From: Candidatus Bruticola sp.
GTDB lineage: Bacteria > Vulcanimicrobiota > Xenobia > Xenobiales > Xenobiaceae
Length of the DNA stretch: 64,000 nucleotides
Assembly (NCBI GenBank): GCA_051874695.1
Contig: JBJEGC010000007.1
Location: 231,465-295,464 of the forward strand
Reading direction: 5' to 3'
In this document: one piece after another, positions 1 to 64,000 of the stretch
How the letters are laid out: every line of letters begins with the position of its first letter
How positions within the stretch are numbered: the stretch's first letter is position 1
Translations under genes and position numbers: made by a program
Notes under the pieces: generated by a model
What the model was told of the DNA's origin: nothing
What the model saw: only the letters and a program-made list of their open reading frames with translations
Database searches by the model: none

Positions 1-83
1 GGAAATTAGCCGCAGACAGACGAACTTATAGGCCTTTTTGTGTTCGCTTTTTTCATAGAGACAAAACTTGGAGGATAAGTAGT

Positions 84-1022
84 ATGAAGCCAATTAAAGT
101 TGGCGTGGTCGGCATTGGCAGTATGGGAAAAAACCATGCTCGAGTGTGCGCCGAACTACCCCAGATTGAACTTACAGGCATGGTGGATCTCGATGAAGCC
201 AGAGTTGCCCCTTTAGCTCAGCAGTACGGCACACAGTATTATAAAGATTATCATAGTCTCTATGGCAAAATTGACGCTGTGGTTATCGTTGCGCCTACTA
301 ATCTTCACTATCAAATCGCTCAAGACTTTTTAGAGCAGGGCGTTCATGTTTTAGTAGAAAAGCCCATTACTGTCGAGGTTGGTGAGGCCAAACGTTTAGT
401 AACCTCTGCTAAAGAAAAGAATCTTATTTTGCAAGTAGGTCATTTGGAACGCTTTAATCCTGCCGTAATAAAGTTAAAACAAATGGTGGGCAGGCCGGTA
501 CTCATAGAGTGCCATCGTCTTTCCGGTCCTACTACTCGCAGCCTCGATGTCGGTATTATTTGGGATCTGATGATTCACGATTTCGATATACTTTTGAGTC
601 TGTATAAGTCTCCGGTGGCGGAAATTCATGCTATGGGAACTTCTATATACTCTAAATTCGAAGATGTCGCGCATGTACAAATGCGGTTTGAGTGCGGGGC
701 CGTAGCTAGTCTGGTTGCCAGCCGCAATTCCGGAGAACGGAAGCGCAGTCTCAAGATTACTGAAGATACTGGCAGAGTTCTTTCCCTCGATTTTATTAAT
801 CAGACTTTAGTTATTTCTCGCCCCGGCCCCGATGGTCGTCCCCTGGATTTAGAACCTGTTCATATTGACAAAGAGGAACCTCTTCGTTTGGAACTTAGCA
901 ATTTTGCAGATTGTGTAATTAATCACAAAGAGCCTGTTGTCTCTGGCGAAGATGGCAAGCGTGCTCTGGAACTGGCTGTTCATGTTCTGGAGAATATGCA
1001 GAAAATTACGCTTTCTAAATAG
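84..1022 (+). CDS. Gfo/Idh/MocA-family NAD(P)-dependent oxidoreductase (possible GnnA-like UDP-GlcNAc 3-dehydrogenase)
   Basis: 312-aa ORF with a GGAGGA RBS at 71-76. Has the N-terminal Rossmann motif KVGVVGIGSMGKNH and the VLVEKPIT (EKP) motif typical of the family. Lies directly upstream of lpxA. Confidence 0.8.
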   Translation: MKPIKVGVVGIGSMGKNHARVCAELPQIELTGMVDLDEARVAPLAQQYGTQYYKDYHSLYGKIDAVVIVAPTNLHYQIAQDFLEQGVHVLVEKPITVEVGEAKRLVTSAKEKNLILQVGHLERFNPAVIKLKQMVGRPVLIECHRLSGPTTRSLDVGIIWDLMIHDFDILLSLYKSPVAEIHAMGTSIYSKFEDVAHVQMRFECGAVASLVASRNSGERKRSLKITEDTGRVLSLDFINQTLVISRPGPDGRPLDLEPVHIDKEEPLRLELSNFADCVINHKEPVVSGEDGKRALELAVHVLENMQKITLSK

Positions 1023-1073
1023 AGCGGCGGTAAAGAAAAAATTTCGCTTGAAGTACAGAGAGGAGACAAAGAG

Positions 1074-1883
1074 GTGATTCATCCTAGCGCTATAGTTCAT
1101 CCCGGAGCACGTATCGGCGAGGGAGTAGAGATCGGACCTTTCTCTATTATCGGAGAAAATGTCGAGATAGGAGACGGTACTAAAATTATGTCTTCCGTTG
1201 TGATAGACGGATGGACAACTATAGGTAAAAATAACCGCATTTATCCGGGTGCATCCATAGGCTTAGCTCCTCAGGACTTCAGTTATAAAGGACAGCGTTC
1301 ATTTGTTGTTATTGGCGACAATAATGAACTTCGTGAATACGTAACTATTCATCGAGCTGCTGATGAAGATGGAATTACCTCCATAGGCAGCGGCAACCTG
1401 CTCATGGCCAATGTTCACATTGCTCATAATTGCTGTATAGGTAGCCAAATTACTATGGCCAACTATGCCGGCTTGGCCGGGCACACTGTTGTAGAAGATC
1501 AGGCAGTTTTAGGAGGTTTAGTTGGTATCCATCAGCACACCCGCATTGGTCGTTTATGCATGGTGGGCGGATGTTCCAAAATAAACAAAGATCTGCCTCC
1601 TTTCAGCATTGTTGATGGTAACCCTTGCCGCCTCTTCGGCATGAACTTCCGGGGTATGCGCCGCCGCGATATTTCCAAAGAGAGCCGTCTGGCCGTTCAT
1701 AAAGCTATCAATATTTTAGGCAGCTGCGGTCTAACCCTTGATGCTGCCATAGAGCGTATAGACAATGAGTTAGAGCATACTCCTGAAATTGAGCATTTTC
1801 TGACTTTCTTGCGCGGTGCTTCCCATATGGGAGTTCTTAACAAGGCCAGCAACGTGGGAGCGAGAGCTCACAGCAACGCTTAG
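1074..1883 (+). CDS. lpxA: Acyl-ACP--UDP-N-acetylglucosamine O-acyltransferase LpxA
   Basis: 269-aa ORF with a GTG start after AGAGGAG. The N-terminus IHPSAIVHPGARIGEGVEIGPFSIIGENVEIGDGT is a hexapeptide left-handed beta-helix. The C-terminal helical domain and the length fit LpxA, and lpxB follows. Confidence 0.9.
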   Translation: MIHPSAIVHPGARIGEGVEIGPFSIIGENVEIGDGTKIMSSVVIDGWTTIGKNNRIYPGASIGLAPQDFSYKGQRSFVVIGDNNELREYVTIHRAADEDGITSIGSGNLLMANVHIAHNCCIGSQITMANYAGLAGHTVVEDQAVLGGLVGIHQHTRIGRLCMVGGCSKINKDLPPFSIVDGNPCRLFGMNFRGMRRRDISKESRLAVHKAINILGSCGLTLDAAIERIDNELEHTPEIEHFLTFLRGASHMGVLNKASNVGARAHSNA

Positions 1884-1894
1884 TTGGTGCAGTT

Positions 1895-4342
1895 TTGACA
1901 GAGAGTAACCGGCAACAATCATCTGCTTATCCCCAGCTGACAGTTGCGATAATTGCCATAGAGCCTTCTGCCGATCTTCATGGAAGTAATTTGGCCAAGG
2001 CTCTTTTGGCGATTAATCCTAATTTAAAACTTGTTGGTGTAGGCGGTTCACACATGGCCGCGTCGGGAGTCAATCTTTGGTTAAAAACCACAGATATGGC
2101 GGTTATAGGTCCCGGCGGGGCTATTTCTCGTTTGCATAAGTATATATACCACTACCTATATGTACGTTCGCATCTGCTGAAGGAGCATCCTCATCTTAGT
2201 ATTTTAATAGACTGCCCTGCCGTTAATATGCGCTATGCCGGTCTTTTAACCCGTTATGGATATCATTCGGTATATTATTTCCCTCCTTCTGCCTGGACGA
2301 CAAGTGAAGCGCGTTTGCGGCAAATTTTTAGTCGTACTGACAAGGTAATTTGTACTTTTTTAAGCAATGCCGAAAATTATCGACGCTTCGGTATGGACGT
2401 CGATTTTTTCGGTCATCCTCTTATTGATATACCTGAGTTGGCGATATCTGCGGAAGAGGCTAAAAGTAAACTCGGTTTGGTCGGAGACAATATTCTAGCT
2501 GTATTGCCAGGCAGTCGTGCGCCGGAAATAAAGTACTTGTTACCGGTCTTTTTGCAAATTGCTGCCGAGCTCCGTAAGGAAATTGAAGACTTGCAGGTTC
2601 TGATACCATGTGCCACCCAAGCTCTTCGCAGGCAAATTGTTGCTTTTATGGGGGATCGCTTTCCCTATGTACGTGTTCTAGATGGAGAGTCCCGTTTGGC
2701 TCTCTTATCTTGCCGGGCGGCTTTAATGAGCTCCGGTACTGCCAGTTTGGAGGCTGCCATTTTAGGTACTCCGATGGTCTTGTCTTACAAACTTTGCCCC
2801 TTCGATGCCGTTATAGGTCGTTTTTTGCTTTGGAGCGGTCTGCTTAAAATTGAACATATCGGACTGCCCAGTTTAGTTGTTGGCCGCCGTATAGTTCCCG
2901 AATTTCTTCAGGATGAAGTCTCTCCCGAAAATATTCTCCCTCATCTGCGCAATTTTATGCGCGATACTCCTGAACGGCGCCAAGTTAAACAAGAACTTTT
3001 AGATATGAGAAATTCTATGGGAGCTCCGGGAGTTGTTGCTAAAATAGCCTCTTCTTTATACAGACGTATTGAGAGTAATGCGGCTGAGCGTCAGGCTGAA
3101 CCTTTTGATATTGTAATTACTTCTAATTCGCCGGGAGAGGTAGCTGCTTGGGTGCGGCGCACTACCACTCAACTTGAGGCCAGAAATAACGGACAGTTTC
3201 GGGTTATTGTAGCTTTAGTTCCCTGCCCCTATGCTTCGGGAGCGGAAGCGGAGGTGGCTGCTGCTCTTCCTGGTGTTTCCGTTGTGTTGACTCCCAGCCA
3301 AACTTTGCGGTTAATGGGGGGCTTTTTTAAAGATTTTCAGTTTCGCCGTCGGGGCGTAGTAGTATTTTTAGGCGGTGATTTGATTCATGCCAAAATTTTA
3401 TCTTGGCGTCTAAAGTATCGATCTATAGCCTACGCGGCTAGGTACAATCAACTTATTTCATATTTTGATAAAGTGGCCGCTTCGGATGTTTCATTGGCCG
3501 AAGAATTGTCTGAGGCTGGAGTTCGTGAAGTTGTTACCATAGGCAATTTAAGCGTTGACGGAGTTCTTTCCGAGGTAGATCGGGAAGCCGCCGGTAGCCT
3601 TCAAAAGCGAAAGGGAGTAAAAATTGGCATTTTCCCCGGGTCGCGCTTTTTGCACACAAAAATAGCTTTGGGAGTCTTTTTGCGCGTGGCGGCTTTAATT
3701 AAAACGTGCCATCCTGAAGTCGAATTCGTTCTTTCAGTGTCGCCTTTTGTTTCTAAAGCCAGACTGGAGTCGGCGCTGTACAGTCCCTTCAGCTTAGGAT
3801 TGCCAGTGGCTAAGGGGAAATTTGTGAGCTCTGATCGCATTGAAGTTGAGTGTTTGCATGAAGCTGAAAACGCAGCCGGGCGTAACTTTGAGGTGGAAGT
3901 GCTGTGGGGTCATCCTTACCAAGCTATTGCAGAAATAGATATGGCCCTGACTATTCCCGGTACCAATACGGGAGAATTGGGCTGCTGTGGTAAACCCATG
4001 GTAATTGGCCTTTCGGCTGATGCTTCTTTACCTAGAGGAGGGCTTGGCGGTCTATTGGAGCAGATTCCTATATTATCGAAGCTAAAGCGCCGTCTGCGTC
4101 TGCGCTCTTACGAACGTCACGGTTTTGCTGCTATTCCCAATCGTATTGCCTCTAGAGTTGTAGTCCCCGAAATTTTAGTTAAAAAAGATACTTCTGTGCT
4201 GGCGCAGCCTATTTTAGATTGGATTGAAAATCCGGAGAAGTGTGCCCGTGTTTCCCAAGATTTAAAAGACACCATGAAAACAACGGAAGGAGCTGGTGAG
4301 CGCATGGCTGATTTGATTTTGAGTTTGGTCGATTCTAAATGA
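1895..4342 (+). CDS. lpxB: Lipid-A-disaccharide synthase LpxB fused to a second LpxB-like (GT19-like) module
   Basis: 815-aa ORF with a TTG start. Residues ~14-395 carry LpxB hallmarks (EPSADLHGSNL, VLPGSRAPEI, SSGTASLEAAILGTPMV). Residues ~405-815 repeat the same architecture with diverged motifs (ITSNSPGEVAAW, IFPGSRFLHTKI, IPGTNTGELGCCGKPMV). Confidence 0.85.
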   Translation: MTESNRQQSSAYPQLTVAIIAIEPSADLHGSNLAKALLAINPNLKLVGVGGSHMAASGVNLWLKTTDMAVIGPGGAISRLHKYIYHYLYVRSHLLKEHPHLSILIDCPAVNMRYAGLLTRYGYHSVYYFPPSAWTTSEARLRQIFSRTDKVICTFLSNAENYRRFGMDVDFFGHPLIDIPELAISAEEAKSKLGLVGDNILAVLPGSRAPEIKYLLPVFLQIAAELRKEIEDLQVLIPCATQALRRQIVAFMGDRFPYVRVLDGESRLALLSCRAALMSSGTASLEAAILGTPMVLSYKLCPFDAVIGRFLLWSGLLKIEHIGLPSLVVGRRIVPEFLQDEVSPENILPHLRNFMRDTPERRQVKQELLDMRNSMGAPGVVAKIASSLYRRIESNAAERQAEPFDIVITSNSPGEVAAWVRRTTTQLEARNNGQFRVIVALVPCPYASGAEAEVAAALPGVSVVLTPSQTLRLMGGFFKDFQFRRRGVVVFLGGDLIHAKILSWRLKYRSIAYAARYNQLISYFDKVAASDVSLAEELSEAGVREVVTIGNLSVDGVLSEVDREAAGSLQKRKGVKIGIFPGSRFLHTKIALGVFLRVAALIKTCHPEVEFVLSVSPFVSKARLESALYSPFSLGLPVAKGKFVSSDRIEVECLHEAENAAGRNFEVEVLWGHPYQAIAEIDMALTIPGTNTGELGCCGKPMVIGLSADASLPRGGLGGLLEQIPILSKLKRRLRLRSYERHGFAAIPNRIASRVVVPEILVKKDTSVLAQPILDWIENPEKCARVSQDLKDTMKTTEGAGERMADLILSLVDSK

Positions 4343-4343
4343 T

Positions 4344-4997
4344 ATGAAAATTCCGAATGAAAATTGCCCCAAAATTGCTCCTCCTTTTATTTTCAAGTGG
4401 CGCGGCCTGATCATGGCGGCGGTGACTGCCGTTATATTGGTCGCTGCTAAACCTACTTTAGTCGCTTGCTGTTGGGGAGCATGCCTAGCAACTTTAGGAG
4501 AGCTGCTGCGCTCATGGGCTCTAGGTTGGACTGGAGAACATACGCGCAGCCAAGAACTTAAGGCTTCCTTTTTGGTTACCGGCGGGCCTTATAAATATGT
4601 GCGCAATCCGCTGTATCTGGGAAATATTTTGAACGGATTGGGGGTTTTAGTGGCTGCTGTCGGAGATATGCCTTGTGTAGGGGCAGTAGCCCTCTGGATT
4701 TTTGGTATTTTATCCCTTTACATAGTTTATGCTTCGTGCATAATTTCTGAAGAAGCCTTCTTGGCTATGCGTTTTGGAGATATATTTTTTCGCTATAGAG
4801 CTGTTACGCCAACAATTTTACCTCGTTGGGGACAGTATTTAAATTTTATAAGCAGCTTTTTTAACTCTTCTTCTCATACCGATGTTAAGGCAGATGGAGA
4901 AGGATTCTTTTCTTGGCAGTCTTTAAAGTTTGAGTACAGTACCTGGGGATGGCTTATCGCTGTTTGGTCCCTTTTGTTGGCAAAGATATATATGTAA
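4344..4997 (+). CDS. ICMT/PEMT-family membrane methyltransferase (possible LmtA-like lipid A phosphate methyltransferase)
   Basis: 217-aa ORF starting 1 nt after the lpxB stop. Has several hydrophobic helices and the YKYVRNPLYLGNIL motif characteristic of isoprenylcysteine carboxyl methyltransferase-like enzymes. Confidence 0.75.
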   Translation: MKIPNENCPKIAPPFIFKWRGLIMAAVTAVILVAAKPTLVACCWGACLATLGELLRSWALGWTGEHTRSQELKASFLVTGGPYKYVRNPLYLGNILNGLGVLVAAVGDMPCVGAVALWIFGILSLYIVYASCIISEEAFLAMRFGDIFFRYRAVTPTILPRWGQYLNFISSFFNSSSHTDVKADGEGFFSWQSLKFEYSTWGWLIAVWSLLLAKIYM

Positions 4998-5004
4998 AGA
5001 ATGT

Positions 5005-5044
5005 CGCGTGCTTATTTTTGAGTCAGCAGTAAAATAAGCACGCG
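5005..5044. terminator. Bidirectional intrinsic terminator hairpin between convergent operons
   Basis: Perfect 14-bp inverted repeat CGCGTGCTTATTTT (5005-5018) / AAAATAAGCACGCG (5031-5044). Sits between the stops at 4997 (+) and 5071 (-). Confidence 0.6.
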
Positions 5045-5070
5045 AAGTATTTTTATCTATTGTTTCCTAA

Positions 5071-6249
5071 TTAAGGATGTTTGGCGGATATTTCGGTAAG
5101 AATTTGAGCCATGCGTGCCGCTCCTCCGGGAGGGCCCAGCCGCTCTCTACCGATAGCCCCGCGCCGCTCTCGGTCGGCTTTATTTTGGATAAGCTGACAG
5201 AGAGTTTCTATGATCTCTGGATCGTAATCTTCACAAACGATAAGAGCTTCACCCAGCAGTCCTTTCTGTCTGGCTCTGTACCATTTTAAACGAGTTTCTC
5301 CGCCTGGTTCATAGGCCACAATGGGAATACCATGACCGGCAGCCTGTTCATGGGCTGTGCCGGCTAAACCTAAAGCAACTTGACTGTATTTGAGTACATC
5401 GGCTAGATGACCCTTTACTAGGAAAAAGCGGGTTAGCGGGGTTGCACCGCTACTGACAGAGGTAAGCTTGCTCCAACCGGGATAAGGTGTTTCTTCTGTG
5501 ATAAATCCGGGACATGACTTGGCTAGTTTTTCAGTGTCGATAGAGGGAGCTACTGCAATAAAGGCGCATATCTTTTTGCCTAAGCGTTGAGACAGCATTT
5601 GGCTTATGTTCAACAGGCGGGGAAGTACTCGGTAAGTTGCCTGTCTGCTGCCGGGAAATAGAGCTAAGCCCACTTCTTGACTATCATCTAGGCTAAAGTT
5701 TAGCTCTTGAGGGACTAAGCCGTCCATCATGGCATTGCCTACCCAGATAGCTTTGACTCCTTTTTTACGTAGGCTTTCAGCTGTAGGTTCATCCCGTACA
5801 ATAGAACGAACCTTAAAAGTTCTCAGAACCCAAGCTTCTAAGGCAGAGTAGGGATGGTGGTAATCTGATTTAGCCGTGCCGATAAACGTGATGGGACGTA
5901 TGCCGGAAAGCGCAGCTAAAATAACCGGCCATAGATCGCCTACTGCCACAATCTGGTTAAAATAGCTGCGGTTAGAACGCAGCCAAAATAATTGTTTTAA
6001 AGTTAAACAGGCTAAACCGTTGCCAAGATCTTTCCAAAAATTGCGCCAATCTTCTTGAATAAGGCCGCCGCTGGGCATGTTGCGTATAGGGCCGCTTATG
6101 GGAGCTATTCCTTTGTAAGCAGATCCCTCTCCGACTAAAGGTAAAGCTTCTATGGGGAGCGATTTAGGCAGTTCTGTAATAATCTGAGCCGCTATAGAAT
6201 CTTCACCGGCTCCGTTGGATACAAATAAAAGGCGTCGAGGGACAGACAC
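5071..6249 (-). CDS. Lipid-A-disaccharide synthase-related glycosyltransferase (stand-alone LpxB-like)
   Basis: 392-aa ORF. The N-terminus LLFVSNGAGEDSIAAQI, LFPGSRQATY and LAGTAHEQAAGHGIPIV parallel the LpxB motifs. Resembles the LpxB-related family I recall from cyanobacteria (TIGR03492). Last gene of the lpxD operon. Confidence 0.65.
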   Translation of the reverse strand: MSVPRRLLFVSNGAGEDSIAAQIITELPKSLPIEALPLVGEGSAYKGIAPISGPIRNMPSGGLIQEDWRNFWKDLGNGLACLTLKQLFWLRSNRSYFNQIVAVGDLWPVILAALSGIRPITFIGTAKSDYHHPYSALEAWVLRTFKVRSIVRDEPTAESLRKKGVKAIWVGNAMMDGLVPQELNFSLDDSQEVGLALFPGSRQATYRVLPRLLNISQMLSQRLGKKICAFIAVAPSIDTEKLAKSCPGFITEETPYPGWSKLTSVSSGATPLTRFFLVKGHLADVLKYSQVALGLAGTAHEQAAGHGIPIVAYEPGGETRLKWYRARQKGLLGEALIVCEDYDPEIIETLCQLIQNKADRERRGAIGRERLGPPGGAARMAQILTEISAKHP

Positions 6250-6279
6250 AATCTCTCCTTTTCAGCTTCAGTAAAGAAT

Positions 6280-7125
6280 TTAAGCCAAACTGAGTAATTC
6301 GCAGGTACTTAGCTGTGGATTCTCTATATTGTAATCAATTTTGTTTATATTTTGGGCAAAAGCTCCAGTTTGCACAATAAAAGAACCGTTTATTTCACAG
6401 GGCGCATCCAGCCTGGTGTGAGTATGGCCTCCTAAAATCCAGGTGCCGGGTGGCAAATTCTCGGCTAATTTTTGATCTCGGTCGAAGCCAATGTGGCTAA
6501 GAATTATTAAGTTAGTTTTTAATCCTATATTTTTTGAATAGCGGCGGGCCACCTGAGGAAGAGTGGTCTCCGCTTCAAAAAAACGGAAGCCAAATAGCTT
6601 TTCCCATACCGCATTGTGGGGGTACTGTACGGGAACGGCAGACAAAATCAGGAGAGCATAATTGGAGCTCCAAGATCGATTGAAGAGTGCTAAGGCTGGG
6701 ATCCAGCGCTTTGAAGACAGCTCCTGCCAAATCTGTGACTGTCTCCAATTAACGGAACTACAGTCTATGAGCGGTATGTTTTGAATATTTTCGACAAATT
6801 CATGCTGATCGAGAGGGCCACTTAGGCGCATATCTGACAAGTTGGTACATATAAGAGGAAAAGAACGCTGTTTGGCTCTTTTATCTAAAATGCGCCTTTG
6901 ATAGTTGAATTCACGATTGCCCATGGCCATGGCTGCGCAGCCGATAGCACTCATTTTCTCTAAGTTAGGTTCAAAATTTTTCCATACTGTGTTGGAGCCG
7001 ATTAGGGCGTCGCCGCTGTCAAAATAGAGAGCCTTGTCAGCTGCTACAGCGGCGGATGCTCTGCTGCTTAACCAGGCTAAAGCTTCGCCGTGGCCGTGCA
7101 TGTCGTTGGTATGATAAATAAGCAT
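6280..7125 (-). CDS. Calcineurin-like metallophosphoesterase with a GNR motif (candidate UDP-2,3-diacylglucosamine hydrolase)
   Basis: 281-aa ORF with metallophosphoesterase motifs in order: NDMHGH, DSGDA, GNREF (Arg in place of the usual His, codon at 6913-6915), SHIGF, GGHTHT. Embedded in the lpxD operon. Confidence 0.75.
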   Translation of the reverse strand: MLIYHTNDMHGHGEALAWLSSRASAAVAADKALYFDSGDALIGSNTVWKNFEPNLEKMSAIGCAAMAMGNREFNYQRRILDKRAKQRSFPLICTNLSDMRLSGPLDQHEFVENIQNIPLIDCSSVNWRQSQIWQELSSKRWIPALALFNRSWSSNYALLILSAVPVQYPHNAVWEKLFGFRFFEAETTLPQVARRYSKNIGLKTNLIILSHIGFDRDQKLAENLPPGTWILGGHTHTRLDAPCEINGSFIVQTGAFAQNINKIDYNIENPQLSTCELLSLA

Positions 7126-7148
7126 GGAACTCAGATAGTTTACCGAAA

Positions 7149-7724
7149 CTAACTTTTGCTTTTCTTAGAGGACTTGGAATCTCTTTCTTGAGCCACTTCG
7201 GCATAGACTTGACGGTAGCGGTCCAATCCTATCGCTTTGCCAATTACAATTCCGTACCCTAATATCCATCCTACTCCGGCTAAAGAGGCGCCGCCGATAT
7301 ATACGCCAATCAATAGACCGATACATCCGAAGATTAAGCTGTTCAGCATGGGTTTGGAATCTAGAGATATGGAGTAACCCAAAGAAAGGCCGATAATTGC
7401 TCCCACAAGTCCGTAGTAGCTGCCTTTGCCTATGTCAGCAGCTGTAGTTGCAATTGCTAAACTGGCTTTGGCTGCCTGCACAAGTGGGGAAGCCGATTGA
7501 CCGGCATCTATAATGGAGTTGGCTCCCCACAAAAAGCCCATCATCAATCCCATACCGGCAAAACAAAGGCAGTATAGGGCCCTTTGCTGTTTTGTAAGAA
7601 AAGTCGTCTGCTGCTTATCCGAATTGCCGTTCTGGGCGGCAGCAGAAGCAGTAGCTTTCTTGTCTTGTTTTGTGTTTTTCTTTTCTTTCTTCTTGTTGTC
7701 TTTCGGAGAAGATGAATCACTCAT
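7149..7724 (-). CDS. Small Gly-rich integral membrane protein, function unknown
   Basis: 191-aa ORF with Lys/Ser-rich termini and central Gly-zipper-like hydrophobic segments (GLLIGVYIGGASLAGVGWILGYGIVIG). Its start overlaps the lpxD stop by 8 nt. Confidence 0.6.
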   Translation of the reverse strand: MSDSSSPKDNKKKEKKNTKQDKKATASAAAQNGNSDKQQTTFLTKQQRALYCLCFAGMGLMMGFLWGANSIIDAGQSASPLVQAAKASLAIATTAADIGKGSYYGLVGAIIGLSLGYSISLDSKPMLNSLIFGCIGLLIGVYIGGASLAGVGWILGYGIVIGKAIGLDRYRQVYAEVAQERDSKSSKKSKS

Positions 7725-8700
7725 GGTTTGTTTCTCTGTCCTTTGGGGATAATTTTGCCAATTTCTTTATTTGCTCCCAGTTTTTCACAGGAAGCTGATG
7801 CATAGCGATACGGCGCATTGACATTTTGTGAGCTTCGGCTGGATCGCCAGACCATACTGATTGACCGGCCGGGATGTCTTTATCTACTCCCGATCTGGCT
7901 GCTACCGTAGCACAATTACCGACACGGCATCCTTCTTTTATTAGGCATTGTCCGGCAGCTATGGATAATTTTCCAATATGGACCCTCTCCTGCAGGCAGT
8001 TTTGAGAAATAATTATAGCCAGAGGTTCTACAACTACTTCTCTGTTTATGCAGGCTAAATTGTCTATACGCACTCCTTGGCCAATATTTGTTTTTGAGCC
8101 AATAAAACAGCGGGCGCCAATTTCAATGTCGCTTGCTAAGGAGGCTTCGTCATCGATAACAGTAAGCGGTCCCACTAGACTTGAGCCGCTTAATTTTACG
8201 TTCTTGCCTAAAGAAACTCCGGGCATCAGACGGGTATCCGCCCCAATAAAACTTCCGCTGCCTATACTTACGTGAGCTTGAATTTGGCAGCGATCGCCAA
8301 CGGTTACTCCGTCTTCGATAACAGCAAAGGGACCGATGTAAGCTGTTGGAGCTATATTGGCTGAACTGCTCACATAGGAAGTTTTATGTATGCCTGGCTG
8401 GAAGTGAACGGGAGGGTAATATAAATCGAGAAGCTGGGCATAGGCTACTCGCGCATTTTTTACCAATATCGCCGGCGTGTCAGTTTGTATTTTTTCTGGT
8501 ATGATTACCGCAGCAAAACCGAGGCGCACCGCTTCCTGCAATACATTCTCATTTTCAGCGAAAGTAATTGCTGAATCCAAATTGTGACAGGAAGCCGCAT
8601 CTAGACCGGTCACTTCTTTTATAGTCAGAGAAGCACTTTCCGGTATGTTTAGGCGTCCTCCGAGAAAATCGGCCAATTCTTCTAAGTTCTTTACCACCAT
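7717..8700 (-). CDS. lpxD: UDP-3-O-acylglucosamine N-acyltransferase LpxD
   Basis: 327-aa ORF. The N-terminal LpxD-type domain (LEELADFLGGRL..ITFAENENVLQEA) is followed by hexapeptide-repeat beta-helix (IGDRCQIQAHVSIGSGSFIGADTRL). Confidence 0.9.
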   Translation of the reverse strand: MVVKNLEELADFLGGRLNIPESASLTIKEVTGLDAASCHNLDSAITFAENENVLQEAVRLGFAAVIIPEKIQTDTPAILVKNARVAYAQLLDLYYPPVHFQPGIHKTSYVSSSANIAPTAYIGPFAVIEDGVTVGDRCQIQAHVSIGSGSFIGADTRLMPGVSLGKNVKLSGSSLVGPLTVIDDEASLASDIEIGARCFIGSKTNIGQGVRIDNLACINREVVVEPLAIIISQNCLQERVHIGKLSIAAGQCLIKEGCRVGNCATVAARSGVDKDIPAGQSVWSGDPAEAHKMSMRRIAMHQLPVKNWEQIKKLAKLSPKDRETNHE

Positions 8701-10010
8701 AATTCAGGATAATCACTCCAAGTTTCTGCCGGATCTATGTCCGCTTCTTCTAATGTAAGGCTACGTACAGCCATAGGAACGCACATGGTGCGTCCGTTTA
8801 AAACGGATTCGTAGCCCAATCCTATTAAATCAGATCCGAAAAGATCTGCGTAATTTGCTCTTACAATAAACTGGGGAACTCGGCAAATGGGACGACCGTG
8901 ATGCAGTAAAAAAGCGGTCTCGCATCGCCTGGCAAACTGCCCTTCTTTTTTCATATGTTCAGGTAGAGGAGTCAGTCTGTCCAGTAAAATGCCGAAGTCT
9001 GTTTTGGCACAAAGTTCTCCCAAAGAACAGTCGCCGCCTTGGAGAAGTAAGTTCGAATGGCCAGGCTTGGGAGGCTGCCCCCAGGGACGAACCGCTGAAC
9101 CGTTGGGAACTACACCGTAAGATCTGGCTGTACTTAAATCGTAAATACCGCCTACAAGTTCGCCCTGGCGCACTAGAGGCAGAGGAGTCTTGGTAATTCC
9201 TTCTCCGTCAAAGGGCACGCTGCCAAAGCCTCCATGCAGGGAAGCATTGTCGGTTATATTGACACAGGGAGCCAGCCATGGAGAATTTTTAGGCAGAGAC
9301 TTAAAGAGCGGCGCATCAGCATAGAGCATCTCCTTAGCAAAATCTTCGAGCAGCTTGCCGCAAGCACTGGCTGTAAATACGCCCGGAAGGGTATTGCTGT
9401 CAGGCCAAGCCATTTCTGCAGAATGTACGGAGCGCCAGGCCAATCGGCATAGCATCTCCGCGGGAGAATGCTGGGCAGAAGTACTGTAGATGGCATCTCC
9501 GATGGGGATGCCGTCGTTGGAATTTAGAGTAAGTAGATGCAGAATACGGCCGGCACAGCGCTCTCCGCTTCTGGTTGTGATTTTTAAAGTATGCTGCAGT
9601 AGCCTGGCACTGAGGGAAAAATGCCTATCCGGCAACAGGGAAGGAAGCATAAAGTCAAGTCCTTGAATAAGGGCTTTAAACTTCATAATTGAGTCTTCAA
9701 GCTGCTGTGAGGTCTCAGCTGTGCTGGGAGCCGGAGTCGGAGAAATCAGTCCTTTTTGTGAGAAGGAGCCGCGCTTGCCGCCGACAGCATTTTGGGCTGC
9801 TTTTTGCAGCAAATCACTAATCGAAAATTCTCCTTCGGACCAAACATAGCCTAGCCGCCCGTCTACATTGATTCTAAGTCCGAGCCCGGGTTTAAATATG
9901 CGCTGCTCAGGCTGAGCTAAATTCACTTCCGTATAAACTTCTTCAGAAACTTCGGCGTCTCTGGCCATACCGAGTGCTTTGACCAGCAACTGATTTGCAT
10001 AACTGGCCAT
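8691..10010 (-). CDS. TldD/PmbA-family metallopeptidase-like protein
   Basis: 439-aa ORF. The C-terminal half has the PmbA_TldD pattern (PFDGEGITKTPLPLVRQGELVGGIYDLSTA, SNLLLQGGDCSLGEL, GILLDRL). Its stop overlaps the lpxD start by 10 nt. Confidence 0.75.
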   Translation of the reverse strand: MASYANQLLVKALGMARDAEVSEEVYTEVNLAQPEQRIFKPGLGLRINVDGRLGYVWSEGEFSISDLLQKAAQNAVGGKRGSFSQKGLISPTPAPSTAETSQQLEDSIMKFKALIQGLDFMLPSLLPDRHFSLSARLLQHTLKITTRSGERCAGRILHLLTLNSNDGIPIGDAIYSTSAQHSPAEMLCRLAWRSVHSAEMAWPDSNTLPGVFTASACGKLLEDFAKEMLYADAPLFKSLPKNSPWLAPCVNITDNASLHGGFGSVPFDGEGITKTPLPLVRQGELVGGIYDLSTARSYGVVPNGSAVRPWGQPPKPGHSNLLLQGGDCSLGELCAKTDFGILLDRLTPLPEHMKKEGQFARRCETAFLLHHGRPICRVPQFIVRANYADLFGSDLIGLGYESVLNGRTMCVPMAVRSLTLEEADIDPAETWSDYPELWW

Positions 10011-10012
10011 AA

Positions 10013-10660
10013 TTATTCGGCACTCCTTAGAAGAAGTATATTGTAGGGGAGCACTTCCATATTAGAGAGCAGTTCTGACAGTTTATATTCATCATTCGCT
10101 GCTCCATTTTCGGTTGGCAGAATAAGTTGCCAAAGCTGTTCGGTTGATGACGTTTGCTTGAGCTTGGCACCGTTAATGGCTGCCCATTGTTTGGCAACTC
10201 GCCGACTGTGCTTGTCGTCTAAATACAGGAAGCAACAGGTTAAGTTTTGTCGCTCAACTATTCTGATGAAGTTTTCCAGGCCTGAGGCTGCGTCTCGAGC
10301 AGAAGCTCCTCGTAAGTCAAGGCAGGGAGTTCCTTTAAATACAGAAGCTTCGGAGTGGGACGAGGCTTTAAAAAGGTCCGATTTCAGCAGTTCGGAGCTT
10401 TGAGACTGATTTTGAGCCGTTTCGGAGAGAACACGATAACTGCTTAGGACAACTTCTGCTTGAGGATTGAGATAGCGCCTCAAAGTGCCCTGCAGTCCTT
10501 TTACTAGAAAAGCTGTAGGCAGTCCGGGGGCAAAGCGCTCTAAACTAACATTTAGCCTGTTTAATTCTTTGTCGAAATTGAAATCTGTGAAACGTACCCC
10601 CTCATTATTAAAAGTTTTAGTCAGTTTGTTTAAAATTTCCTCAGGGGTGTACTTCTCCAT
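10013..10660 (-). CDS. Hypothetical protein (operon partner of the TldD/PmbA-like gene)
   Basis: 215-aa ORF with a 2-nt gap to the downstream gene. I recognise no confident family. I have only a weak impression of an Nfu/NifU-like N-half and a TusA-like C-half lacking the Cys-Pro active site. Confidence 0.55.
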   Translation of the reverse strand: MEKYTPEEILNKLTKTFNNEGVRFTDFNFDKELNRLNVSLERFAPGLPTAFLVKGLQGTLRRYLNPQAEVVLSSYRVLSETAQNQSQSSELLKSDLFKASSHSEASVFKGTPCLDLRGASARDAASGLENFIRIVERQNLTCCFLYLDDKHSRRVAKQWAAINGAKLKQTSSTEQLWQLILPTENGAANDEYKLSELLSNMEVLPYNILLLRSAE

Positions 10661-10872
10661 TTAATATTTCCTTTATCATGTTTGGTTTCAGCAACTGGGC
10701 AAGTTAAGTGAGCAGAAATTCGCCTGTATTAGCGTCATAAAGAAGGCGCCGTCCAGTCTTGAATCTCTTCTTGGGTGAGGAGATTAGGCTGCACGGCGCT
10801 CCTGATTAGTTTTGGGCGTCAGCACGGAAACAGCCGACGGCAAGAAATTAATTTGTATCGGAGCAGGGCAAA

Positions 10873-12426
10873 TTAGAAAACGGCTGTACCCGGATCTATT
10901 TTAGCCTGCTGGTAAAAATCTTGCCAGAGTTTCTTCTCATTGTTCATGCGTTCAACGCTGACGTTCTTACTCTTTATTTTTGATAATACATCTCGCCGAC
11001 TGCTCTCCACTTCTTTGAAGCGACCGGGCTTCCAGGAATATTCATCGAGATTGTATATATCGCGGTTGCGGTACTCTCCTACTTTATAAAGGACAGCGTA
11101 ATTCTTCTCAAGATAGTATAGGGCTTCGAATGAAAAAGGATTGAGCTTATGCGCTTTTTCGAAGCACTGAGCTGCGTCGTAGAAATAGCTCTCTACGGGA
11201 CGGTTTTTGTCTTGTGCTTTATCGCCTTTGCGCAAGCGCTCATATCGATATATACCTGCTCTTAAGTAGTTTTGTCCTTGATTAAATTTAAACGATGAAT
11301 AGGTCCAGAAGCCGAGTATTGTAGCTATCAATAGAGGTAATACCACTAAAGTGAAGACGCTGGCTACCTTATACTTAGCAGTGGAGTCGCCTTTATCTTT
11401 GGGAGCATTTCCCGAGACAATGCGCTCTCTGGCAGCATAGAAATCTTGTTCGATAGTTTCTTTAGTTTTGGAAGCTAAAGCTCTTATTTTGGCTTCGTAG
11501 CGATTGGAAGACAGTATTTTTGTGCATATGTCGGAGGCTGCCTCCAGAAAGCCGGAGTGGCCAATTTCTTCAGCCATAAGCAGCCAGTCTTCGGGATCGC
11601 TGTTAGTTATTTCATGAATAACTTCGCCGGGACGAATTGAGTCGTCTAGTTCCAAAGCTTTAGCAAGATGAACTGCAGCACGTTCCGGCTCTCCTATAGC
11701 CATAGAGCACAGACCTAAACCATAATGCGCATCGATATTGTTAGGAAAGCGTTTTAAGCTATTCTGAATATCGAAATGGAGCTCCGAAAATTTTCCTTTG
11801 TCGAAAAGTTCAAGTTGCTCTTCTGTGAAAATATCGGCTATTTTACGGGGCGCTGCCTGAACATTAGGGGGAGTAGCCTGTGGCTCAGCGTTAATTTTTA
11901 CCGGAATTTGCGATACGGGAGGAGCAGCGGTTGGCACTGCCGATTGCTGAGGCTGCGGTGGCCTTCCTCCCGGTACGCCCACGGGCGGCTGGTTCTGCTG
12001 AGGGTATCCGGACGGCATAGCTCTGGGCTGCGGCGGCCTTCCTCCCGGTACGCCCACGGGCGGCTGGTTCTGCTGAGGGTATCCGGATGGCATAGCTCTG
12101 GGCTGCGGCGGCCTTCCTCCCGGCACGCCTACGGGCGGCTGGCTTTGCTGAGGGTATCCGGGCGCTATGGGTCTGGGCTGCGGTGGCCTTCCTCCTGGCA
12201 CGCCTATGGGCGGCTGAGCCGACTGGGGGTATCCGGACGGAGTAGGTCTGGGCTGCGGCGCGTGAGCGGGATAGCCTTGTCTGGGAGTGTGTTGTTGGAA
12301 CGAAAGCGACTGCTGAGACGTACCTGGAGCCATTCTTTGAGCATGAAAACTGTCGGCAGGGGTATCTTGACTGCCCTGTTGATTTTGGAGAGTTAGATTG
12401 CTGCGCGGCGGCATTTGCATGCTCAC
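10873..12426 (-). CDS. Pro/Gln-rich tandem-repeat protein with TPR-like helices and one transmembrane segment
   Basis: 517-aa ORF. The N-terminal ~170 aa are Pro/Gln-rich, with repeated units PQPRAMPSGYPQQNQPPVGVPGGRP. Also has TPR-like regions (AHYGLGLCSMAIGEPERAAVHLAKALELD) and a TM helix VASVFTLVVLPLLIATILGFW. Confidence 0.7.
   Translation of the reverse strand: MSMQMPPRSNLTLQNQQGSQDTPADSFHAQRMAPGTSQQSLSFQQHTPRQGYPAHAPQPRPTPSGYPQSAQPPIGVPGGRPPQPRPIAPGYPQQSQPPVGVPGGRPPQPRAMPSGYPQQNQPPVGVPGGRPPQPRAMPSGYPQQNQPPVGVPGGRPPQPQQSAVPTAAPPVSQIPVKINAEPQATPPNVQAAPRKIADIFTEEQLELFDKGKFSELHFDIQNSLKRFPNNIDAHYGLGLCSMAIGEPERAAVHLAKALELDDSIRPGEVIHEITNSDPEDWLLMAEEIGHSGFLEAASDICTKILSSNRYEAKIRALASKTKETIEQDFYAARERIVSGNAPKDKGDSTAKYKVASVFTLVVLPLLIATILGFWTYSSFKFNQGQNYLRAGIYRYERLRKGDKAQDKNRPVESYFYDAAQCFEKAHKLNPFSFEALYYLEKNYAVLYKVGEYRNRDIYNLDEYSWKPGRFKEVESSRRDVLSKIKSKNVSVERMNNEKKLWQDFYQQAKIDPGTAVF
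11945..12262 (-). repeat. In-frame 75-nt tandem repeat (about 4 copies) encoding the Pro-rich 25-aa unit
   Basis: Unit GGGCTGCGGCGGCCTTCCTCCCGGTACGCCCACGGGCGGCTGGTTCTGCTGAGGGTATCCGGA(C/T)GGCATAGCTCT recurs head-to-tail. Two adjacent copies are nearly identical and the outer copies are more diverged. Confidence 0.85.
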
Positions 12427-12849
12427 TTGAGTACATCCTTTTCGAAACTATTAGGAGACAAAGTCCTTAGTATAGTCTTCACGCAACAGACCAAAAGGTC
12501 TAGAGTGTCTACCTTTGAACAACAGCTGTTTTATGTATCGCTCTGTACACAAAAGAGGTTAACCTGTGTTTGTTTCTGTGCGTCGGGGTGCTGCAGACTG
12601 CTAGAATACTAGGCCCGCCGACTGTTTACTGCTGCGCCCGACAAGGCTCCTCGTATTTGACAAAAAAGACTTATAACCTTTTGTCTATTAGCTTTAGGGT
12701 GGTAAATTGGCATAATTACTCAGTCTATTTTCGATTGTAAATGATAATAGATTAATAGTAATTCAATGTTTTAAACGGCAAGGAAAAGGACAGTCAGCCT
12801 GATATTATATAAGACTGTTTAGTTTATTAAGGTTGCAGCGGAGGCATAT

Positions 12850-13545
12850 ATGATTTCACCTAGTGGCAGGCTGGTGTGTCTGCTGGCCCTTTTATCTGTT
12901 CTGTACGGATGTGGAGAGAATGTCGCTAAAAAAGGCGGAGCAGAACTTCCTGCTGATGGGCAGGCTCCCGCGCCTACCGCTAGTCAAAAATCAGAGATAA
13001 AAGACGGTGATACTGATGATGCTGCTACAAGTTCCCCCAATACTGTCAGCAAAGATAAAATACTGAAAGACGGTGCTGCGGAAGCTCCAGAAGAAGCTAA
13101 GGTAAGAGAGGATAGGCAAGGGGTTAATACTATGTCTATCTCTGCTAAAGGTGAGTCTCCCTGGAGTTTAGAGGCTAGCCGCATTGTTTACGATGACTCA
13201 ACCAAAAAAGCCAGAGCTTCCAGCATTACTTGGAATTTGCTTGATAAAGACGGCAAATCTTCGCTTGAATTAAAGGGTGATGCCGCCGTGGTAAATTTAG
13301 AAACTCAGGGGTTGGCTTTTGAAGGGCCCGTTCATGCTGTCGGCCCTAAAGGAGAGAATATTATCTGCACTAAGCTTATTTGGGACAGCCAAACAAGGAA
13401 ATTGCGTGGTTCTCACGGAGTAAAAGTTATTAGGGAAGGTTCTGTTATGACCGGGGACAATATGGTAGCTTCTCCCGATTTGAAACAGATCGAAGTTGAG
13501 GGCAATGTGCGTATCCATTTTAACTCTAACTCCGAATTGAATTAG
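12850..13545 (+). CDS. LptC/OstA-like periplasmic LPS-transport lipoprotein
   Basis: 231-aa ORF with a lipoprotein signal (LLALLSVLYG-C). The C-terminal ~120 aa form a beta-jellyroll-like pattern (ELKGDAAVVNLETQGLAFEGPVHAV..VEGNVRIHF). Lies immediately upstream of lptB. Confidence 0.55.
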   Translation: MISPSGRLVCLLALLSVLYGCGENVAKKGGAELPADGQAPAPTASQKSEIKDGDTDDAATSSPNTVSKDKILKDGAAEAPEEAKVREDRQGVNTMSISAKGESPWSLEASRIVYDDSTKKARASSITWNLLDKDGKSSLELKGDAAVVNLETQGLAFEGPVHAVGPKGENIICTKLIWDSQTRKLRGSHGVKVIREGSVMTGDNMVASPDLKQIEVEGNVRIHFNSNSELN

Positions 13546-13569
13546 GCTGTTAAGGCGAGAGGGCGAAGA

Positions 13570-14370
13570 ATGGCTATCAAAGCTGAAGGTCTGGTTAAGA
13601 TATATAAAGAGCGTCGTGTTGTTGATGGAGTAAACTTCGAGGTGGGTCCCGGAGAAGTTGTGGGACTTTTAGGAGCTAATGGAGCTGGTAAAACCACTAC
13701 TTTTTATATGGTGGTGGGGTTAATCCGTCCTGATGGGGGAAAGATATTCCTTAACGGTAACGACGTCACATCTCTGCCTATGCATGTAAGGGCCAGGCTG
13801 GGTATAGGCTATTTACCTCAAGAAGCTTCAGCCTTTCGTAAACTTACAGTAGAAGATAATTTGCGCCTTTTATGGCAAATTAATGGAGTCTCACAAAAAG
13901 AACAGGCTGAACGCTTGGAAAAACTTCTCGATGAGTACCAGTTACATAAAGTGCGTCACAGTCGGGCCGTAGAGCTTTCTGGTGGCGAACGTAGGCGTCT
14001 GGAAATAGCCCGTTCTTTGGCTATTAAACCCCAGTATCTTTTGTTGGACGAACCTTTCTCCGGCGTCGATCCTATAGCGGTAGCCTCTATTCAGAAAATT
14101 ATTCGCAGTGTCAAAGCTCAGGGGTTGGGAGTTTTAATTACAGATCACAACGTAAGAGAAACGTTGGCTATTACCGACAGGGCTTACATTATACGTGAAG
14201 GCAGAATTTTGGTTTCCGGCAGCGCCGTTGAGTTGGCCAACAACTCAGATGCGCGTAAGTATTATTTGGGAGAATCCTACCGGACCGGTTTTGAAAATGA
14301 GCAAACTGCCGCAGAGGTAGATAAAGCTATAGTGGAAGAAGAGGCGGGGAGGCAAAGAAAAACTAGCTAA
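13570..14370 (+). CDS. lptB: LPS export ABC transporter ATP-binding protein LptB
   Basis: 266-aa ORF with Walker A GANGAGKTT, signature LSGGERRRLEIAR and Walker B LLLDEPFSGVDP. Has the LptB-typical N-terminus (LVKIYKERRVVDGVNFEV). Followed by an LptF/G permease. Confidence 0.9.
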   Translation: MAIKAEGLVKIYKERRVVDGVNFEVGPGEVVGLLGANGAGKTTTFYMVVGLIRPDGGKIFLNGNDVTSLPMHVRARLGIGYLPQEASAFRKLTVEDNLRLLWQINGVSQKEQAERLEKLLDEYQLHKVRHSRAVELSGGERRRLEIARSLAIKPQYLLLDEPFSGVDPIAVASIQKIIRSVKAQGLGVLITDHNVRETLAITDRAYIIREGRILVSGSAVELANNSDARKYYLGESYRTGFENEQTAAEVDKAIVEEEAGRQRKTS

Positions 14371-14459
14371 TTACGTTGTAGTTTAGCGTACTGAATAGTA
14401 TTTTTCTGCTTCGAAATTTGCCAGAAAAGTCGGATTAGAGGGCAAGTACACATATATTT

Positions 14460-15590
14460 ATGAAAATTCTCGATCGTTACATAATGGCGGAAATGGCCGG
14501 CCCGTTTTTGTTCGGAGTTTGTGCCTTTACCCTGTTGTTTTTCTCTGCTGAAACGTTGATGGGCGTGGCCAAAATGATTTTGGAATCCCAAGCTGGTGTA
14601 GGCATGGTCATTAAGTATCTTTTCAACCGCTTGCCCTATGTGCTGATCATGACTTTCCCTATGTCCGCACTGCTTTCGGCTCTTATGGCTTACGGTCGCC
14701 TTTCCGGAGACAGTGAGATTATCGCTCTTAAGGCCGGAGGAGTAGGCTTCTTTCGCATATTTTTGCCCGGCTTTTTCTTCTGTTTCTTTATTTCCATGGT
14801 GTCTTTGGCTATTAACCAGTACTGGGTTCCGCCGGCCACGAAACAGGCTTACAATATGGTTATGAAGCTGGAGGCTCCAGATCAAATTGAACGGGCCTTA
14901 ATTACTTCTCCCCGCTTGTTGTCTAATGGAGACGAGCAGCTGGTCTATGCTCATGTGCTCAACGTAAGCGAGCAGACCATGAAAGGTGTTTATGTCCATT
15001 TTTTCCGCAACAACAATCGTTTGCGTGAAATGTATGCTAAAGAGGCGCGCTGGAATGATAAACTTAAGGTTTGGGAAGTTTTAGATATTGAAGCCCGAGA
15101 CTTCAACCCGGTTACTGGTGAAGAGCGGTATGCTGCCAAAGGAAGAGTCGGTTGGACAGCTTTGGATAAAGGCGACTCTCCGGCTAGTCCGGATCTGCTG
15201 GCTCAGCGCAAATTGCGTCCGGAGGAGATGACTGCTCAGGAACTCTCCACGTATCTTAGTTCTTTGCCTCCTATAGAGAAAACAAACCCGGAGGAGTACC
15301 GCAAGCGCAACAAGTACAAGGTTATGTATCATCAGAAAATTTCTCTGCCTATGAGCTGTTTAGTATTTGGAGCTTTTGCCATTCCTTTGGGATTGCGTCC
15401 GCAGAGAACCAGTACTTCCATCGGTTTCGGTCTCTCGCTGTTTTTTATTTTGCTGTACTACGTGTTTATGACTATTGGCATGATGCTGGGAGAAAACGGC
15501 ACTGCCGCTCCGTGGGTGGCCGCCTGGCTTCCTAACATTATTTTTGCAGTGGTGGGTATCGTTTTTGTAGCGGATGCTTCAAGAAAATAG
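14460..15590 (+). CDS. LptF/LptG-family LPS export permease (YjgP/YjgQ)
   Basis: 376-aa ORF with N-terminus MKILDRYIMAEMAGPFLFGVCAFTLLFF, typical of the family. Six TM segments flank a periplasmic beta-jellyroll insert. Confidence 0.85.
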   Translation: MKILDRYIMAEMAGPFLFGVCAFTLLFFSAETLMGVAKMILESQAGVGMVIKYLFNRLPYVLIMTFPMSALLSALMAYGRLSGDSEIIALKAGGVGFFRIFLPGFFFCFFISMVSLAINQYWVPPATKQAYNMVMKLEAPDQIERALITSPRLLSNGDEQLVYAHVLNVSEQTMKGVYVHFFRNNNRLREMYAKEARWNDKLKVWEVLDIEARDFNPVTGEERYAAKGRVGWTALDKGDSPASPDLLAQRKLRPEEMTAQELSTYLSSLPPIEKTNPEEYRKRNKYKVMYHQKISLPMSCLVFGAFAIPLGLRPQRTSTSIGFGLSLFFILLYYVFMTIGMMLGENGTAAPWVAAWLPNIIFAVVGIVFVADASRK

Positions 15591-15726
15591 GCGAGTTTGT
15601 TTGACATTGTAACAGTAAAGAAAATTAGCTTAATTCGGATGATATAACTAATGTAAAAGCATTATGTGTTATGGTATGGTAACCCATAGGTACTCTATGC
15701 CCTGATAAGGGCAGGCTTTCCGGTCT

Positions 15727-16779
15727 TTGTATACAGGTCGGGATAGGCTTTACAAAGTAGGAGCAGCGCAGACATTGGACTCTTTTTCTTGGCAAACCGT
15801 CATGAGAATAGCCTTCGTATATGCTTTGGTTTCAGCTGTAGCTGCAGGTATTGCCTATTTGGCTAATCAGTTGGGACGGCAAATCGGCAAGCGCAAAATG
15901 AGTGTTCTTCATTTGCGTCCGCGCCATACTTCTATTTTGATAACTACTGTTACCGGTGTGGCTATAGCGCTTATCACTCTTACTGTTTTCGCTTGTCTCT
16001 CGGAGCCGGTGCGCACTTTGCTTATAGGTTTGGAAAAATTGCGTACTGAGGAGACTCAGCTTAGACAAAACATTATGTCTTTGCAAAAAACTTTGGCCGA
16101 AGGCAGTTTTATTTGGCGCATTGATGAGCCCATTGTGCATATGACTATTCCTGGCGGACTTTCCTATGAACGTACTCGCGCCGCAGTTACTAGCCTTTTA
16201 GCTGAAGCTAATGTGCGCACTATAATGCGTACCAATTCTATTGCTGCCGAGAAAGGTGATAAGCCTATTCCGGTAAGCGACGTACTTATCGATTACGATC
16301 CTGAACAAGTCGAAGATATGATCAGTTCCATATCTGCTGAACAAGGATTTATAGGCTTACGAGTTTTAGCTTCTCAGAACAGTCTGTATGCCCATAAAGC
16401 TCCACTGCGTTTGGAGTCTTGGAAAGTACGCAAAGTTTTTTCCGAGGGTGAAATAGTCTCTAAAAGAGAAATGGACAATCAACAGGCCGGTTTGGAATTT
16501 CTCAAATTTATTGAAGACACCAGACAAGAAGCAATATCTAAGGGAATGCGTCCAATTGACGGTGAACTGGGAGGCGAACTTAATAGTGAGGACTTTGAAC
16601 GACTGCAAAAGGATATAAGCCGGGAAAAAGGTAAATTCGAGGTGGTGGCTGTGGCTAATCGCGATCTTTATGAAACCAGCAGCCTGGATATAAGGGTTGA
16701 AGTACACAGTTTGGAACCGCAATCAAATTCTGAGTCGTATAGTGGGGTTGGCAATAGCGGAGAGGAAGTGTATTATTGA
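15727..16779 (+). CDS. Membrane-anchored coiled-coil protein of unknown function (DUF3084-like impression)
   Basis: 350-aa ORF with two N-terminal TM helices followed by a coiled coil (LEKLRTEETQLRQNIMSLQKTL). The start is uncertain: TTG 15727, TTG 15775 after AGGAG, or ATG 15802. Confidence 0.55.
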   Translation: MYTGRDRLYKVGAAQTLDSFSWQTVMRIAFVYALVSAVAAGIAYLANQLGRQIGKRKMSVLHLRPRHTSILITTVTGVAIALITLTVFACLSEPVRTLLIGLEKLRTEETQLRQNIMSLQKTLAEGSFIWRIDEPIVHMTIPGGLSYERTRAAVTSLLAEANVRTIMRTNSIAAEKGDKPIPVSDVLIDYDPEQVEDMISSISAEQGFIGLRVLASQNSLYAHKAPLRLESWKVRKVFSEGEIVSKREMDNQQAGLEFLKFIEDTRQEAISKGMRPIDGELGGELNSEDFERLQKDISREKGKFEVVAVANRDLYETSSLDIRVEVHSLEPQSNSESYSGVGNSGEEVYY

Positions 16780-17177
16780 TAGTCTTATCTATAGATCCGG
16801 GCAGCAAAAAGTGCGGAGTGGCTGTAGTATCCTCTCAAAACGGAGTGCTTGAACACAAGGTATTGGCTGTAGAATTGCTTGGTAAAGTATGCGCCGAGTT
16901 AGGCGGTTTTTACCGGTTCGATCATGTAATTGTGGGTGGAAGTACCGGTTCGTCTCAGGCGGTGGCTATATTGAAACAGACATTAAAGTGTAATGTTTCT
17001 ATTGTTAATGAAGCTCACTCGACTGAAAGAGCGAAGTTGCGTTACTTTGAGGATCATCCTCCTAAGGGACTGTGGCGTTTAATCCCTCTGGGCATGCAGG
17101 TCCCTTCCGGTCTTTACGACGACTACGCAGCTATAGTTTTAGCCGAAGATTTTATCGCTTTTCATAATCTCGAATGA
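16776..17177 (+). CDS. RNase H-fold YqgF/RuvX-like putative nuclease
   Basis: 133-aa ORF with N-terminus IVLSIDPGSKKCGVAVV (the DxG..K.G.A motif of RuvC/YqgF-like resolvase folds). Its TTG start overlaps the upstream TGA (TTGA). Confidence 0.55.
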   Translation: MIVLSIDPGSKKCGVAVVSSQNGVLEHKVLAVELLGKVCAELGGFYRFDHVIVGGSTGSSQAVAILKQTLKCNVSIVNEAHSTERAKLRYFEDHPPKGLWRLIPLGMQVPSGLYDDYAAIVLAEDFIAFHNLE

Positions 17178-17288
17178 CAGCTTGTCTTAACGAACAGCAA
17201 AAAAGAATTACAACTTTTCGCTTGTGGATAGGGCGGAGTTTTTTTAGTGTACAGAGGTGCGAAGGTGCATTTTAAAGAGAAAAATACT

Positions 17289-19319
17289 ATGTACGATTTC
17301 TCCTTTGGGTCAAATCTCAGCAGAAGAGTGGCGGCTTTTTGTTTTATTATGGCTTTGGGGGGAACTGCACAGGCTCAGTCGGTGAATCCTTCTGCCGACA
17401 CTGTTTTCAGGCAAGACACTTCCTATCGTCAGGCTGCGGTTTGTAAAGAGGCTGACGAGTTTCTGGCTGCTGCCGATCAACCGGAAATTCAGTTGCGCGT
17501 TAACAAGAAAAATGTGACTGCTGCTGCCGGAACTCCAGAGTATGACTATCAGCTGGCCCAAAAATATTACAACGAAAAGGTTTATTCTAAGGCTATTAAG
17601 TTTTTCACTCAGGCTGCCGAAAGCGGTCATGTTGGAGCTCAGAGCTTCTTGGGAAAGTGCTATTACGAAGGTGATGGGGTTGAGCGCGATTACGATAAAG
17701 CTGCAGAGTGGCTTTCAAAAGCTGCCGATCAAGACGACCACACCGCTCAATATTACATGGGACTTTGTTATGAAAATGGCTTGGGAGTAGAGCAAAATTA
17801 CAGTTCTGCGGCTAGTTATTATGAAAGCGCTGCTTTTGGCGGTGTTCCCGAAGCTCAAAATAATTTAGGACGCTACTATTATTTCGGTCGTGGCGTAGAG
17901 CGTGATTATCAGCAAGCTGCTGCTTGGTTTTTAAGGGCTGCCAATCAAAAGCTCCCCAACGCCATGTATAACTTAGGAGTTTGTTACGACTTGGGCCAGG
18001 GAGTAGAAAAAGATCAGCAGAAGGCTATCGACCTTTATTTCAGAGCTGCCAACGCCGGTGAAGCTAGTGCTCAGTGTAACTTAGGCATGTGCTACAGCTC
18101 CGGATCCGGTGTAGAGAAAAATTTAAATAAGGCCTTTTCCTGGTACCAGCGGGCGGCCTTCAATGGAAATACTAAAGCTCAAAACAACTTAGGCGTGTGT
18201 TATAAGAACGGTGAGGGCGTGCAGCGCAATTCTCGTGAAGCCGCTCGCCTTTTCATTGCCGCAGCAGATAAAGGCCTAGCTGGAGCTCAATATAATGCTG
18301 GGTGGTCATATTTGAACGGCTTTGGTGTCGGACGCGATTATAAGAAAGCTTTTGAGTATTTTTCCAGGGCCGCGGCTCAGAATTATCCCAAAGCCCAGCT
18401 TCAGCTGGCCAACTTATATTATAAAGGGTGCGGTACCGAGCAAAACTATACTGAGGCCGCCCGTTGGTATGCTATGGCTTCCGAATATGGTATTCCTTCT
18501 GCAAAATACTATTTGGGGCGATGCTACGCTTTGGGCCAGGGTGAGAACAAAGACATGGGCAAAGCAGTTGAGCTTTATGCTGAAGCCGCCGAAGGTGGCG
18601 ATGGAGAAGCGCAGACCCAGCTCGGGCTTTGTTACAGAAACGGTACTATCGTATCTCAAGATTATGCCGAAGCGGCTAAATTGTTTGAAAAGGCCGCCGC
18701 TCAAAATATCACCGAGGCCCAAGCCTATTTAGGAGTAGCTTACCTTCTGGGTGAGGGGGTTAAGGCCGACTATCAGGCCGCCCATAAGCTTTTTTCTAAA
18801 GCGGCCGATAAAGGCAATATTTTAGCTGATTATGCTCTGGGCTGCATGTTTTACGAGGGGCTGGGGGTGCAGAAAAATTTCAGTCGCAGTATAACACATT
18901 GGAACAATGTAGCCCGCAGCGGTTATGCAGAGGCTCAAAATAATTTGGGATACTGTTACTATTACGGACGTGCTAACGAGCAAAATGAGCAGAAGGCCTT
19001 AAAGTGGTGGCGACGGGCGGCTGATCAAGGCTGGGCCAATGCCGAAAACGCTGTGGGAGCTGCCTACTTTACGGGCATGGTAGTTAGTGTAAATTATCCC
19101 GTTGCTCAAGAGTGGTTCCAGAAAGCTGCAGAACATGGTGATCCGGAGGGACAAGAAAATCTTGCCCTGCTTCAGGGAGTAGACTTGGAGCAAATGGCCT
19201 CTTTAACCGAGCGCATAGCTTTTAAGTTTAACTATATCCCCGCTTCGGACATAGAAAAGTTTATTAAGGCATATGAAAACAGAGTAAAATCGGCAGAAGC
19301 GGCTGAGGAAGAAGTCTAG
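17289..19319 (+). CDS. Secreted Sel1-repeat (SLR/TPR-like) protein
   Basis: About 17 consecutive Sel1 units (e.g. AAEWLSKAADQDDHTAQYYMGLCYENGLGVEQNY). I prefer ATG 17289 because it gives a signal peptide (RRVAAFCFIMALGGTAQAQ). The track ORF starts at GTG 17247. Confidence 0.85.
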   Translation: MYDFSFGSNLSRRVAAFCFIMALGGTAQAQSVNPSADTVFRQDTSYRQAAVCKEADEFLAAADQPEIQLRVNKKNVTAAAGTPEYDYQLAQKYYNEKVYSKAIKFFTQAAESGHVGAQSFLGKCYYEGDGVERDYDKAAEWLSKAADQDDHTAQYYMGLCYENGLGVEQNYSSAASYYESAAFGGVPEAQNNLGRYYYFGRGVERDYQQAAAWFLRAANQKLPNAMYNLGVCYDLGQGVEKDQQKAIDLYFRAANAGEASAQCNLGMCYSSGSGVEKNLNKAFSWYQRAAFNGNTKAQNNLGVCYKNGEGVQRNSREAARLFIAAADKGLAGAQYNAGWSYLNGFGVGRDYKKAFEYFSRAAAQNYPKAQLQLANLYYKGCGTEQNYTEAARWYAMASEYGIPSAKYYLGRCYALGQGENKDMGKAVELYAEAAEGGDGEAQTQLGLCYRNGTIVSQDYAEAAKLFEKAAAQNITEAQAYLGVAYLLGEGVKADYQAAHKLFSKAADKGNILADYALGCMFYEGLGVQKNFSRSITHWNNVARSGYAEAQNNLGYCYYYGRANEQNEQKALKWWRRAADQGWANAENAVGAAYFTGMVVSVNYPVAQEWFQKAAEHGDPEGQENLALLQGVDLEQMASLTERIAFKFNYIPASDIEKFIKAYENRVKSAEAAEEEV

Positions 19320-19325
19320 GTCTTT

Positions 19326-19898
19326 ATGGAAAAGGACATTAATTTATCAGAATTTGACAAGATGCGCTCGGGACTAGCTTATGATCCTCTCGATGCCGAT
19401 CTTTTATGCCGCCGTAAACGTGCCTTCAATTTGACTGAACGCTTCAATGTTTTATCTCCTTTTGGCAGTAAAGAACGAGAGCAGGTCGCTTCTGAGCTGT
19501 TCGCCTCTATAGGAGTTGAAACGTGCATTATGCCCCGCTTTTCTTGCGATTATGGAGAAAATATATACTTGGGCAGCCGGTGTTATATCAATTACAATTG
19601 TGTTATGCTGGACTGTGCGTCTATTTCTCTTGGAGACGGTGTCCTGATCGGGCCAAATTGCGGTTTGTATACGGCTATTCACCCTTTAAACAGCGGGTTG
19701 CGTCTACAGGGAATTGAAATGGCCAAACCTATTAAGGTCGGTGATGGCGTGTGGCTGGGTGGAAATGTTACAATTCTGCCGGGTGTATCTATCGGAGAAT
19801 ATTCCGTAATTGGTGCTGGAAGTGTGGTTACCAAAGATATACCTTCCCGAGTATTGGCCTACGGGAACCCATGCCGGGTCATAAAAGAACTAGGTTAG
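19326..19898 (+). CDS. Maltose/galactoside-type sugar O-acetyltransferase (hexapeptide family)
   Basis: 190-aa ORF with a Mac-like N-terminus (MRSGLAYDPLDADL). The hexapeptide region has the typical GDGVWLGGNVTILPGVSIGEYSVIGAGSVVTKDIP and a C-terminal GNPCRVIK. Confidence 0.85.
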   Translation: MEKDINLSEFDKMRSGLAYDPLDADLLCRRKRAFNLTERFNVLSPFGSKEREQVASELFASIGVETCIMPRFSCDYGENIYLGSRCYINYNCVMLDCASISLGDGVLIGPNCGLYTAIHPLNSGLRLQGIEMAKPIKVGDGVWLGGNVTILPGVSIGEYSVIGAGSVVTKDIPSRVLAYGNPCRVIKELG

Positions 19899-19986
19899 TC
19901 AATATTTATATTCTATATATGTTTTCGGAAAAGCCGCAGCTTGTTAGCTGCGGCTCAATTTTGTTTAAGGGAATATTTTCTTTGTT

Positions 19987-20697
19987 ATGTTAGTCGGTTC
20001 TATTACAAATGCTGTTTCTGTTGTTGTCGGATCTGCTTTGGGATTGCTTTTCAAAAAAGGCATATCCAAGCATTTTAACAAGACCATTATGGGGGGATTA
20101 GGGCTGTGCCTTCTCTATATAGGCATAAGTGGCTTAAGCTCAGGTAAGCAGCCTTTGCTTATCATTATGTCTATAGTTTTTGGCGCCTTGATAGGAGAAG
20201 CTTTGCGATTAAATACGCGGTTGGAAAGGGTAGGAACGCTAATTGGACGCAGATTCGCTGGAGGTAGCCTGTCCGGTCATACTTTTTCGCAGGGATTTGT
20301 CTCGGCATCACTTTTTTACTGCATAGGCTCCATGGCGTTTATGGGAGCCCTTCAAGACGGATTGTGCGGCGACCATAAAATATTGTTTGCTAAGTCGGCT
20401 ATCGATGTTACTTCCTCAGTGTTTTTTGCCTCCAGTATGGGAGCTGGCGTCGCTTTATCAGCTTTGCCCATTTTCTTGGTTGAAGGAGGAATTGCCGCTT
20501 GTGCAGGTCTGGCCGCTCCATTTTTAACTCCTGCAGCTATTGGAGAATTGAATTGTGTTGGTTCTGTGATAGTGATAGGCATCGGATTAAATATGCTGGA
20601 TATTACTAAACTAAAGCTGGCTAATTATATTCCGGCCGTATTTTTTCCGTTTATACTTAGCCCTATTTTCGCTTATTTCGCTAATTTGTTTCAGTAA
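19987..20697 (+). CDS. DUF554-family membrane protein (YdfK/YqgA-like)
   Basis: 236-aa polytopic ORF with N-terminus GSITNAVSVVVGSALGLLFKKGI and the internal CIGSMAFMGALQDGL pattern typical of DUF554. Confidence 0.75.
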   Translation: MLVGSITNAVSVVVGSALGLLFKKGISKHFNKTIMGGLGLCLLYIGISGLSSGKQPLLIIMSIVFGALIGEALRLNTRLERVGTLIGRRFAGGSLSGHTFSQGFVSASLFYCIGSMAFMGALQDGLCGDHKILFAKSAIDVTSSVFFASSMGAGVALSALPIFLVEGGIAACAGLAAPFLTPAAIGELNCVGSVIVIGIGLNMLDITKLKLANYIPAVFFPFILSPIFAYFANLFQ

Positions 20698-20753
20698 AAA
20701 AAAGAGGGAAGGAATAAAAGTCCTTTTTTTTTGATTAGTTTTCCTTCTTTAGG

Positions 20754-20782
20754 TTGACTTCTGAGTCAACTGTGGTGATAAT
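20754..20782 (+). promoter_or_regulatory. Sigma70-type promoter TTGACT-17-GATAAT; the -35 lies inside a 16-nt palindrome
   Basis: TTGACT at 20754-20759, a 17-nt spacer, then GATAAT at 20777-20782. TTGACTTCTGAGTCAA (20754-20769) is an inverted repeat overlapping the -35. Lies ~130 nt upstream of the 20915 ATG. Confidence 0.5.
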
Positions 20783-20914
20783 TGAGGCAAGGAATTAGAG
20801 AGGTTGGCAAAGCTCACACAAAAGTGTCTAGGTCAACTCAGAGGTAGCCGCGTTGCTTAGTGAGTCGCTGTAAGGGCGGCGCAGGCTTTAAGTCTTCAGA
20901 TTGTTGAGGGTCAG

Positions 20915-22012
20915 ATGATTTCACAGCAAGTTAATAATGGTGTTAGTATTCAGTCTCTGCAGAGTGGGCTGGTTTCTTTCCATGGAAGGACTGGAGTATA
21001 TCGAGCTTTGTCCGGTATCAGCAAAGGATTGGTAGGCGCTGAGTCTGCGTCCGCTTCAGCCGGTTCTAATTCCAGCGCCAGTTTGGAAGCCACAGGTAGT
21101 GTTTCCAACTTGCTTGGAACCAATTCAAGTAACGCCTCTTCTTCTGCTGATAACTTAACTAGAGCCAACGAGAATAGGCTGAATAACAGTTTTAATCCGT
21201 TAGATCCCGAAGGCAATGCCAATCGCGAGATAGACTGCAGCTTCAGTGCCATTTCCGATTATTCAAGAGATTGGACCGAGAGTCTGCTTAGTGTTTACCG
21301 CGACGAAAACAGCAGTAACTCCGCCACTCTTCAGAATTATTTAAATAGCTGCAGTAGCGTTTACGGCGATTTCGTACCTACGCAGGCCGGACAGTTCTCT
21401 CAGTATTATCAAAATTTAACTGGTGCTAAGCCCGGTTGCGGTTTCGATCCCGGCGCCTATTCCCAGAGTTGCCCCACTTGCGGAAGCTCCTTGTCCGGCT
21501 CCAAACCCGGTTCTGTGTCCTACTTCCAGTCTACCTTACCGTCTCTCAATAATACAGAAATGTCCCTTCCTCCGGCAGGAAGTATCGGTTCTAAAAATGG
21601 TCTCGGCGACGACTTCGATATCTTTGGAACCAATTCTATCGCTTATGAGGGGCTGGCTTCACTCTACCAGAACGATTTTGTGAACTTCGATAATCAGAGT
21701 TTCGGCCTCACCGATAGCGTACCTAGTTTTGATACTTCTGCTTACATGCAGCAAATTCAAGAAATGTACAGCGAAGGTTACGCTTCCATGGCCTCTGATT
21801 ATATGGCTGCTTGCGGTTTAGACAGCAATTCTACTTATGACATTAACTCTTATCTGCAAGACGCCCAGACCACGGCTATGTCCACCAGTCAGCTGATTGA
21901 GAAGTATAATTCTCAAATGACTGACGGCATACTTTCCTCTTCTGAGTTGCAGGCCATGTATGAGAAAGCTGTATCTGCTAATGGCGTTTTCGCCGGATCT
22001 TTCTTGGCTTAG
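20915..22012 (+). CDS. Ser/Asn-rich low-complexity protein, function unknown
   Basis: 365-aa ORF with an RBS-like GAGGG upstream. It has no signal peptide or TM segment and I recognise no family. Confidence 0.55.
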   Translation: MISQQVNNGVSIQSLQSGLVSFHGRTGVYRALSGISKGLVGAESASASAGSNSSASLEATGSVSNLLGTNSSNASSSADNLTRANENRLNNSFNPLDPEGNANREIDCSFSAISDYSRDWTESLLSVYRDENSSNSATLQNYLNSCSSVYGDFVPTQAGQFSQYYQNLTGAKPGCGFDPGAYSQSCPTCGSSLSGSKPGSVSYFQSTLPSLNNTEMSLPPAGSIGSKNGLGDDFDIFGTNSIAYEGLASLYQNDFVNFDNQSFGLTDSVPSFDTSAYMQQIQEMYSEGYASMASDYMAACGLDSNSTYDINSYLQDAQTTAMSTSQLIEKYNSQMTDGILSSSELQAMYEKAVSANGVFAGSFLA

Positions 22013-22052
22013 CACCAAGTTTTGTTAACTCTGGCTCGAGTGCTCGGAGTGT

Positions 22053-22107
22053 AAAACGGCCCGCCTGTGTGTTAAGGGGCATTGGCAACACGCAGGCGGG
22101 CCGTTTT
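22053..22107. terminator. Bidirectional intrinsic terminator
   Basis: AAAACGGCCCGCCTG...CAGGCGGGCCGTTTT forms a GC-rich stem with an A-tract before and a T-tract after. Sits between convergent genes. Confidence 0.7.
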
Positions 22108-22123
22108 TAGGTTCTGAGTAAAG

Positions 22124-22804
22124 TTACTGGTTGTTGGCCTGCGATTCAAATTTCAAGCAGCACATTAGACGTCCGCAGGCTCCTGACACTTTGCCAGGAG
22201 TAAGAGGCATCTTCTGAGTTTTAGCCATTTTTATTGAGACAGAGGAAAAATCACGCAGCCAGGCGGAGCAACATAAACGACGACAACATACTCCGCGTCC
22301 TCCTATCAGAATAGCTCTGTCTCTTGGACCGATTTGGCGTAGTTCAACTCGTTTTTTTAACCGAGCTGCCAGATCGTGAACTAAAACTCGGAAATCTACT
22401 CGTTGCTCAGCGTAAAATTCTATAATTATGCGGGTGCCGTCTAGAGTAATAGAGGCCGATAAAATATGCATGGGCAGTTTATGATGTACAATTCTGGCCT
22501 TAATAATTTTCAGAGCTTGAGCGGCTTGTAATTCATGTTCTTTGGCTAGAATTATGTTTTCTTTCGAAGCTGGTCCCACAATAATGTTAGGGGAGTTTTG
22601 CTTATTGGGGCTACTGAGAGTTTCGAGCTTATTTGGCAAACTGTCGCTGTAAATAGGAGGAGCTGCAGAAATTATGCCCAGTTCTCGGCCGCGGGCACTT
22701 TCAGTTATAACTCTTTGGTTGGGTTTGTAATCAGCTCCATCAGTAGCTTCGAAAAAGGCCGGAGCTTTTATGGCAGGCAAAATAACTTCATAATATTTTT
22801 TCAT
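22124..22804 (-). CDS. PSP1-domain protein (RicT/YaaT-like)
   Basis: 226-aa ORF with a PSP1 C-terminal domain pattern (RIIIEFYAEQRVDFRVLVHDLAARLKKRVELRQIGPRD). Has a Cys-rich tail (GVCCRRLCCSAWL, CGRLMCCLKFE). Confidence 0.8.
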   Translation of the reverse strand: MKKYYEVILPAIKAPAFFEATDGADYKPNQRVITESARGRELGIISAAPPIYSDSLPNKLETLSSPNKQNSPNIIVGPASKENIILAKEHELQAAQALKIIKARIVHHKLPMHILSASITLDGTRIIIEFYAEQRVDFRVLVHDLAARLKKRVELRQIGPRDRAILIGGRGVCCRRLCCSAWLRDFSSVSIKMAKTQKMPLTPGKVSGACGRLMCCLKFESQANNQ

Positions 22805-23057
22805 TGGTTGAAACTTTCGTTAGATTGGCCATTAAGTTTTGCTGTCTGCCGACAGTATAACTTGCTGGTAACGTTTGATTTTGTTTTTCAACAGGCATCG
22901 CCCATCATATTATACTGTTCTTGAGGGCTAATTGTTTTAATAACTGTTTGCTGTAGAAGTTTTAGTATTGCCGGGGAAGGGCTACAGGGAGAGTTAGCTA
23001 GAAGTACAAGCGGTGCCGAAAATTTATTAATTATATGTTTGACGGAGGTTATGTTTT

Positions 23058-25034
23058 ATGAGCAAGTACGCTGCCTACGCTGCCATTGCTTTAGTTTTAG
23101 CTTTGGGGACTCCCTGCTTTTCTGCTCCTGATGGCGCCGGCCGCACGGCAAAAGCCGCAGGAACCAGCACTAATGCTTCTTTTGTGCCCGATTCCAATAT
23201 GTCCAGGAGTCAAATTCCGGATCGCTACAAGTGGAATTTGTCCGCTCTTTTTGAGAGTGAAGCCGATTTTGAAGATGCTTTAGTAAAAACTAAAGAAGGT
23301 ATAGAGTCTATAATTTCTTACCGCGGCAAGTTGGATGACAGCGATGCTCTATACAGCTGTATGCAGGCCTATTTTGATACACGCCGATTGGCTAACAGCG
23401 TTACTTTATACAGCAATTTGCGTTTAACTACTGATTTACGCAACGCTAAGCTTCAGGATATGGATGCCAGAGCTCAGGCCGCTATGCGTAGTTTTATGGC
23501 TAACACTGCTTTTATTCGCGATGAACTTTTGAAAATAGATAGCAGTGTAATAGACAAGGCTGCTACCGATCATGCGTCTATGCAAGAATTCCTCCCTTGG
23601 ATCACAGGAGTGCGCCGTCGTCAAGCTCATATTCTTTCTCCTGAAGAAGAGCGTATTCTCTCTTTAGCCGGAGATAATCAATTAGCTGAAATAGATCTAA
23701 ACGAACTGCCTTCCGATTTTGAAAAAGCTTTCCAATCGCTTTACTCTGATATTAAGCTTCCGGTTATTCAGGATGAGAACGGCCGCGATGTACAGCTCAC
23801 TTTCTCCAACTATGGCAAGTACAGAGCCAGCAAAGATCGCCGAGTGCGTAAAGATACAGTTGAAAAATTCTTTGGAGCTCTCAATGATTATCGCAATACT
23901 TTCGCTTCTCTTATGGCCGGTCAGGTTCGTTTCTCTTCATTCCTGGCTCAGTCTCGCGGTTACGATTCCGCTTTGCAGGCCTATTTGGACAAAGATAATA
24001 TTCCGGAGCAGGTCTACCGCAATGTAGTTGATACCGTCAAGGATAATACTAAGCCGCTGCACCGTTATATATCATTGCGCAAGAAAGTTATGGGGCTGCA
24101 GGATATTCATCTTTACGATCTTTATACTCCTTTGGTACCTGCAGTAAGCCGCGATATTCCTTATGAAGAAGCCTGCCGAATTATTCCTAAAGCCTTGGCT
24201 CCTCTGGGCGAGGATTATGTAAAATCTCTGACTTACGGCCTCGATTTAAATAACGGCTGGGTCGATGTCTATCCTCATGCTGATAAAGATAGCGGAGCCA
24301 GTTGCGCCAGTATTTACGGTTGCCATCCTTTCGTTAAGCTCAATTATATGAACTCGTTTAACGATATGTCGACCGTAGCTCACGAGTTCGGTCACGCCAT
24401 GCACAGCAACTTGAATTATGCTAAGCAGAGCTACAGCAACGCTGGCTACGTACCTTTTGTGGCCGAAGTAGCTTCAACTTGTAATGAAAAATTTTTATCC
24501 GACTATCTGATTGCTAATGCCAAAGACGATGCCGAGCGTCTCTATCTTATAAACGAAATGCTCGATGCCATCAGATCTACTATTTATCGCCAGGCTCTGT
24601 TTGCCGATTTCGAGATGCGCATTCATGAAGCCAGTGAAAAAGGGCAGACCTTAACGGCTGACTTCCTCAATAAAACTTATGCCGATTTGATTCGCGAGTA
24701 TTACGGAGCTGAGTTTACAATCGATGCCAACGACGGTATTGAATGGGCTTACATCCCCCATCTTTACTATAAGTTCTACGTTTTCTCTTATGCTGCAGGT
24801 ATGTCCAGTGGCATAGCCATTGCCGATAAAGTACACAATGAAGGAGAGCCTGCCCGCAAGGCTTATTTAGATATGCTCTCTAGCAGTTCTGCTACTCCTC
24901 CGGTCGATATCTTGAAAATAGCCGGTGTAGACCTGACTAAGCCCGATGCCGTAAAATCTGCAGCTGACTTAATGGATAAACTTTTAGACGAAATGGAAGC
25001 TATTTTGGTTAAACAGCATAAAATTAAAAAATAA
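23058..25034 (+). CDS. M3B oligoendopeptidase F-like metallopeptidase with signal peptide
   Basis: 658-aa ORF with the zinc motif VAHEFGHAMH and a downstream Glu region (FVAEVAST). Length and layout fit PepF. The N-terminus AAIALVLALGTPCFSAP looks like an export signal. Confidence 0.85.
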   Translation: MSKYAAYAAIALVLALGTPCFSAPDGAGRTAKAAGTSTNASFVPDSNMSRSQIPDRYKWNLSALFESEADFEDALVKTKEGIESIISYRGKLDDSDALYSCMQAYFDTRRLANSVTLYSNLRLTTDLRNAKLQDMDARAQAAMRSFMANTAFIRDELLKIDSSVIDKAATDHASMQEFLPWITGVRRRQAHILSPEEERILSLAGDNQLAEIDLNELPSDFEKAFQSLYSDIKLPVIQDENGRDVQLTFSNYGKYRASKDRRVRKDTVEKFFGALNDYRNTFASLMAGQVRFSSFLAQSRGYDSALQAYLDKDNIPEQVYRNVVDTVKDNTKPLHRYISLRKKVMGLQDIHLYDLYTPLVPAVSRDIPYEEACRIIPKALAPLGEDYVKSLTYGLDLNNGWVDVYPHADKDSGASCASIYGCHPFVKLNYMNSFNDMSTVAHEFGHAMHSNLNYAKQSYSNAGYVPFVAEVASTCNEKFLSDYLIANAKDDAERLYLINEMLDAIRSTIYRQALFADFEMRIHEASEKGQTLTADFLNKTYADLIREYYGAEFTIDANDGIEWAYIPHLYYKFYVFSYAAGMSSGIAIADKVHNEGEPARKAYLDMLSSSSATPPVDILKIAGVDLTKPDAVKSAADLMDKLLDEMEAILVKQHKIKK

Positions 25035-25057
25035 GTTTTCGGTTTTAACTGTTTAGG

Positions 25058-25097
25058 AAAAGGCGGCTCCGCTTTTGTAGCGAGCCGCCTTTTTTTG
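25058..25097. terminator. Intrinsic terminator hairpin
   Basis: AAAAGGCGGCTC...GAGCCGCCTTTTTTT. Lies between the PepF stop (+) and the stop of the 25186 gene (-). Confidence 0.65.
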
Positions 25098-25185
25098 ATG
25101 GAAGTATACTGGTGCATGAACAGCCACAGGATTGCGGAATAGGCAACTATCTGAGTGCTTTTTCGGCTGTATTCAAAACAACTGC

Positions 25186-26646
25186 TTATAGGTTAGAAGA
25201 ATTGCTAACTTTGAACTGATATAGGCGATCGTTTATTTCGAAATTTTTGCTATTAATATTATAAATTTCGCGCCCGATCTCTCCTAAATTTGGAGCATAG
25301 TAAACTCTATAAGAATTTTCGCCCAATTGACCTTTTTCTTTACCAAAATAGGTCACACGTAGGCAGTCGTCATATGAACCTACTGGCGTATGTACATCGT
25401 AAAGGTTGGAATCTAGCTGATACCACCTGTTTTCAAACATATATGGAGTATCACAAGTAGACAGAGGAGGAATTTGGAGATTCAATTTTATGCCGTCTTT
25501 TGTTTTGTACAGCCGCATGAACGCCTGACTTTCGGCATCGACGAAATCGGTGCCTTTTACCCCCTCTTTATCGGGAGTTATAAGCTGTTCTGGATTGTTG
25601 GGATCGGCAGCCGCACTGCGGCGTCTCCAGTCATATTTTACATGGGCAAAGGGACGAATGTGATGATAATCATACAAGAAGAAGCATTGAGATATATTTT
25701 CTTTTTTTAATTCTTCAGGAACCGCAACTATCATAGTTTTTGAGGCTATGTTAGGAGCCGTCAAGTATAGACCTATTTCTGGCTGCAAAGGGGTGTTGTC
25801 TAGAGAGGGGCGGCTGGTTCTTTCATAAGCGGCCAATATGGTACGAGGATAAAAATCTTTCGTTTGTGGATTGTAAGCGAAAGATAAGACTTCTCCCAAT
25901 TTCGGAGCGTAAAAAGTTATACCGGATCCTTGGCCTAGTTCCTTAGTGGGGCCATAAACACAGACCATTTGGCAATTCTGGAAAACGCCGGCTGGAGTTG
26001 AAACTGTGTAAAGATTATCGGCTGTGCGGTAGAAAATATCGCGATATTTAAAAAATTGTCCGGCTTGGGCCGAAGGGGGCACTTCGCAGCAAACTATATT
26101 CGCTCCGTTAATAAATTTATCTTGAGTGGCTGTACACTGATGCTCCTGATCGAACTTCGTAAAACCTCGCCCTGTAGCTATAGGTACTTCGTAAGGATAT
26201 AATACGCGTCCGCTTTGAGAATTGCGCATAAACTCATAGTGACGGAAGTTGCGCACAGGCTGCTTGTTTTCATCTTGTCTGTTTGTATAAATGTAGCGCC
26301 GAAAAGATAAAACGGTATTTTTAGGATCGAAGTTGCTCTGATTAGGGAAAAGAAAAGTTTTTTGCACTATATCTTCATTTTCCATGTAGGCTGAGGTATT
26401 GCATATGGAAGCGGGGGAATCGTGCTGCTCTTGAAACACGGCGCTGTTTTCGTTCAATTGAGCAGACGTATTTAAATTGGCAACTGCAGGAGACGCATCT
26501 GCTTGGGAAGTCGCAGGTAAGGGAACTGGAGGAGTAATTGCTACCGACTGGGCCGGAGCGGTTAGCAAAATACCGGCATAAACGAATGAAGTCAGCATAA
26601 TTGTCGTCATAGTCGAAGTTTTGCTGCAGACTGCCCGATTCTTCAT
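25186..26646 (-). CDS. Secreted protein with an internal two-domain duplication, function unknown
   Basis: 486-aa ORF with a signal peptide (IMLTSFVYAGILLTAPAQS). Residues ~95-272 and ~320-478 are homologous (see findings). Confidence 0.65.
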   Translation of the reverse strand: MKNRAVCSKTSTMTTIMLTSFVYAGILLTAPAQSVAITPPVPLPATSQADASPAVANLNTSAQLNENSAVFQEQHDSPASICNTSAYMENEDIVQKTFLFPNQSNFDPKNTVLSFRRYIYTNRQDENKQPVRNFRHYEFMRNSQSGRVLYPYEVPIATGRGFTKFDQEHQCTATQDKFINGANIVCCEVPPSAQAGQFFKYRDIFYRTADNLYTVSTPAGVFQNCQMVCVYGPTKELGQGSGITFYAPKLGEVLSFAYNPQTKDFYPRTILAAYERTSRPSLDNTPLQPEIGLYLTAPNIASKTMIVAVPEELKKENISQCFFLYDYHHIRPFAHVKYDWRRRSAAADPNNPEQLITPDKEGVKGTDFVDAESQAFMRLYKTKDGIKLNLQIPPLSTCDTPYMFENRWYQLDSNLYDVHTPVGSYDDCLRVTYFGKEKGQLGENSYRVYYAPNLGEIGREIYNINSKNFEINDRLYQFKVSNSSNL

Positions 26647-26946
26647 TGGTATTCTCTTTTCTTACTTCTTTTTTTTACTTTAATTTTTTAACTACCGGCA
26701 GAATAAATCCCCCTGTTCGGTGGTATTCCTGCTTCCGTCAATGGAATCAAAGACATGCTACAAACTTAATTTTGTCTATATAAAGGAAACTTCTGCAGAA
26801 AACGTGAACGACTTAACGGTTTGGGACTGCGGTCGGCTGTTGTTCCGAGGGGATTTTGTTGCCTGTCCTGTCGGAATCGTTTCTGCCGGTTATCTAATAG
26901 CGGTTCTCAATGTTTTTCCGTTTTCGAAAGGAGCCTTCATTACGCA

Positions 26947-30501
<3,555 letters not shown>

Positions 30502-30630
30502 ACGGCTGTGAATAATGCACCTCCCTTCAGCTTAGCGTTTGGCAGAGCGGGAGGGAGTGTGTGCCGTTCATTTTAAGTATGAGAAGGGCGCTTTGTTGTC
30601 AGAGAGAATCTGCGCAGGGCGCCCGTTTTT

Positions 30631-31332
30631 GTGCTTTTATTTCAGATCGCTGCTTCGCTGCTAGTTGTTTTACTAAACTGGAAAACTTTAGAAATTGAGC
30701 GAAACAAATTGAACGTAACTGGATTAAAAACACCAGATAAGCCTGAGGGTGAGTCAGCCGATGCTATCTTATTGGAACGTTTTCAGGCTGGTGACGACTC
30801 AGCATTCGATGAACTGATGACCATCTATTACCGTCCGGTGCTTAATTTAATTTATAAGTTTAAGGGAGGGACGGCTAAAGAAGCTGAAGATACCGCTCAA
30901 GAGGTATTTCTTCAACTTTATAAGGCTTTGCCCAGATTCGAGCTCAGAGCCCGCCTCTTTACGTATATTTATAAAGTTACTATGAATCAGTGCCTTAAAG
31001 AACGCAAAAGGCGTGCTAAAGACATTCCCGTCCAAATCAGTCTCGATGAACCGGTTGACAGAGGAGGGGATCGCCCGATGCAGCGAGATTTTTCCGATCC
31101 AGATGATTCTCCGTTGGAATCGATAGAATATGCTGAGGTGAGTCGGGAGTTATCTAAAGCGTTGGCCCAGATCGACGATGAAATGAAGGCTCCTTTGCTC
31201 ATGAACCGTTTCAACGATTTAACTTATGAAGAAATTGCAGAAATTTTGGGCATTACTGTGGCGGCTGTCAGATCGAGAATTCATAGAGCGCGTCAGACAC
31301 TTCAGAAGCATTTGGATAAAATATTTGGCTAG
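30631..31332 (+). CDS. ECF-type RNA polymerase sigma-70 family factor
   Basis: Has sigma region 2 (LLERFQAGDDSAFDELMTIYYRPVLNLIYKF, AEDTAQEVFLQLYKAL) and a region 4 HTH (LTYEEIAEILGITVAAVRSRIHRARQTL). The true start is probably downstream of GTG 30631 (for example TTG 30709), because 30584-30632 looks like the PFOR terminator. Confidence 0.85.
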   Translation: MLLFQIAASLLVVLLNWKTLEIERNKLNVTGLKTPDKPEGESADAILLERFQAGDDSAFDELMTIYYRPVLNLIYKFKGGTAKEAEDTAQEVFLQLYKALPRFELRARLFTYIYKVTMNQCLKERKRRAKDIPVQISLDEPVDRGGDRPMQRDFSDPDDSPLESIEYAEVSRELSKALAQIDDEMKAPLLMNRFNDLTYEEIAEILGITVAAVRSRIHRARQTLQKHLDKIFG

Positions 31333-31349
31333 AAAGGAGAGATTTCTTT

Positions 31350-32051
31350 ATGGGATTTGTAGAGCTTTCAGAAACTGCTCCAATGAACAGATTGGACTGT
31401 CAAGAATGTACAGATAAATTATTAGATTATGAAGACGGTTTGCTGAGTAGTGCTGATGCAGCAAAAGTTAGAACCCATTTGGAAGAATGCGCGGAATGTA
31501 GCCGTTATCAGCATGCTCTCCGGGAAGGGTGGAAAAATCTAGGGTTGGTTTTCCCTCAAGACATTGAGCCGGATCCCAATTTTAAAATTCGCTTTTGGAA
31601 AACTGTAGGACAAGAAGCAAATTCCGTTAAGCTGATAGATTTGCAGCAAGAGTTAAAGAAGAAAAATAAGCGTTTGCGCTATTGGAGCAGTTTAGCCGCA
31701 GTGGCTTCTTTTGTTCTAATTGGCGGAGCTGTGTTGTGGAATGTTGCTTTTAACAGCAGCAACTTGTCGCCTGCGGAACAGAGCCAAGCTAATTGGCGTT
31801 ATTCTGCTTCAGTTTCGTCTGAAGTAAACGGCCCGGCAAAGTTAGTTCCGGCACTGTACCGTGTCGGCAGTCGTTCTGTTAGCAATGAAGCTGAGCCCTA
31901 TTATACAGAATATGTTGTGGCTGATGAATTCTCTGCCGATATGCAAGATTCGAGTGACAGTTTTACCTACGCCGATTACGATCAAGATTACGGTATGTCT
32001 CAGGAACTCCTAGATATGGCTTTTAATGAAGCTGCAGGTGTCCAAAATTAA
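31350..32051 (+). CDS. Membrane anti-sigma factor (zf-HC2 type)
   Basis: 233-aa ORF, 17 nt after the sigma gene. Has the motif CQECTDKL..(26 aa)..HLEECAECSRY and a single TM helix LAAVASFVLIGGAVLWNV. Confidence 0.7.
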   Translation: MGFVELSETAPMNRLDCQECTDKLLDYEDGLLSSADAAKVRTHLEECAECSRYQHALREGWKNLGLVFPQDIEPDPNFKIRFWKTVGQEANSVKLIDLQQELKKKNKRLRYWSSLAAVASFVLIGGAVLWNVAFNSSNLSPAEQSQANWRYSASVSSEVNGPAKLVPALYRVGSRSVSNEAEPYYTEYVVADEFSADMQDSSDSFTYADYDQDYGMSQELLDMAFNEAAGVQN

Positions 32052-32071
32052 ACGAGTAGAAGGTTAGGGTT

Positions 32072-32653
32072 GTGTTCAGAAAAGTTACTACATTTGCAGC
32101 TGTTGTAGGAATTTGGGGGAGTGTATTGGCGCCAGCCTGGGCCGAAGGGAGTTCGTGTGTGCCTCCTTTATGTCCTAAATCATCATTTCGAACGGCTCTC
32201 TGCAACTATCATGTTGTTTCCGATGCGGAATTTTTAGAGGCTGATTTTATCCCTTCTTGTGCTGCTTCCACCCATTGGCTCGTGTCAGAAAAATATAAGG
32301 CAGAACCAGCTGAATACTTCAATGGCAGTCACTCTGGAATTTTTTTAAGCCGTCAAGACAGAGAAAAAGACGACAGCAAATTTCCTGAAGCTAAGCAGGT
32401 TAAAGAAAAGTATCGTCCTCAAATGCTGCAGCTGGAAACTTCAATTAAAGAACTAAGAGTTCGTATTGCTAAAGAACTCAGCTCCGCTAACCCTAATAAG
32501 GCTTCGGTTAAAAGTTATATGAATCAAATCAGTGAGCTGCAGCGCCGTCGACAGCAGCTTTTTGCCGATCAAATGTTCGAAACCTTGGAAATGTTGCCCA
32601 AAGAGAAAAGAAGCGACTACCTTGAGCCCATTATAGAGCGCTATCTTAGGTAG
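32072..32653 (+). CDS. Exported helical protein, possibly Spy/CpxP-like periplasmic stress protein
   Basis: 193-aa ORF with a signal peptide (AAVVGIWGSVLAPAWA). The C-terminal coiled helical region is rich in Q/R/E (MNQISELQRRRQQLFADQMFETLEMLPKEKR). Third gene of the ECF operon. The family call is weak. Confidence 0.4.
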   Translation: MFRKVTTFAAVVGIWGSVLAPAWAEGSSCVPPLCPKSSFRTALCNYHVVSDAEFLEADFIPSCAASTHWLVSEKYKAEPAEYFNGSHSGIFLSRQDREKDDSKFPEAKQVKEKYRPQMLQLETSIKELRVRIAKELSSANPNKASVKSYMNQISELQRRRQQLFADQMFETLEMLPKEKRSDYLEPIIERYLR

Positions 32654-32679
32654 AACATGTTGTTAAAGAGCGAGAAGTC

Positions 32680-32721
32680 AAAACGGCGCGCCCGTCCATT
32701 ATAAGCGGGCGCGCCGTTTTT
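32680..32721. terminator. Bidirectional intrinsic terminator
   Basis: AAAACGGCGCGCCCG (32680-32694) pairs with CGGGCGCGCCGTTTT (32706-32720). The 15-bp GC-rich stem has flanking A and T tracts and sits between convergent genes. Confidence 0.75.
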
Positions 32722-32756
32722 CATTACGGATGAAATAAAAATGATAACTGCGTAAA

Positions 32757-33506
32757 TTATAGGCCGATAATAAAGGCGTTGTCAGCAGCACTGGGAGTTG
32801 TGTCTATCAGAGGGGAATTCAGCGATTCTAGGACGGTATCAATGGTATGTACCGTAGTAAGCACTAAATCGGGAGCACTAACAACTGTTTTTGATTCCAG
32901 ATGAGAACTGATCATTTGCCCCAATTCATAAGCAAAGGCTACTCGCGCCGATACTTCTATCGATTGACTGATACCATCTTTTATATCAGCTTTGGCAGGA
33001 CCGGCGTGGCTTTCAATAATGGCGACATCGTAATCTTGCTCTGTTTCCAAACTAACCAAGGTATGAATATATTCCAAATCGATGGTAACCGATTGGCCTT
33101 TATCACCCAAGGGAATTTCCAGAGGTTTATGCTCTGTCCAAGTTGAGCCTTTTTTTTGTAAACCAGAGGGAAATACCGGTTGATTTATATTGGCATTCAC
33201 TGTAGATCGGGTAATATGTCCGTTTTTTTCTACGGTCATGCCGATAGTCTGGCCAATGGTGGGCAGAGGAAGGCGCTGCTGATTGCGCTCAATGAAACCA
33301 TCCGTGACGTGTACGTCGAGATCGAAAGTATTTCCGGAAACTTTGACTATCTTTTGATCGGTAGTCATTTCCATAGTTACATTTGCACTACTTATTTCTT
33401 CGTTGTTTTCTTCAGTCTTCTGCTTAGAGTGCATGACCGTCTTGTACGATAAAATTTCTCCTGTGGCGGCTTTATACTCTAAGAATACGCCTTCGTTATT
33501 GAGCAT
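32757..33506 (-). CDS. Hypothetical soluble protein
   Basis: 249-aa ORF with no signal peptide or TM segment, and no family recognised. Coding-like composition. Lies downstream of the M48 gene on the same strand. Confidence 0.5.
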   Translation of the reverse strand: MLNNEGVFLEYKAATGEILSYKTVMHSKQKTEENNEEISSANVTMEMTTDQKIVKVSGNTFDLDVHVTDGFIERNQQRLPLPTIGQTIGMTVEKNGHITRSTVNANINQPVFPSGLQKKGSTWTEHKPLEIPLGDKGQSVTIDLEYIHTLVSLETEQDYDVAIIESHAGPAKADIKDGISQSIEVSARVAFAYELGQMISSHLESKTVVSAPDLVLTTVHTIDTVLESLNSPLIDTTPSAADNAFIIGL

Positions 33507-33566
33507 TGAATTATTTCCTCTCGCCTGGCATGTGCAGCTCGCGTCCTAATTTTTAGTCAGATCAGA

Positions 33567-35306
33567 TTAAAATCCTTTGCTGCGGTTTAAAATATTCCAG
33601 CTTAGTTTGCCGTAGCTGCGGTTAAGTTCATCTATAGATTTTTTATTCTTCAGGTACTGCAAAGCACTGTGGCGCAGAGCTATCGCGTAATTCTTATCCC
33701 CCCTCTCTTGAGCGTAGATCGCTCCCTTCTGCAACGGTTCTATCTCTTGGCAAATTTTATCTATCTCTCCTATTCTTTGATCAAAATTGGGATGAGTACT
33801 GAACCAAGCAATAGATATTTTACTTTGTCCCGATTGCTTTTGATAAATCGACAGCTTTTCTAAGGTGGCGCAGAACTCCTTCGGATCGAATCCGGCTGCG
33901 AAAGTAAGCATTACGGCATCGCGATCGGCTTCATATTCTTGCTCACGAGAAAAACCTTTATTAATAAGGTTAGCTGCTTGCTTAGAACCAAAGTAGCTCC
34001 AATAGCTGGTAGCGGTATAGCGCATGACTGTACCAAAAATATTGGATATGTTGCGCCGTTTTTTTGAGGCGCTGCTGTGATTACGGATAATATGAGAGAA
34101 TTCGTGCGCTAAAACGGAAACCAGTTCGTCGTCGCTTTCTAAAAGCTTAAGTAAGCCTGAAGTTATAAATATAGGGCCACCGTGGACGGATAGGGCTTGA
34201 GCTTCAGGAGAATTAAGCAGGATAAATTCACATTTTTCAGGCGGAAAACCGTTGCCTTCTAGAAGCTTGCGTCCAGCTTTTTGTACGCGGGATATGGATT
34301 CCTGATCTTGACTCAAAGAGTAGCGGTTCTGCACTTGAGCTGTTCCTTCTCGGGAAAGTTCCCTATCCTGTTTATTCATACTGAGGTAGGCGTCTGTTTT
34401 AGGAAAGCAGACGGGGCAGGGGTCATATCCTTTTCTTTGGGCTATTTTTTCATCTCTGAAGGCGTAGGGACGGCTGTTAAGAGAGAGATGGCCTGCTCCG
34501 GGCTGGTGGTATTGTTTGCTCTCCATATTCACAACAACACCTTGATGATTTCCCCATTCTTGGAGAAGAGCTTGGCTGCACAGATAATTCCAACTTTGGC
34601 TGTCAGATGAAGGAACACGAATTTTGTGTTCGTCAAGTAATTCTAAATCGAAGAGATGGCCTATTAAATTTTTTTTGTCACGAGAGACAATCATTACTTT
34701 GCGGGGCAAAATAACTTTAGAGGTGTAGTCTGACTGCATAAAAAGGGAGAGATTTTTGATAATGGCTGCTTTGTCGTGCGCCCCGAGATTGGAAACAGCC
34801 TTTTCATTAAAAAGCTTATCTGGATTGCAGACAATCTGATCTTTTTGTTCAACAGAATCCGGTAAAAGTACGCTGCTAAGCAATCCCTGATCGTCGAAAG
34901 AGACCAGGGCCAGCTCAGGTCGTATTTCAGTATCTTCTTCTATATCGATTTCCAGTGTGTTGTCGTTTTCTGATTCTGCCTGTGTATTTGTTTGAGATGC
35001 AGGGACGGCAGTCCAAAAAGGAGTGCTGGAATCGGCCGGAACGCTTGGCGGAGATTGAGGACGAGGAGGCGGAGCACTTCTGTCAGGCACAGGATACGGT
35101 TGGGATGGTTGATTTCTCCGCGGCGGAACACTGTTCTGGTCGATGTCGAGATCGCCGGGGAGCTCAAAATTGGATATTGTGTTGCTTTCGGAAGATTGAG
35201 CAGCTTGATCGGGCTGCTGAGCCGAAGCCGACAGAGAAAAATTTAAGTACAATAAAGCGGCTGCCAGGCTGCCAAGCCAGAATTTACAATATCTATTCAA
35301 GGCCAA
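33567..35306 (-). CDS. M48-family zinc metallopeptidase with a long N-terminal extension
   Basis: 579-aa ORF with a signal peptide (FWLGSLAAALLYLNFSLSASA), then a Pro-rich linker. Has an HExxH motif (LAHEFSHIIRNH), a downstream EYEADRDAV, and a C-terminal WFSTHPNFDQR typical of M48. Confidence 0.75.
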   Translation of the reverse strand: MALNRYCKFWLGSLAAALLYLNFSLSASAQQPDQAAQSSESNTISNFELPGDLDIDQNSVPPRRNQPSQPYPVPDRSAPPPRPQSPPSVPADSSTPFWTAVPASQTNTQAESENDNTLEIDIEEDTEIRPELALVSFDDQGLLSSVLLPDSVEQKDQIVCNPDKLFNEKAVSNLGAHDKAAIIKNLSLFMQSDYTSKVILPRKVMIVSRDKKNLIGHLFDLELLDEHKIRVPSSDSQSWNYLCSQALLQEWGNHQGVVVNMESKQYHQPGAGHLSLNSRPYAFRDEKIAQRKGYDPCPVCFPKTDAYLSMNKQDRELSREGTAQVQNRYSLSQDQESISRVQKAGRKLLEGNGFPPEKCEFILLNSPEAQALSVHGGPIFITSGLLKLLESDDELVSVLAHEFSHIIRNHSSASKKRRNISNIFGTVMRYTATSYWSYFGSKQAANLINKGFSREQEYEADRDAVMLTFAAGFDPKEFCATLEKLSIYQKQSGQSKISIAWFSTHPNFDQRIGEIDKICQEIEPLQKGAIYAQERGDKNYAIALRHSALQYLKNKKSIDELNRSYGKLSWNILNRSKGF

Positions 35307-35583
35307 TCCGTTTCCTTTTCAGGCTTTTCAAAACAAGAAACAGCTTCTTCAGTTTTGTTGCTGTCTGCAAATTTTACAATATTTCTATCAGCCCTTCTTA
35401 CAGAACCGGGGTAGTTGCTTCGATTTGTAGACGTTTTTATGGGGTAATATTGAATCGTCAGTTTATTGACAGATGAAGCAATTTGCGTAGTTTTTTGCTT
35501 TATGTCGAGGAATAGAAAAGTAAGGAACGAGAAGAAGCAATGTCGAAGTTAAAAAGGAATGTTTTTTATTCAGGGATGATAGC

Positions 35584-36828
35584 ATGAGCGATATCGATTT
35601 TTTTACACAGTTGCCCAGAAATGGCAGTGTCGCTGCTAACCAAAATGATTGGTCTCTGTCGGAAAATGACTCTAAAATACTCGACGAAGAAGCTAAAATT
35701 AAAACTATTGAACTGTTAAAGCGCGAAGATGTAATAACTACTTCCGATATTATTCGGCGTTTTCAAAACAACGATAAAGAAGCTGCAGAAATTTTGGTGC
35801 GCACTTTTTATCCTTATCTTGAGAGTCTATTAATCGCTTTGGAAAAAAAAGACTCTCAGAAACGCAGTTCAGAGCGACTTGGAGTGGCTCCAGCTCTTAC
35901 TAGTAGCGAAAGTGAGCGCGGTAAGTTTTTAAATGAGTTTTTTATAGATTTTGTTAATGGAGCCGACAAGATCGACTTTAGCAATGGTGTGCGCTTGTAT
36001 CTTTATAAAACTTGTACAGAGGCCTTTATAAAGATGCAACAGAAGAAAACTTCCTCCGCACCTGCTTTGAATAGTACGCAGCGTGTTCAAGACGGTAAGG
36101 CTCTCTTCTTTGACGATTATGATAATTTAACCTCCAGTGAAGAAAATCGCTGGCCGATTGTTAAAGAGGCAGACAGCTCTCCGGCGGAACTTTTTTTTGA
36201 TGATAATGCTCCCAAAGCAAATGTCAGGAAAAAGATTTCCGGTACGCCTGTAGCGCGTTCTTCCGGTGCAGATTTGCCCAAGATAAAACAGCAGAGTCGC
36301 GTACAAACTTCCGGAGGTAGTGCTGATAAACGTACTGCCGCCAACAAAGATAAAAATATTTATGAGCGGAGACGCAAAGCGCAGCCGGTGAGCTCTTTAA
36401 ATGCCGCAGCTGAGGACAAGAATACTTTGCCTGGAGTCGCAGCCGGCAAAGCCCATCTTTTGCGCTCCAATAACAACAGATTAAGCTTGGCAAGTAAAAT
36501 TAACTTAAGAAACAGCACCCATTTAGCCCCGCCGTTAGGTCAAGTTGATGAAATTACGGAAGAGAAGCATTCATCTTCCGTTACTCCAATTGACGCTTTT
36601 ACTCAAGATTCGGCTGCTTCGCACGCGGTGTTGTCTAGTCGGGCTAATAATATCCCTATTAGGTTAAAAAAATTGGCTGCTTCTGATATTGAAGCTTATC
36701 GAGCGGTTACAATGCGTTATTTTGCCAACTGCTCCTTTGCTGATCTTTGCCACAAGTTAGAAGTTACTTCTGCCAGTGAAATAGGATTGCGCCTGCTGCG
36801 CGGTCTGCTGGGCATAAGTGCGGATTAG
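35584..36828 (+). CDS. Atypical sigma-like protein (region-2-like N-terminus, region-4-like C-terminal HTH, ~250-aa low-complexity insert)
   Basis: 414-aa ORF. IIRRFQNNDKEAAEILVRTFYPYLESLL resembles ECF region 2.1. The C-terminal IEAYRAVTMRYFANCSFADLCHKLEVTSASEIGLRLLRGL resembles a region 4 HTH. Followed by a zf-HC2 anti-sigma gene. The ORF itself is fairly secure but the family call is tentative. Confidence 0.4.
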   Translation: MSDIDFFTQLPRNGSVAANQNDWSLSENDSKILDEEAKIKTIELLKREDVITTSDIIRRFQNNDKEAAEILVRTFYPYLESLLIALEKKDSQKRSSERLGVAPALTSSESERGKFLNEFFIDFVNGADKIDFSNGVRLYLYKTCTEAFIKMQQKKTSSAPALNSTQRVQDGKALFFDDYDNLTSSEENRWPIVKEADSSPAELFFDDNAPKANVRKKISGTPVARSSGADLPKIKQQSRVQTSGGSADKRTAANKDKNIYERRRKAQPVSSLNAAAEDKNTLPGVAAGKAHLLRSNNNRLSLASKINLRNSTHLAPPLGQVDEITEEKHSSSVTPIDAFTQDSAASHAVLSSRANNIPIRLKKLAASDIEAYRAVTMRYFANCSFADLCHKLEVTSASEIGLRLLRGLLGISAD

Positions 36829-36865
36829 CCCTAGTTAAAAGATTAAAGCTGGATGGTAAAATATT

Positions 36866-38440
36866 GTGAAACCTAGGACTCTTGGTGCAGGACCCTGCAA
36901 CAATAAATATATTAAGTCCATGCTGGTGCCTTATGCCGAGCGAACTTTGGCTAAGTCGAATCGTGCAGAGGTTGAGGCCCATTTGAATGAATGCCCGTCA
37001 TGTCGCGATAAAGTTAGGCGCCTGCGCGAGTTGATGCGTCCTTTGAGTGAACTGGCTAAAAGTGGTTTCAAGCCGGTTTACGATGCGCATCCCGATCATG
37101 AGCAGCTGTTCAAGTATGCTTACCGAGATTCTCGTTTGGATAGTAGTGAGAGAAAATATATCGATTTGCATGTTTTCATGTGCGAGGATTGCCGCCGGGA
37201 AATTTCGTTGATTGAGCAGGTAAACGCTGATTTTGATAGTTCGGCTCCGGGAGACAGTTTTCGTTGGATTATGCCTCCTGTATTGCGGGATTTATTCGCC
37301 CCTCCCAATCGGACTTCTGCTATTGTCGAGAATGCCTTGGAAAGTCGCATCCCCGATAATGAACGGCTAAAAGCCATAATGCAAAAGATCAATTTGCGTT
37401 TAGTTGGTATTTTAGCTGCTATTGTGCTGTTAATTTTTATTTGCTTGTCTTTTATAACTTGCGGTGATAGCGAAAGTGAGGTTAGTGCAGAGGCAATCCC
37501 TTCGCCGAACAAAGTGTCTACTGTAGCCTCACCTGAAGTTAAGACTGAAAATTGGACCGCTTTGCCTTTGGATAATTTTAGTCCCGTAGAGGCTTGCGAG
37601 CTTTTGAACGCTCAAAATATTAAGTATCGCAGTGTACGTGGGCGTCTCGAAGTTTTGGCGGCCGATGTTGATAAGGCACAGGCGGTTTTGCGGCAGCCTG
37701 TTGAGCCTGAGCCTAGCGAGGCTTTGGCTTCGGCAGATTACGTACCTGAGGTGGCAGAGACGGCCGACAATGGTAATGACAGTCAGGCATACGAAGCGAG
37801 TTCCGACCAGTCTTCCGAAGCTTACACAGGAACAAACGATTCGGATAATACTTCTACCGATGATTACGCCGGAGGAGAAACTGTTGAGCCGCAGTCTGCC
37901 ACTACTGGGGTTTCCGATTCCGCCGTGGAAAAGTCTCCCGAGCCGTCTGCCCCTAAGCGTAAGGCTGTTCCCGTTAAGAAGTTTTCGCAGCCTCGAGTTG
38001 CAGCACCACAGCAACGTACAGCTGTTCGCCCTGTCTACAGTGCTCAGCCTAGAGTGAAAGCTAAGGTCGCTTCCAGACCGGTACGCACTTACGATGCGGC
38101 TTCTTATCAGCCTGCGCCTGCACCGGCTGCTGCAATTGCGAAAGCATCCCCGAAAGCTAATCCGGGAACGGACCCCACTCCTATTTCTGCTTCTTACCGT
38201 TATGGAAATAACAGCTCCGATTCTTCCCCCCGTTCTTTGGCTGCACCCACGCCTCAAACTATCCATCCTGGCGTTGATGTCACCGTTTCTTCGTTGCCGC
38301 GCCGTAGTGCTCAAACGGAAGATCATAATGTAGAAACAGCGGCCTCGGTTGGTTCTTCTCAGGGCGGCGATGTGATAATTAGCGGTAATACTTACGATGA
38401 GACCGACAGTGTAACTAGCCGTGAAGAAATAGAAGAATAG
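36866..38440 (+). CDS. Membrane anti-sigma factor (zf-HC2 type) with a long Pro/Ser/Ala-rich extracytoplasmic tail
   Basis: 524-aa ORF with a GTG start. Has the motif C..(33 aa)..HLNECPSCRDKV and a second Cys pair CEDCRRE. TM helix LVGILAAIVLLIFICLSFITC. The C-terminal ~300 aa are low complexity. Confidence 0.6.
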   Translation: MKPRTLGAGPCNNKYIKSMLVPYAERTLAKSNRAEVEAHLNECPSCRDKVRRLRELMRPLSELAKSGFKPVYDAHPDHEQLFKYAYRDSRLDSSERKYIDLHVFMCEDCRREISLIEQVNADFDSSAPGDSFRWIMPPVLRDLFAPPNRTSAIVENALESRIPDNERLKAIMQKINLRLVGILAAIVLLIFICLSFITCGDSESEVSAEAIPSPNKVSTVASPEVKTENWTALPLDNFSPVEACELLNAQNIKYRSVRGRLEVLAADVDKAQAVLRQPVEPEPSEALASADYVPEVAETADNGNDSQAYEASSDQSSEAYTGTNDSDNTSTDDYAGGETVEPQSATTGVSDSAVEKSPEPSAPKRKAVPVKKFSQPRVAAPQQRTAVRPVYSAQPRVKAKVASRPVRTYDAASYQPAPAPAAAIAKASPKANPGTDPTPISASYRYGNNSSDSSPRSLAAPTPQTIHPGVDVTVSSLPRRSAQTEDHNVETAASVGSSQGGDVIISGNTYDETDSVTSREEIEE

Positions 38441-38446
38441 TGCCGT

Positions 38447-39361
38447 ATGGGTGTTCCTATTCTGGAAGTAAACAATTTGGCCCGATGGGGTAGAAATAGA
38501 GCTTTAGTAGTACCTGTTTCTTTTGTTTTGGAAGCTGGCGATATCGGTGTGGTGATCAGCCAAAATTTAAGTAGCTCTTCCCATTTGTTGCGTACTGCTG
38601 TGGGTTTGTATCCTTCAACAAAAGGCAGTATCAGCTTATGCTCTTATCCAATTTCTTCTCAGTCTGCTAAATATCTTTTGGGTTTTGTCTCTGCCGATCC
38701 GGAATTATATGAAGATCTTACTGTTTGGGAACAGCTTTATCTATTCGCTGATATTTACAATGTGGACATACATTATCGACCTTACGCTATTTATGAGGCG
38801 TTGGAAACAGTTAGAATTACCGATTACAAAGATGTCCAAATTTCCACTATAAGTGACAGAAGTTTGCTGAAGCGCATAAGTTTAGCTCGTGCTTTAGTAC
38901 ACAGCCCTCGTCTTTTGGTAGTAGAGAATCTCTTTCAAGGAAGTGATTTCCGTAATTGGCAGTTGGCCGCTGATATTCTTAACGAAATTCGCAATACAGG
39001 CAAAGCTATTCTGCTTTCTGCCGACAGTCTTCAATATTTACATAATCTGTACAGTCAGCTTTTTTTAGTAGGGGAAGATAAACTGTTTCTTCAAGGAAGT
39101 TACCCTCAAATATTGCAGGAAATTTGTCTTTACAGTTTAGTTCAGCTCCAGGTATGGGATACAGGTATAGATTCTGCCCTGATTTGCTTATCGGAAAATG
39201 AACTGGTTCTGGACCTTTTGCAGAAGGAAGGCGATCCCGGAGTGATGCGCTTTTTCTTTAAAGGAAATGAAATCGAACTAGAAGCGCTGGTGTGTAGTTT
39301 AGAAAATCGAGGAGCCCCCATAGTCTCTTGTTCTGTGCTTAACAATTTTTTTGGGCGCTGA
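38447..39361 (+). CDS. ABC-ATPase-like protein with degenerate catalytic motifs (pseudo-ATPase)
   Basis: 304-aa ORF, 6 nt after the anti-sigma stop. The ABC fold is recognisable (ILEVNNL..VSFVLEAGDIGVV, LLKRISLARALVHSPRLLVVENL). Walker A is SQNLSSSSH, the signature is ISDRSL, and Walker B D-E is replaced by E-N. Confidence 0.55.
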   Translation: MGVPILEVNNLARWGRNRALVVPVSFVLEAGDIGVVISQNLSSSSHLLRTAVGLYPSTKGSISLCSYPISSQSAKYLLGFVSADPELYEDLTVWEQLYLFADIYNVDIHYRPYAIYEALETVRITDYKDVQISTISDRSLLKRISLARALVHSPRLLVVENLFQGSDFRNWQLAADILNEIRNTGKAILLSADSLQYLHNLYSQLFLVGEDKLFLQGSYPQILQEICLYSLVQLQVWDTGIDSALICLSENELVLDLLQKEGDPGVMRFFFKGNEIELEALVCSLENRGAPIVSCSVLNNFFGR

Positions 39362-39455
39362 AAGCTGGCGCCGTTGGAAGGAGAACAGTTGAAGCTGTAG
39401 AAACGGCTTAGAAGGTTCGTTATAAAACTGAACTAATTATTGCGGGCTGTCATGC

Positions 39456-39496
39456 ACGAAACATATCGGGGTTGTGTTCGGCAGTTTCGTTTTTTG
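39456..39496 (+). terminator. Possible intrinsic terminator
   Basis: ACGAAAC (39456-39462) pairs with GTTTCGT (39484-39490), followed by TTTTT. The loop is large, so this is only moderately convincing. Confidence 0.4.
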
Positions 39497-39568
39497 GGAT
39501 TGTAAAAATTAGTCCCATCAATATTGAGATGGCCCGTGAGGGCCGAGAAAGCGAGTGGAGTAGGCTAA

Positions 39569-40105
39569 ATGCGTAAATTTACAGCCACACTCTTCCTGCT
39601 GGCCACTTTGTCGCTGGGCTGCCTAGCGGTAGGTGCTGCGCCGGCTATGGCGGATGAGAGCATGAAGACCGTAAACGTAGTAACTGAATTCGGTCCTTAC
39701 ACTTACAGTCTTTATGAGTATCCTTCTTATAACACTAGTTTCTTCTTCTATCAGGACAGCTATGTCGAGTTCGATGTAGTGAACGGTACTTCTTGGAGAA
39801 TTGAATCTCCTAAAGACAAGATCCACAAAGAAGCTGCTCCTCCCAGTGAGTCCTTGTTAGGCACCGGTCGTACATACAATTCCCTTGAGAATTTCGATGT
39901 ATACTTCTATGCCCCCGACGGCACCCTTTTAGCCTGCCGCAAGAATGCCAGACTCAGCGACAACTACAGCTTCCCCAGCGATCGCTCTCATGACAAAGTG
40001 CGTGTTCGCATTGAGTCCAGAGCTACCCAGAACTTAGATGCTAAGTTTATTGTCTGGGAACCGGTTAATCCCGTTGTGGCTAAGCCCCTCAGCACCAAGA
40101 AGTAG
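39569..40105 (+). CDS. Small secreted protein, function unknown
   Basis: 178-aa ORF with a GGAG-containing RBS. Signal peptide FTATLFLLATLSLGCLAVGAAPAMA. No family recognised. Confidence 0.6.
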   Translation: MRKFTATLFLLATLSLGCLAVGAAPAMADESMKTVNVVTEFGPYTYSLYEYPSYNTSFFFYQDSYVEFDVVNGTSWRIESPKDKIHKEAAPPSESLLGTGRTYNSLENFDVYFYAPDGTLLACRKNARLSDNYSFPSDRSHDKVRVRIESRATQNLDAKFIVWEPVNPVVAKPLSTKK

Positions 40106-40186
40106 TATCGTTTAGTTTGTAAGTTGCGTTCCTAGTTTTCTGCTTTTTCAAAGAAGAGAATTTTTGAGGAGCGCATATTTTTTTGC

Positions 40187-40226
40187 GAGCCGTTTCAGTT
40201 AATCTGAAGGCTCGTTTTTGTTTTTA
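40187..40226 (+). terminator. Intrinsic terminator
   Basis: CGAGCCGTTTCAG..CTGAAGGCTCG hairpin followed by TTTTTGTTTTT. Confidence 0.65.
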
Positions 40227-40390
40227 GCTTAAAAATATCCGCAATTCTAACGTTAATAAAATATAGACTGTTTATAATGAGAGAGAGTTGGGGAAGCCTT
40301 AGCTGCTGGTAAAAACGGGAGCTTGGTTTCTCTCTGTGGGGGAGTTTCAGTCGTTTTTTATTTTTATACTATATACACGGAGTCTGTATC

Positions 40391-42322
40391 ATGGCTGCAC
40401 AAACTTATGAATTCCAAGCTCAAGCTCGTCAGCTTTTAAATTTAGTTATAAACTCGATTTACTCTAATAAAGAGATATTCTTGCGCGAACTTCTTTCTAA
40501 TGCATCCGATGCAATGGATAAACTGCGCCTCGAGTCTTTACAAAATTCTGCCTTAGAGGCTGACGTATCTGATCTGCATATCACCATTGAGCGCGACAGC
40601 GAGAACCGTACTTTAAAAGTTATCGACAACGGCATTGGTATGAATGCTGAAGAACTGCAGAATTTGATTGGTACTATCGCCCGCTCGGGGACTGCTGAGT
40701 TCTTGAAGCAAGCTTCGGAAAATAAAGCTGCTGCTGCTGAATTGATTGGCCAATTCGGTGTTGGTTTTTACTCTGTTTTCATGGTAGCTGACAAAGCTGT
40801 TATTGAAACTCGCAAAGTTGGCGAAAAAGAAGGCTATCGCTGGGAATCTGCTGGCGATGGTTCCTATACTATTGACGAAGCTGGAGAGCTTCCTCAGGGA
40901 ACAACTATCACTTTGTACTTAAAAGAGACTGACGAAGAAAACGGTCTCGATGACTACACTCAGGAATGGGTTATTCGCGATTTAGTAAAACGCTATTCAG
41001 ACTTTATTTCTTATCCCATCAGAATGATGGTTACTAAGCGTGATAGCGTTCCTGCCGAAAAAGAAGGCGAAGAGCCTAAAATGGTTGAGAAGCAGGAAAT
41101 AGAAACTCTCAATTCCATGAAGGCGCTGTGGGCAAGGGCTGAAAGTGAAGTTGAGCCCAAAGAATACAATGATTTCTATCGTCGTATAGCTCACGACTGG
41201 CAGGATCCGTTAAAAGTTATTACCATGAAGGGTGAAGGAACTTTTGAATTCCAATCTTTACTCTTCATACCCGCTAAAGCTCCATTCGATATGTATATGC
41301 CGGACAGTAAGAGAGGCATACAACTTTATGTTAAGCGCGTTTTTATTATGGATGACTGCGAAGAGCTCATTCCTCCGTATTTGCGTTTCCTCCGCGGTGT
41401 AGTCGATTCAACCGATCTCTCGCTCAATATTTCCCGAGAAATTCTCCAAAAAGATCGTCAAATTAGGGCTATTAACAAGAGCATAGTCCGCAAAGTGCTG
41501 AGCACTCTCAAGAGCACCATGGAAGAGGATCCTGAACTGTATCGTAAGTTCTGGCGCGAGTTTGGCAAAGTGCTTAAAGAGGGGCTGTACAATGATAGTG
41601 CCAACCGCGAGAAAATTTTAGAAGTTATGCTGGCTGATTCTACAAATTCAGCTGAGTTGACTTCTTTGAATGATTACATCTCCCGCATGAAAGATGGGCA
41701 AGAAAATATTTACTACATTGCCGGAGAGAATCGCGAGCGTTTAGCCAAGGCTCCTCAAATGGAAGTCTTCAAAGCTAAAGGTATAGAGGTACTCATACTT
41801 AGCGATCCCATCGATTCTGTTTGGGTAGAAATGGTCGGCGATTACAAGGAGAAAAAGTTTAAATCGGTGCTGCGCGGTGCTGTGGAACTTGGCGATGAGG
41901 CAGAAAAAAAGGCTGCTGAAGAAAAGCTGGAGGCTCAGCGCAAAGACTTAGCTTCTATGATTGCCTGGATGGGCAGTGGCTTAGATAGTAAAGTCAAAGA
42001 AGTCAGAGTATCTAATCGTTTAACAGATTCTCCTGCCTGCCTTGTTTCCGATGAAAACGATCCTACTCCGTCGATGGGAAAGATTATGAAGGCGATGGGG
42101 CAGAATTTCCCGGCCATTAAGCGTATTTTGGAAATAAACCCGGAGCATCCGATTATTAAACGCCTGCACGAACTTTATAATCAAAATGGCGACAGTGAAG
42201 ATCTCAAGTCGGTAACCAATTTAATTTATGACCAGGCTGTTTTGGCTGAAGGTGGTGAACTCGCCGATCCGGCAAGTTTCTCTGCTTCTTTGAGCAAAGT
42301 TATAAGTAAAGCTTTGCAATAA
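40391..42322 (+). CDS. htpG: Molecular chaperone HtpG (Hsp90)
   Basis: 643-aa ORF with the N-terminal GHKL ATPase motifs ELLSNASDAMDKLR and IGQFGVGFYSVFMVA, plus the middle-domain motif LNISREILQ. Confidence 0.95.
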   Translation: MAAQTYEFQAQARQLLNLVINSIYSNKEIFLRELLSNASDAMDKLRLESLQNSALEADVSDLHITIERDSENRTLKVIDNGIGMNAEELQNLIGTIARSGTAEFLKQASENKAAAAELIGQFGVGFYSVFMVADKAVIETRKVGEKEGYRWESAGDGSYTIDEAGELPQGTTITLYLKETDEENGLDDYTQEWVIRDLVKRYSDFISYPIRMMVTKRDSVPAEKEGEEPKMVEKQEIETLNSMKALWARAESEVEPKEYNDFYRRIAHDWQDPLKVITMKGEGTFEFQSLLFIPAKAPFDMYMPDSKRGIQLYVKRVFIMDDCEELIPPYLRFLRGVVDSTDLSLNISREILQKDRQIRAINKSIVRKVLSTLKSTMEEDPELYRKFWREFGKVLKEGLYNDSANREKILEVMLADSTNSAELTSLNDYISRMKDGQENIYYIAGENRERLAKAPQMEVFKAKGIEVLILSDPIDSVWVEMVGDYKEKKFKSVLRGAVELGDEAEKKAAEEKLEAQRKDLASMIAWMGSGLDSKVKEVRVSNRLTDSPACLVSDENDPTPSMGKIMKAMGQNFPAIKRILEINPEHPIIKRLHELYNQNGDSEDLKSVTNLIYDQAVLAEGGELADPASFSASLSKVISKALQ

Positions 42323-42571
42323 AATCAATTAAATATAAATTAAGGCTGGTTGAAACCCGTTTTTGTCTTTCTGGTTTGGCCAGCTTTTTTATTATTTATT
42401 TAAGACAACTCGGCAGGTTTTTAAGCAGGGAAAACAAGTTAAGAGGGATAAACCGGCTCAGGTTAACAGTTTCTTTATAAAATTTTCAGCTGTGTAGCAA
42501 AATTACGAGCGTAAGGCCAAGCTGGTTGCAACTCGTGGTTTTGCTTTTTTTGTAATAAGAGGTTAAGTTTT

Positions 42572-43768
42572 ATGGAACGCAGTAATTCCAGAGCTTTTTT
42601 ATTTCTATTGATGGGGTTGTTGACAGCATTCGGACCCTTTGTTACCGATATGTACCTGCCAACTCTACCCGCCATGACCAAATATTTTTCAGCTACAATG
42701 TCACAGGTTCAGCTGGGCTTAACTTTCTCCATGTTAGGTTTAGCTTTGGGACAGCTAGGTTTCGGACCGCTCAGTGATAAGATCGGCCGCCGTCCTCCTT
42801 TGTTGCTTTCGATGCTGATTTTTGTTATTTCTACTTTAGCTTGCATCTTTTCGCCTAACATTGAATTTTTTCTGGCTATGCGCTTTCTGCAGGGAATTGC
42901 CGGCTCCGGCGGCATTGTCATTTCTCGCTCTATAGCTGTTGATGAATTTTCTGGTCACAGTTTGGCTAAAGCTTTAGCTATAGTTGGCGCTATTAACGGT
43001 ATAGCTCCTGTAGCGGCTCCTATTATTGGTGGATCTTGCTGCGATCTTATCGGTTGGCGCGGCATTTTTGTTATTTTGTTAGCTTTAGGGTTAATTATCG
43101 GAGTTATGTGTGTGGTCTATAAAGAAACCCTGCCGGACAATAGGCGCTCTTCGGAAAAATGGTCTGATACTTTGCGTCTTTTCGGCAAGGTTATGAAAAG
43201 AAAACGTTTTATTTGTTACGTTTTACAGATGGCGGCAGCTCAAGGAATTCTTTTTGCTAATATTGCTTCTTCTCCGTTTTTAATTCAGAATCTGCACCAT
43301 AAGAGCGCCTTTATTTTCAGTCTGTATTTTGCCGTAAATTCAATAGCCATCGGTTTGGGAGCTGCTATGTCGGTTAAGTTTGAAAAACAGGAAAAATGTA
43401 TTTTCTACAGCTGCATTGGCATGCTGGCTGGAACGTTGGCTGCCGCTTTGGCATTAAATTTAGGCGCCTCTTTAATAGTTTACGAGCTTATAGTTACGGC
43501 TCTTTGTTTTGCCATGGGCATGACCTTTACGGCTGCTACCGCTTTAGCTATGGATGAAGTACGCGATTATGCCGGAGCCGGGTCAGCTGTACTGGGAGCT
43601 TCCTGCTTTATTACAGGAGGACTAGTTTCTCCTTTGGTGGGATTGGGCAATATTCTTTATGCCACTTCGGCCGTTTTTATAACTGCGGCTTTAATTTCCG
43701 CTTTATGTGCCCGCTTAGCTTCCGGTTATTCTTCCGCAAAAACTGAGTCTATGCATGCTGTAGCTTAA
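42572..43768 (+). CDS. MFS efflux transporter, Bcr/CflA subfamily
   Basis: 398-aa ORF with 12 TM segments. The N-terminus LLTAFGPFVTDMYLPTLPAMTKYF and GPLSDKIGRRPPLL are typical of Bcr/CflA. Confidence 0.85.
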   Translation: MERSNSRAFLFLLMGLLTAFGPFVTDMYLPTLPAMTKYFSATMSQVQLGLTFSMLGLALGQLGFGPLSDKIGRRPPLLLSMLIFVISTLACIFSPNIEFFLAMRFLQGIAGSGGIVISRSIAVDEFSGHSLAKALAIVGAINGIAPVAAPIIGGSCCDLIGWRGIFVILLALGLIIGVMCVVYKETLPDNRRSSEKWSDTLRLFGKVMKRKRFICYVLQMAAAQGILFANIASSPFLIQNLHHKSAFIFSLYFAVNSIAIGLGAAMSVKFEKQEKCIFYSCIGMLAGTLAAALALNLGASLIVYELIVTALCFAMGMTFTAATALAMDEVRDYAGAGSAVLGASCFITGGLVSPLVGLGNILYATSAVFITAALISALCARLASGYSSAKTESMHAVA

Positions 43769-43850
43769 GGATGCTTGAACAAAAAAAAAGTGGGGCGGAT
43801 GAAACGCCCTATCGGTAAAACTGTAATTTTAAAATAAGGTAAAAAAACAA

Positions 43851-43885
43851 GCGGCATTCAGCTAAAGCTGAATGCCGCCTGTTTT
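43851..43885. terminator. Intrinsic terminator between convergent transporter genes
   Basis: GCGGCATTCAGC-TAAA-GCTGAATGCCGC is a perfect 12-bp stem. The T-tract is stronger on the minus strand (TTGTTTTTTT), so it mainly serves the POT gene. Confidence 0.65.
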
Positions 43886-43982
43886 CATTGTCCAATCTTG
43901 CCTGGCAGATGCCGATTTTGTAATCTATTTAAATTACTGTCTTATCGGCATACGTCAGAGAGCAAGTTTTTTTTGATTTGGT

Positions 43983-45590
43983 TTAGGCCTTGCCGTGCAT
44001 CCACTTCTTCAGCATCGGAGTTAAGAGCAAAACTAAAATGCCCGATCCGATCGATGAACAGATGAGGAAGAACCACATATTGATGTTGTAGGAATGGAGT
44101 ACACTCTCAAGGATACCAGCGAAGTAGTTGGCCATAGCCGAAGAGAGGAACCAGAAGCCCATCATAATTGACATTAAACGGTTGGGAGAGAGTTTGGAGA
44201 CCATGGAAAGGCCCACAGGAGAGAGACAGAGCTCGCCCATAGTGTGCAGGAAGTAAACACTTACCAGCCACATAGGACTTACTTTAGTACCGTCAGCTGC
44301 CAAGCTGCTGCCCATGAACATAACAATGAAACCTAAACCCAAGATGATCATGCCCAAGCCCATTTTGGCTGGTACGGAAATGGCGTATTTTGAATTATCC
44401 CACTTGTACCACATGATTGAGAAAAGCGGAGCAAAGGTGCAGATAATGAAGGGATTGATAGACTGGAACCAAGAGGCGGGAATAGTGAAAGCGTTACCCA
44501 AAAAGCTTATGGCACGTTGGGTCTGCTCTTCGGCAAACAGAGTCATGGTGCCACCGGCCTGTTCAAAGCCCATCCAAAAGAAGGTAACAAAGACGGTGAT
44601 AATGACAATCACGCAGAGGCGGTGTATTTCTTCAAGAGTGAGTTTAGAGCTGCCTTTTTCGGCTTCTTCCGTCTGTTTCTCGCCGTGTTGGTGAGTAAAC
44701 AGGTAACTTATAATAAAGGTGAATAATACACTCAGGCCGACTGCTACAGGCAGCGGAGAAGAAGTCAGGCTGAAAGAGGCGCTCTTGGTAATATTCCAGA
44801 GCCAGCAAGAAACAGCTGTAATGCCGATGATACCAACGATCCAGTAGCAGACGTCGAGGTAGTCTTTGGTGTGGAGGTGGGCCTCCTCAACTGAACCTTT
44901 AAATGTTGGAGGCATACCGGCGCCATTGAATCGGCTCTGTCCTAGATTGAAAATAATCTGGCCAATAATCATACCGATACCGGCGGCCACAAACCCCCAA
45001 GACCAGCCAAAATTTTGGCCTAAACTTCCGCAGATGAGCGGAGAGAAGAAGGCCCCCAGGTTGATACCCATGTAGAATATAGTGAAACCGCCGTCGCGGC
45101 GCGGATCGTTATCTTTGTAAAGTCCGCCCACAATGTTGGAAATGTTGGGCTTAAAGAAGCCGTTGCCCAGAATTAGAAGGGCTAAAGCCGGATAAAGCAT
45201 AGCCGGTTGGGACAGCAGTAATTCGCCTAAGGCCATGGTGCAGCCGCCGATAATAACAGCCTTGCGGGCACCTAAAAAGCGATCGGAAAGATAACCGCCT
45301 ATAAGGGGAGTCAAATAAACTAAGCCGGTATAAATACCGTAAAGGGCGAGGGCGTCTTTGCGTTCGTACTGTAGTTGACTTACTAAGTACAAAACCAAAA
45401 TAGCACGCATGCCGTAGTAACTGAAGCGTTCCCAAGCTTCCGCTCCGAAGAGCCAATACAGCCCCTTGGGCTGCTTTGAATCAGCCGCTTCCGATTTAGC
45501 TGCTTCGCCCTCTGCTCCTACTGATTGCTTTAGAGAATCGTCGGAGGAGGCAGTTGTGGTGATTGATTTTTCTTCAGACAATAGATCCAC
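43983..45590 (-). CDS. Proton-dependent oligopeptide transporter (POT/PTR2 family, DtpT-like)
   Basis: 535-aa polytopic ORF with the PTR2 signature WERFSYYGMRAILVLYL and the second motif FYMGINLGAFFSP. Confidence 0.9.
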   Translation of the reverse strand: MDLLSEEKSITTTASSDDSLKQSVGAEGEAAKSEAADSKQPKGLYWLFGAEAWERFSYYGMRAILVLYLVSQLQYERKDALALYGIYTGLVYLTPLIGGYLSDRFLGARKAVIIGGCTMALGELLLSQPAMLYPALALLILGNGFFKPNISNIVGGLYKDNDPRRDGGFTIFYMGINLGAFFSPLICGSLGQNFGWSWGFVAAGIGMIIGQIIFNLGQSRFNGAGMPPTFKGSVEEAHLHTKDYLDVCYWIVGIIGITAVSCWLWNITKSASFSLTSSPLPVAVGLSVLFTFIISYLFTHQHGEKQTEEAEKGSSKLTLEEIHRLCVIVIITVFVTFFWMGFEQAGGTMTLFAEEQTQRAISFLGNAFTIPASWFQSINPFIICTFAPLFSIMWYKWDNSKYAISVPAKMGLGMIILGLGFIVMFMGSSLAADGTKVSPMWLVSVYFLHTMGELCLSPVGLSMVSKLSPNRLMSIMMGFWFLSSAMANYFAGILESVLHSYNINMWFFLICSSIGSGILVLLLTPMLKKWMHGKA

Positions 45591-45813
45591 CTCTCTGCGT
45601 ACATGGTTATAAAATTGGTAGAGCTTTATGCAATTGGTTTATTCATGTTTAACCTATTTGTGACACTCTGCTTAAAATAAAAAGCCTTCGCAATTGTTTA
45701 ACTGCAGCCCTGCTCTTTTGCGGGGTTGCAGAGTGGTAGCCGGTTAGCTGAGGGGCTATTAAAAGTAATACAGCACAATTAAGCCTTTAAGGCGGGCACT
45801 AATTTTAATAAAT

Positions 45814-46647
45814 TTATTTCGTCTTCGAGTTTAACTTGTAGAGTTCGGGGCGCCTGTGCTTTAAGAGGGGGAGCTGTTCGCGCACCTCCCGGACTAAATC
45901 AAGATCAATATCAACTATCTGTAGCCCTTCTTCTGCGTCCATCTGTTTTATAACATCTCCCCAAGGATCGACGGCAATGGTGTGGCCCCAAGATTTATAG
46001 GAGGCCGTTGAACAACGGGCTGGGGCCGTTCCTAAAGCGAAAAATTGGTTAAACATGGCTTGACTTCTAAACATTAGTTCCCAATGGCGCGGGCCGGTGG
46101 TCATATTAAAGGCTGCGGGCACAAAAATTAGTACGGCTCCTTGTAGGGCCATTAGACGCCCCAGTTCCGGAAAGCGGAAGTCGTAGCATATACAGAGGCC
46201 GAAGCGTCCGAACTCCGTATCAAAAGATGTAACCTGACGGCCGGCACTTAAAACCGCCGATTCTTGGAAGTGTTGCCCACCTTTAATATCTATGTCAAAC
46301 AGATGCATTTTGCGGTGTTTGGCAATTATTTCTCCGCTAGGATTGAAGATATAAGCCGTATTAAATATGTTGCCTGATTTGTCTTTTTCCGGTATGGAAC
46401 CGGCTGCCAGGTACAGGCGATGAGTTCTGGCCAATTTAGAGCAGCAGCTGAAAACAGCTCCTCCTTCTTCTTCTGCATAAACTTTAAAAAGTGAAGTATC
46501 GTAGGAGCAGCAGAACATTTCCGGCAGAGAAACGATTTGAGCGTTGGCCGAGACGGCACTGAGGCTGATTCCTTCTAGTACGGCACCGATTTCTTTTATA
46601 TCGGAAATTGTTTGTATTTGGGCTTGTAAAATGCGTATTTTGTTCAT
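45814..46647 (-). CDS. Carbon-nitrogen hydrolase family protein (Nit/omega-amidase-like)
   Basis: 277-aa ORF. The Glu-Lys-Cys triad contexts are present (VSLPEMF, HRKMHLFD, GLCICYDFRFPE). Confidence 0.85.
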   Translation of the reverse strand: MNKIRILQAQIQTISDIKEIGAVLEGISLSAVSANAQIVSLPEMFCCSYDTSLFKVYAEEEGGAVFSCCSKLARTHRLYLAAGSIPEKDKSGNIFNTAYIFNPSGEIIAKHRKMHLFDIDIKGGQHFQESAVLSAGRQVTSFDTEFGRFGLCICYDFRFPELGRLMALQGAVLIFVPAAFNMTTGPRHWELMFRSQAMFNQFFALGTAPARCSTASYKSWGHTIAVDPWGDVIKQMDAEEGLQIVDIDLDLVREVREQLPLLKHRRPELYKLNSKTK

Positions 46648-46679
46648 GTTGCTATTGAAGCAGACACACCTATAAAAAT

Positions 46680-46712
46680 AAAGGCCGCTGCTTAAAATAA
46701 GCAGCGGCCTTT
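46680..46712 (-). terminator. Intrinsic terminator downstream of paralog 1
   Basis: AAGGCCGCTGCTT (46681-46693) pairs with AAGCAGCGGCCTT (46699-46711), with a T-rich run on the minus strand. Confidence 0.7.
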
Positions 46713-46725
46713 ATTAGTTGTTTTT

Positions 46726-49122
46726 TTAGTAGTTGGCGAACATTTTGACCATCACTTTGCGATGGGCAGAAGTAGCCAAAAGTTTGTTAATGTAGGAAGG
46801 ATCGAAGGTCATTTCCACACTTTTGGCTTTATATGAAATGTTGCCCTTGTCGTCCGTCTTGGTGGCTTCACCGTCAGCTTGCGGATCTTTTCCGTAAGCG
46901 ACCATGGAGCCGGTCAGATTTAGGCGGCTGTCTTTGCCTATGTCGACATTGATATTGCCGCAAGCGTAGATAACACCAGCAATTTCCTGATCGGAGTAGT
47001 TAATACTCTGATAGCGGCTGAGCAGTCCGGCCAACTGCTGAGTTTTGTACGTTTCATAGTTTTCGGTCTGCTCGGCAGGAGGAACGAACTTGTCGCTCAT
47101 GTTGACATTGGTAATGGAAGCCATTTCTTGATTGCTGCTGCTACCTTCCTCAATTTTAGTTTGAGCTGCAGCCTTACCGGCATTGTACAATTTTTTAATA
47201 GCCTGGTAGAATTCGCAGGTAGACGTATTATGATTTTCCGCCGGTATACATACCGTATAGATGCCTATTCTCCAGTCAAATCTGTATTCATATGTGTCAC
47301 AAGAACACATTACTACTTTTGGATCGTTTGCTATGTAGTTACTTAACGTATCTTGGCCCAACATACCTTCAGAGTAAACTTGAGCCATTAGAGCTCTGCC
47401 TTTTTCGGTATTTATAAAACCTGTTATACCGGAGGTACTTTTCTCTGAGCTGCAGTAGGCACGTCCGCCGTTTATGCAACTGCTGCATCCGTGTATAATA
47501 GGTACACCTGAATTTTTGAGATCGGCAATATCAAGATCGTCCGAACTTACAGCTTCAACAAGTACCGGCTTTTCGTGGGCCACACCGGTGTCTGGATCGA
47601 TAGTAACGTTATCATACGGCTTGTTTGTGTCTTTATTGGGAGTGGGAGACACTTCTTCCATATGGGCGGTGGTATTGTAAATCGTCTCTAAGTTTACGTC
47701 GCCTTTAGCGTAAATGGAGACGCCGACGCCAGGATCCGATTCCAGAATGCTGGGACCTTGTATGCTGATATTGCCTTCGGCGGTAATAGCCCCGTTGCCG
47801 ATAGTGGCTCCGGAAATGGTAATATTGCCGGTGCCGGTCAGAATAGTTGTGTTGTTGTCACCCTGATTCTTGCTGGAAAATCCCACAATAGGACGGGTGC
47901 CGTATTCGTTTATATCGGAACGAATTAACAGATCGCCTTCAACGTACATGTTTCGGTCGAACATGATGGCTAAATTGTCGTTGTCGACGGTCATGTTGGT
48001 GGTAGTATTGCCAATTATCTCGTAGCCACTGTCAGGAAGAGTCTTTCCGTAAGGGTATATCTCTCCGGGATAATGGTGTAGTTCGTTTTTACCGGAGGAG
48101 TTTCTTACCCATACGTAAGTGCCGGCTGACAGTTTCGTGTCTTTTTCAGTGGCTCGGGGAATATCTTCCCAGGATAGAGCCGTAAAGTTCTTACCCGAGC
48201 TGCTCTGTTCACTCTTTACAGTTTGGGGTTTTTTACTGTTTACTTTGAACGAATCTCCGTAATAGACGGTGGCTCCATTTTCGATTTTGAAGTTGTCGTC
48301 ATTTTTGCCAACTTTTAAATTTATTTTGCCCAAAGAGCGCATGTTGGGCGCTGCAGAACCGTCTGAGGAAATTAAAGAAAATGATTCTACTTTGGCTGTA
48401 ATGTCGCCAGCAGCACTGACTACTGAATCGGAATTTAAGAAGTCGGGATCGAGGGACACATAAAGTTCCAGCACCTGTTGGGTGTAGCCCGAGTCTTCGT
48501 TGATAGGGTTATCTAAAGTAGCGTCGCGTACGGCTTCGCCGCTGAAACCTTCTACAATAAGGTTGCAGGTGGCTTTAGGAATTGTAACCGCCTGTACGTT
48601 TTCGTTAGGAGTAAAGACCGTCTTACCGTTGCTGGTGACATGTTTGCCCATGACTACGCCGTTTTTGTCGGCGGGGTAGGCAAAGCGGGGAACGGTATTG
48701 AAAAGGTTGTTGGTTGAAATGTAGGGAGACTCGATTTTGTTGGCGCTATTTTTCATGCCATCTAAACCGTCGTCTCCGTCTTCGCAGTTGAACTTAATGC
48801 GAAATACGGACTTCTTGCCACTGACACTGGTTACAATGCCCCAGACATTGCCTTCCTTTTCTTTCACCTCAAAATTGTTGACTTTTAACTCGTAAGGTGA
48901 AGAAGGGTTACCTTTCCAAAGAATATTGCTCTGCAGACGAGTAATGGCGTACTGGGCACCGGAATGCGCAGCCATAAGAGCGTTTTCTTTGTCGTAGAAA
49001 TTGTTGGTCATCCTTAAACTGCCGAGGTTCGAATAAACAACCGAGCTCAGGAGCATCATAACTAAGACAACTGCCAGCATTGTAGTTATCAGTACAATAC
49101 CTTTTTTCCGTTCCTTCAGCAT
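46726..49122 (-). CDS. Large PilX-N-domain surface protein, paralog 1 of 6 (putative pilus-associated adhesin; Cys-rich cassette)
   Basis: 798-aa ORF with GGAGG 5 nt upstream. The N-terminus MLKERKKGIVLITTMLAVVLVMMLLSSVVYSN...ALMAAHSGAQYAI matches the PilX_N pattern as I recall it (basic-Gly-hydrophobic helix, then A..AA.SG). There is no prepilin G/FTLxE site. Shares the SILESDPGVGVSIYAKGDVNL and YSDQEIAGVIYA.GNINVDIG blocks with the other five copies. Confidence 0.75.
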   Translation of the reverse strand: MLKERKKGIVLITTMLAVVLVMMLLSSVVYSNLGSLRMTNNFYDKENALMAAHSGAQYAITRLQSNILWKGNPSSPYELKVNNFEVKEKEGNVWGIVTSVSGKKSVFRIKFNCEDGDDGLDGMKNSANKIESPYISTNNLFNTVPRFAYPADKNGVVMGKHVTSNGKTVFTPNENVQAVTIPKATCNLIVEGFSGEAVRDATLDNPINEDSGYTQQVLELYVSLDPDFLNSDSVVSAAGDITAKVESFSLISSDGSAAPNMRSLGKINLKVGKNDDNFKIENGATVYYGDSFKVNSKKPQTVKSEQSSSGKNFTALSWEDIPRATEKDTKLSAGTYVWVRNSSGKNELHHYPGEIYPYGKTLPDSGYEIIGNTTTNMTVDNDNLAIMFDRNMYVEGDLLIRSDINEYGTRPIVGFSSKNQGDNNTTILTGTGNITISGATIGNGAITAEGNISIQGPSILESDPGVGVSIYAKGDVNLETIYNTTAHMEEVSPTPNKDTNKPYDNVTIDPDTGVAHEKPVLVEAVSSDDLDIADLKNSGVPIIHGCSSCINGGRAYCSSEKSTSGITGFINTEKGRALMAQVYSEGMLGQDTLSNYIANDPKVVMCSCDTYEYRFDWRIGIYTVCIPAENHNTSTCEFYQAIKKLYNAGKAAAQTKIEEGSSSNQEMASITNVNMSDKFVPPAEQTENYETYKTQQLAGLLSRYQSINYSDQEIAGVIYACGNINVDIGKDSRLNLTGSMVAYGKDPQADGEATKTDDKGNISYKAKSVEMTFDPSYINKLLATSAHRKVMVKMFANY

Positions 49123-49297
49123 TGCTGCCTCCTATAAATAATTGCAGAAAACTATTATTAAAAAGTATTCCGTTTGTCCTTCTAATTATATGGTTTTACG
49201 GCTATAATTATCAATTAGAAAAAATACAATCTGCTTTCAAAAAGATAAAAAGGACTTTATCTTTTAATTTTTACCTAAATAAAACTTTAATTTATGT

Positions 49298-49338
49298 AAA
49301 AAAAGAGCTTCTGCTGTAAAGCAGAGAGCTCTTTTTTT
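49298..49338 (-). terminator. Intrinsic terminator downstream of paralog 2
   Basis: AGAGCT.CTGC / GCAG..AGCTCT hairpin flanked by an A-run and a T-run. On the minus strand it is followed by TTTTTTT. Confidence 0.5.
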
Positions 49339-49393
49339 GTTTAGGCAGAAAATAGCCCGTTACTTGTTATTAATTTAAAGATTTACTTGTAGC

Positions 49394-51774
49394 TCAGAAG
49401 TTGTTGTACATTGAACACATAAGCTTACGCCTGGCATTGGAAGCCATAAAAGCGTTCATATAATCGGCATCTAAAGTTAATCCTATAGTGTTGGCTTTAA
49501 TCTTTATATTGCCGCGATCGCTGTTCCCTTCAGGGCCTCCCTTACTCGGATCTTGACCGTAGGCCACCATGGCCCCGTTTACATTCAGAGTGCTATTTTC
49601 GCCTATATCGACGTTTATATTGCGCCAAGCGTAGATCATGCCGGATATATCCTGATCCGAATAGCGCAGCTGGCCGTAACGCTTGAGGAGGCTGTTCAGC
49701 TGCTGCTGTTTGTAATCGCGGAAGTTTTCACTGACCACCTTATCGTCGACAAATTTTTTGGCTTTTTTGGCTTCCAAGTTATTGTCGATAGTAATTTGGT
49801 TAGCGGGATTTTCATCACCGTATCCTGCTTGGTAGCAGGTTATCCAGTTGCTTGAATTACAGTAATGAGTGACAGCTAAGTTAACTTCGTTATCTGCTAT
49901 GGCAGCTTCAATAGCGCTGTTTATTTTGGCTTTCTTGCCCTCAGTATCGCCTAAAATGTCTTCCGAATCGGGATCAGGAATATCTAATAAAGTGGTTCCT
50001 TCTGGGGGATCGATGCGCGCAGCATAGTTCTGGTATAAGTAGTGCTCCAAGCAGGCCTCGACTTCGCTGTCGGCTATGTCGTCACAGTTTGACCCTGAGT
50101 GCAACTTATTCCTTAAATAGGAAACTGCTCCGTTAAAAGTGTCGTTGTCGGAATCGTAAGTGAAATAAGAATTGGCTGCATTGGCCGTGAAGTCTATGTT
50201 TTTATTTTGTTCCTGTACGGCCTGAGTGGCACTGTCAATGGGAAGAAAATTGACATCTTCTTTAGCATAGACGGAAACGCCCAGTCCGGGATCCGATTCT
50301 AAAATGCTGGGACCTTGCAAAGAGACGCTGCGCTCTGAAGTAATGGATCCGCTGCCTAAAGTAGCCCCTTGAATGGAAACGTTGCCGTTGGCACTGAGAA
50401 TGGGATCGTTGTCGGTGGGGGAGTTTTTAATGAAGGCCACTACCGGACGGGTAATTTCGCTGCAGCTGTCATCGTATCTAATTTCGATGGGGCCGTTTAC
50501 CTTTATGTTGTTGCTGATAATGATGGTCGCATTAGAGGTATCAATGGTGAAACCGTCGCTGCTGCTGACCGGATGGGCAACATTGTTTTGCTTTTTGAAT
50601 CTCGAGCGTTTTCCTCTTTTCTTTTTTACTTCGGCGTTAGGGTCGCTGTCATAACGAGAGAGGGTGTAGCCGCTGTTTTCGCCGCTGTTCTTTTTCCAAA
50701 CGTAAATACCGCCTTCACGAGTTTCGTAATTTTTGCTGGTATCCGCTTTAGTTACGTCGTCCCATTTAATTCGAGCAATGTCGTCTTTGTATTCATCTGA
50801 AGATTTTATAATGCTGAAATTGGAGCCAGTAACTTGTCCAAATTTGGCTTCTTTGTCATTTAGTTTTACTTTGCCGCCGGAAACGGCCTCGCCGTTGTCA
50901 AAAACTATGTTGCTATAGTTAAGATCCATGTCGCGCAGACTGTGGATGCGGGGAGCAGAAGTACTTTGAGCGCTTTTTATGTTGATATTTTCGGCGCTGG
51001 CTTTAAGATAACCGCCTGCTCCGAGTACGGAGTTGGTGTAAGAATAGTTTGGATCGAAAGTAAAATAAACTTCCATGACATTGCGGCAGACACCACTGCT
51101 GAAACCTGCCGAGCAGTCTAAAGCGTTCTGTATACCGATCATGTTTTTCAGGGAAAGATCGCGCACTCCGTTGCCGGAAAAGCCTTCTCCACAATAAGGC
51201 GGCAGGTTGACTTGGGAAGTTCAAAGCCGACGGTGCCGTCAGTTACCTTATGGCTAGTTTTACCGTATTCATCTTGATAAGTTTTGGTTTTAAGTATGCC
51301 GTCGGAGTCGGCCTCGTATACGTTGCGCACGGCGCTGCTGTATAGATTGTTTACTGATACGTAGGGAGATTTTATCAGGTAATTTTTATCGGAAGTATTG
51401 TTCATATTATCGAAGCCATTTTCGCCGTCTTCATAATTGAATTTAATGCGGAAAAATGACCGACGTCCGTTTTGAGTAGTGAGCATGCCCCAAACATTGC
51501 CGTCTTTTTCGGTAACTTCCAATCCCACATTGGAATTATACAATTTGCTGTTAGGATCGCATCCTTGCCAAGTGATATTATCCTGCAGTTTGGTAAGAGC
51601 GTAATCGACTCCGGACTGTGCTGCCATGAGAGCTTCTTCTCTGGCGTAGAAATTAGAAGTGAGACACATACCGCCGAAGTTGGAATAAACGACTGAGCTG
51701 AGCAACATAAGTATTAAAACTATGGTCAGCATAGTTGTTATCAGTACGATTCCCTGCTTGCGCTTGGTGAGCAT
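49394..51774 (-). pseudogene. PilX-N-domain paralog 2 of 6, interrupted by a frameshift (track ORFs 51148-51774 and 49394-51166)
   Basis: The two overlapping ORFs together recapitulate the full family architecture (208 aa + 590 aa). Removing 2 nt from GTGGAGAAGGC at about 51183-51190 restores the family-consensus CRLIVEGFSGNGVRDLSLKNM. Confidence 0.75.
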
Positions 51775-52027
51775 GCAGTCTTTACCTCCGTTTGTTTTGT
51801 GGTTTTGCTGAATTGTATTTATTTTTTTGCCGTGAACTATCTGCGATAAGCAAAAATGGATGGGCTTCAGTTTACATTAATAAAACTCATTCTTTGATTA
51901 AACGATTTTATTGTTGAATATTCAAGTATTAAAATATTAAATGTTTGTGCTAATTTGGCTAGGCCTATTTAATTTTGCTGTAAATACGGCCATAATTTTT
52001 TTTGTTGGGATTATTTTTTCTTGGAAT

Positions 52028-52064
52028 AAAAAAAGCCCCAGCTTCACAAAAAAGTCCGGGGCTG
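52028..52064 (-). terminator. Intrinsic terminator downstream of paralog 3
   Basis: The minus strand reads AGCCCC..(loop)..GGGGCT followed by TTTTTTT. Confidence 0.55.
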
Positions 52065-52084
52065 ATCGTTAGGAAGCTTTATTT

Positions 52085-54586
52085 TTAGAAGCTGGAGAAC
52101 ATAATTTGTTTCAGTTTTCTCCTGGCGTTTGTCGATATAAAAGCTCCCATGTAGTCGGGATCGAGAGTCATACCTACAGCTTTAGCATCTATTTTAATTT
52201 GGCCGCCTTCGCCGTTTCCGGGAGTGCTGTTGTTCGGATTACCTCCGTAAGCAACCATGGCGCCCGTCAAGTTGAGATTGCTGTTGGCACCAATATTTAT
52301 GTTAATATTGCGCCAGGCGTAAATGACTCCGGAAATATCCTGGTCGGAATACTTCACTTCTCCGTAGCGGATCATCAGCTCGTTAAGCTGGCTTTGCTTA
52401 TTTTCGCGGAAGTTTTGACTGACCAGGCTCTGATCGACATAGGTCATCACATTGCTCATGTTGCTGGGACTGAAATCGACGGCAGAATTACTGCTGGAAA
52501 TTGAAGGTCTATTAGTCCAATTTCCTCGGCCATTGTTGTTGCTGCTCCAGTTGTTCCTGTCTTTTAGATAATTTATTAGGTCTTGGGCTTTTTCCTTAAA
52601 CTCTTGGCGCTTCTGATTTATATCCCTCATTTTAGACTCAGATATAGCCCCAAAGTCGTTTATCTGCGTTAGACCGGACAACATTGTTCCACCTTTTGTG
52701 GTATCCAAATCGTCGAAATCGAATGCGGACTCAAACGCCTTGTTAAAAACATCGGAAAACTTTTCTTTTTCCCAGCCTTTGGGTCCTTTGCCTGAGGAGA
52801 AGTTCATAGTGGCACCCTGATCGTACCAAAATTCGTAAAATTCATTGAAGTAAGTGTCAATTAATCTATCGTCATAAAAAGGTGTATAATTACTAAAACC
52901 ATTCTCGCGGAAAGCCGAGGCGTAGCTTGACATGAGTGTCTTATAAGCATTTTTGGCGTCATTGAATTTGTTTTGGGCAGCTCCGGCGTCTTCCAGTTTG
53001 ACATCGTAATTTTTGTTGTTGCCGGGTTGGGCACTCATAGTGGGGTCGCTTTCAGCCAGTTGGGACGTCTCAAGCTCGGCTTTCTTTACGGTTTCGGTTA
53101 CATCTTCGATGGGCAGTAGGTTGACGTCGCCCTTGGCGTATACCGAAACGCCGACTCCGGGATCCGACTCTAAAATACTCGGCCCCTGTAGGGAAATGTT
53201 GCCGGCCGAAATTATGGAGCCGCCTCCTAAAGTGGCGCCTTCAATGAAAATGTTGTTATCAGAAGTTATAAGCGGGTAGTTGCCAGAGTCGTCTTCCAGG
53301 AAAGCCACGATGGGGCGAGAAGCTCCGCTTTCTTTGTCGTAGCGGACAATAAAAGACGAGGTTTCACCGTTGGAAGCAACAGACAGATTTCCAGAAATTT
53401 TCATGGTTTGGGAATCAAAGTCAATCTCTACGCCGGGTAGTTCCTTAGCTGTTACTTTAGTTTTGGCCGTATCTGCTGGAATAGTGGTACCCGGGGGGAA
53501 GTTTCCGTCGTAGCGGAACAAGATATTCGCTTTACCGCTTTGGTCACTGGGATCTTTCTCCCAGCAGTAAGTGCCGGCCGCAACCTTGTTGAAGGTTTTT
53601 CCCTTGCATTTATCTTGTATCGATTCCCAGGTAATTTGAGCGAAGTTGCTGCTGTCTCTGCTGGTAGAAACAGTGTAATTCGATTTAGCGGGATTGGATA
53701 CTTTAATAGTGCTGCTTTTAGCTGAGACAATCTCTCCGTCGGACATATCGAGCAGACCGGTATCAATGGTAGCACTGTTCAGAGTGCGCATTTTAGGAGA
53801 AGTACTGCCTTTGGCGTTGCTGGCTCTGATTAGGTCGGCAGTTATAGTCAGATCACCGGCAGCACTGGCTACTGAGTCGGTGAATTGTTCTTCTGAGTCC
53901 AGAGTTAAGTAAGCTTCAGAGCGAATGGACGTCTGTCCGGAAAACTCGGAGTAGCGTAAGCTGGCTACATCTTTTAAATCTAAATCGCGTAGGGAATTGC
54001 CTGCAAAACCTTCCGCTATTAAGTAGCAGCTGCCTTTGCCTATACGGAAACCGAGTGATCCGACGGCTTCTGTATGCTTGATGCCGCAAGAATCGCTGAC
54101 TTCTTGAAGCGTGGTGGTGCCGTCAGCAGAAGCTGTATAAACTTTGGTAGGAGTACTGTTGAATAAGTTGTTTACCGAAACATAGGGAGAAGCGATTAGC
54201 TCGGAAGATCCGCTGTTATTGAGACCGTCCAGACCATTGGCGCCGTCTTCATAATTGAATTTTAGGCGGAAGAAGGACCGGTTGCCGTTGGCTGTAGTTA
54301 TACAGCCGAGCACGTTGCCGTTTTTTTCAATAACTTCTAAGCCTTTGCTTGTTTCTGAAACAGTTTTGTAATCGGCAGCTCGCCAGGTAATATCGTCTTG
54401 TAGCCTGGTAATGGCGTACTGTATGCCTGATTGAGCCGCCATAAGAGCCTCTTCTCGTCCATAGAAGTTAGAGGCCAGGCGCATACCGCCCAAGTTAGAA
54501 TATACAACTGAACTGAGCAGCATAATTATCAATACAACTGTTAGCATTGTAGTTATTAAAACAATGCCGCGCTTGTCTTTCAGCAT
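52085..54586 (-). CDS. Large PilX-N-domain surface protein, paralog 3 of 6
   Basis: 833 aa from ATG 54586 (MLKDKRG), 9 nt after GGAGG. The track start at 54595 is a TTG lying against the RBS. Same N-terminal anchor and scaffold blocks as the other copies, with a unique central cassette at about 52490-53080. Confidence 0.75.
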   Translation of the reverse strand: MLKDKRGIVLITTMLTVVLIIMLLSSVVYSNLGGMRLASNFYGREEALMAAQSGIQYAITRLQDDITWRAADYKTVSETSKGLEVIEKNGNVLGCITTANGNRSFFRLKFNYEDGANGLDGLNNSGSSELIASPYVSVNNLFNSTPTKVYTASADGTTTLQEVSDSCGIKHTEAVGSLGFRIGKGSCYLIAEGFAGNSLRDLDLKDVASLRYSEFSGQTSIRSEAYLTLDSEEQFTDSVASAAGDLTITADLIRASNAKGSTSPKMRTLNSATIDTGLLDMSDGEIVSAKSSTIKVSNPAKSNYTVSTSRDSSNFAQITWESIQDKCKGKTFNKVAAGTYCWEKDPSDQSGKANILFRYDGNFPPGTTIPADTAKTKVTAKELPGVEIDFDSQTMKISGNLSVASNGETSSFIVRYDKESGASRPIVAFLEDDSGNYPLITSDNNIFIEGATLGGGSIISAGNISLQGPSILESDPGVGVSVYAKGDVNLLPIEDVTETVKKAELETSQLAESDPTMSAQPGNNKNYDVKLEDAGAAQNKFNDAKNAYKTLMSSYASAFRENGFSNYTPFYDDRLIDTYFNEFYEFWYDQGATMNFSSGKGPKGWEKEKFSDVFNKAFESAFDFDDLDTTKGGTMLSGLTQINDFGAISESKMRDINQKRQEFKEKAQDLINYLKDRNNWSSNNNGRGNWTNRPSISSSNSAVDFSPSNMSNVMTYVDQSLVSQNFRENKQSQLNELMIRYGEVKYSDQDISGVIYAWRNININIGANSNLNLTGAMVAYGGNPNNSTPGNGEGGQIKIDAKAVGMTLDPDYMGAFISTNARRKLKQIMFSSF

Positions 54587-54727
54587 GTATACCAACCTCC
54601 TTTGCCTAAATTAAATGTCAATTGAGAAAATATGCGGTAACTTTTCTCAGAACTGTCTCATTTTTTATCATGTCTGATGCTTTTCTTTGAGATAAGCGCC
54701 ACTTTCTGCGTGCTATTGTACAAACAA

Positions 54728-54770
54728 AGCCCGCTTCCTTTAGCAAATCTTTACTAAAAGAGTGCGGGCT
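54728..54770 (-). terminator. Terminator-like hairpin downstream of paralog 4 (conserved intergenic module)
   Basis: AGCCCGC (54728-54734) pairs with GCGGGCT (54764-54770). The minus strand continues TTGTTTG. Homologous hairpins occur at 57441-57482 and 60141-60180. Confidence 0.5.
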
Positions 54771-54826
54771 CTGCGTATTTTTCGTTTTTTTTGACTACTG
54801 CCAAGAGGCGTAGCTCAAAAGAGCGG

Positions 54827-57304
54827 TTAGAAGCTGGAGAACATAATCTGCTTAAGTTTTCTCCTGGCATTTGTTGATATAAAGGCTCCCATGTAATCGG
54901 GGTCTAGAGTCATGCCCACAGCTTTGGCATCTATCTTAATTTGGCCGCCTTCGCCGTTGCCGGGAGTACTGCTGTTAGGATTGCCTCCGTAGGCGACCAT
55001 AGAACCCGTTAAATTGAGAGTGCTGTTGGAGCCAATATTAACGTTAATGTTGCGCCAAGCGTAAATAACTCCGGAAATATCTTGGTCAGAGTATTTCACT
55101 TCTCCATAGCGGGCCATCAATTCGTTAAGTTGGTTCCCTTTGTTTTCGCGGAAGTTCTGACTGGCTAGATTATGGTCGACATAATTTTGCACATTGTTCA
55201 TGTCGCTGGGAGTGAATTCAGCGCTGGGAGTAGTTTCAGTAGGAGAAGAAGGAGTAGCATTGCCATTATCTACAACTTCCCAGTGATCGAATGCGAGTAG
55301 ATATCGCATAGCTTCCCTGGCTTCTTCGTAAAACTCTTCGCGGGCTTCTTTAAGATCCTCTATTTGATCTTTACTGCAATTATTGTAGCGTCCGAAATTA
55401 CTCACATCGAGATAAGGGGAGTCTTCGGAGTTGTTTCTTACGTTTACTTGTATCATTTGTAAATCGAAGGCCATAGGACCGCTATATTGCTGAGGAGTCC
55501 ATGCGGGAAGCATTTGCTTGCGCTCAAAGTAATTAGTAGCAGCTTGGGAGTGCCAATAGGAATAGAAACTAGCAAAACTGGCAAGATTTCTCTCTTCATC
55601 GCTATAGATGTTACTTATCTTTTTATAGGCCTTCATGAGGTCTTTATAGGCATCTAGTGCCTCTTCGTACTTTTTCTGGTATTTTTTTTCATTTTCAAGT
55701 ACAGCAACTTTACCTGTGTTTGCTTGGCCTTCTTCTTTAGTTGGCTTTGAGTTTATGGTGGAATCAACTTCTGACTGTTGAAATTTCTCCGGCTCAGCCT
55801 TTTTTACTGTTTCGGTTGCGTCTTCAATGGGCAACAGGTTGACGTCGCCTTTAGCGTATACCGAAACGCCAACTCCAGGATCAGATTCTAAAATGCTCGG
55901 CCCCTGCAGGGATATATCGCCGGCTGAAATTATGGAGCCGCCTCCCAAGGTGGCGCCTTCAATGAAAATGTTGTTGTCGGAAGTTATAATTGGGTAGTCG
56001 CCGGAGCTATTTTGCAAAAAGGCCACTATAGGGCGAGAAGCTCCACCTTCCTTGTCGTAGCGGATAATAAAAGATGAGGTCTCCCCATTGGAAGCAATGG
56101 AACAATTTCCGGAAATTTTCATGGTCTGGGAAGTAAAATCGATTTCGATGCCAGGCAATCCGTTGGCCGTTACTTTAGTTTTGGCCGTATCTGTTGGAAT
56201 AGGGGTGCCCGGAGGGAAGTTGCCTTCATAACGGACTAATATGTTAGTTTTGCCACTTTTGTCATCGGGATCTTTTTCCCAGCAGTAAGTGCCAGCTGTA
56301 ACCTTATTGAAGCTTTTGCCCTTGCATTTGTCTTGTACCGATTCCCAGGTAATTTGAGCAAAGTTGCTGCTGTCTTTGCTGGTAGAAACGGTATAGTTCG
56401 ACTGTTGGGGATTGGAAACTTTAATGTCGCTGCTATTAGCTGAGACGATCTCTCCATCGGACATATCGAGCAGAGCCGTATTGATGGTAGCACTGTCCAA
56501 AGTGCGCATTTTAGGGGAAGTGCTGCCTTTGGCATTGCTGGCTTTAATTATGTTGGCATTTATAATTAGATTGCCAGCGGCACTGGCTACAGAGTCGGTA
56601 AATTGTTCTTCTGAGTCCAGAGTTAAGTAAGCTTCAGAGCGAATGGAAGTCTGGCCGGACAATTCGGAGCTACGTAAGCCGGCTAAGTCTTCTAAAGCTA
56701 AATCGCGCAGAGAATTGCCAGCAAAACCTTCTGCTATTAAGTAGCAGCTGGCTTTACCTACGCTAAAACTGGAAACGCTGTCGGCCTCCGTGTGCTTGGT
56801 TCCGTAAGAATCGGTAACTTCTTTAAGTTTTGTAGTACCATCAGCAGAAGCCATGTAAACTTTGGCTGGAGTACTGTTGAACAAGTTGTTTACTGAAACG
56901 TAGGGAGAAGCGATTAGTTCGGAGGAGCTGCTGTCATTAAGACCGTCCAAACCACCGGCTCCATCTTCATAGTTGAACTTCAGGCGGAAGAAGGACTTGT
57001 TGCCGTTGGTGGTAGTTATACAGCCTAGCACGTTGCCGTTTTTTTCAATAACTTGCAAACCTTTGTTTGTTTCTGAAATAGTTTTACTGTCGGCAGCCCG
57101 CCAGGTAATATCATCTTGTAGTCTGGTAATGGCGTAATGTAGGCCCGATTGAGCCGCCATAAGGGCCTCTTCTCTTCCGTAAAAGTTAGAGGCCAGGCGC
57201 ATGCCGCCTAAGTTAGAGTATACAACCGAACTGAGCAGCATAGTTACCAATACAACTGTTAGCATTGTAGTTATTAAAACAATACCACGCTTGTTTTTCA
57301 GCAT
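54827..57304 (-). CDS. Large PilX-N-domain surface protein, paralog 4 of 6
   Basis: 825 aa from ATG 57304 (MLKNKRG), 9 nt after GGAGG. The track start at 57340 adds 12 non-homologous residues. The flanks are closely similar to paralog 3, with a unique cassette at about 55235-55798. Confidence 0.75.
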   Translation of the reverse strand: MLKNKRGIVLITTMLTVVLVTMLLSSVVYSNLGGMRLASNFYGREEALMAAQSGLHYAITRLQDDITWRAADSKTISETNKGLQVIEKNGNVLGCITTTNGNKSFFRLKFNYEDGAGGLDGLNDSSSSELIASPYVSVNNLFNSTPAKVYMASADGTTKLKEVTDSYGTKHTEADSVSSFSVGKASCYLIAEGFAGNSLRDLALEDLAGLRSSELSGQTSIRSEAYLTLDSEEQFTDSVASAAGNLIINANIIKASNAKGSTSPKMRTLDSATINTALLDMSDGEIVSANSSDIKVSNPQQSNYTVSTSKDSSNFAQITWESVQDKCKGKSFNKVTAGTYCWEKDPDDKSGKTNILVRYEGNFPPGTPIPTDTAKTKVTANGLPGIEIDFTSQTMKISGNCSIASNGETSSFIIRYDKEGGASRPIVAFLQNSSGDYPIITSDNNIFIEGATLGGGSIISAGDISLQGPSILESDPGVGVSVYAKGDVNLLPIEDATETVKKAEPEKFQQSEVDSTINSKPTKEEGQANTGKVAVLENEKKYQKKYEEALDAYKDLMKAYKKISNIYSDEERNLASFASFYSYWHSQAATNYFERKQMLPAWTPQQYSGPMAFDLQMIQVNVRNNSEDSPYLDVSNFGRYNNCSKDQIEDLKEAREEFYEEAREAMRYLLAFDHWEVVDNGNATPSSPTETTPSAEFTPSDMNNVQNYVDHNLASQNFRENKGNQLNELMARYGEVKYSDQDISGVIYAWRNINVNIGSNSTLNLTGSMVAYGGNPNSSTPGNGEGGQIKIDAKAVGMTLDPDYMGAFISTNARRKLKQIMFSSF

Positions 57305-57440
57305 GTATACTAACCTCCTTTGCAAAAAATTTAATATCAATTGAGAGAACTTTTGGCAGATTTTTTGTATTATTTGCCTCTGTTTATCTCTCAGCCGTTA
57401 TCTAACACAGAGTTTCTTTCTCTAGTTATTTCGCAAACAA

Positions 57441-57482
57441 AGCCCGCGTCCTTTATTTAAGTTTAATAAAGAAACGCGGGCT
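57441..57482 (-). terminator. Terminator-like hairpin downstream of paralog 5
   Basis: AGCCCGCGTCCTTTATT..AATAAAGAAACGCGGGCT forms a long imperfect stem. Confidence 0.55.
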
Positions 57483-57553
57483 TTGCAGTATTTTTATACT
57501 GTTAATTTAAGCTCAGGCGGAGTCGCTAAGAAGCACGCCGACTAAGAAGTAGT

Positions 57554-59986
57554 TTAGAAGCTGGAGAACATGGTCACCTTCAGTTTGCGTCTAGCATTGG
57601 CTGACAGGAAAGCTCCCATGTAATCGGGATCGAGAGTCATACCTATACTGCCTGCATTGATAGTAATGGTTCCTTTGTTATCTTTTCCGGGAGTTTTTGT
57701 TTTGGGATTTGCTCCGTAGGCAACCATAGCTCCGGTAAGATTGAGGGTGCTGTTCTGGCCTATATCGGCATTGATGTTGCCCCAAGCGTAAATAACGCCA
57801 GAAATATCCTGATCAGAATATTTAAGATTGCCGTAACGGGTCAGGAGGTCAGCCAATTGAGCTTCTTTATTGTCGCGGAAGTTGTCGGTGGCCAGATCTT
57901 TATCGATGCAGTCCTGCACATTGTTGATGTCGCTGGGAGAAAGTGACGTATCTGCTTCGGTGGAACCAGTAGGTTGGGTTATAAGCTCCCAGTTATCAAT
58001 GTTCCATAAATATAAATCCAGCCTTCCGGATTTAGAATACAGTAAAGTGGAAAGCTTGTCAGCTTCTGTTTTGTTCATGGTGTTGCAGCCGTTATAAGCC
58101 GGATTTTCTGTCCAGTCTGAATCCCATGGTTCAACTTCACCTATATCATTGTAGAAAGCACTGACCATGGTCTTTCTGTAATCGCAAAATTTATCAAATA
58201 TCTCTTTTGCAGCTTCGATATGTGACTGCTCTTGGAATAAACCTGTGCTAACAGAGGGAGGGTTGCCTTCTGGACCAAAAGGGCCCTGACCGGGTCTGGG
58301 AGGCCTTTCTTGATATTGTAAGGAGGCTATGATATCATTAAAAATTTCACTCCTCAGGTCTTCGTAATCGGTGGAACTTTTGAAGACGTAAACTTGTTTT
58401 GTGCCACTTTCTCCAGTTGTTCCTGATCCGGAAGTTGTGCCGTTGTTGTCGGCTGCTGGCGGATTAGTGGGTTTTATTGTGTCTTTAACTGTAGTGGTCA
58501 GATCTTCGATAGGCAGTAGATTGACATCTTTTTTAGAGTAGATTGAGACACCTACGCCGGGATCCGATTCCAAAATGCTCGGTCCTTGCAGAGAAATGTT
58601 GCCCTCAGAAGTAATAGAGCCTCCTCCCAAAGTAGCGGCCTGTAGGAATATATCACCTGAAGAACTGATAATAGGAGAAGTTTTTGTGTTCGAATTCTCC
58701 AATAGGGCCACAATCGGTCTGGAAGCGCCGCTGTCTTTGTCGTAGCGCACTATGAAAGATGAGTCTTTGCCGTCAGCTACCACCAGAAGATTCTTCGATA
58801 TTTTCATAGTTTGGGTGTCGTTATCTATGGTCATGCCGGGCAGGCTGGTTATAGTAACTGACTTAGCGTCGGCAGGGATAGGCTCGCCGGGAGGATAGTT
58901 GCCCTGGTAACGCTTTAGAACGTTCTTTTTTGTTTCGGGATTGACACTCCATACATAAGTGCCTGCCTCCAGCTTTTCGTATTCCTGGCCGGGAGAATTG
59001 GCTTTAGTTATGTCATCCCACAAAATTTGCGCGAAGTTGTCAGAATCGCTGCTGCTTTGAGCCTTGTAAGTGGCATCTTTGTCGATAGCTTGGCCGTTTA
59101 TGGTGTAGTTGCAGTCTTTACCGTAGTAGAATTGTCCGTTGGCAAAATCAATTTTTTCGCTTTGTACGGTCAGATTCTTTAAGGTGCGGATTTTGGGAGC
59201 AGATCCGCCTTTAGCGTTATCTACGCGCAGAATAGAAGAAGTTGTTTTTAAATCGTTGGCGGCGCAGGCTACCGAATCGGTAAACTGTTCGTCGGCTGCC
59301 AAGCCCAGGTAGCTTTCTACCGTTATGCAAGCAGCATTGCAGCGATCTTTGGGCATATTTAGCATATTTTCTAAACTCAGATCGCGCACTCCGTCGCCGG
59401 CAAAACCTTCTACTACCAGATAGCAGCTCGATTTTTCTAAAACGAAGCTGCTGGAGTTTTCCGCCTCTTGACGGTTTTTGCCGTATTCGTCTTTGTAGCT
59501 TTTCAGCGTGAGGCTGCCTTCTTTGGAAGCGGTGTAAACTTTTGTGGAAGTACTGCTGAAAAGGTTGTTGACGGAAACGTAAGGAGAAGGAATTTTGTCT
59601 GAGCTAGAGCTGTCGTTCAAACCATCGAAGCCGTTATCGCCGTCTTCGTAATTGAACTTAATGCGGAAGAAGGAGCGGCGTCCGTTTTTGCTGTCGAGCA
59701 TGCCGACTACGTTGCCGTTCTTTTCCATAACGCTCAGCCCTTTAGAGCTATCGGAAATAGTTTCGCTTTCGTCGCAGCCCTTCCAGGTAATGTTGTTCTG
59801 CAGTTTGGTAATGGCGTACTGGACGCCCGATTGGGCGGCCATAAGAGCCTGCTCGCGTCCGTAGAAGTTAGAAGCCAGACGCATGCTGCCTAGGTTAGAG
59901 TATACAACTGAACTTAGCAGCATAATTACCAATACTACTGTTAGCATTGTGGTTATTAAAACAATGCCGCGCTTGTTTTTCAGCAT
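57554..59986 (-). CDS. Large PilX-N-domain surface protein, paralog 5 of 6
   Basis: 810 aa from ATG 59986 (MLKNKRG), 9 nt after GGAGG. Near-identical flanks to paralog 6, with a unique cassette at about 58010-58385. Confidence 0.75.
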   Translation of the reverse strand: MLKNKRGIVLITTMLTVVLVIMLLSSVVYSNLGSMRLASNFYGREQALMAAQSGVQYAITKLQNNITWKGCDESETISDSSKGLSVMEKNGNVVGMLDSKNGRRSFFRIKFNYEDGDNGFDGLNDSSSSDKIPSPYVSVNNLFSSTSTKVYTASKEGSLTLKSYKDEYGKNRQEAENSSSFVLEKSSCYLVVEGFAGDGVRDLSLENMLNMPKDRCNAACITVESYLGLAADEQFTDSVACAANDLKTTSSILRVDNAKGGSAPKIRTLKNLTVQSEKIDFANGQFYYGKDCNYTINGQAIDKDATYKAQSSSDSDNFAQILWDDITKANSPGQEYEKLEAGTYVWSVNPETKKNVLKRYQGNYPPGEPIPADAKSVTITSLPGMTIDNDTQTMKISKNLLVVADGKDSSFIVRYDKDSGASRPIVALLENSNTKTSPIISSSGDIFLQAATLGGGSITSEGNISLQGPSILESDPGVGVSIYSKKDVNLLPIEDLTTTVKDTIKPTNPPAADNNGTTSGSGTTGESGTKQVYVFKSSTDYEDLRSEIFNDIIASLQYQERPPRPGQGPFGPEGNPPSVSTGLFQEQSHIEAAKEIFDKFCDYRKTMVSAFYNDIGEVEPWDSDWTENPAYNGCNTMNKTEADKLSTLLYSKSGRLDLYLWNIDNWELITQPTGSTEADTSLSPSDINNVQDCIDKDLATDNFRDNKEAQLADLLTRYGNLKYSDQDISGVIYAWGNINADIGQNSTLNLTGAMVAYGANPKTKTPGKDNKGTITINAGSIGMTLDPDYMGAFLSANARRKLKVTMFSSF

Positions 59987-60140
59987 ATACACTTACCTCC
60001 TTTGTGTAAATTTTGACGGCGCAATTTAATGGCACTTCAGATAATTTTTTTGTAGTTTTTTTGTGATTCTTCGTTTTTTGTCAGTTCTGCCTCTATTTTT
60101 TCGAAAAAGAGGCCTCTTTTAGAATTATTGCACAAACAGA

Positions 60141-60180
60141 GCCCGCGTCCTTTATCAAATCATAATAAAAGAACGCGGGC
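60141..60180 (-). terminator. Terminator-like hairpin downstream of paralog 6
   Basis: GCCCGCGTCCTTTAT..ATAAAAGAACGCGGGC. Confidence 0.55.
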
Positions 60181-60254
60181 CCTGCGTTTTTTTTGATACT
60201 ATTGCGACTTAGTTTGGGCGGATCTGCCAAGAAGCATATCGCCCAAGCTGCGGT

Positions 60255-62654
60255 TTAGAAGCTGGAGAACATGGTCAGCTTCAGTCTGCGTCGAGAGTTG
60301 GCCGACAAGAAGGCTCCCATGTAATCGGGATCGAGGGTCATGCCTATGCTACCTGCATTGATAGTAATGGTTCCTTTGTTATCTTTTCCGGGAGTTTTTG
60401 TCTTGGGATCGGCTCCGTAGGCGACCATGGCTCCAGTGAGGTTGAGGGTGCTGCTTTGGCCTATATCGGCGTTGATATTGCCCCAAGCGTAAATAACGCC
60501 AGAAATGTCTTGATCGGAATATTTGAGTTTGCCGTAGCGGGTCATAAGATCGGCTAATTGGGCTTCTTTGTTGTCGCGGAAATTGTCGGTGGCCAGATCT
60601 TTGTCGATGCAGTTCTGTACATTGTTGATGTCGCTGATAGAAAGCTCCGTATCTGCTTCGGTTGAACCTGTGGACGTAGATTTGGTTGCCGATTCCCAAT
60701 TGTTTATGTTACGGAGGTAGTTGCGTATATCGTTTACCGGATGGTGAGAATCTTCATCACAAAGCTCTATCATCAAAGCATGCCACTCGGTCATGTTCAG
60801 GCCGTCACGCTCTTCAGAGCTGATTGAATCTGAAAAAGATTGATTGAGCTCGTTAGGATTAGTATCTCCGCCATTTTTTACCGTGGTTTCATATTTTTCC
60901 AATTGCGTGCAGTATTTTTCATATATAGATTTAGAAATATTGTAGCTATTGTCATCATTGAAGTTATCGAGACCGAACTTATTTCTTATATGATTGATTA
61001 CTAGTTGAAAAGTGTCCAGCTTCAATTGATCGTATGCTTCGTCTTGTTTAAGAATGTAAACTTCTTCTGTGCCGCTTCCTCCCGTTGTTACCGACCCGGA
61101 AGTGGTGCCGTTGTTGTCGGCCGTTGACGAATTAGCAGGGCTTATCTTGTCTTTGACTGTAGTGGTCAGATCTTCGATAGGCAGCAGATTGACGTCTTTT
61201 TTAGAGTAGATTGAGGCACCCACACCGGGATCCGACTCTAAAATGCTTGGCCCTTGTAGAGAAATGTTGCCCTCGGAAGTAATGGAGCCACCTCCCAAAG
61301 TGGCGGCCTGTAAGAATACGTCACCTGAAGAACTGATAATAGGAGAAGTTTTGGTGTCCGAATTTTCTAATAGGGCTACGATCGGTCTGGAAGCACCGCT
61401 GTCTTTGTCGTAGCGGACTATGAAAGACGAGTTGTCGCCGTCGGCTACCACCAGAAGATTCTTCGATATTTTCATGGTTTGGGTGTCGTTGTCTATGGTC
61501 ATGCCGGGCAGGCTGGTTATGGTAATCGACTTAGCGTCGGCAGGAATAGACTCGCCAGGAGGATAGCTGCCCTGGTAACGCTTTAGAACGTTCTTTTTAG
61601 TTTCGGGATCGACGCTCCATACGTAAGTGCCTGCTTCCAGTTTTTCGTATACCTGGCCGGGAGAATTGGCTTTAGTTATGTCATCCCACAAAATTTGTGC
61701 GAAGTTGTCAGAATCGTTGCTACTTTGAGCCTTGTAAGTAGCATTTTTGTCGATAGCTTGGCCGTTTATGGTGTAGCTGCAGTCTTTGCCGTAGTAAAAC
61801 TGTCCGTTGGCAAAATCAATTTTATCGCTTTGCACGGTCAGATTCTTCAAGGTGCGTATTTTAGGAGCAGATCCGCCCTTAGCGTTATCTACGCGCAGAA
61901 TAGAAGAGGTTGTTTTTAAATCGTTGGCGGCGCAGGCTACCGAATCGGTAAACTGTTCGTCGGCTGCCAAGCCCAGGTAGCCTTCTACCGTTACGCAAGT
62001 AGCATTGCAGCGATCTTTGGGCATGTTCAGCATATCTGATAAATTTAAATCGCGCACTCCGTCGCCGGCAAAGCCTTCCACCACCAAATAACAACTCGAT
62101 TTGTCTAAAACGAAGCTGCTGGAGTTTTCCGCCTCTTGGCGGTCTTTGCCGTATTCGTCTTTGTAGCTTTTCAGTGTGAGGCTGCCCTCTTTGGAAGCAG
62201 TGTAAACTTTAGTGGGAGTACTGCTGAAAAGATTGTTGACAGAAACGTAAGGAGAAGGAATTTTGTCTGAGCTGGAGTTGTTGTTCAGACCATCGAAGCC
62301 GTTTTCGCCGTCCTCGTAGTTGAACTTAATGCGGAAGAATGAACGGCGTCCGTTTTTGCTGTCGATCATACCGACCACGTTGCCGTTCTTTTCCATAACA
62401 CTCAGCCCCGTGGAGCTGTCGGAAATAGTTTCACTTTCGTCGCAGCCTTTCCAGGTAATGTTATTCTGCAGCTTTGTAATGGCATACTGAACGCCCGATT
62501 GGGCGGCCATAAGAGCCTGCTCGCGTCCGTAAAAGTTGGAAGCCAGCCTCATACTGCCCATGTTTGAGTAGACTACCGAACTAAGCAGCATAATTACTAA
62601 CACTACCGTTAGCATGGTAGTGATTAGCACTATGCCCCGTTTGTTTTTTAACAT
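60255..62654 (-). CDS. Large PilX-N-domain surface protein, paralog 6 of 6 (first in transcription order)
   Basis: 799-aa ORF, with AAAGGAGG 5 nt upstream of the ATG. Unique cassette at about 60715-61055. Confidence 0.75.
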   Translation of the reverse strand: MLKNKRGIVLITTMLTVVLVIMLLSSVVYSNMGSMRLASNFYGREQALMAAQSGVQYAITKLQNNITWKGCDESETISDSSTGLSVMEKNGNVVGMIDSKNGRRSFFRIKFNYEDGENGFDGLNNNSSSDKIPSPYVSVNNLFSSTPTKVYTASKEGSLTLKSYKDEYGKDRQEAENSSSFVLDKSSCYLVVEGFAGDGVRDLNLSDMLNMPKDRCNATCVTVEGYLGLAADEQFTDSVACAANDLKTTSSILRVDNAKGGSAPKIRTLKNLTVQSDKIDFANGQFYYGKDCSYTINGQAIDKNATYKAQSSNDSDNFAQILWDDITKANSPGQVYEKLEAGTYVWSVDPETKKNVLKRYQGSYPPGESIPADAKSITITSLPGMTIDNDTQTMKISKNLLVVADGDNSSFIVRYDKDSGASRPIVALLENSDTKTSPIISSSGDVFLQAATLGGGSITSEGNISLQGPSILESDPGVGASIYSKKDVNLLPIEDLTTTVKDKISPANSSTADNNGTTSGSVTTGGSGTEEVYILKQDEAYDQLKLDTFQLVINHIRNKFGLDNFNDDNSYNISKSIYEKYCTQLEKYETTVKNGGDTNPNELNQSFSDSISSEERDGLNMTEWHALMIELCDEDSHHPVNDIRNYLRNINNWESATKSTSTGSTEADTELSISDINNVQNCIDKDLATDNFRDNKEAQLADLMTRYGKLKYSDQDISGVIYAWGNINADIGQSSTLNLTGAMVAYGADPKTKTPGKDNKGTITINAGSIGMTLDPDYMGAFLSANSRRRLKLTMFSSF

Positions 62655-62762
62655 ACTGACCTCCTTTGCTAATTAGTTTCGGAGTATGTTGTACACACGA
62701 AAATTGTGTCAGTTGTTTTTCGCTTGGGCAACGTAGAAAAAACGCATATTTGCCCTCCTTTG

Positions 62763-62792
62763 ATTCTACAATAGCGCAGTTTTTATTTCCAA
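62763..62792 (-). promoter_or_regulatory. Candidate sigma70-type promoter for the paralog array (TTGGAA-18-TAGAAT on the minus strand)
   Basis: The reverse complement of 62787-62792 is TTGGAA and of 62763-62768 is TAGAAT, with an 18-nt spacer. The predicted start site falls just upstream of the uORF RBS. Confidence 0.3.
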
Positions 62793-62808
62793 CTTTGCGG
62801 AAGTAAAT

Positions 62809-62837
62809 TTACAGCGTCTTTATGAAACTTTTATAAT
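62809..62837 (+). promoter_or_regulatory. Candidate divergent promoter TTACAG-17-TATAAT for the plus-strand gene at the window end
   Basis: TTACAG at 62809-62814, a 17-nt spacer, then TATAAT at 62832-62837. Confidence 0.3.
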
Positions 62838-62986
62838 TGCGGTTGTATAGAAAAAAATAGAAATGAATGGCTTTCAACTGTTGTTAACTGATCGCAATAT
62901 GTTACAAAGGAGTGAGATTTTTGCAAAAATGACAAAATAGATAAAAAATCAGCTTGTCTAAGCAGAAAAAAATTTGTAAATTTAAG

Positions 62987-64000
62987 ATGATGAATGGTAG
63001 GACTTTTTTTGTCAGCTTAGCGATTTTCTCGATCCCGCTGGCTGGATCGGGCCTCTCTTGGGCTGTTGGCGCAGATTCCGCCTGCCAAGAAGGCACCGGT
63101 GCTAAACAAAGGCATGAGGCCTCTGAAGTCCTAGGGTTTAATGGTTTAGAAAATACTTCTGTCGTCACCTATACAGAAAAGAGTGAGGAATCGATGAACA
63201 TAAACGTAGAACGTTCTTCCGACTTGTTCCGCGCCAATTCAGTGGTGCAGAATAATGGCGCTGCCGAGTCTAAGCAGACGGCTTCCAAGGCTTCTGCTCC
63301 GGCCGTTCCCGTAGATAGTTTCTCTTTAAATAGTTCCGAGAGCAAAGAGGCCGCCACTGGTCTTCCTAAGCTCAGCGCTGCTCAGGTTAAAGCTGAGTGT
63401 TCAGCCGTGCAGCCTGAAAGCACCGATAAAAAACAGATTCTCTTCCAGTTTGACAGCCGCGGCTGCCCTCAGGCCGAGCTCAGCAATATCGGTCTCAAGG
63501 GCTCTTTCAACAATGAGACCGGCCTTTACGATCAGCATTGGAACGGCGATAAGATCGTTCCCATGCACGATGACGGCCGCAACGGAGATGCCGTGGCCGG
63601 AGACGGCGTTTATACCGCTGCCGTCGATTTGAAAACCGGACAAAACCAGCAATTCAGTTGGGGCGTGGTGGGCGACATCACCGGCAAAGACGGTAAAGTT
63701 CAGAACGCTCAGTGGTTGGTTATGAGCGAAACCAACCCCAATTTCAACTTATCAGATTCCTCAGTACAAACTTATGCTCCCATTCAGACCCATCTTTTCG
63801 GCGTACACAAAGAGGGAGAGGACGGTGTCCGCTTCCAGACTTGGTCTCCCGAAGTAGGTAAAGGCGACTTAGGTAGCTATAAGCTTTATGTTGAGATAAG
63901 TAACCCTCAAACCGGTGAAATCGAAGAGCGTCTGCCCATGGAGAAAAATGAGCAGAACGGTGTCTGGACTCTTACCCAGAACGACGGCTGGAGCAAGCTT
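62987..64000 (+). CDS. 5' part of a CBM48/GH13-type alpha-glucan enzyme (branching enzyme or pullulanase-like), truncated by the window end; not in the supplied ORF track
   Basis: My own translation gives an open frame from ATG-ATG at 62987 to 64000 with no stop. Residues from 63194 read MNINVERSS...KQILFQFDSRGCPQAELSNIGLKGSFNNETGLYDQHWNGDKIVPMHDDG..GVYTAAVDLKTGQNQQFSWGVV (AMPK/CBM48-like). They continue THLFGVHKEGEDGVRFQTWSPEVG...MEKNEQNGVWTL (the GH13 N-terminal CBM48 pattern). The start is ambiguous. 62987 gives a signal-peptide-like MMNGRTFFVSLAIFSIPLAGSGLSWAVGA but has no SD. 63194 has GAGGA 5 nt upstream. Confidence 0.5.
   Translation, partial: MMNGRTFFVSLAIFSIPLAGSGLSWAVGADSACQEGTGAKQRHEASEVLGFNGLENTSVVTYTEKSEESMNINVERSSDLFRANSVVQNNGAAESKQTASKASAPAVPVDSFSLNSSESKEAATGLPKLSAAQVKAECSAVQPESTDKKQILFQFDSRGCPQAELSNIGLKGSFNNETGLYDQHWNGDKIVPMHDDGRNGDAVAGDGVYTAAVDLKTGQNQQFSWGVVGDITGKDGKVQNAQWLVMSETNPNFNLSDSSVQTYAPIQTHLFGVHKEGEDGVRFQTWSPEVGKGDLGSYKLYVEISNPQTGEIEERLPMEKNEQNGVWTLTQNDGWSKL

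Follow-up and report, generated by a model that had tools for sequence, protein, structure and literature searches.

The gene at positions 6280-7125 on the minus strand of the window (the whole 64,000-nucleotide stretch of DNA analysed here) encodes P0001, which stands alone as a homologue of the UshA and 5'-nucleotidase N-terminal domain and is not a member of the LpxH, LpxG or LpxI families. We consider it somewhat probable that this protein is a UDP-2,3-diacylglucosamine pyrophosphatase of a fourth kind that arose by convergence, and from its sequence and setting it appears to be the best candidate for a step of lipid A synthesis that lacks a known enzyme in the whole phylum. Among the enzymes of this step, LpxH (TIGR01854/NF003743) belongs to beta- and gammaproteobacteria and LpxI (DUF1009) to alphaproteobacteria, diderm Firmicutes and others. 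Lipid X formation is the only early step of the pathway for which several different enzymes are already known, and a 2025 review counts exactly three of them, LpxH, LpxI and LpxG (PMC12444477). Whole phyla that carry LPS genes have none of these three, and the source genome presents the same pattern. If the assignment is right, Eremiobacterota and much of Armatimonadota would have their gap closed; it would also provide a clean case of active-site convergence, two branches of one superfamily having made the same His-to-Arg switch, and improve both pathway annotation and the inference of diderm/LPS character in genomes from metagenomes. We found no literature on a fourth class, on the lipid A of Eremiobacterota or on LpxH in Armatimonadota, and no paper describing the present family, which we call short GNRE after its motif.

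The gene belongs to a tightly packed minus-strand operon, whose first genes are those at 10013-10660 and 8691-10010 (gaps or overlaps of 2, 10 and 8 nt), and a convergent lipid A operon lies on the opposite strand. The features of this neighbourhood are as follows.

84-4997, plus strand: convergent lipid A operon, from gene calls and family matches, spanning the genes listed next
84-1022, plus strand: Gfo/Idh/MocA oxidoreductase, family match
1074-1883, plus strand: lpxA (NF003657, 338 bits, cut-off 226)
1895-4342, plus strand: lpxB, double-length (TIGR00215, 255 bits, cut-off 190)
4344-4997, plus strand: ICMT/PEMT-type methyltransferase, family match
5071-6249, minus strand: TIGR03492 LpxB-related GT-B glycosyltransferase ("lipid-A-disaccharide synthase-related protein"; 269 bits, cut-off 219), 30 nt downstream of the phosphoesterase gene
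6280-7125, minus strand: short GNRE phosphoesterase gene (P0001), an open frame for a stand-alone calcineurin-like metallophosphoesterase of 281 aa
7149-7724, minus strand: 191-aa predicted membrane protein (P0078, from translation), between the LpxD-like and phosphoesterase genes
7717-8700, minus strand: LpxD-like hexapeptide acyltransferase (PRK00892, 170 bits, cut-off 207; TIGR01853, 141 bits; both below cut-off), overlapping the next gene by 8 nt
8691-10010, minus strand: PmbA/TldD-like gene (PF19289, 98 bits)
10013-10660, minus strand: 215-aa gene of unknown function, gene call
G000:C7:230191-230988, just upstream of the window: lpxC

The first-pass annotation, made from the letters of the window, had listed lpxA, lpxD and lpxB there, and matches to all three were found, with the LpxD-like one below its cut-off (170 versus 207 bits). 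It had also placed the phosphoesterase between lpxD and the LpxB-related gene, which holds on the downstream side, where the TIGR03492 gene follows directly; on the lpxD side the gene of P0078 intervenes. Profile searches returned no known family for P0078, and loci L058 and L065 carry weak counterparts of it at the same position.

The open frame and its translation bear out a calcineurin-like phosphoesterase of 281 residues with the four motifs noticed at first reading, namely NDMHGH (residues 7-12), DSGD (36-39), GNREF (69-73) and GGHTHT (232-237). The arginine that had been read in place of the GNH histidine is indeed there, as residue 71. The codons of the active site are the following, all on the minus strand.

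6418-6426, minus strand: His234 and His236 (GHxH), metal ligands, invariant or 99% conserved
6493-6495, minus strand: His211, metal ligand, invariant or 99% conserved
6913-6915, minus strand: CGT codon of Arg71, in place of the GNH(D/E) histidine, read from the sequence
6916-6918, minus strand: Asn70, metal ligand, invariant or 99% conserved
7009-7011, minus strand: Asp39, metal ligand, invariant or 99% conserved
7096-7104, minus strand: Asp8 and His10 (DxH), metal ligands, from conservation

P0001 scores 21.1 bits against Pfam Metallophos (PF00149), just below the gathering score of 21.5; most of its homologues have a precomputed match to this model, and structure comparison makes the fold of P0001 unambiguous. 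In a profile search of curated models, of the kind proposed at first reading, the only family matches were to UshA and SoxB N-domains, including the UshA model NF007109 (UshA being annotated as a UDP-sugar hydrolase), and neither the LpxG nor the LpxH model matched, the latter even at E <= 10. Homology to UshA, 5'-nucleotidases, CD73 and SoxB extends over the full length of the protein, with profile E-values of about 1e-27 for CD73 and 1e-25 for UshA, and a PDB profile search with P0001 returned no LpxH chain at E <= 0.01. The AF2 model (pLDDT 95.7) aligns end to end with the N-domains of 5'-nucleotidases (Foldseek probability 1.00; Z of 24-25.5 and rmsd of 2.6-3.0 Å over about 233 residues), which are its fold neighbours rather than LpxH, and no LpxH-like acyl-binding lid was recognised in it. 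Profile, Foldseek and Z-score comparisons thus agree with the earlier supposition of a UshA/5'-nucleotidase framework in place of the LpxH one. Neither a signal peptide nor a transmembrane segment was found in the sequence or by Kyte-Doolittle analysis (maximum 19-residue mean of 0.85), from which P0001 is predicted to be cytoplasmic. The first beta-strand and DxH motif begin at residue 2, unlike in the four long 5'-nucleotidase paralogues of the same genome, which present hydrophobic N-terminal leaders. The chain stops at residue 281 and does not match PF02872 (5_nucleotid_C), and its one large insertion, at about residues 100-145, is specific to the lineage of P0001, being missing from most family members in the alignment.

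GNRE is invariant across 38 aligned homologues, at identities down to 29%, and all 123 short family members (100%) have its arginine, whereas 100% of the long 5'-nucleotidases compared have histidine; given this invariance, Arg71 is not a matter of chance. All 128 short relatives (<= 330 aa) with a GN-x-E motif read GNRE and all long 5'-nucleotidases read GNH(E/D), and the C-terminal domain carried by the long matches is missing from every short one. Asp8 and His10 of the DxH motif recur in 93-97% of short family members and in every long 5'-nucleotidase (100%), and the seven metal ligands D8, H10, D39, N70, H211, H234 and H236, the same as in 5'-nucleotidases, are retained in 93-100% of the 123 sequences. 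The His-Asp dyad is gone from the family, GNHEFD having become GNREF(N/H)Y (GNREFNY in P0001). These comparisons showed that the family descends from the catalytic N-domain of UshA-type UDP-sugar hydrolases/5'-nucleotidases and that the C-terminal nucleotide-binding domain, the export signal and the His-Asp catalytic dyad were lost in the descent from this ancestor.

The source genome (G000; 2.49 Mb, 96.6% complete) is that of a gut Eremiobacterota bacterium and carries lpxC, lpxA, the LpxD-like gene and lpxB. The first-pass annotation had seen no lpxH or lpxI in the window; the same is true of the whole genome, where we found no recognisable copy of either and no PF06230 (LpxI, DUF1009), so that the canonical gene elsewhere which would have spoken against its proposal did not appear. 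Two weak LpxH fragments on C15 and at 192 kb of C7 were rejected as lpxH because their frames are interrupted and their scores sub-threshold, as was a secreted GNND phosphoesterase (C32:6866-8116) with a signal-like leader and an LpxH-like match that is N-terminal only (28 bits). In profile searches of the genome neither LpxK nor WaaA was detected and no match to KdsA exceeded its cut-off; its lipid A would accordingly be non-canonical. A further phosphoesterase of the genome, membrane-anchored and YaeI/LpxG-like (G000:C10:24821-26164), reaches 93 bits with the LpxG model against a cut-off of 350. Because YaeI/LpxG-like enzymes are present in this genome and in Armatimonadota, an argument by elimination is not clean there.

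Across 151 sampled genomes of Eremiobacterota (family members counted at E <= 1e-60), LpxH and LpxI were each found in 0/151, LpxB in 150 and the short GNRE family in 149. The sole sampled genome without LpxB, G026, has only long 5'-nucleotidases of the GNH type, and in G130, where the GNRE family is missing, the LpxB match is truncated. YaeI/LpxG-like proteins occur in 61 of the 151; 3 of 71 genomes in the largest family and 0 of 14 in three others have them, and all of these genomes have LpxB and the GNRE gene. In the approximately 80 genomes of families f15, f20 and f21 with coordinates in both tables, lpxB is followed, on its own strand and after 15-220 bp, by the GNRE gene. Fourteen loci across the phylum present the order lpxD-lpxC-..-lpxA-lpxB-(ICMT)-phosphoesterase-TIGR03492, with TIGR03492 directly downstream of the GNRE gene in 13 and the contig ending in the 14th. 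The constant partner in Eremiobacterota is TIGR03492 rather than LpxB itself, and two natural phosphoesterase-TIGR03492 fusions were found (P0092 and P0250, with about 40% mutual identity).

A sister clade of the family is present in Armatimonadota, in 86 of 101 genomes sampled (matches counted at E <= 1e-30), and there too LpxH exceeds its cut-off in 0/101 genomes and LpxI was found in 0/101. The GNRE gene of this phylum is positioned immediately downstream of kdsC at 24 of 80 loci and of kdsD at 19, on the same strand, with no lpx gene within 8 kb; a divergent member on one short metagenome contig (P0169/P0172 contigs) is preceded by a SIS+CBS (KdsD-type) gene. The prospect raised at first reading, that orthologues might show no link with lipid A genes, was thus not borne out, lipid A or LPS genes being neighbours in two phyla. 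The remaining 15 of the 101 genomes (about 15%) have an LpxB match and no family match at E <= 1e-30, and five of them, checked individually, have lpxC and no family match even at E <= 1e-5, from which it follows that the GNRE family is not the sole solution. In the two such genomes whose surroundings of lpxB were inspected, G163 and G250, fabZ-lpxA adjoins lpxB, followed in G163 by msbA and waaA, and a search of the lpx clusters of GNRE-lacking genomes for an alternative hydrolase turned up only lpxC-fabZ-lpxA-lpxB-msbA-waaA and unrelated genes. YaeI/LpxG-like proteins were found in all 101 Armatimonadota, including the five.

UshA converts UDP-sugars to UMP and sugar-1-phosphate, breaking the same type of bond as the lipid X step, and lipid A's early biosynthetic steps take place on the cytoplasmic face. 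The statement of the first-pass annotation that LpxH and LpxG are calcineurin-like enzymes is in agreement with the literature (PMC4807358), and so is its account of the His-to-Arg change as the mark of LpxH, since this change was reported to be unique to LpxH among metallophosphoesterases, where the arginine binds by a salt bridge the beta-phosphate which becomes the phosphate of lipid X (PMC5016852). P0001 resembles LpxH in belonging to the calcineurin-like superfamily, in being peripheral or cytoplasmic without an export signal, in having arginine for the histidine of GNH(D/E), in conserving the binuclear metal ligands (DxH, GD, GN, H, GHxH) and in being encoded in a lipid A cluster of organisms without another recognised enzyme for the step. 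It differs from LpxH by GNRE instead of GNRD, and an LpxH-type lid domain was not recognised in it; since its relatives in sequence and fold are 5'-nucleotidases and not LpxH, its arginine would be convergent. From 5'-nucleotidases and UshA it differs by having neither the 5_nucleotid_C domain nor a signal peptide. LpxG (NF033458), the Chlamydia enzyme identified with an E. coli lpxH complementation screen and a thin-layer assay, closes the same gap of the pathway in a lineage without LpxH or LpxI; it has GNHD and an N-terminal transmembrane helix (PMC4807358), whereas P0001 has GNRE and no transmembrane segment. LpxI (PF06230/PF17930), to which the same step is assigned as we propose for P0001, is unrelated in fold and mechanism (PMC4807358), P0001 being a metallophosphoesterase without the DUF1009 fold.

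The gene, its motifs and fold, and its phyletic pattern, synteny and fusions were observed here; what the enzyme acts on, what it releases and that its arginine plays a convergent part, we infer from these comparisons. Cytoplasmic P0001, with a binuclear metal centre, would perform the fourth step of lipid A synthesis, hydrolysing UDP-2,3-diacylglucosamine (or its GlcN3N analogue) to UMP and lipid X, the acceptor needed by LpxB. Two metal ions held by the seven conserved ligands would activate a water molecule for attack on the alpha-phosphate, while Arg71, in the usual position of the histidine, would bind the leaving beta-phosphate (the 1-phosphate of lipid X) in the manner of Arg80 of LpxH. 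Because phosphate is a good leaving group, no general acid would be needed, which fits the loss of the His-Asp dyad, and the lack of an export signal fits the cytoplasmic location of the early steps.

Another explanation is that the YaeI/LpxG-like membrane phosphoesterase makes lipid X and that the GNRE enzyme is some other LPS-linked pyrophosphatase or phosphatase working alongside TIGR03492. It could, for example, remove UDP from GT19-type transferases and so relieve product inhibition, or take a phosphate off a precursor of lipid A, which would yield a phosphate-poor lipid A of cyanobacterial type. The presence of such a membrane enzyme in the source genome and in every sampled Armatimonadota genome, those five lacking GNRE included, favours this scenario, as do the pairing of the GNRE gene with TIGR03492 at the 13 Eremiobacterota loci, its two fusions, and the missing LpxK, WaaA and KdsA, which point to a non-canonical lipid A. 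We nevertheless regard it as rather unlikely, because the matches in question never reach the LpxG cut-off and also appear in control genomes of Bacillus and Lactococcus, classically regarded as LPS-lacking, and because they are nearly absent from four families of Eremiobacterota whose genomes all have LpxB and the GNRE gene. Moreover, the Armatimonadota gene adjoins no GT19 gene, a monoesterase role would be poorly compatible with the loss of the dyad, and the 1- and 4'-phosphatases known for lipid A work on the inner membrane's outer face, whereas P0001 has no export signal. A housekeeping function, as a trimmed cytoplasmic UshA hydrolysing nucleotides or UDP-sugars, whose place in an LPS cluster has no meaning for the pathway, would be in keeping with the 5'-nucleotidases and UshA as nearest relatives in sequence and fold and with the distance of the Armatimonadota gene from lpx genes. 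It is improbable in view of the linkage to LPS genes in two forms in two phyla (lpxB/TIGR03492 versus kdsD-kdsC), the fusion to a GT19-like enzyme, the near-perfect co-occurrence with LpxB in Eremiobacterota, including one co-absence, and the loss of the C-terminal domain, which binds the nucleoside in UshA and CD73.

The loss of the canonical dyad and the fusion to TIGR03492 in two lineages could also suggest that P0001 is no longer catalytic and serves as a scaffold for, or a regulatory subunit of, the TIGR03492 or LpxB enzymes. This is very unlikely, as each of the seven metal ligands persists in 93-100% of the family sequences and LpxH, with arginine at this position, is fully active (PMC5016852). 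We give hardly any credence to the idea that the GNRE enzyme replaces or assists the Kdo-8-phosphate phosphatase KdsC: at many loci in Armatimonadota its gene does come right behind kdsD and kdsC, and after the SIS+CBS gene on the metagenome contig, but the kdsC immediately upstream in 24 of the 80 loci is bona fide (143 bits, cut-off 107), so this function is not missing there, and the source genome has the GNRE gene, yet no KdsA above cut-off and no WaaA.

Returning to the pyrophosphatase assignment, Cyanobacteria and Dictyoglomi have long been noted as a case of a "four-enzyme" pathway (PMC3087551). The broader proposition, that short GNRE proteins form a fourth independent class of UDP-2,3-diacylglucosamine pyrophosphatase, derived from UshA-type enzymes, having acquired the arginine of LpxH by convergence, standard in Eremiobacterota and most Armatimonadota and maybe present in other Terrabacteria with such a pathway, e.g., Cyanobacteria, stands in our estimate at about even chances. 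To reach Cyanobacteria, Dictyoglomi and Deinococcus, the Atlas was searched by features and by structure; the only names obtained were Vulcanimicrobiota, Armatimonadota and clusters of ordinary 5'-nucleotidases. Among the best 120 homologues of TIGR03492, the named ones are all of Eremiobacterota type, and the 7.6-Mb contig of P0315 carries the same Eremiobacterota-type cluster.

The window carries on its minus strand a tightly packed operon of six genes, with gaps or overlaps of, in order, 2, -10, -8, 23 and 30 nt. From sequence comparisons, we lean towards the view that one of them, the GNRE phosphoesterase P0001, is the UDP-2,3-diacylglucosamine pyrophosphatase forming lipid X, the acceptor of LpxB. 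The operon reads as follows:

10013-10660, minus strand: 215-aa gene matching no family, at the operon start
8691-10010, minus strand: PmbA/TldD-like gene, C-terminal domain only (98 bits)
7717-8700, minus strand: LpxD-like acyltransferase, scoring under both LpxD cut-offs
7149-7724, minus strand: predicted 191-aa membrane protein, between the LpxD-like gene and the phosphoesterase
6280-7125, minus strand: GNRE phosphoesterase P0001, open frame of 281 codons
5071-6249, minus strand: TIGR03492 'lipid-A-disaccharide synthase-related' glycosyltransferase (269 bits, cut-off 219)

In P0001 a calcineurin-like phosphoesterase begins at the very N-terminus, where MLIYHTNDMHGH supplies its first strand and metal motif; further motifs are DSGD (36-39), GNREF (69-73) and GGHTHT (232-237). 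Residue 71 is the arginine of GNR, and its codon is CGT (6915-6913 on the minus strand). The first-pass annotation was exact as to the 281-aa frame, the four motifs and the CGT codon at 6913-6915 (minus strand); its description of the gene as wedged between lpxD and the LpxB-related gene holds on the LpxB-related side but not on the lpxD side, where the 191-aa gene intervenes. The PmbA/TldD-like and 215-aa genes (8691-10660, minus strand) are translationally coupled to the LpxD-like gene of this lipid A operon.

The closest named protein (79% identity) comes from 'Candidatus Bruticola sp.' (Vulcanimicrobiota, that is Eremiobacterota, class Xenobia). P0001 scores 21.1 bits against Pfam Metallophos, for a threshold of 21.5, and in NCBIfam it matches, well below every cut-off, only N-terminal portions of SoxB, UshA and further 5'-nucleotidases; the NCBIfam LpxH and LpxG models do not match it even at E <= 10. 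A profile of 38 homologues matched CD73 and UshA chains (E 1e-27 to 1e-25) and no LpxH chain at E <= 0.01. The AlphaFold model (pLDDT 95.7, pTM 0.94) superposes end to end on the N-domains of 5'-nucleotidases, with a Foldseek probability of 1.00 and, by VIA-align, Z of 24-25.5 and 2.6-3.0 A rmsd over about 233 residues. P0001 amounts to the catalytic half of an enzyme of the UshA type, and these searches and superpositions support the framework proposed at first reading, UshA/5'-nucleotidase rather than LpxH. UshA-type enzymes possess a C-terminal substrate-binding domain, an export signal and a His-Asp dyad, and P0001 lacks all three: no signal peptide or hydrophobic segment was found (the 19-residue Kyte-Doolittle mean peaks at 0.85), and GNHEFD is replaced in its family by GNREF(N/H)Y, so that the dyad is gone. 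Alignments show all seven metal ligands retained. P0001 belongs to none of LpxH, LpxG, LpxI and the full-length 5'-nucleotidases; it resembles LpxH in its proposed function but stands by descent in the lineage of 5'-nucleotidase N-domains, and no acyl-chain-binding lid was recognised in it. In LpxG, unlike P0001, GNHD is retained and a transmembrane helix is present (PMC4807358).

The arginine is a family-wide character of the short, stand-alone GNRE proteins. G69-N70-R71-E72 is invariant in the 38-sequence alignment, down to 29% identity, and a profile run against 1.84 billion representative proteins returned 911 matches at E <= 1e-30. When these and the homologues were pooled, GNRE was found in 128 of the 129 short proteins (<= 330 aa) with a GN-x-E/D motif, and GNH(E/D) in every long, multi-domain 5'-nucleotidase; in a joint alignment, position 71 is Arg in 100% of 123 short and His in 100% of 12 long proteins, a clean dichotomy. 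Among metallophosphoesterases, Arg is described as replacing this His 'only in LpxH', where Arg80 forms a bidentate salt bridge to the phosphate of lipid X, which is the beta-phosphate of the substrate (PMC5016852); the same paper bears out the first-pass statement that LpxH is marked by this change.

The window spans G000:C7:231465-295464. The assembly of its own genome (G000; 2.49 Mb, 96.6% complete) carries lpxC, located just upstream of the window, lpxA, the LpxD-like gene and lpxB. A whole-genome search, which had been suggested for lpxH and lpxI, found neither of these canonical genes; LpxK and WaaA were likewise missing, and KdsA had no match above cut-off. This gene set corresponds to what has long been described from Cyanobacteria and Dictyoglomi as the 'four-enzyme' lipid A pattern (PMC3087551), in which the lipid X-forming step that supplies the LpxB acceptor is without an assigned gene. 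A second LpxA/LpxD-like hexapeptide gene lies beyond the window, upstream of lpxC (G000:C7:227235-227861). Convergent to the operon of P0001 runs a plus-strand operon comprising lpxA and:

84-1022, plus strand: Gfo/Idh/MocA oxidoreductase, upstream of lpxA (273 bits to the archaeal UDP-GlcNAc 3-dehydrogenase model, cut-off 450)
1895-4342, plus strand: double-length lpxB, 815 aa, canonical LpxB at residues 15-385 (255 bits) plus a second module
4344-4997, plus strand: ICMT/PEMT-type membrane methyltransferase, starting 1 nt past lpxB

The second module of lpxB (residues about 400-815) is diverged and GT19-like (30 bits to lpxB, 22 bits to TIGR03492), and forms a separate gene right after lpxB in other Eremiobacterota (L058, L062-L065, L157). 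The oxidoreductase is a hint that the lipid A backbone is of GlcN3N type; roughly half of the examined Eremiobacterota loci keep it in this position. The methyltransferase, which in many Eremiobacterota loci has a counterpart placed between lpxB and the phosphoesterase, weakly matches the lipid A 1-phosphate methyltransferase LmtA of Leptospira (42 bits, cut-off 325). Should it methylate the 1-phosphate, that phosphate would be kept, and this speaks against P0001 acting as a 1-phosphatase.

Across 151 Eremiobacterota genomes of 71 genera (the unpublished G127 included), LpxH (TIGR01854) and LpxI (PF06230) were found in none, LpxB in 150 and the GNRE family (best E <= 1e-60) in 149. The sole genome without an LpxB match, G026, has only long GNH-type 5'-nucleotidases, a co-absence of LpxB and the GNRE family. 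In the other exception, G130, a 220-contig assembly, the LpxB match is truncated and the missing GNRE match is likely an assembly gap, given that its relatives have the two genes side by side. Comparing match coordinates, we found that in the roughly 80 genomes of family groups f15, f20 and f21 listed for both genes, lpxB is followed on its own strand by the GNRE gene, 15-220 bp further on (15 bp in G129, 45 bp in G144, 60 bp in G103); in most other families 0.4-5 kb of a single contig separates the pair, and in eight genomes they are on different contigs. Fourteen regions of 14-18 kb from across the phylum all present the order lpxD-lpxC-(about 0.5 kb, fabZ-sized)-(gfo)-lpxA-lpxB-(second GT19 module)-(ICMT)-(small membrane protein)-phosphoesterase-TIGR03492, and a 7.6-Mb metagenome contig has the identical order followed by lptF/G, lptB and lptC.

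In a tree of the short GNRE proteins, all Eremiobacterota loci fall in one of two clades. The other, as a scan of species-representative genomes showed, is mostly Armatimonadota (Chthonomonadales, Fimbriimonadales, Capsulimonadales, Armatimonas, Abditibacteriota), with a few records under other or no taxon names. P0049, an NCBI 'Chloroflexi bacterium' protein, is identical to an Eremiobacterota copy of our sample (L062, G005:C59), and several Armatimonadota-clade loci bear the names Methyloversatilis, Gemmatimonas or Chloroflexota MAGs; such names look more like errors of labelling or binning than like a wider range of the family. Among 101 Armatimonadota genomes, LpxH was absent above cut-off (6 weak matches) and LpxI absent altogether, with LpxB in 97 and the GNRE family (E <= 1e-30) in 86; frames as long as those of 5'-nucleotidases hold some of the weakest matches. 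No lpx gene was present within 8 kb at any of 80 loci; on the same strand, the gene immediately before the GNRE gene is kdsC in 24 loci and kdsD in 19, both identified above curated cut-offs (TIGR01670, 143 vs 107 bits; TIGR00393, 308 vs 204 bits). With lpxB/TIGR03492 as neighbours in one phylum and kdsD-kdsC in the other, the family is tied to LPS genes twice, through different partners; a lack of linkage among orthologues, which the first-pass annotation had named as refuting its proposal, was not observed.

The main rival explanation assigns the LpxH step in G000 to a YaeI/LpxG-like protein, listed here with a further phosphoesterase of this genome:

G000:C10:24821-26164 (= L010:1282-2622), minus strand: YaeI/LpxG-like protein, 447 aa (YaeI 94 bits, LpxG 93 bits, both sub-cut-off)
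G000:C32:6866-8116 (= L007:1048-2295), minus strand: GNND phosphoesterase, 416 aa, with a signal-like leader

The former has several N-terminal hydrophobic segments before a YaeI-type metallophosphoesterase domain, and similar genes occur in 101 of 101 Armatimonadota and 61 of 151 Eremiobacterota genomes, so that the argument by elimination holds only for most Eremiobacterota; there, however, the matches never exceed the LpxG cut-off, and they are confined to 3 of 71 genomes in the largest family and missing from three other families. Fifteen Armatimonadota genomes have LpxB and no GNRE family at E <= 1e-30. In the five of them that were checked (G158, G163, G174, G226 and G250; L163-L167), the family is absent even at E <= 1e-5, LpxH and LpxI are also missing, and lpxC and an LpxB match are present in all; fabZ-lpxA adjoins lpxB in G163 and G250, the two whose lpxB region was examined, followed in G163 by msbA and waaA. 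Another enzyme must therefore exist there, and only YaeI/LpxG-like genes remain as candidates. The GNND protein, whose N-terminus is weakly LpxH-like (28 bits to PRK05340), is probably exported and unlikely to be lpxH. The invariant partner of the GNRE gene in Eremiobacterota, TIGR03492, also matches the control genomes of Synechococcus elongatus, Deinococcus radiodurans and Bacteroides thetaiotaomicron, above cut-off in two. To our knowledge Deinococcus has no lipid A, so TIGR03492 is not strictly a lipid A marker, and the role of this LpxB-related family may extend beyond lipid A synthesis.

P0001 is cytoplasmic, has the fold of a binuclear-metal phosphoesterase with its ligands intact and lies among LPS genes, and its Arg71 occupies the place of the general-acid or transition-state His. 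Were it the lipid X-forming pyrophosphatase, a metal-activated water would attack the alpha-phosphate of UDP-2,3-diacylglucosamine (the substrate could also be a GlcN3N analogue, given the GnnA-like oxidoreductase beside lpxA), and Arg71 would neutralise and position the beta-phosphate, which would leave as the 1-phosphate of lipid X with release of UMP. A phosphate leaving group needs no general acid, so the His-Asp dyad could be lost, which argues for a pyrophosphatase over a monoesterase. For this step the 2025 pathway review lists no enzymes other than LpxH, LpxI and LpxG (PMC12444477), and full-text literature searches found no fourth class; the reaction and the superfamily are already known, whereas the GNRE proteins would form a new enzyme family whose active site is convergent, their pyrophosphatase activity being moderately probable. 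The lipid X produced would be consumed by LpxB. Two natural fusions of the GNRE protein with TIGR03492, P0092 (650 aa) and P0250 (640 aa), of only about 40% mutual identity, suggest a hand-over of product to, or cooperation with, this second GT19-like enzyme.

Follow-up and report, generated by a model that had tools for sequence, protein, structure and literature searches.

The tip subunits of a type IV filament decide its first contact. In well-studied bacteria, small K-class pilins have only part of this role, the other part belonging to distinct adhesins of the PilY1/PilC type, and variation is known chiefly from the major pilin. In Neisseria, for instance, it is the major pilin that varies, from silent partial donor copies. 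According to a published rule, K subunits lack Glu5 and supply in cis a C-terminal strand, by which their sheet is completed. GspK/XcpX, PilK/PilX and the CpaL protein of the Caulobacter Tad system have no Glu5 and a conserved strand at the extreme C-terminus, and in GspK and CpaL that strand is preceded by a large dispensable middle module, which is an alpha-domain in the former and an adhesin of ~470 aa in the latter (PMC13533445). ComZ of Thermus thermophilus (6QVI) is a minor pilin of large size that combines a GspK-like part with a beta-solenoid similar to ice-binding proteins (IBPs), which is inserted before the last strand; a location at the pilus tip has been argued for it, it binds DNA via lysines between its two domains, and it is essential for transformation (PMC6561018). 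Cyanobacterial PilX1/2/3 and the HpsA-type PilX are apical minor pilins that have no Glu5 and carry a bulky beta-solenoid; they occur as several paralogs per genome, which are assigned to different filament types, their PilV partner is not always encoded adjacent to them, and they have been proposed to replace PilY1 as a tip plug or adhesin (bioRxiv 10.64898/2026.02.12.705559).

The window analysed here is a 64-kb stretch of DNA from an uncultured gut bacterium of the phylum Vulcanimicrobiota, class Xenobia. Between positions 46726 and 62654 its minus strand carries six head-to-tail paralogs (Table 1), which we consider likely to encode K-class (PilX/PilK/GspK/ComZ) tip subunits of a type IV filament with variable heads; candidates for this filament are a type IV pilus, a competence pilus and a pseudopilus related to these. 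An earlier note on this DNA had described six tandem paralogs with conserved start, middle and C-terminal blocks and a different insert in each, and all of these lie where it had placed them: every copy starts with M-L-K/T..(K/R/Q)-G-IVLITTML, has the middle block GPSILESDPG... and the C-terminal block YSDQ(D/E)I.G.IYA..., and has F or Y as its last residue. Only five of the six copies are intact, as the frame of c2 is broken by a 2-nt duplication (GA) at about window position 51186, which leaves ORFs at 51148-51774 and 49394-51166.

Table 1. Genes, cassettes and putative control elements of the array (positions in the window; aa, residues of the protein)
Feature	Position	Strand	Remarks
c6	60255..62654	-	intact, 799 aa; g1-type; recent duplicate with c5; PilX_N 32.8 bits
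c5	57554..59986	-	intact, 810 aa; scaffold 93-98% identical to c6, dS 0.41-0.55
c4	54827..57304	-	intact, 825 aa counted from the conserved ATG; conserved RBS, ATGCTGAAA start
c3	52085..54586	-	intact, 833 aa counted from the conserved ATG; recent duplicate with c4
c2	49394..51774	-	g2-type; frameshifted, probable pseudogene
c1	46726..49122	-	intact, 798 aa; g3/g4-type; cassette with 7 Cys
Cassette c6	60588..61184	-	aa 491-689; predicted disordered linker 508-528, predicted helices 539-648
Cassette c5	57887..58516	-	aa 491-700
Cassette c4	55160..55834	-	aa 491-715
Cassette c3	52418..53116	-	aa 491-723
Cassette c2	49730..50245	-	172 aa
Cassette c1	47065..47688	-	208 aa, Cys-rich
Ribosome-binding site AAAGGAGGT, upstream of c6 start	62655..62672	-	six upstream regions aligned
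Terminator-like hairpin 3' of c6	60135..60194	-	ViennaRNA fold
Terminator-like hairpin 3' of c5	57436..57495	-	ViennaRNA fold
Terminator-like hairpin 3' of c4	54719..54778	-	ViennaRNA fold
Terminator-like hairpin 3' of c3	52015..52074	-	ViennaRNA fold
Terminator-like hairpin 3' of c2	49298..49357	-	ViennaRNA fold
Terminator-like hairpin 3' of c1	46664..46723	-	ViennaRNA fold

The relatedness among the copies is uneven: c5/c6 and c3/c4 are recent duplicates, and c1 and c2 represent old lineages. The c1 gene is the ortholog of r3 in locus L001 (79% identity); the c2 scaffold is closest to a group of 781-aa proteins, and the g2-type is not present in the three-copy array of the nearest relative. 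At the g2-type position, which is that of c2, the cassette is conserved in the human-gut species described below. Arrays with 3-6 copies are located at the syntenic locus in other gut Xenobia too, and in the gut lineage their flanking genes are amylase-like and CN-hydrolase genes. One genome comes to hold several heads by tandem duplication, and copies also get lost, c2 being a copy in decay. No RNA genes were found within or near the array. A prophage tail fibre or receptor-binding protein was considered and rejected, because a tblastn search of 50,697 phage records gave no match and because the arrays occupy a conserved chromosomal locus; Foldseek against viral structures likewise returned no match at E<=1e-3.

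The six terminator-like hairpins have folding energies of -18 to -34 kcal/mol with z-scores of -3.3 to -9.5, and a T-rich run comes after each of them (ViennaRNA). The ribosome-binding motif of c6 is also located upstream of c3, c4 and c5, and c1 and c2 have GGAGG at this site. Since each gene has its own ribosome-binding site and its own terminator-like hairpin, the copies are probably transcribed separately, and separate transcription may yield filaments bearing different tips. Phase variation by slipped-strand mispairing was rejected, as neither simple sequence repeats nor homopolymers longer than 8 nt occur across 46.6-63 kb.

Both ends of the protein bear on the assignment to the K class. 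The earlier note had expected the Pfam profile PilX_N (PF14341), an N-terminal profile of ~51 residues with a gathering score of 25.5 bits, at residues ~5-60, and it does match residues 6-55 of c3, c4, c5 and c6 (27.5, 29.9, 32.2 and 32.8 bits, respectively), but c1 (23.7 bits) and c2 (17.0 bits) stay below the gathering score over the same region. Its further statement that PilX_N proteins lack a classical cleavage motif had to be corrected: the Gly-1 site is present, and it is Glu5 that is missing. The N-terminus consists of a short basic leader ending in Gly (MLKNKRG), followed by a hydrophobic alpha1N of ~20 residues (IVLITTMLTVVLVIMLLSSVVYSN). Gly-1 is invariant in 63 of 63 aligned family members, and position +5 is occupied by Thr in 58 of 64 members and by Ser, Met or Ile in two each, with Glu in none. 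The absence of Glu5 is the hallmark of a tip subunit. At the other end, the last 7-8 residues are predicted to form a strand in both of the AlphaFold models described below (positions 791-798 and 614-620), with the pattern (R/K)(L/V)K..(M/L)(F/Y/W)..(F/Y/W). Conservation reaches 3.1 bits in the N-terminal helix and 2.3 bits in the C-terminal strand, and is 0.79 bits in the cassette. The absence of Glu5 and the conserved, predicted C-terminal strand fit the published rule for K subunits. In contrast, a search of the array proteins for the Neisseria_PilC/PilY1 beta-propeller domain gave no Pfam match, their N-terminus being pilin-type instead.

The predicted structures agree with this assignment. 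Models were obtained with AlphaFold for c6 (pLDDT 84.3, pTM 0.69) and for P0107, a minimal member of the family (pLDDT 82.6, pTM 0.73), and the order of structural elements is the same in both. A single long helix is predicted at residues 2-64, and both models have four strands in succession after alpha1. The predicted order after the leader is a hydrophobic alpha1 of ~60 residues, which lacks Glu5, then a small sheet of four strands and a large beta-rich body, past which come a mostly helical cassette of 172-233 aa on a flexible linker, more beta structure and the conserved C-terminal strand. ComZ was the sole PDB match of both models at E<=1e-3 in Foldseek, with E-values of 1.3e-5 (probability 0.97) and 5e-5 (probability 1.00). 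After ComZ, P0107 matched FfIBP, other IBPs and then, weakly, XcpW; FfIBP is also reported by the authors of the ComZ structure as a match of the ComZ solenoid (PMC6561018). The models suggest a pilin of the ComZ type, with an IBP-like beta-solenoid inserted into a GspK-like part; this is a match at the level of the fold, with low global TM-scores (0.14-0.28), 9-12% identity and no residue-level correspondence to ComZ. No sequence similarity to ComZ was detectable, and a profile search gave no sequence-level match to any PDB chain. ComZ differs from the array proteins in that it is single-copy, adjoins pilA2 in a competence locus and lacks a hypervariable helical cassette. The cyanobacterial PilX proteins, in turn, are dispersed and specialised (competence versus motility/EPS) rather than tandem copies with nearly identical scaffolds and one differing cassette, and strain-level cassette replacement is not described for them (bioRxiv 10.64898/2026.02.12.705559).

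The genes found next to the family in distant relatives point in the same direction. In five loci (L031, L032, L034, L035 and L036) two prepilins that possess Glu5, one of ~141-166 aa and one of ~252-267 aa, are encoded in overlap with the family gene or directly beside it, and we read them as I- and J-type; wherever these partners are located upstream of the family gene, the stop and start codons overlap. One partner prepilin scored above the TIGR02532 cut-off, and some of the larger ones are labelled 'type II secretion system protein J [Vulcanimicrobiota bacterium]' by NCBI. L036 contains two such I/J sets, with a T2SSF platform gene 4 kb away. The I-J-K gene module of the GspK/PilK systems is also found in relatives of the array proteins. 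The array proteins themselves are 2-3 times larger than GspK, tandem-amplified and, in the gut lineage, unlinked from I/J genes: single-sequence and profile searches of the low-GC gut lineage identified no I/J partner and matched only higher-GC Eremiobacterota. The earlier note had stated that no pilus assembly genes are present in the window, and indeed no gene for a prepilin, prepilin peptidase, ATPase, platform protein or secretin was found within the 64 kb, nor any prepilin-type N-terminus in its six frames. In a separate observation, the single-copy homolog in L026 is surrounded by ordinary metabolic genes, plus a lone GspG/PilA-like pilin 4 kb away.

If the N-terminal helix were an uncleaved anchor, the products would be beta-helix proteins of the periplasm or envelope, tethered to the inner membrane and with no link to a filament. 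This would account for the finding that pilus genes occur neither in the window nor adjoining any gut-lineage array, and cleavage by a prepilin peptidase is itself a prediction from the sequence. However, the invariant Gly-1, the pilin-like alpha1, the fold match with ComZ and the repeated operon linkage with Glu5-bearing prepilins in relatives make an uncleaved anchor very unlikely. The pilus link, for which the earlier note had only the N-terminus to offer, now has five lines of evidence (PilX_N, Gly-1 without Glu5, the ComZ fold match, the C-terminal strand and the I/J prepilins in five loci). In place of a surface protein with a PilX-N anchor, they favour a subunit of the K class at the apex of a type IV filament.

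Alternatively, the array proteins may be the GspK equivalents at the tips of type II secretion (T2SS) pseudopili instead of surface pili, in which case the cassette would work within the periplasm or the secretin, perhaps by selecting substrates, and would not touch the outside. The N-terminus matches the NCBIfam T2SS_GspK model, the J-type partner of relatives is named GspJ by the NCBI pipeline, the machinery gene in L036 belongs to the T2SSF family, which is common to T2SS and type IV pili, and GspK itself has an inserted alpha-helical domain (PMC6561018, PMC13533445). Nevertheless, we regard such a function as unlikely: the GspK equivalog (NF037980), whose cut-off is 130 bits, scored only 17-27 bits and matched profile positions 2-62 of 307 only, that is, the N-terminus; the sole structural relative is a competence-pilus protein; and the strain-level replacement of cassettes with many coexisting classes, described below, is hard to reconcile with a periplasmic part. 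Furthermore, the phylum Vulcanimicrobiota makes type IV pili, as known from its cultured member (PMC9758169). Since the minor-pilin sets of T2SS and type IV pili are homologous, a pseudopilus tip would differ from a type IV pilus tip in the type of filament and not in the class of protein.

The cassette lies between two conserved blocks and is different in each copy. The variable insert noticed earlier is real, although it measures 172-233 aa rather than ~110-215 aa. Divergence along the genes is far from uniform, as the earlier note had maintained: amino acid identity between c5 and c6 is 93-98% on either side of the cassette and 10-36% within it, that between c3 and c4 is 84-98% outside and 14-38% within, and DNA identity falls abruptly at the cassette from ~90% to 33-43%. 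The cassette is also a discrete insert in the models. In c6 the cassette is modelled as well-packed helices (pLDDT mostly 80-93) preceded by a disordered linker, and in P0107 the cassette site is predicted to shrink to a disordered loop of ~35 aa; across the family the length ranges from 30 to ~250 aa. The nonsynonymous divergence (dN) of the cassettes is 5-20 times that of the scaffold, whose dN/dS is 0.04-0.13. Because dS is saturated in the cassettes, positive selection is inseparable from old divergence there, and dN/dS was rejected as a proof of positive selection. A same-codon test of c5/c6 gave an intermediate result, with 57% in the cassette and 72-77% in the scaffold, where 40% is expected at saturation; for c1/r3 the two were 51% and 57-60%, with no clear difference. 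No second copy of any cassette and no cassette DNA common to different copies was detected by blastn in the window and the loci compared. Promiscuous shuffling of cassettes among paralogs or from distant donors was not supported in the lineage of the window: the nearest relative of the cassette coincides with that of the scaffold, so that this genome itself provides no demonstration of exchange with distant donors.

In a related human-gut species the cassette is the hypervariable part and is replaced as a block between strains. L027 and the conspecific L029/L030, all from the human gut, are 99.0-99.1% identical over 21.4 kb, and the sole large islands of divergence (45% and 54% identity) coincide exactly with two cassettes, those of genes 1 and 3. 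Both cassette alleles were found on several independent contigs, and the same alleles were met again in many samples. The population contains many cassette classes side by side: among 25 g1-type proteins with scaffolds at least 80% identical there are at least nine classes, and eight g2-type proteins share one class while their g1 and g3 neighbours are hypervariable in the same strains. Conspecific alleles are mutually unalignable, yet each is similar to an allele of another species (69-78% at the nucleotide level), which suggests long-lived allele classes rather than drift. The breakpoints of block replacement fall in the conserved flanks, and the replacement presumably proceeds by homologous recombination across these flanks. 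A diversity-generating retroelement was also considered; its hallmark is a short C-terminal variable region (VR) in which substitutions are adenine-specific and indels are absent. It was rejected, since the alleles differ by indels and are ~45% identical over ~500 nt, since there is no template repeat, and since neither the window nor the 10 kb on either side of the arrays contains a reverse transcriptase.

Block replacement with breakpoints in conserved flanks is also what would be seen if expressed copies were rewritten within the cell by gene conversion from silent stores, as in the pilE/pilS type of antigenic variation, and the frameshifted c2 is conceivable as a donor. However, no partial or promoterless cassette copies occur in the window and the compared loci (~20 kb per strain), and every copy is full-length with its own ribosome-binding site and terminator. 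The recurrence of identical alleles in many samples, in addition, points to stable inherited alleles rather than rapid switching, and within-cell rewriting therefore seems scarcely probable at all. What the array has in common with Neisseria pilE/pilS and PilC1/PilC2 is the concept of a type IV pilus component recombined over conserved flanks, and of a genome that encodes alternative tip proteins. In contrast to Neisseria, it is here the K-class tip subunit that varies, every copy is a complete gene, and the variation resembles a set of alleles that persist stably in the population.

A non-adaptive origin of the variation, in which the cassette is a tolerant loop shaped by relaxed constraint and occasional recombination and has no role in recognition, would be consistent with the disordered loop predicted at the cassette site of minimal members, with the wide spread of cassette lengths and with saturation precluding a demonstration of dN/dS above 1. 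A tolerant loop would not be expected, however, to be modelled as a well-packed helical module as in c6, to be conserved in the g2-type next to the hypervariable g1 and g3 of these strains, to occur as alleles that are unalignable within a species but similar to those of other species, or to keep its reading frame open in all cassettes; we therefore give the non-adaptive origin a small chance only. We favour the view that the head may serve in adhesion or in the recognition of receptors and that selection diversifies it, with host surfaces or glycans, IgA and tip-binding phages as candidate selective agents.

Because it lacks Glu5, an array protein would be able to serve only as the first, apical subunit of a filament, by analogy with GspK, CpaL, ComZ and cyanobacterial PilX. 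The conserved helix, sheet and C-terminal strand would dock minor pilins of the I and J types, one pair being common to all copies, and prime the assembly of the filament, which would place the solenoid and the cassette, as the 'head', at the very tip. We tentatively propose, as a plausible but uncertain reading of the whole, that gut Xenobia possess a 'variable-head' system in which a docking scaffold carries long-lived cassette classes that are recombined and stacked in tandem so that a cell or population displays differing tips; its likely drivers would be host surfaces, secretory antibody and tip-binding phages. If this is true, it would be the first antigenic- or receptor-type hypervariation in a tip minor pilin, as opposed to a major pilin or a PilY1/PilC adhesin.

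The array proteins would then combine a priming subunit and a presumed recognition module in one polypeptide, with variation confined to a single replaceable cassette. They may thus be regarded as a natural experiment that separates the 'machine' from the 'sensor' parts of a tip pilin, and the scaffold may be testable as a carrier for swapped heads. In 22-kb loci that are otherwise 99% identical, no stretches diverge more than the cassette islands, which might therefore also be useful as strain markers in gut metagenomes. For the animal-gut branch of the Vulcanimicrobiota, the array offers a first concrete hypothesis on how these bacteria may meet their surroundings.

ORF calling in the window placed six head-to-tail paralogs, c1 to c6, on the minus strand at 46726-62654, and their multiple alignment recovered all the motifs by which an earlier note had described them, namely the N-terminus, the GPSILESDPG mid block and the YSDQ(D/E)I.G.IYA C-terminal block, with an aromatic last residue in each copy. 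The description therefore stood for motifs and layout, but it had overlooked that c2 is broken: a 2-nt GA duplication at about window position 51186, in a non-repetitive context (GTGGA[GA]AGGC versus GT.GAAGG. in the other copies), splits its reading frame into two ORFs. Each of the six genes has a strong ribosome-binding site (AAAGGAGGT or GGAGG) ahead of it and, behind it, a stable hairpin whose tail is rich in T (dG -18 to -34 kcal/mol, z -3.3 to -9.5), and because every gene has its own copy of both, the sequence suggests that the six are separate transcription units. The c2 gene is also the sole window copy of g2, the array-position type whose cassette is the conserved one in a related human-gut species. 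Since g2 is frameshifted in the window and missing from the three-copy array of the nearest relative, L001, it seems to be on its way out in the Bruticola-like lineage; the L024 locus also has a copy in fragments.

Coordinates and composition of the array genes, of other window features and of related loci (window positions unless a locus is named)
Feature	Positions	Strand	Description
c1	46726-49122	minus	ORF
c1 cassette	47065-47688		7 cysteines, CSSC and CSC motifs
c2	49394-51774	minus	ORF pair, frameshifted
c3	52085-54586	minus	ORF
c4	54827-57304	minus	ORF
c5	57554-59986	minus	ORF
c6	60255-62654	minus	ORF
c6 acidic/Gly motif	~62290-62335		c6 residues ~107-121
LpxB ORF	1895-4342	plus	815 aa, lipid-A-disaccharide synthase
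Sel1 protein	17247-19319	plus	690 aa, 10 Sel1 repeats
Sigma/anti-sigma genes	30631-32051 and 36866-38440	plus	ECF sigma factor with adjacent zf-HC2 anti-sigma gene; second zf-HC2 anti-sigma-like gene
Alpha-amylase-family ORF	62950-64000	plus	divergent to array, start ~62.9 kb, continues past window end
L024 copy	7547-10267		in fragments
Third island	L027 14992-15086 / L029 15036-15135		~95 nt at 65% identity
L031 module			156 + 252 + 621 (family gene) aa, gene order
L031 partners	8774-10004		I/J-type
L032 module			735 (family gene) + 158 + 255 aa, gene order
L032 partners	12878-13624		I/J-type
L034 module			156 + 254 + 618 aa, gene order; also second divergent set
L034 second set	14534-17419	minus	628 + 140 + 202 aa
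L035 module			141 + 257 + 643 aa, gene order
L036 modules			701 + 158 + 267 and 166 + 264 + 623 aa, divergently arranged
L036 second set	4107-7266	minus	K-I-J-type

Between the mid block and the C-terminal block each paralog carries a variable cassette. When c5 and c6 are compared, protein identity is 93-98% on either flank versus 10-36% in the cassette, and DNA identity falls from ~90% to 33-43% and returns within ~100 nt; c3 and c4 show the same pattern. The insert between the two blocks is 172-233 aa long in c1-c6 and ranges from 30 to ~250 aa family-wide. In P0107, a minimal family member, the site holds only a disordered loop of ~35 residues, and the scaffold is thus complete without a cassette. 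At the level of predicted secondary structure, the cassette is indeed the kind of separable insert for which the earlier note had asked. The c1 cassette looks less helical in sequence than the others and may have a different fold; it is ~49-55% identical to that of its L001 ortholog r3, while the scaffolds are 86-88% identical.

We consider it probable that c1-c6 are alternative apical subunits of a type IV filament, of the K class of minor pilins (ComZ/PilX-like), in which docking elements and a tip head are combined with a diversified recognition cassette. The PilX_N domain, which had been expected at about residues 5-60, was found at 6-55, above the Pfam cut-off in c3-c6 and just under it in c1 and c2, and the NCBIfam GspK profile matched the N-terminus only (17-27 bits versus a cut-off of 130). 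Among 66 aligned family members, the Gly ahead of the hydrophobic helix is invariant and position +5 is Thr, Ser, Met or Ile, never Glu; absence of Glu5 is a long-established mark of the apical subunit PilK/PilX/GspK (PMC13533445; bioRxiv 10.64898/2026.02.12.705559). In K subunits the sheet is completed by the extreme C-terminal strand, in cis in GspK, ComGG and CpaL, and in CpaL the ~470 residues between are a dispensable adhesin (PMC13533445). The family layout fits this rule, with conservation of 3.1 bits in the N-terminal helix, 2.3 bits in the terminal strand and 0.79 bits in the cassette. Against the filament-tip reading, however, partner pilins and machinery were neither present in the window nor detected in the gut lineage; the 64-kb window holds no pilus or secretion machinery and, in any frame, no classical prepilin N-terminus. 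These absences would be compatible with an N-terminus that is a membrane anchor only, a reading that we regard as improbable and that is opposed by the invariant Gly, the pilin-like first helix, the ComZ fold match and the repeated linkage with Glu5 prepilins in relatives. A separate motif, FR(I/L)(K/R)FN(Y/C)EDG..G.DG (F107, F111, N112, E114, D115, G116, G119 and D121 in c6), is near-invariant family-wide, with equivalents in all copies, and its acidic/Gly pattern resembles a putative Ca-binding loop. Such loops are known in GspK and PilY1.

The AlphaFold2 model of c6 (pLDDT 84.3, pTM 0.69) starts with a 63-residue helix, four consecutive strands and a long beta-rich body, continues with a disordered linker (508-528), an all-helical module (539-648) and two conserved helices, and ends in further beta structure with a strand at the extreme C-terminus (791-798). 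No sequence-level match to PDB chains was found, and in a Foldseek search of the PDB this model had one significant match, ComZ of Thermus thermophilus (6QVI; E 1.3e-5, prob 0.97). The P0107 model (621 aa; pLDDT 82.6, pTM 0.73) repeats this succession of elements and again matched ComZ best (E 5e-5, prob 1.00; a second ComZ chain at 4.5e-4), followed by the ice-binding protein FfIBP and relatives and then weakly by the pseudopilin XcpW. This pattern agrees with the description of ComZ by its authors, as a competence pilin in which a GspK-like pilin part carries an FfIBP-like triangular beta-solenoid ahead of the last strand, the bulk of which permits a tip position only (PMC6561018). Cyanobacterial PilX has the same architecture and has been put forward as a tip plug or adhesin in place of PilY1 (bioRxiv 10.64898/2026.02.12.705559). 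Global scores nevertheless count against the filament-tip reading, TM-scores versus ComZ being low (0.14-0.28).

An exhaustive profile search returned 1,196 representative clusters at E<=1e-3, of which 352 remain at E<=1e-30, and showed that the family reaches beyond the gut lineage, the majority of members having 600-750 aa and a small cassette or none. In distant members the family gene, the large one whose family membership was confirmed at E 1.7e-137, 7.8e-126, 3.8e-117 and 5.8e-80, lies within a three-gene minor-pilin module, arranged as I-J-K like the tip complexes of T2SS and T4P. Its small and medium partners start like typical Glu5-bearing prepilins (for example, AFSLLELVL, AFTLTELML and GFSLAELVL), and one of them passed the TIGR02532 cut-off. 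Members of the larger partner family are named 'type II secretion system protein J [Vulcanimicrobiota bacterium]' by NCBI, and the L036 modules have a T2SSF platform gene at a distance of 4 kb. The subunits could accordingly cap a T2SS pseudopilus; the cultured representative of the phylum produces type IV pili (PMC9758169), and we consider the pseudopilus unlikely. A second, far more divergent K-I-J-type set occurs in the higher-GC Eremiobacterota loci L034 and L036, so that it seems common in the phylum for one genome to have several minor-pilin sets; the K-like protein of the L034 set matches the family profile at E 5e-17 and DUF7305 faintly. I/J-type partners in L031 and L032 faintly match the NCBIfam 'Verru_Chthon cassette proteins B and C' (TIGR02598/TIGR02599). 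The Verru_Chthon cassette, a pilin-like set of several genes in Verrucomicrobia and Chthoniobacter, may be distantly related to the minor-pilin module of this family.

In the nearest relative (L001/L002, Ca. Bruticola sp.) the same locus holds three copies, of which r1 corresponds to c6/c5, r2 to c4/c3 and r3 to c1; c2, of the conserved-cassette g2 type, has no counterpart. Because of this mapping and because gene order is preserved between genera, c5/c6 and c3/c4 are taken as recent tandem duplicates, with scaffold dS of 0.41-1.07 versus ~1.3-1.5 to L001, and yet their cassettes have diverged to ~25-30% identity. Scaffold dN/dS is 0.04-0.13, indicating strong purifying selection, and cassette dN is 5-20 times scaffold dN. 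Cassette synonymous sites are saturated, and the same-codon test gave an intermediate value for c5/c6 (57% in the cassette versus 72-77% in the scaffold, 40% being expected at saturation) and an indistinguishable one for the orthologs c1/r3 (51% versus 57-60%), so that rapid in-place protein evolution and replacement by related alleles are not separable in this genome. Different copies share no cassette DNA, and the closest relative of each cassette is that of its own scaffold. Intragenomic conversion of the pilS kind, in which silent cassette stores would rewrite expressed copies, is very improbable, no such store being present in the window or in the related loci, which cover about 20 kb per strain. 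Phage origin, a DGR and slipped-strand phase variation were each tested and rejected.

The related human-gut species carries an array of four genes at the corresponding syntenic locus, with the amylase-like gene upstream and CN-hydrolase and PTR2 genes downstream. Across 21.4 kb, its strains L027 and L029/L030 share 99.0-99.1% identity, and the only large divergence between them is two islands, both on cassettes: one in gene 1 (aa 507-667), 482-527 nt long and 45% identical, and one in gene 3, 331-349 nt long and 54% identical. Both alleles were seen repeatedly, on several independent contigs, and both are present in Hadza samples. No alignment is possible between the two conspecific gene-1 cassettes, but each aligns to the gene-1 cassette of another species representative (69-71% to L006/L003; 78% to L004). 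Since the breakpoints lie in conserved flanks, block replacement suggests homologous recombination among long-lived allele classes. Non-adaptive loop variation, with which the disordered loop at this site in P0107 would be compatible, we also hold to be unlikely: among database proteins, 25 of the g1 type with scaffolds >=80% identical fall into at least nine cassette classes and eight of the g2 type into one, and hypervariation is therefore position-specific rather than a general property of the loop. A third, small island between these strains runs from the final codons of gene 2 into the first part of the spacer ahead of gene 3, and could alter the gene 3 promoter.

The nearest named homologs are from 'Candidatus Bruticola sp.' and 'bacterium UBP9', both members of class Xenobia in Vulcanimicrobiota (Eremiobacterota/WPS-2), and related loci were found in gut or rumen MAGs from humans (Hadza and other), goats and cattle. 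Several MAGs that bear this Xenobia-specific family are recorded as 'Candidatus Riflebacteria', 'Burkholderiales' or 'Armatimonadetes' (L007/L008/L015, CAAGRW01; L020, JAAZKF01; P0303/P0317); as, for example, the CN-hydrolase genes of L015 and L027 are 100% identical and the amylase-like gene of L007 is 99.2% identical, these are probably mis-assigned or mis-binned. The window genes for lipid A and LPS transport (LpxA/B/D, LptC/B/F-G) indicate a diderm host. The LpxB ORF may be a fusion, with the LpxB domain at residues 17-360 only and ~450 C-terminal residues without a Pfam match. The remainder of the window consists of housekeeping genes (PFOR, ECF sigma/anti-sigma pairs, peptidases, HSP90, transporters), without Rfam or tRNA matches; neither the Sel1-repeat protein nor the zf-HC2/ECF sigma genes have an obvious link to the array. 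The alpha-amylase-family gene (~1,150 aa in relatives; 75.5% nt identity to that of L027 over 1,042 nt) flanks the array in every gut-lineage locus.

The protein class itself is already known (GspK/PilX/ComZ/CpaL). PilC1/2 of Neisseria are alternative tip proteins within one genome. Several alternative tip proteins per genome are likewise known in cyanobacteria, as PilX1-3 (bioRxiv 10.64898/2026.02.12.705559). Our literature search found no paper on tandem K-class arrays with hypervariable cassettes. What is new is a K-class gene uncoupled from its I/J partners and multiplied in tandem, to 3-6 copies, at a conserved chromosomal site across gut Xenobia, a cassette predicted to be a structured helical insert in a solenoid, and position-specific cassette hypervariability, with whole-cassette allelic replacement between strains otherwise 99% identical. 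In the proposed filament tip, one shared I/J pair would dock onto the conserved helix, sheet and C-terminal strand, by which assembly would be primed; the head would consist of the solenoid together with the cassette, and the latter would be the diversified surface for recognition.

Follow-up and report, generated by a model that had tools for sequence, protein, structure and literature searches.

Two neighbouring genes that are closely similar at both ends and almost unalignable in between raise the question of how parts of one reading frame can have come to differ so much, and of what such an arrangement might do for the cell. The genes, here called P3 and P4, lie in a 64,000-nucleotide stretch of DNA (the window) from a member of the Xenobia, uncultured gut and rumen bacteria of which almost nothing functional is known. 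They are two of six tandem genes, separately punctuated and all co-oriented, and belong to a family of uncharacterised proteins of about 800 residues. Their minus-strand open reading frames extend over 52085-54595 (P3) and 54827-57340 (P4), with a conserved methionine (MLK...) at 54586 in P3 and at 57304 in P4. Each gene of the array has its own AAAGGAGG ribosome-binding site and a terminator-like hairpin after it; promoter-scan matches were no more numerous than expected from shuffled sequence. One gene of the array, P2, is interrupted by a two-nucleotide insertion, without which a protein of 792 residues is restored. The features are as follows.

46726-49122, minus strand: paralog 1 (P1), 798 aa, the last gene of the array, with a variable region at about 47008-47640
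49394-51774, minus strand: paralog 2 (P2), B-type, with a 2-nt insertion (GA) at about 51185-51189 that interrupts the gene
52085-54586, minus strand: paralog 3 (P3), 833 aa, A-type, X-class cassette (open reading frame list, conserved Met, PilX_N, AlphaFold2)
52475-53068, minus strand: P3 cassette, aa 507-704, 594 nt (maximum chi-square breakpoints)
52562-52987, minus strand: predicted helical core of the P3 cassette, aa 534-675 (secondary structure and pLDDT; low-confidence linkers at aa 508-526 and 685-701)
54422-54571, minus strand: P3 PilX_N/GspK-type N-terminal segment, aa 6-55 (G|IVLITTML...; Pfam PF14341, NCBIfam GspK)
54726-54774, minus strand: P4/P3 intergenic GC-rich hairpin followed by a T run, terminator-like (intergenic alignment, terminator scan, inverted repeats)
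54827-57304, minus strand: paralog 4 (P4), 825 aa, A-type, X-class cassette (open reading frame list, conserved Met, PilX_N, AlphaFold2)
55217-55786, minus strand: P4 cassette, aa 507-696, 570 nt (maximum chi-square breakpoints)
55295-55690, minus strand: predicted helical core of the P4 cassette, aa 539-670 (low-confidence linkers at aa 510-531 and 681-695)
57140-57289, minus strand: P4 PilX_N/GspK-type N-terminal segment, aa 6-55 (Pfam PF14341, NCBIfam GspK, model)
57554-59986, minus strand: paralog 5 (P5), 810 aa, A-type, Y-class cassette at 57965-58387
60255-62654, minus strand: paralog 6 (P6), 799 aa, the first gene of the array, A-type, Y-class cassette at 60666-61055
57438-57485, 60137-60188, 52027-52064, 49309-49326 and 46677-46715: equivalent terminator-like hairpins

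Mosaic evolution of these genes by recombination is well supported. From residue 1 to about residue 507, P3 and P4 are collinear without a single gap and 85% identical, and over the last 114-130 or so residues they are 88-91% identical, the final 54 alignment columns, which include GNGEGGQIKIDAKAV...MFSSF, being the same in both. The cassettes that separate these flanks (190-198 residues) are only about 27% identical and hold all 26 gapped codon columns of the alignment. A two-breakpoint maximum chi-square scan placed the borders at residues 507 and 704 of P3 and 507 and 696 of P4, with a nucleotide divergence of 0.546 inside and 0.159 outside (chi-square 342). An earlier note on this DNA had described 85-90% identity over the first 500 or so residues, renewed similarity with an identical stretch over the last 120 or so, and a collapse of similarity at 52490-53080 and 55235-55798; the alignment bears out the first two points, and the breakpoints fall within about 20 nt of the third. 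The three short islands that it picked out inside the cassette can all be located, at P3 residues 544, 583 and 660 and P4 residues 549, 580 and 655. It was also right to call the cassettes homologous but far more diverged than the flanks: their homology is detectable as protein (tblastn E=1e-11, 25.7% over 187 residues), and as nucleotide sequence blastn with a word size of 7 did not match one to the other at E<=0.01. The same mosaic is present in P5 and P6 (N flank 94%, core about 25%, C flank 93%), and in an alignment of 72 full-length homologous proteins the cassette region is the sole strongly variable block.

By the earlier note, silent divergence no higher in the cassette than in the flanks would refute its reading; at residues shared by both cassettes we find it higher. 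Where P3 and P4 share the same residue, the codon differs silently at 24 of 45 positions in the cassette (0.53) and at 171 of 526 in the flanks (0.33; Fisher p=0.008), against a saturation level of 0.56; for P5 and P6 the counts are 17 of 32 and 143 of 601 (0.24; p=0.0006). Chance alignment may account for some of the residues counted as shared in the cassette, in which case the cassette estimate is too high. We used this measure, together with a neutral ceiling, in place of a Nei-Gojobori cassette dS, because the whole-cassette pS of P3 and P4 (0.75) equals the null obtained by shuffled codon pairing (0.77) and is uninformative alone. The ceiling is the divergence at four-fold sites of the flanks, that is, of unconstrained sequence of the flanks' age, and it is exceeded by the cassette in both pairs (0.546 against 0.331 in P3/P4, p=7e-25; 0.556 against 0.276 in P5/P6, p=1e-28). 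We note that the islands differ among themselves: islands 1 and 2 of P3/P4 have silent differences at 9 of 12 positions, and island 3 (RQEF...NW) has none at 7, with 13 replacements in 21 residues, so that part of the cassette may match the flanks in age and be fast-evolving.

The flanks themselves are not young. Their dS between P3 and P4 is 0.60 on the N-terminal and 1.13 on the C-terminal side, and ongoing homogenisation is thus not demonstrated; the tests for conversion tracts in the N flank of this pair were not significant (run-length p=0.35, heterogeneity p=0.13), and those for P5/P6 were (p=0.014 and p=0.003). The C-terminal 40 residues are fully conserved yet have a pS of 0.5, which argues for purifying selection and not for recent conversion; dN/dS in the scaffold is 0.06-0.13. 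The earlier note had inferred either gene conversion of the scaffold or the recombination of old cassettes into a recent duplicate. Of this, a separate history for the cassette stands; freshly homogenised flanks do not.

Genealogies also separate the history of the cassette from that of the flanks. Over the N flank P3 and P4 group as sisters, with a mutual dS of 0.60 as against 1.2-1.3 to the orthologue in the sister species L001, whereas in the cassette P3 shares 36 sites with that orthologue and 22 with P4, a difference that is marginal alone (p=0.087). The contrast between flank and cassette genealogies has p=0.008 for P3/P4 and p=3e-5 for P5/P6, the cassettes giving star-like or discordant trees and the flanks clear sisters. 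Comparison with related genomes, which the earlier note had proposed, uncovered replacement of the cassette between strains on identical flanks. Strains L029 and L030 of a related species are 99.79% identical over the 7505 nt that lead up to the cassette, then have about 450 nt with no match, and are 98.1% identical after it; dS in the N flank is 0, cassette identity is 19% and dS in the C flank is 0.53. Six more allele pairs, in three orthologue groups, repeat this pattern. The L030 cassette resembles that of another species, L003 (44% identity), at a dS of 0.84 as compared with 0.92 in the flanks. In relatives, homologous recombination has thus replaced the cassette in one piece, along with a portion of the C flank; the demonstration comes from relatives because no second strain of the species in the window was available. 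The cassettes fall into two superclasses, X (P3 and P4) and Y (P5 and P6), which in related species are alleles of one gene. Both classes are old and persist across species.

We consider it probable that the array is a recombination mosaic of tandem genes for putative tip-type (pseudo)pilins, with a helical insert that would be their exposed, diversifying face. P3 and P4 would carry two deeply diverged X-class cassettes that predate the last common ancestor of their flanks, either because an older duplication was followed by partial homogenisation of the flanks through gene conversion or because a younger duplicate acquired one of the cassettes by import.

Positive selection without any conversion or import, that is, fast diversifying divergence and indels after a tandem duplication, would give cassette and flanks the same age. 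Duplicated genes commonly diverge faster, and both the dN/dS of about 0.6 between close cassettes of one class (0.05-0.16 in their flanks) and the replacements in island 3 fit such a reading. It would nevertheless require dN/dS to average about 2-3 across 130-200 codons, and selection does not raise silent divergence, which is near saturation at conserved cassette residues, islands 1 and 2 included. Star-like or discordant cassette trees beside clearly sister flanks, in a family in which cassettes are demonstrably swapped, also speak against it, and we consider it unlikely. Relaxed constraint would likewise make the two parts equally old, the cassette being a linker under little constraint, which would have changed by neutral drift from a single duplication onwards and never recombined. 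Cassette dN (0.77-0.83) is indeed comparable in size with flank dS (0.60-1.13); a dN/dS of about 1 would then roughly yield some 28% identity, and parts of the region are modelled with pLDDT below 50. Divergence so far above the four-fold ceiling, however, means that relaxed constraint alone fails, and the sharp boundaries, a core predicted to be folded and helical with an architecture common to both paralogs, and the 19% cassette identity of relatives whose N flanks have a dS of 0 leave this reading very improbable. An assembly artefact, in which alleles of strains living side by side were joined into what looks like a tandem array, is scarcely credible, even for a metagenome-assembled contig that is represented once in the protein collection and whose X and Y cassettes are alleles of a single gene in related species. 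The flanks of the copies differ by 6-15%, and the regions between the genes are distinct; the independent genome of L001 likewise carries a Y-type A gene and an X-type one in tandem; and arrays of 3-6 paralogs recur in many independent assemblies.

AlphaFold2 models (mean pLDDT 80 for P3 and 81 for P4) begin with a long N-terminal helix, the N-terminal segment of P3 being modelled within a helix of 63 residues, and continue with a four-stranded sheet; the scaffold is predicted to be large, conserved and beta-rich behind a helix of GspK/PilX type. The cassette is predicted to fold into a helical domain of about 130-200 residues, carried on flexible linkers in one loop of the C-terminal part of the scaffold. 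The inserts of P3 and P4 have a common strand-helices-strand layout, with pLDDT of 84-90 in the helices and below 50 in the linkers. Distant homologues keep both halves of the scaffold and have a short Gly/Pro loop at the insert site; the cassette is a lineage-specific insertion that they lack. A Foldseek search of the PDB and BFVD with the P3 model gave nothing below E=0.2 and a profile search of PDB sequences gave no meaningful match, so a pilin fold is unconfirmed by structure or sequence searches. The scaffold family comprises 847 clusters at 50% identity, and none of the 10 clusters looked up carries a functional name.

The link to pili comes from the N-terminus and from gene context. PilX_N (PF14341) matches P3-P6 over its full profile at residues 6-55, above the gathering cut-off of 25.5 bits (27.5, 29.9, 32.2 and 32.8 bits, respectively), and P1 (23.7) and P2 (17.0) fall below it; the NCBIfam GspK model (NF037980) gives 17-27 bits over the first 60 or so residues only, short of its full-length cut-off of 130. 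Gly7 and the hydrophobic stretch that follows are nearly invariant among 55 sequences, and position +5 is Thr rather than Glu; GspK/PilX-type subunits typically lack Glu5. At three distant loci (L031/L032, L033 and L034) two prepilin-type genes lie directly upstream of the homologue. A regular-expression motif search found no prepilin-type open reading frame in the window, and at array-bearing Xenobia loci such motifs occur only at L018 and L026, one distant case each; tblastn with the partner pilins of the distant homologues found no match near the arrays. Within the window and alongside Xenobia arrays we detected neither pilus machinery nor a prepilin peptidase, and no partner minor pilins. 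The window does encode LpxB, LpxD and LptF/G, which indicates an organism with an outer membrane, and the one member of the phylum in culture is a diderm that makes type IV pili (PMC9758169). Literature on pili in Xenobia/Eremiobacterota and on hypervariable minor pilins provided general context only. From these observations we infer that the P3/P4 scaffold belongs to a type IV filament, as a minor (pseudo)pilin of the tip type. The surface-recognition module of which the earlier note spoke would be consistent with the predicted fold, the type of N-terminus and the gene context of the distant homologues.

How might such a protein work? The scaffold would be kept constant by purifying selection and the helical insert would be its exposed, diversifying face, which could serve as an adhesin, an antigen or a phage-receptor surface. 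The array would give one cell line four alternative A-type tips, and related species would keep the same diversity as alleles. We put forward, tentatively, the possibility that gut-associated Xenobia (a candidate class of the Vulcanimicrobiota/Eremiobacterota) have an undescribed giant tip subunit of a type IV filament whose inserted helical domain exists in a few ancient classes shared across species (X, Y and subtypes), is under balancing or diversifying selection and moves between identical scaffolds by homologous recombination; this would be a serotype-like or receptor-specificity system, with four variants fixed as paralogs in the window's species that are alleles of one gene in its relatives. 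A surface-filament protein with cassette classes that cross species would mark where on the cell outside pressure is probably strongest, with host antibody, phage or the choice of ligand as candidate sources. The cassette locus is practical for strain typing, and the occurrence of the same classes as alleles in one species and tandem paralogs in another allows balanced polymorphism and gene-family expansion to be compared directly. Since the scaffold family, which has no relative in the PDB, occupies the GspK position of minor-pilin operons in some lineages, it may be a widespread and unrecognised type of pilus-tip protein, one that tolerates domain insertions.

Several known systems invite comparison. 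Diversity-generating retroelements were considered and rejected: no cassette has a second nucleotide-level copy in the window, and with indels between them and no workable alignment, the cassettes are not adenine-specific point variants of one another. In the shufflon of R64, variants of the PilV tip adhesin with alternative specificities are made by the Rci recombinase. The array resembles it in having several forms of one minor pilin with a presumed position at the tip of the pilus, but its variation is internal, not C-terminal, and its variants are separate genes. Around the cassettes and promoters we found terminator hairpins and short chance repeats and no long inverted repeats, which speaks against a shufflon or other invertible segments, and none of the 31 other open reading frames scanned in the window encodes a recombinase. 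Neisseria pilE/pilS is similar in its conserved N-terminal part and in a variable region shaped by recombination or gene conversion among linked copies; here, however, all six copies are full-length, each with a ribosome-binding site, start codon and terminator-like hairpin. Antigenic variation of this type was rejected, as tblastn and blastn with each cassette found no silent partial cassettes in the 64 kb. We note that the cassettes of the array are unrelated at the nucleotide level and therefore are not current conversion donors for one another.

Two further comparisons concern the filament itself. The Verru_Chthon cassette of PVC bacteria, whose family includes a large protein D, is reminiscent of the distant-homologue loci, where small prepilins are followed by a large protein; the two prepilin-type genes there match Verru_Chthon B and C weakly, at E=3e-4 to 6e-4, below the cut-offs. 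The Xenobia arrays differ in having no small partner genes, and the NCBIfam Verru_Chthon models, protein D included, gave no match to P1 or P3-P6 at E<=1. Minor (pseudo)pilins of the GspK/PilX/ComGG class share with the array proteins a Gly and hydrophobic helix, the lack of Glu at +5, PilX_N and a weak match to the GspK N-terminus. GspK has an alpha-domain inserted in a beta-rich body, as the P3 and P4 models have a helical domain inserted in theirs, and the distant homologues follow two prepilin-type genes in a manner comparable to the order gspI-J-K. Unlike GspK, P3/P4-type proteins are 2.5 times larger with no full-length GspK match, have no structural match in the PDB and carry a hypervariable insert, and they form stand-alone tandem arrays with no partner pilins or machinery nearby.

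Lastly, in the H-antigen variation of the flagellins FliC and FljB, a hypervariable central domain between conserved termini is exchanged by recombination. These flagellins belong to an unrelated protein family and filament; the classes described here are also fixed as tandem paralogs, and the array has no phase-switching invertase or invertible repeats. Nevertheless, the two systems are alike in having conserved N- and C-terminal parts around an almost unalignable central domain, and in having discrete allelic classes that sit on near-identical flanks and are replaced between strains.

We find that the variable genes belong to an array of six co-oriented tandem paralogs (P1 to P6) of 792-833 codons each, on the minus strand at 46.7-62.7 kb of the window, every one of them with its own AAAGGAGG ribosome-binding site and with a GC-rich hairpin and a T run on its 3' side.

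60255-62654, minus strand, P6
57554-59986, minus strand, P5
54827-57304, minus strand, P4
52085-54586, minus strand, P3
49394-51774, minus strand, P2, frame interrupted by a 2-nt insertion
46726-49122, minus strand, P1

A GA insertion at ~51185-51189, in ATTGTGGA[GA]AGGC, divides P2 into two ORFs, and removal of the 2 nt restores a 792-residue paralog. Because none of the three array genes at L001, a sister-species locus and the closest related genome locus, is of the P2 (B) type, P2 looks like a decaying gene.

The earlier note had described P3 and P4 as sharing flanks that are about 85-90% identical around an almost unalignable internal cassette, an observation that is correct in all particulars. 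The first ~507 residues form a gap-free alignment with 85% identity, identity over the last ~114-130 residues is 88-91% (with no difference in the final 54 columns), and between them a two-breakpoint scan delimits the diverged block:

52475-53068, minus strand, P3 diverged block, residues 507-704
55217-55786, minus strand, P4 diverged block, residues 507-696

Nucleotide divergence is 0.546 in this block versus 0.159 outside it, and all indel columns between the two genes (26/26) fall within it. The P3 and P4 cassettes give no nucleotide match to each other at E<=0.01 (blastn, word size 7); at the protein level they are homologous (tblastn E=1e-11, 25.7% identity), yet far more diverged than their flanks. 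P5 and P6 present the same mosaic, with 94% identity in the N flank (the scaffold before the cassette), ~25% in the core and 93% in the C flank (the scaffold after it), and with abrupt borders at residues 534 and 663/674. The cassette block is the single strongly variable region in a 72-protein family alignment.

Strong purifying selection acts on the flanks (dN/dS 0.06-0.13). Those of P3/P4 are not recent: N-flank dS amounts to 0.60 and C-flank dS to 1.06-1.13, and even the fully conserved last 40 residues have a pS of 0.5. As a neutral ceiling we took the flank four-fold-site difference rate, expected for unconstrained sequence of the flanks' age. This is 0.331 for P3/P4, where 0.546 of aligned cassette sites differ (p=7e-25), and 0.276 for P5/P6, where 0.556 differ (p=1e-28); relaxed constraint alone therefore cannot explain the divergence of either pair. 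Whole-cassette dS is uninformative because pS for P3/P4 (0.75) equals that of randomly paired cassette codons (0.77). At identical residues, some of which may be chance alignments within the cassette, silent differences are found in 24/45 cassette codons versus 171/526 flank codons for P3/P4 (p=0.008) and in 17/32 versus 143/601 for P5/P6 (p=0.0006), the saturation value being 0.56. The P3/P4 signal is uneven across the short islands of similarity, with 9/12 differences in islands 1-2 and 0/7 in island 3. We note that island 3 (P3 residues 660-680, window ~52547-52609, against P4 residues 655-675) has 13 replacements in 21 residues; within the cassette, this may be a helix that is younger or under positive selection.

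The genealogies of flank and cassette also differ. N-flank dS is 0.60 between P3 and P4 and 1.2-1.3 to the L001 orthologue, and 0.41 between P5 and P6 and 1.4-1.5 to theirs. The P3 cassette, in contrast, sides with the L001 orthologue (36 sites) and not with P4 (22 sites), and in the P5/P6 trio with L001 cassette distances are star-like; the contrast in site patterns between flank and cassette has p=0.008 for the P3/P4 trio and p=3e-5 for the P5/P6 trio. Together, the neutral ceiling, the silent differences and the genealogy indicate that the cassettes either predate the coalescence of their flanks or were imported. The separate histories proposed earlier for cassette and flanks are essentially right, as replacement in relatives also indicates. 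Every comparison made gives the C flank a higher silent divergence than the N flank (P3/P4, 1.13 versus 0.60; P5/P6, 0.58 versus 0.41; the first array genes of relatives' loci L029/L030, 0.53 versus 0.00, and L002/L029, 0.24 versus 0.04), which fits diversity linked to the cassette, and the tracts exchanged seem to continue beyond it on the 3' side. Across all six paralogs (46726-62654) GC3 is 0.435 in cassettes and 0.520 in scaffolds (Fisher p=1e-6), the cassette value being that of the background (0.434, 24 other window ORFs); GC-biased gene conversion acting on the flanks may have left the scaffold excess, which is compatible with such conversion without proving it.

Array genes of this family, usually in arrays of 3-6 paralogs, occur in genomes from gut and rumen that are labelled Candidatus Bruticola or UBP9 (class Xenobia, phylum Vulcanimicrobiota/Eremiobacterota). 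In two samples of one related species (L029 and L030), the first array gene occupies the same position, and the loci share 99.79% identity along the 7505 nt that end at codon ~523, lose all detectable similarity for ~450 nt and then return to 98.1% identity. Cassette identity is 19% and N-flank dS is 0, with a C-flank dS of 0.53, so the exchanged tract reaches into the C flank. Six more allele pairs from three orthologue groups have identities of at least 98% ahead of residue ~510-530, of 19-33% within the cassette and of 85-99% beyond it. The L030 cassette is 44% identical to that of L003, from another species, with close dS values in cassette (0.84) and flank (0.92). BLAST clustering joins the P3, P4 and L001 cassettes of the P3/P4 (X) class to one allele class of the L029/L030 gene and P6 to the other, and within one class cassette dN/dS is ~0.6 versus 0.05-0.16 for flanks. 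Cassette classes cross species boundaries. A query with the P4 cassette alone (190 residues) returned nothing and missed P4 itself, word-index search being unreliable for short divergent queries, and this empty result is not readable as absence of donors.

P3-P6 score above the cut-off of PilX_N in Pfam, and over the first ~60 residues they have a weak likeness to the GspK N-terminus. AlphaFold2 models of P3 and P4 (mean pLDDT 80-81) comprise a 63-residue N-terminal helix, a four-stranded sheet and a large beta-rich body. The modelled cassette has the same layout in both (three long helices and one or two short ones, with a short strand on either side), is bracketed by two linkers with pLDDT <50, and in P3 has long helices with pLDDT 84-90. 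Searches of PDB and viral structures, and of PDB sequences with the protein, gave no match. A profile search of 1.84 billion representatives gave 847 clusters (312 with E<=1e-30). Many of the 847 are of 600-650 residues, with both scaffold halves kept and a short Gly/Pro loop or nothing at the cassette site; the cassette is thus a domain insertion specific to its lineage, placed in a permissive loop. We also note that the distant members P0112, P0119 and P0133, in which the helical cassette is missing, have another insertion, of ~130 residues, at a different scaffold site (alignment A3 columns ~480-640), so more than one loop of the scaffold accepts an inserted domain. In three distant members, one from a cluster labelled Phycisphaerales, the scaffold gene is the third of a conserved trio, immediately preceded by two genes for prepilin-type proteins of ~160 and ~260 residues:

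L031 8709-12193, distant trio
L033 115-3092, distant trio
L034 4726-7860, distant trio

The partner prepilins have cleavage motifs G|YSLAE, G|FSLSE, G|ASVLE, A|FSLLE and A|FTLTE, match N_methyl, and match PilV, GspI, GspH, ComGE and, in NCBIfam, Verru_Chthon cassette proteins B and C weakly. The distant homologues occupy the position that GspK has in minor-pseudopilin operons. No prepilin-type neighbours were found beside the Xenobia arrays.

At its start the window array adjoins a divergently transcribed secreted gene (partial copy, 62990-64000, plus strand), whose first 336 residues gave no match in a Pfam scan. A large secreted gene, divergently transcribed, always precedes the array (window; L029 2393-5890; L030 2188-5685), and in L029/L030 the gene at this position has CBM48 and alpha-amylase domains. 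The next gene at the array end is a CN-hydrolase. The remaining window ORFs scanned are housekeeping genes, among them:

1895-4342, LpxB
7717-8700, LpxD-like acyltransferase
14460-15590, LptF/G

With these genes the organism makes lipopolysaccharide and has an outer membrane. The phylum's only cultured representative is a diderm that bears pili (PMC9758169). The window also encodes an ECF sigma factor followed by a zf-HC2 anti-sigma protein, and a second zf-HC2 protein (30631-32051 and 36866-38440), and a Sel1 protein with 13 repeats (17247-19319).

Lastly, our results show that these proteins combine a conserved scaffold with a hypervariable helical insert, that homologous recombination replaces the cassette, its breakpoints lying in the linkers or further out, that cassette classes are old, and that in the paralog pairs the flanks are younger than their cassettes. 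Nothing points to a programmed switch: neither invertible repeats around the cassettes or promoters nor, in the 64-kb window, silent cassettes or template repeats are present. We infer that the scaffold is a tip-type minor pilin, that the insert forms an exposed surface under diversifying or balancing selection, and that the array supplies alternative tips. Conserved ends around a recombining hypervariable middle are well known in flagellins and pilins; new here are this protein family and its helical insert, and also the occurrence of the variants as paralogs in the window's species versus alleles in related species.

Follow-up and report, generated by a model that had tools for sequence, protein, structure and literature searches.

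How can two neighbouring genes be almost identical over most of their length and fall to chance similarity across one internal block? This question is raised by p5 and p6, two members of a six-gene tandem array (p1 to p6) in Candidatus Bruticola sp., an uncultured, gut-associated bacterium of the Xenobia (Vulcanimicrobiota). The array lies in the window, by which we mean the whole 64-kb stretch of DNA that was analysed, from a contig of at least 322 kb. The exchange of exposed-protein blocks by recombination is a familiar route of variation in host-associated bacteria. Xenobia are host-associated and belong to a phylum with almost no experimental biology. A survey of the literature on Xenobia, UBP9 and Bruticola found nothing on pili or on the p5/p6 protein family.

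The six-gene array and its products

The array and its intergenic elements are arranged as follows.

60255–62654, minus strand: p6, 799 amino acids, heading the array; its positional orthologue in related genomes is gene 1
57554–59986, minus strand: p5, 810 amino acids from the conserved ATG
54827–57304, minus strand: p4, with a type A cassette at 55277–55708
52085–54586, minus strand: p3, with a type A cassette at 52544–53002
49394–51774, minus strand: p2, two open reading frames separated by a +2 frameshift (extra AA at 51185–51186), probably a pseudogene
46726–49122, minus strand: p1, at the end of the array, more divergent than any other copy and with a Cys-rich class of cassette
60140–60181, minus strand: terminator-like hairpin and U-run after p6, from intergenic alignment and folding energy
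57440–57483 and ~54724–54774: homologous hairpins after p5 and p4, respectively, from intergenic alignment

As in related genomes, p6 adjoins an alpha-amylase-like gene, and its 5′ end and upstream region are 91–92% identical to those of gene 1 in a related genome (L001). The open reading frame list placed the start of p5 at a GTG (59992); the likely start is the conserved ATG at 59986, which has AAAGGAGG ahead of it. The three hairpins fold at −26.6, −28.7 and −32.0 kcal/mol, with z-scores of −4.8 to −7.9. All array copies look expressible, given a strong ribosome-binding site for each and a terminator-like hairpin thereafter. A promoter scan gave 30 sigma-70-like sites versus 24.7 ± 5 in shuffled sequence, which is no excess, and hence no promoter is claimed.

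What kind of protein does the array encode? The N-terminus consists of a short basic leader ending in Gly (MLKNKRG) and a hydrophobic stretch (IVLITTMLTVVLVIMLLSSVVY), and AlphaFold (AF2) models of p5 and p6 place a helix at residues 2–64. The PilX_N family (PF14341, cut-off 25.5 bits) matches p3, p4, p5 and p6 above its cut-off (27.5, 29.8, 32.2 and 32.8 bits) and p1 and the p2 fragment below it (23.7 and 17.0 bits). All six paralogs have Thr, and none has Glu, at position +5 (leader KRG-IVLIT). Pilins that form the filament body typically have Glu at +5, which the tip subunits GspK and PilX lack. Thr at this position is consistent with a tip-type subunit and not with an ordinary pilin. The GspK equivalog model (NCBIfam NF037980, cut-off 130 bits) gave only 17–27 bits for the p-paralogs, over residues ~6–66.

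The remainder of the protein lacks a recognizable relative in the collections searched. Foldseek returned no GspK structure and, for the p6 model, no match better than E ~0.1 in PDB or BFVD, and a family-profile search of PDB sequences did no better, so that no fold is assignable to the scaffold. No pilus machinery or other pilin genes are present within the 64-kb window. In environmental Vulcanimicrobiota, homologues adjoin small genes with G-F(T/S)L(I/V)E prepilin motifs, whose N_methyl matches are below the Pfam cut-offs. Members of the family occur only in Vulcanimicrobiota-type MAGs, some of which are labelled as other phyla. The window also carries LPS genes, a sign of a diderm envelope. 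Because the scaffold has no relative among PDB or viral-model structures, the proposed tip-adhesin role draws on the N-terminus and on the gene neighbourhood of distant relatives.

A sharply bounded block in p5 and p6

Outside the block, p5 (taken as 57554–59992) and p6 (60255–62654) share ~90% of their DNA and ~94% of their protein sequence (94% in the N flank and 94% in the C flank). Inside the block, DNA identity is that expected by chance (~35%), and protein identity is 22% when counted from strand to strand; cassette and linker taken together are 28–30% identical. The segments concerned are the following.

61062–61169 (p6) and 58394–58501 (p5), minus strand: linker of Gly/Thr/Ser/Asn low complexity ahead of the cassette, ~80% identical between p5 and p6
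60693–61061, minus strand: p6 cassette (residues 532–654), VYILK strand, helical bundle and closing strand NINNWE; divergence continues to 60669
57986–58393, minus strand: p5 cassette (136 amino acids), VYVFK strand, helical bundle and closing strand NIDNWE; divergence continues to 57968

In 60-nt windows, the two genes are 80–98% identical between roughly the start codon and p5 ~58420 or p6 ~61090, only 28–40% identical over p5 ~58390–58005 and p6 ~61055–60712, and again 80–95% identical from there to the stop codons. This alignment and identity plot confirm the near-identical flanks and swapped cassette of the original prediction, whose cassette coordinates (58010–58385 and 60715–61055) were right to within a few codons. 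Its sharp breakpoints hold at the codon level on both sides. Similarity is lost directly after the GTT TAC (V-Y) codons (p5 ~58388, p6 ~61055) and returns at GGT TC. ACC GAA GCA GAT ACG (GSTEADT; p5 57967, p6 60668). The left edge, however, is preceded by the softer, ~80% identical linker of 35 residues. Just ahead of the right breakpoint, NI(D/N)NWE forms a small conserved island. The closing N-x-x-N-W motif, which had been assigned to p3, p4, p5 and p6, occurs in p3, p5 and p6 and also in p2, but p4 reads F-D-H-W and retains only the W and the preceding Y-L in this region; the motif is absent from p1.

The flanks of p5 and p6 differ by a dS of ~0.35 with a dN/dS of ~0.08, and the cassette is saturated. 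The cassettes are separated by several indels, including a 27-residue loop, and are lower in GC and GC3 than the flanks. Drift cannot explain the cassette difference because neutral change at the flank dS would leave ~45–50% residue identity, compared with the 22% observed. The p3/p4 pair repeats the pattern, with flanks 84–93% identical and cassettes ~26–29% identical. The proposal that p5 and p6 represent the youngest duplication is correct within the array, where their N-flank proteins are 94% identical versus 84% for p3/p4. The duplication is not young in absolute terms, however, because alleles of this locus in relatives span a range of divergence that includes a dS of 0.35. Assembly chimerism is unlikely because the longest exact run common to p5 and p6 is 73 nt and because the same architecture was assembled independently in many sister-species samples.

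Fold and remote homology of the cassettes

Are the two cassettes unrelated, as they had appeared at first sight? That description was too strong. The p5 cassette aligns with a profile of the p6-type cassettes of relatives with an hhalign probability of 96% (E = 1.2e-9, 116 columns), and both cassettes have one predicted fold. On this profile evidence, the p5 and p6 cassettes belong to a single module class as distant homologues. In the AlphaFold models, both form a strand, a helical bundle and a second strand, inserted in a beta-rich scaffold that sits behind the PilX/GspK-like N-terminal helix. The p6 model contains strands at 529–535 and 653–659 and helices within 539–648, with pLDDT values mostly of 83–93. 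In the p5 model, strands at 529–535 and 666–672 enclose helices at 539–559, 587–612 and 639–661; a loop follows the first helix, and the bundle holds a Pro/Gly-rich disordered loop. The linker is predicted to be disordered, with pLDDT below 50 at residues 509–528 of both models.

Conservation across the protein family is lowest at the cassette insertion site. A weak affinity links the p6 cassette to its counterpart in the orthologue, L001 gene 1 (28%, E = 3e-5), and, of the p3 and p4 cassettes, that of p3 is closer to the L001 gene 2 cassette. Profiles of type A and type B cassettes gave no significant match (probability 10%), and homology of all cassette classes is therefore not claimed. A phmmer search with the p5 cassette of 1.84 billion representatives, a library that collapses alleles at 50% identity, yielded two matches, neither of which was accepted. 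Both are spurious hits to tandem-repeat proteins, with scores inflated by eight short matches. A word-index search with both cassettes concatenated returned no matches, the window's own proteins included, and is an unreliable negative. No donor copy of the p5 or p6 cassette was found in the protein family, the 1.84 billion representatives or the rest of the window.

Cassette exchange among relatives

The same contrast recurs, in purer form, at the positional orthologue in a sister gut species. Strains share flanks that are 99–100% identical and carry cassettes that are only ~22% identical, within an island of ~450 bp that has sharp edges and the same structural boundaries as in p5 and p6. Two of these strains (L003 and L005) are ~99% identical over 22 kb save for two islands, which are exactly the cassettes of gene 1 and gene 3. 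On each side of the gene 1 island, SNP density is raised for ~200 nt, a pattern that an imported fragment would be expected to leave.

The sister species has at least 10 types of cassette, seen among 25 alleles, and 99% identical flanks carry different cassettes. The identities of N flank, cassette and C flank are 99.8%, 21% and 98% for the alleles P0010 and P0024, and 99.4%, 22% and 100% for P0005 and P0026. Conversely, one cassette resides on flanks that differ by 5–11% in two pairs, P0014/P0017 (95%, 99% and 89%) and P0010/P0018. Near-identical flanks with unrelated blocks and one block on diverged flanks are thus both found in the sister species, and the latter amounts to a four-gamete-type proof of recombination. 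Cassette exchange in relatives is proven. Exchange may also cross scaffolds: the type A cassette is carried by the p3/p4 scaffold here, but in the sister species it is the gene 1 scaffold that carries it (E = 1.7e-6 to 1.7e-5). For p5 and p6 themselves, we infer exchange from these relatives. P0001 and P0002 derive from one contig only, and the window's own species was sampled once.

Origin of p5 and alternative explanations

How did p5 and p6 arise? The 5′ end of p5 records a recombination event between paralogs.

59877–59986, minus strand: chimeric 5′ end of p5, in which the first ~110 nt and ~25 nt upstream are p4/p3-like and not p6-like

This segment is 90–91% identical to p3/p4 versus 80% to p6, and the ratio of p4-like to p6-like informative sites is 17:4 within it versus 41:457 downstream (Fisher p = 9e-15). 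p5 is a recombinant whose junction lies within the conserved N-terminal helix region. The locus contains three genes in a related genome versus six here, and three intergenic spacers of the array are homologous to one another and to the single spacer between genes 1 and 2 of L001. The order of events that we infer is that p5 would have been generated when ancestral genes 1 and 2 underwent unequal crossing-over at their conserved 5′ ends, and that p5 and p6 would afterwards have ended up with different versions of one cassette class.

An unlikely alternative is that p5 is a captured allele and not a duplicate of p6 whose cassette was later replaced. A foreign gene 1 allele from another strain or a close species, with a different cassette already aboard, would have recombined into the locus in tandem via the conserved 5′ end and the spacer, and the array would store two population alleles side by side. 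The p5 junction at +110 and the low GC and GC3 of the cassettes are compatible with capture, as is a flank dS of ~0.35, which is within the allelic range of the sister species (N flanks 80–100% identical). With L001 gene 1 as an outgroup, however, the p5 and p6 flanks are sisters, equidistant from the outgroup (30 versus 39 informative sites), and are 91% identical to each other versus ~80% to the outgroup, results that fit within-lineage duplication equally well. Moreover, capture is a variant of the same mechanism, in which pre-existing cassettes recombine.

Could the block have diverged in place instead, through point mutations and indels alone, with extreme diversifying selection or relaxed constraint acting on one or both copies after duplication? 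Remote homology and a shared predicted fold speak for such a process, the insertion site is the least conserved in the family, and the weak affinity of the p6 cassette to that of its L001 orthologue would allow fast vertical descent. The explanation is nonetheless very improbable. Identity is far below the neutral expectation, multiple indels are present and the edges are sharp rather than graded. In relatives, the contrast appears at flank identities of 99–100% (dS ~0.01), which is unattainable by point mutation. The preference of the original prediction for exchange over gradual drift is therefore well founded.

Programmed antigenic variation, in which silent-donor conversion, a diversity-generating retroelement or an invertase shufflon rewrites the cassette at high frequency, is hardly probable at all. 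The modular build and the many cassette types do recall pilE/pilS-like systems, and the inspection covered 64 kb of the contig. However, all copies are full length and have a ribosome-binding site and a terminator, and the P0026 allele does not vary across the 23 contigs read, which come from many samples; this favours stable alleles over rapid switching. The suggested search for silent cassette copies was negative: tblastn with 47 cassette queries detected none outside the array genes in the 64-kb window, and a nine-cassette set detected none outside the array genes of related loci and their 10-kb flanks. A Pfam scan of 47 window ORF translations, seven array ORFs included, identified neither a reverse transcriptase nor a recombinase. 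Apart from short chance-level pairs and the terminator hairpins, the cassettes are not bordered by inverted repeats, no G4 motif was matched by regular expression on either strand at 46–63 kb, and the array contains no homopolymers or simple sequence repeats. A diversity-generating retroelement was rejected, as none of the 47 scanned translations is a reverse transcriptase and the cassettes are of unequal length, with differences at every type of base and chance-level identity.

Proposed model for cassette shuffling

The best reading, and in our judgement a probable one, is that homologous recombination shuffles an exposed module among alternative pilus-tip-like proteins. p5 and p6 would be two of six tandem, separately expressed genes for alternative large subunits of a type IV filament, either a pilus or a pseudopilus, with the subunit most likely placed at the tip. 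Each protein would be composed, in order, of a PilX/GspK-type helix without Glu5, a beta-rich scaffold of ~450 residues, a disordered linker, the cassette and a conserved C-terminal beta domain. The cassette, a helical module of ~125–190 residues held by two beta-strands, would be the exposed part that sets specificity or antigenicity. We propose that the population holds many very old, mutually divergent cassette versions and that ordinary homologous recombination, with crossovers placed in the highly conserved flanking DNA, moves them between alleles and occasionally between paralogs. The pilus-tip location of the p-paralogs is presumed from the features above, and surface exposure with diversifying selection would be the likely driver.

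Comparison with known systems

The Hop/Bab adhesins of Helicobacter pylori provide a close parallel in gene layout. The babA, babB and babC paralogs are all full-length surface-protein genes that are highly conserved towards both ends and divergent in between, and recombination or gene conversion in the conserved ends generates chimeras with a swapped functional middle. The p5/p6 family likewise has conserved ends, a divergent middle and full-length copies. Unlike the Bab proteins, which are outer-membrane beta-barrel adhesins encoded at dispersed loci, the proteins studied here are pilin-like and are encoded in a tandem array; what varies in them is an inserted helical domain with discrete limits, and its exchange is documented between strains and not within a lineage.

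Neisseria offers pilE/pilS and PilC1/PilC2 as comparators for type IV pilus variation with several paralogs in a host-associated bacterium (PMC4877100, PMC3960869). As in pilE/pilS, a pilus-type protein appears to be varied by recombination via conserved flanks. However, the variable part lies in a tip-like subunit of ~800 amino acids and not in the major pilin, and PilC/PilY1 has no pilin-type N-terminus, unlike the p-paralogs. The pilS copies are promoterless and truncated, and their conversion is unidirectional, frequent and G4-dependent. In contrast, the array copies are complete with a ribosome-binding site and terminator and have no G4 motif.

With GspK and PilX, the p-paralogs share a class III-type N-terminal hydrophobic helix without Glu5, with PF14341 matches above the cut-off. 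GspK reportedly has an alpha-helical domain inserted in its globular part. The p-paralogs differ in being 3–4 times larger, in having no PDB fold match and in being encoded outside any T2SS or minor-pilin operon in this genome. The hypervariable regions of Neisseria opa and the pneumococcal pspA and pspC genes are mosaic antigen genes that are exchanged by transformation. Like these genes, the array combines ancient divergent blocks in conserved gene frames that are reassorted by homologous recombination. It differs in protein family, fold and phylum, in the amplification of the locus as a tandem array and in that the block would be one autonomous folded domain with conserved beta-strand anchors.

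Implications

It is unlikely, in our view, that the array functions as a system to vary antigens or specificity at a type IV filament tip, with modules that are actively reshuffled within a lineage. If it did, six tip subunits would be expressed singly or mixed in a never-cultured gut phylum, and gene conversion would reshuffle the modules, with either the other expressed paralogs or copies at further sites in the genome as donors. The modules would then each be a new receptor-binding fold for host, glycan or partner-cell specificity or for phage susceptibility.

The preferred reading, recombinational shuffling of pre-existing cassettes, has consequences of its own. A helical domain clamped by two conserved strands can apparently be replaced by versions of less than 25% identity, and even by a different class, with the scaffold untouched, a modularity that may be useful when thinking about engineered pilus-displayed binders. 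Structural and functional prediction starts from almost nothing, because the scaffold has no solved or viral relative and the family is confined to Vulcanimicrobiota-type MAGs. Clustering at 50–90% identity conceals allelic diversity of this type. The cassette locus provides a strain-resolving marker and flags the module likeliest to contact host, phage or partner cells. The p5/p6 locus looks like the most rapidly diversifying surface structure of Xenobia.

Results

The window carries six tandem paralogs (p1 to p6) of large pilus-tip-like surface proteins on its minus strand, at 46.7-62.7 kb.

Paralogs of the array
46726-49122, minus strand: p1, the most divergent copy
49394-51774, minus strand: p2, a copy in two ORFs
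52085-54595, minus strand: p3, paralog
54827-57340, minus strand: p4, paralog
57554-59992, minus strand: p5, paralog
60255-62654, minus strand: p6, first gene of the array

The conserved ATG of each copy stands 7-10 nt past AAAGGAGG, and folding places a strong hairpin with a U-run 3' of p6, p5 and p4 (-27 to -32 kcal/mol, z -4.8 to -7.9). Given these signals, all copies but p2 look like separate, expressible genes. The p2 frame is broken by two additional A's at 51185-51186, which separate the ...IVE codons from the GFSG... codons (+2 frameshift) at a site with no homopolymer or repeat tract; p2 is probably a pseudogene, although an assembly error is possible. A divergent secreted-protein gene (~62990-64000, plus strand) continues past the window end; its version in relatives encodes ~1160 aa with an Alpha-amylase_C domain. 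All related genomes keep this gene next to the array on its upstream side, and p6 is on that basis the positional orthologue of their gene 1.

Aligned in 60-nt windows, p5 and p6 are 80-98% identical in an initial stretch of ~1590 nt and a final one of ~430 nt, and 28-40% identical, the chance level, in between. At the codon level, likeness ends directly past GTT TAC (Val-Tyr; p5 ~58388, p6 ~61055) and returns at the GSTEADT codons (p5 57967, p6 60668), with NI(D/N)NWE forming a small conserved island just ahead of this right edge. The proteins are 94% identical in each flank and 22% identical in the central block, hereafter the cassette. The original prediction had described near-identical flanks around a swapped cassette and proposed a nucleotide alignment with an identity plot; both its description and its coordinates proved right. 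A chimera from short-read assembly is unlikely, since p5 and p6 share exact runs of 73 nt at most and every read would contain distinguishing bases. The cassettes of p5, p6, p4 and p3 (57986-58393, 60693-61061, 55277-55708 and 52544-53002) have a GC of 0.37-0.42 and a GC3 of 0.41-0.47 (0.41-0.42 in p5 and p6), lower than the p5/p6 flanks (GC 0.47-0.49, GC3 0.50-0.59). Candidate causes are another gene pool of origin, relaxed selection on codons and helical-domain composition.

The two cassettes had also been called unrelated at first sight, which holds for direct comparison only: their end-to-end alignment (22% identity, E ~1) is not significant alone, but a profile built from the relatives' p6-type (type B) cassettes aligns with the p5 cassette at 96% probability (E = 1.2e-9, 116 columns), taking in internal motifs such as SKSIYEKYC/AKEIFDKFC, and the two are thus remote kin. 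The p3/p4 cassettes constitute a second class, type A, with no kinship to type B detectable by profile comparison, and p1 and p2 represent two more classes.

Paralogs p3-p6 match Pfam PilX_N above the cut-off; their matches to the GspK model are far below it and cover the first 60 residues only. The leader reads KRG↓IVLITTML..., and position +5 is Thr, not Glu, in all paralogs. A +5 position lacking Glu is the state of the tip subunits GspK and PilX. The AlphaFold models of p6 (pLDDT 86.6) and p5 (85.9) agree in architecture.

Predicted architecture of p5 and p6, from the N-terminus
60 residues: N-terminal helix
up to residue ~491: beta-rich body
residues 509-528: disordered Gly/Thr/Ser linker
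residues 529-535: first beta-strand
after this strand: bundle of helices
after the bundle: second beta-strand, with the NW motif
after the NW strand: conserved C-terminal part, helix and beta

The cassette limits coincide exactly with the predicted strand-helices-strand unit, and the cassette is therefore modelled as an autonomous domain set into a scaffold. Nowhere is the family less conserved than where the cassette is inserted (0.09-0.20 versus 0.4-0.7 elsewhere), and the family alignment shows apparent lengths of ~0 to ~260 residues there. PDB and BFVD contain no structural or sequence relative.

Discussion

Do the p5 and p6 cassettes differ by drift or by exchange? The flanks have a dS of ~0.35 (0.15-0.6 per 40 codons) and a dN/dS of ~0.08. 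The cassettes show a dN of 0.5-0.8, saturated synonymous sites and indels, among them a 27-residue Pro/Gly loop. Neutral change at a dS of 0.35 would leave roughly half of the residues identical, compared with the observed 22%; by these estimates, the cassette difference is well beyond neutral change over the flank dS.

Related arrays provide the population evidence. The array of a Bruticola MAG has three genes (g1 being the counterpart of p5/p6, g2 of p3/p4 and g3 of p1), and that of a human-gut sister species has four. A 22-kb comparison of two sister-species strains, L003 and L005, gives ~99% identity save in two islands: the cassette of gene 1 (11578 to ~12028, ~40% identity) and that of gene 3. 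The gene 1 cassette is type A in one strain and type B in the other, and its island has the same edges as in p5/p6, beginning with strand 1 and ending just past the NW strand. SNP density is elevated for ~200 nt beyond this island, as expected if a fragment was imported through crossovers in the conserved flanks. In gene 3 (L003 16650-17150), a Cys-rich cassette of the p1-type class has 57% amino acid identity between flanks that are 100% identical, whereas the gene 2 and gene 4 cassettes are 99% conserved; hypervariability is thus limited to certain paralogs. Database alleles comprise at least 10 cassette types and combine ~21% identical cassettes with flanks up to 99.8% identical, and 97-99% identical cassettes with flanks only 89-95% identical. 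Such opposite pairings require recombination. The proposal of exchange rather than drift, with a cassette history unlike that of the flanks, is thus supported, chiefly by the relatives.

Recombination within the array would also explain p5 itself. Over the first 110 nt of p5 (59877-59986) and ~25 nt upstream, identity is 90-91% to p3/p4 and 80% to p6, and the p6 5' end is 91-92% identical over this region to the orthologous gene 1 of L001, a related locus. Informative sites in p5 shift from 17:4 favouring p4 to 41:457 favouring p6 (p = 9e-15), and the p6-p5, p5-p4 and p4-p3 spacers are all homologous to the lone g1-g2 spacer of L001. Given the p4-like 5' end and the spacer homology, p5 may have been born of unequal crossing-over that joined ancestral genes 1 and 2 at their conserved 5' ends, and the switch at ~110 nt is probably the junction that created it. 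The p3/p4 pair may have a similar origin. The p6 and p3 cassettes are weakly closer to the L001 orthologue, and those of p5 and p4 are more different. The difference between p5 and p6 may stem from cassette replacement in a duplicated gene or from the tandem capture of a foreign allele.

Silent cassette copies, which the original prediction proposed to search for, were absent from the window and from the relatives' 10-kb flanks. Nor were reverse transcriptase or recombinase genes found in the window, inverted repeats flanking the cassettes, or G4 motifs and slippery tracts in the array. No donor of the p5/p6 cassettes was found among 120 family members or in 1.84 billion representatives, a library that collapses alleles; the window's species is represented by a single sampling.

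The closest named relative is Candidatus Bruticola (Vulcanimicrobiota, class Xenobia), and the family, often with several loci per genome, appears confined to MAGs of Vulcanimicrobiota, UBP9 and Xenobia, aside from a few bins labelled otherwise. LpxA, LpxB, LpxD and LptF/G in the window indicate that this Xenobia bacterium is diderm. This lipid A/LPS set (LpxA-like acyltransferase, LpxD, LptF/G and LpxB) lies at 1074-4342, 7717-8700 and 14460-15590; the LpxB has 815 aa, its C-terminal ~450 residues being devoid of a Pfam match. Pilus machinery and small pilins are absent from the 64-kb window. Indirect evidence that the array proteins are pilus proteins comes from environmental Vulcanimicrobiota, in which single homologues adjoin small genes that encode the canonical prepilin motif G↓F(T/S)L(I/V)E (L053, 3609-10838; also L031, L035, L050, L054 and L064); the N_methyl matches of the L053 genes are below threshold. 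Tandem arrays without pilin neighbours occur only in gut/rumen-associated MAGs.

Elsewhere in the window, a 690-aa protein (17247-19319; Pfam E = 7e-124) consists of 13 Sel1 repeats; such proteins are often tied to host interaction. An ECF sigma factor and a zf-HC2 anti-sigma factor are encoded side by side (30631-32051), with another, larger zf-HC2 protein (36866-38440) a few kb away; the distance of these genes from the array is ~15-30 kb.

The phenomenon belongs to a well-known class, in which exposed proteins of host-associated bacteria contain mosaic, hypervariable blocks that recombine. The present case concerns a new protein family from an uncultured phylum and shows a neat domain-level modularity.
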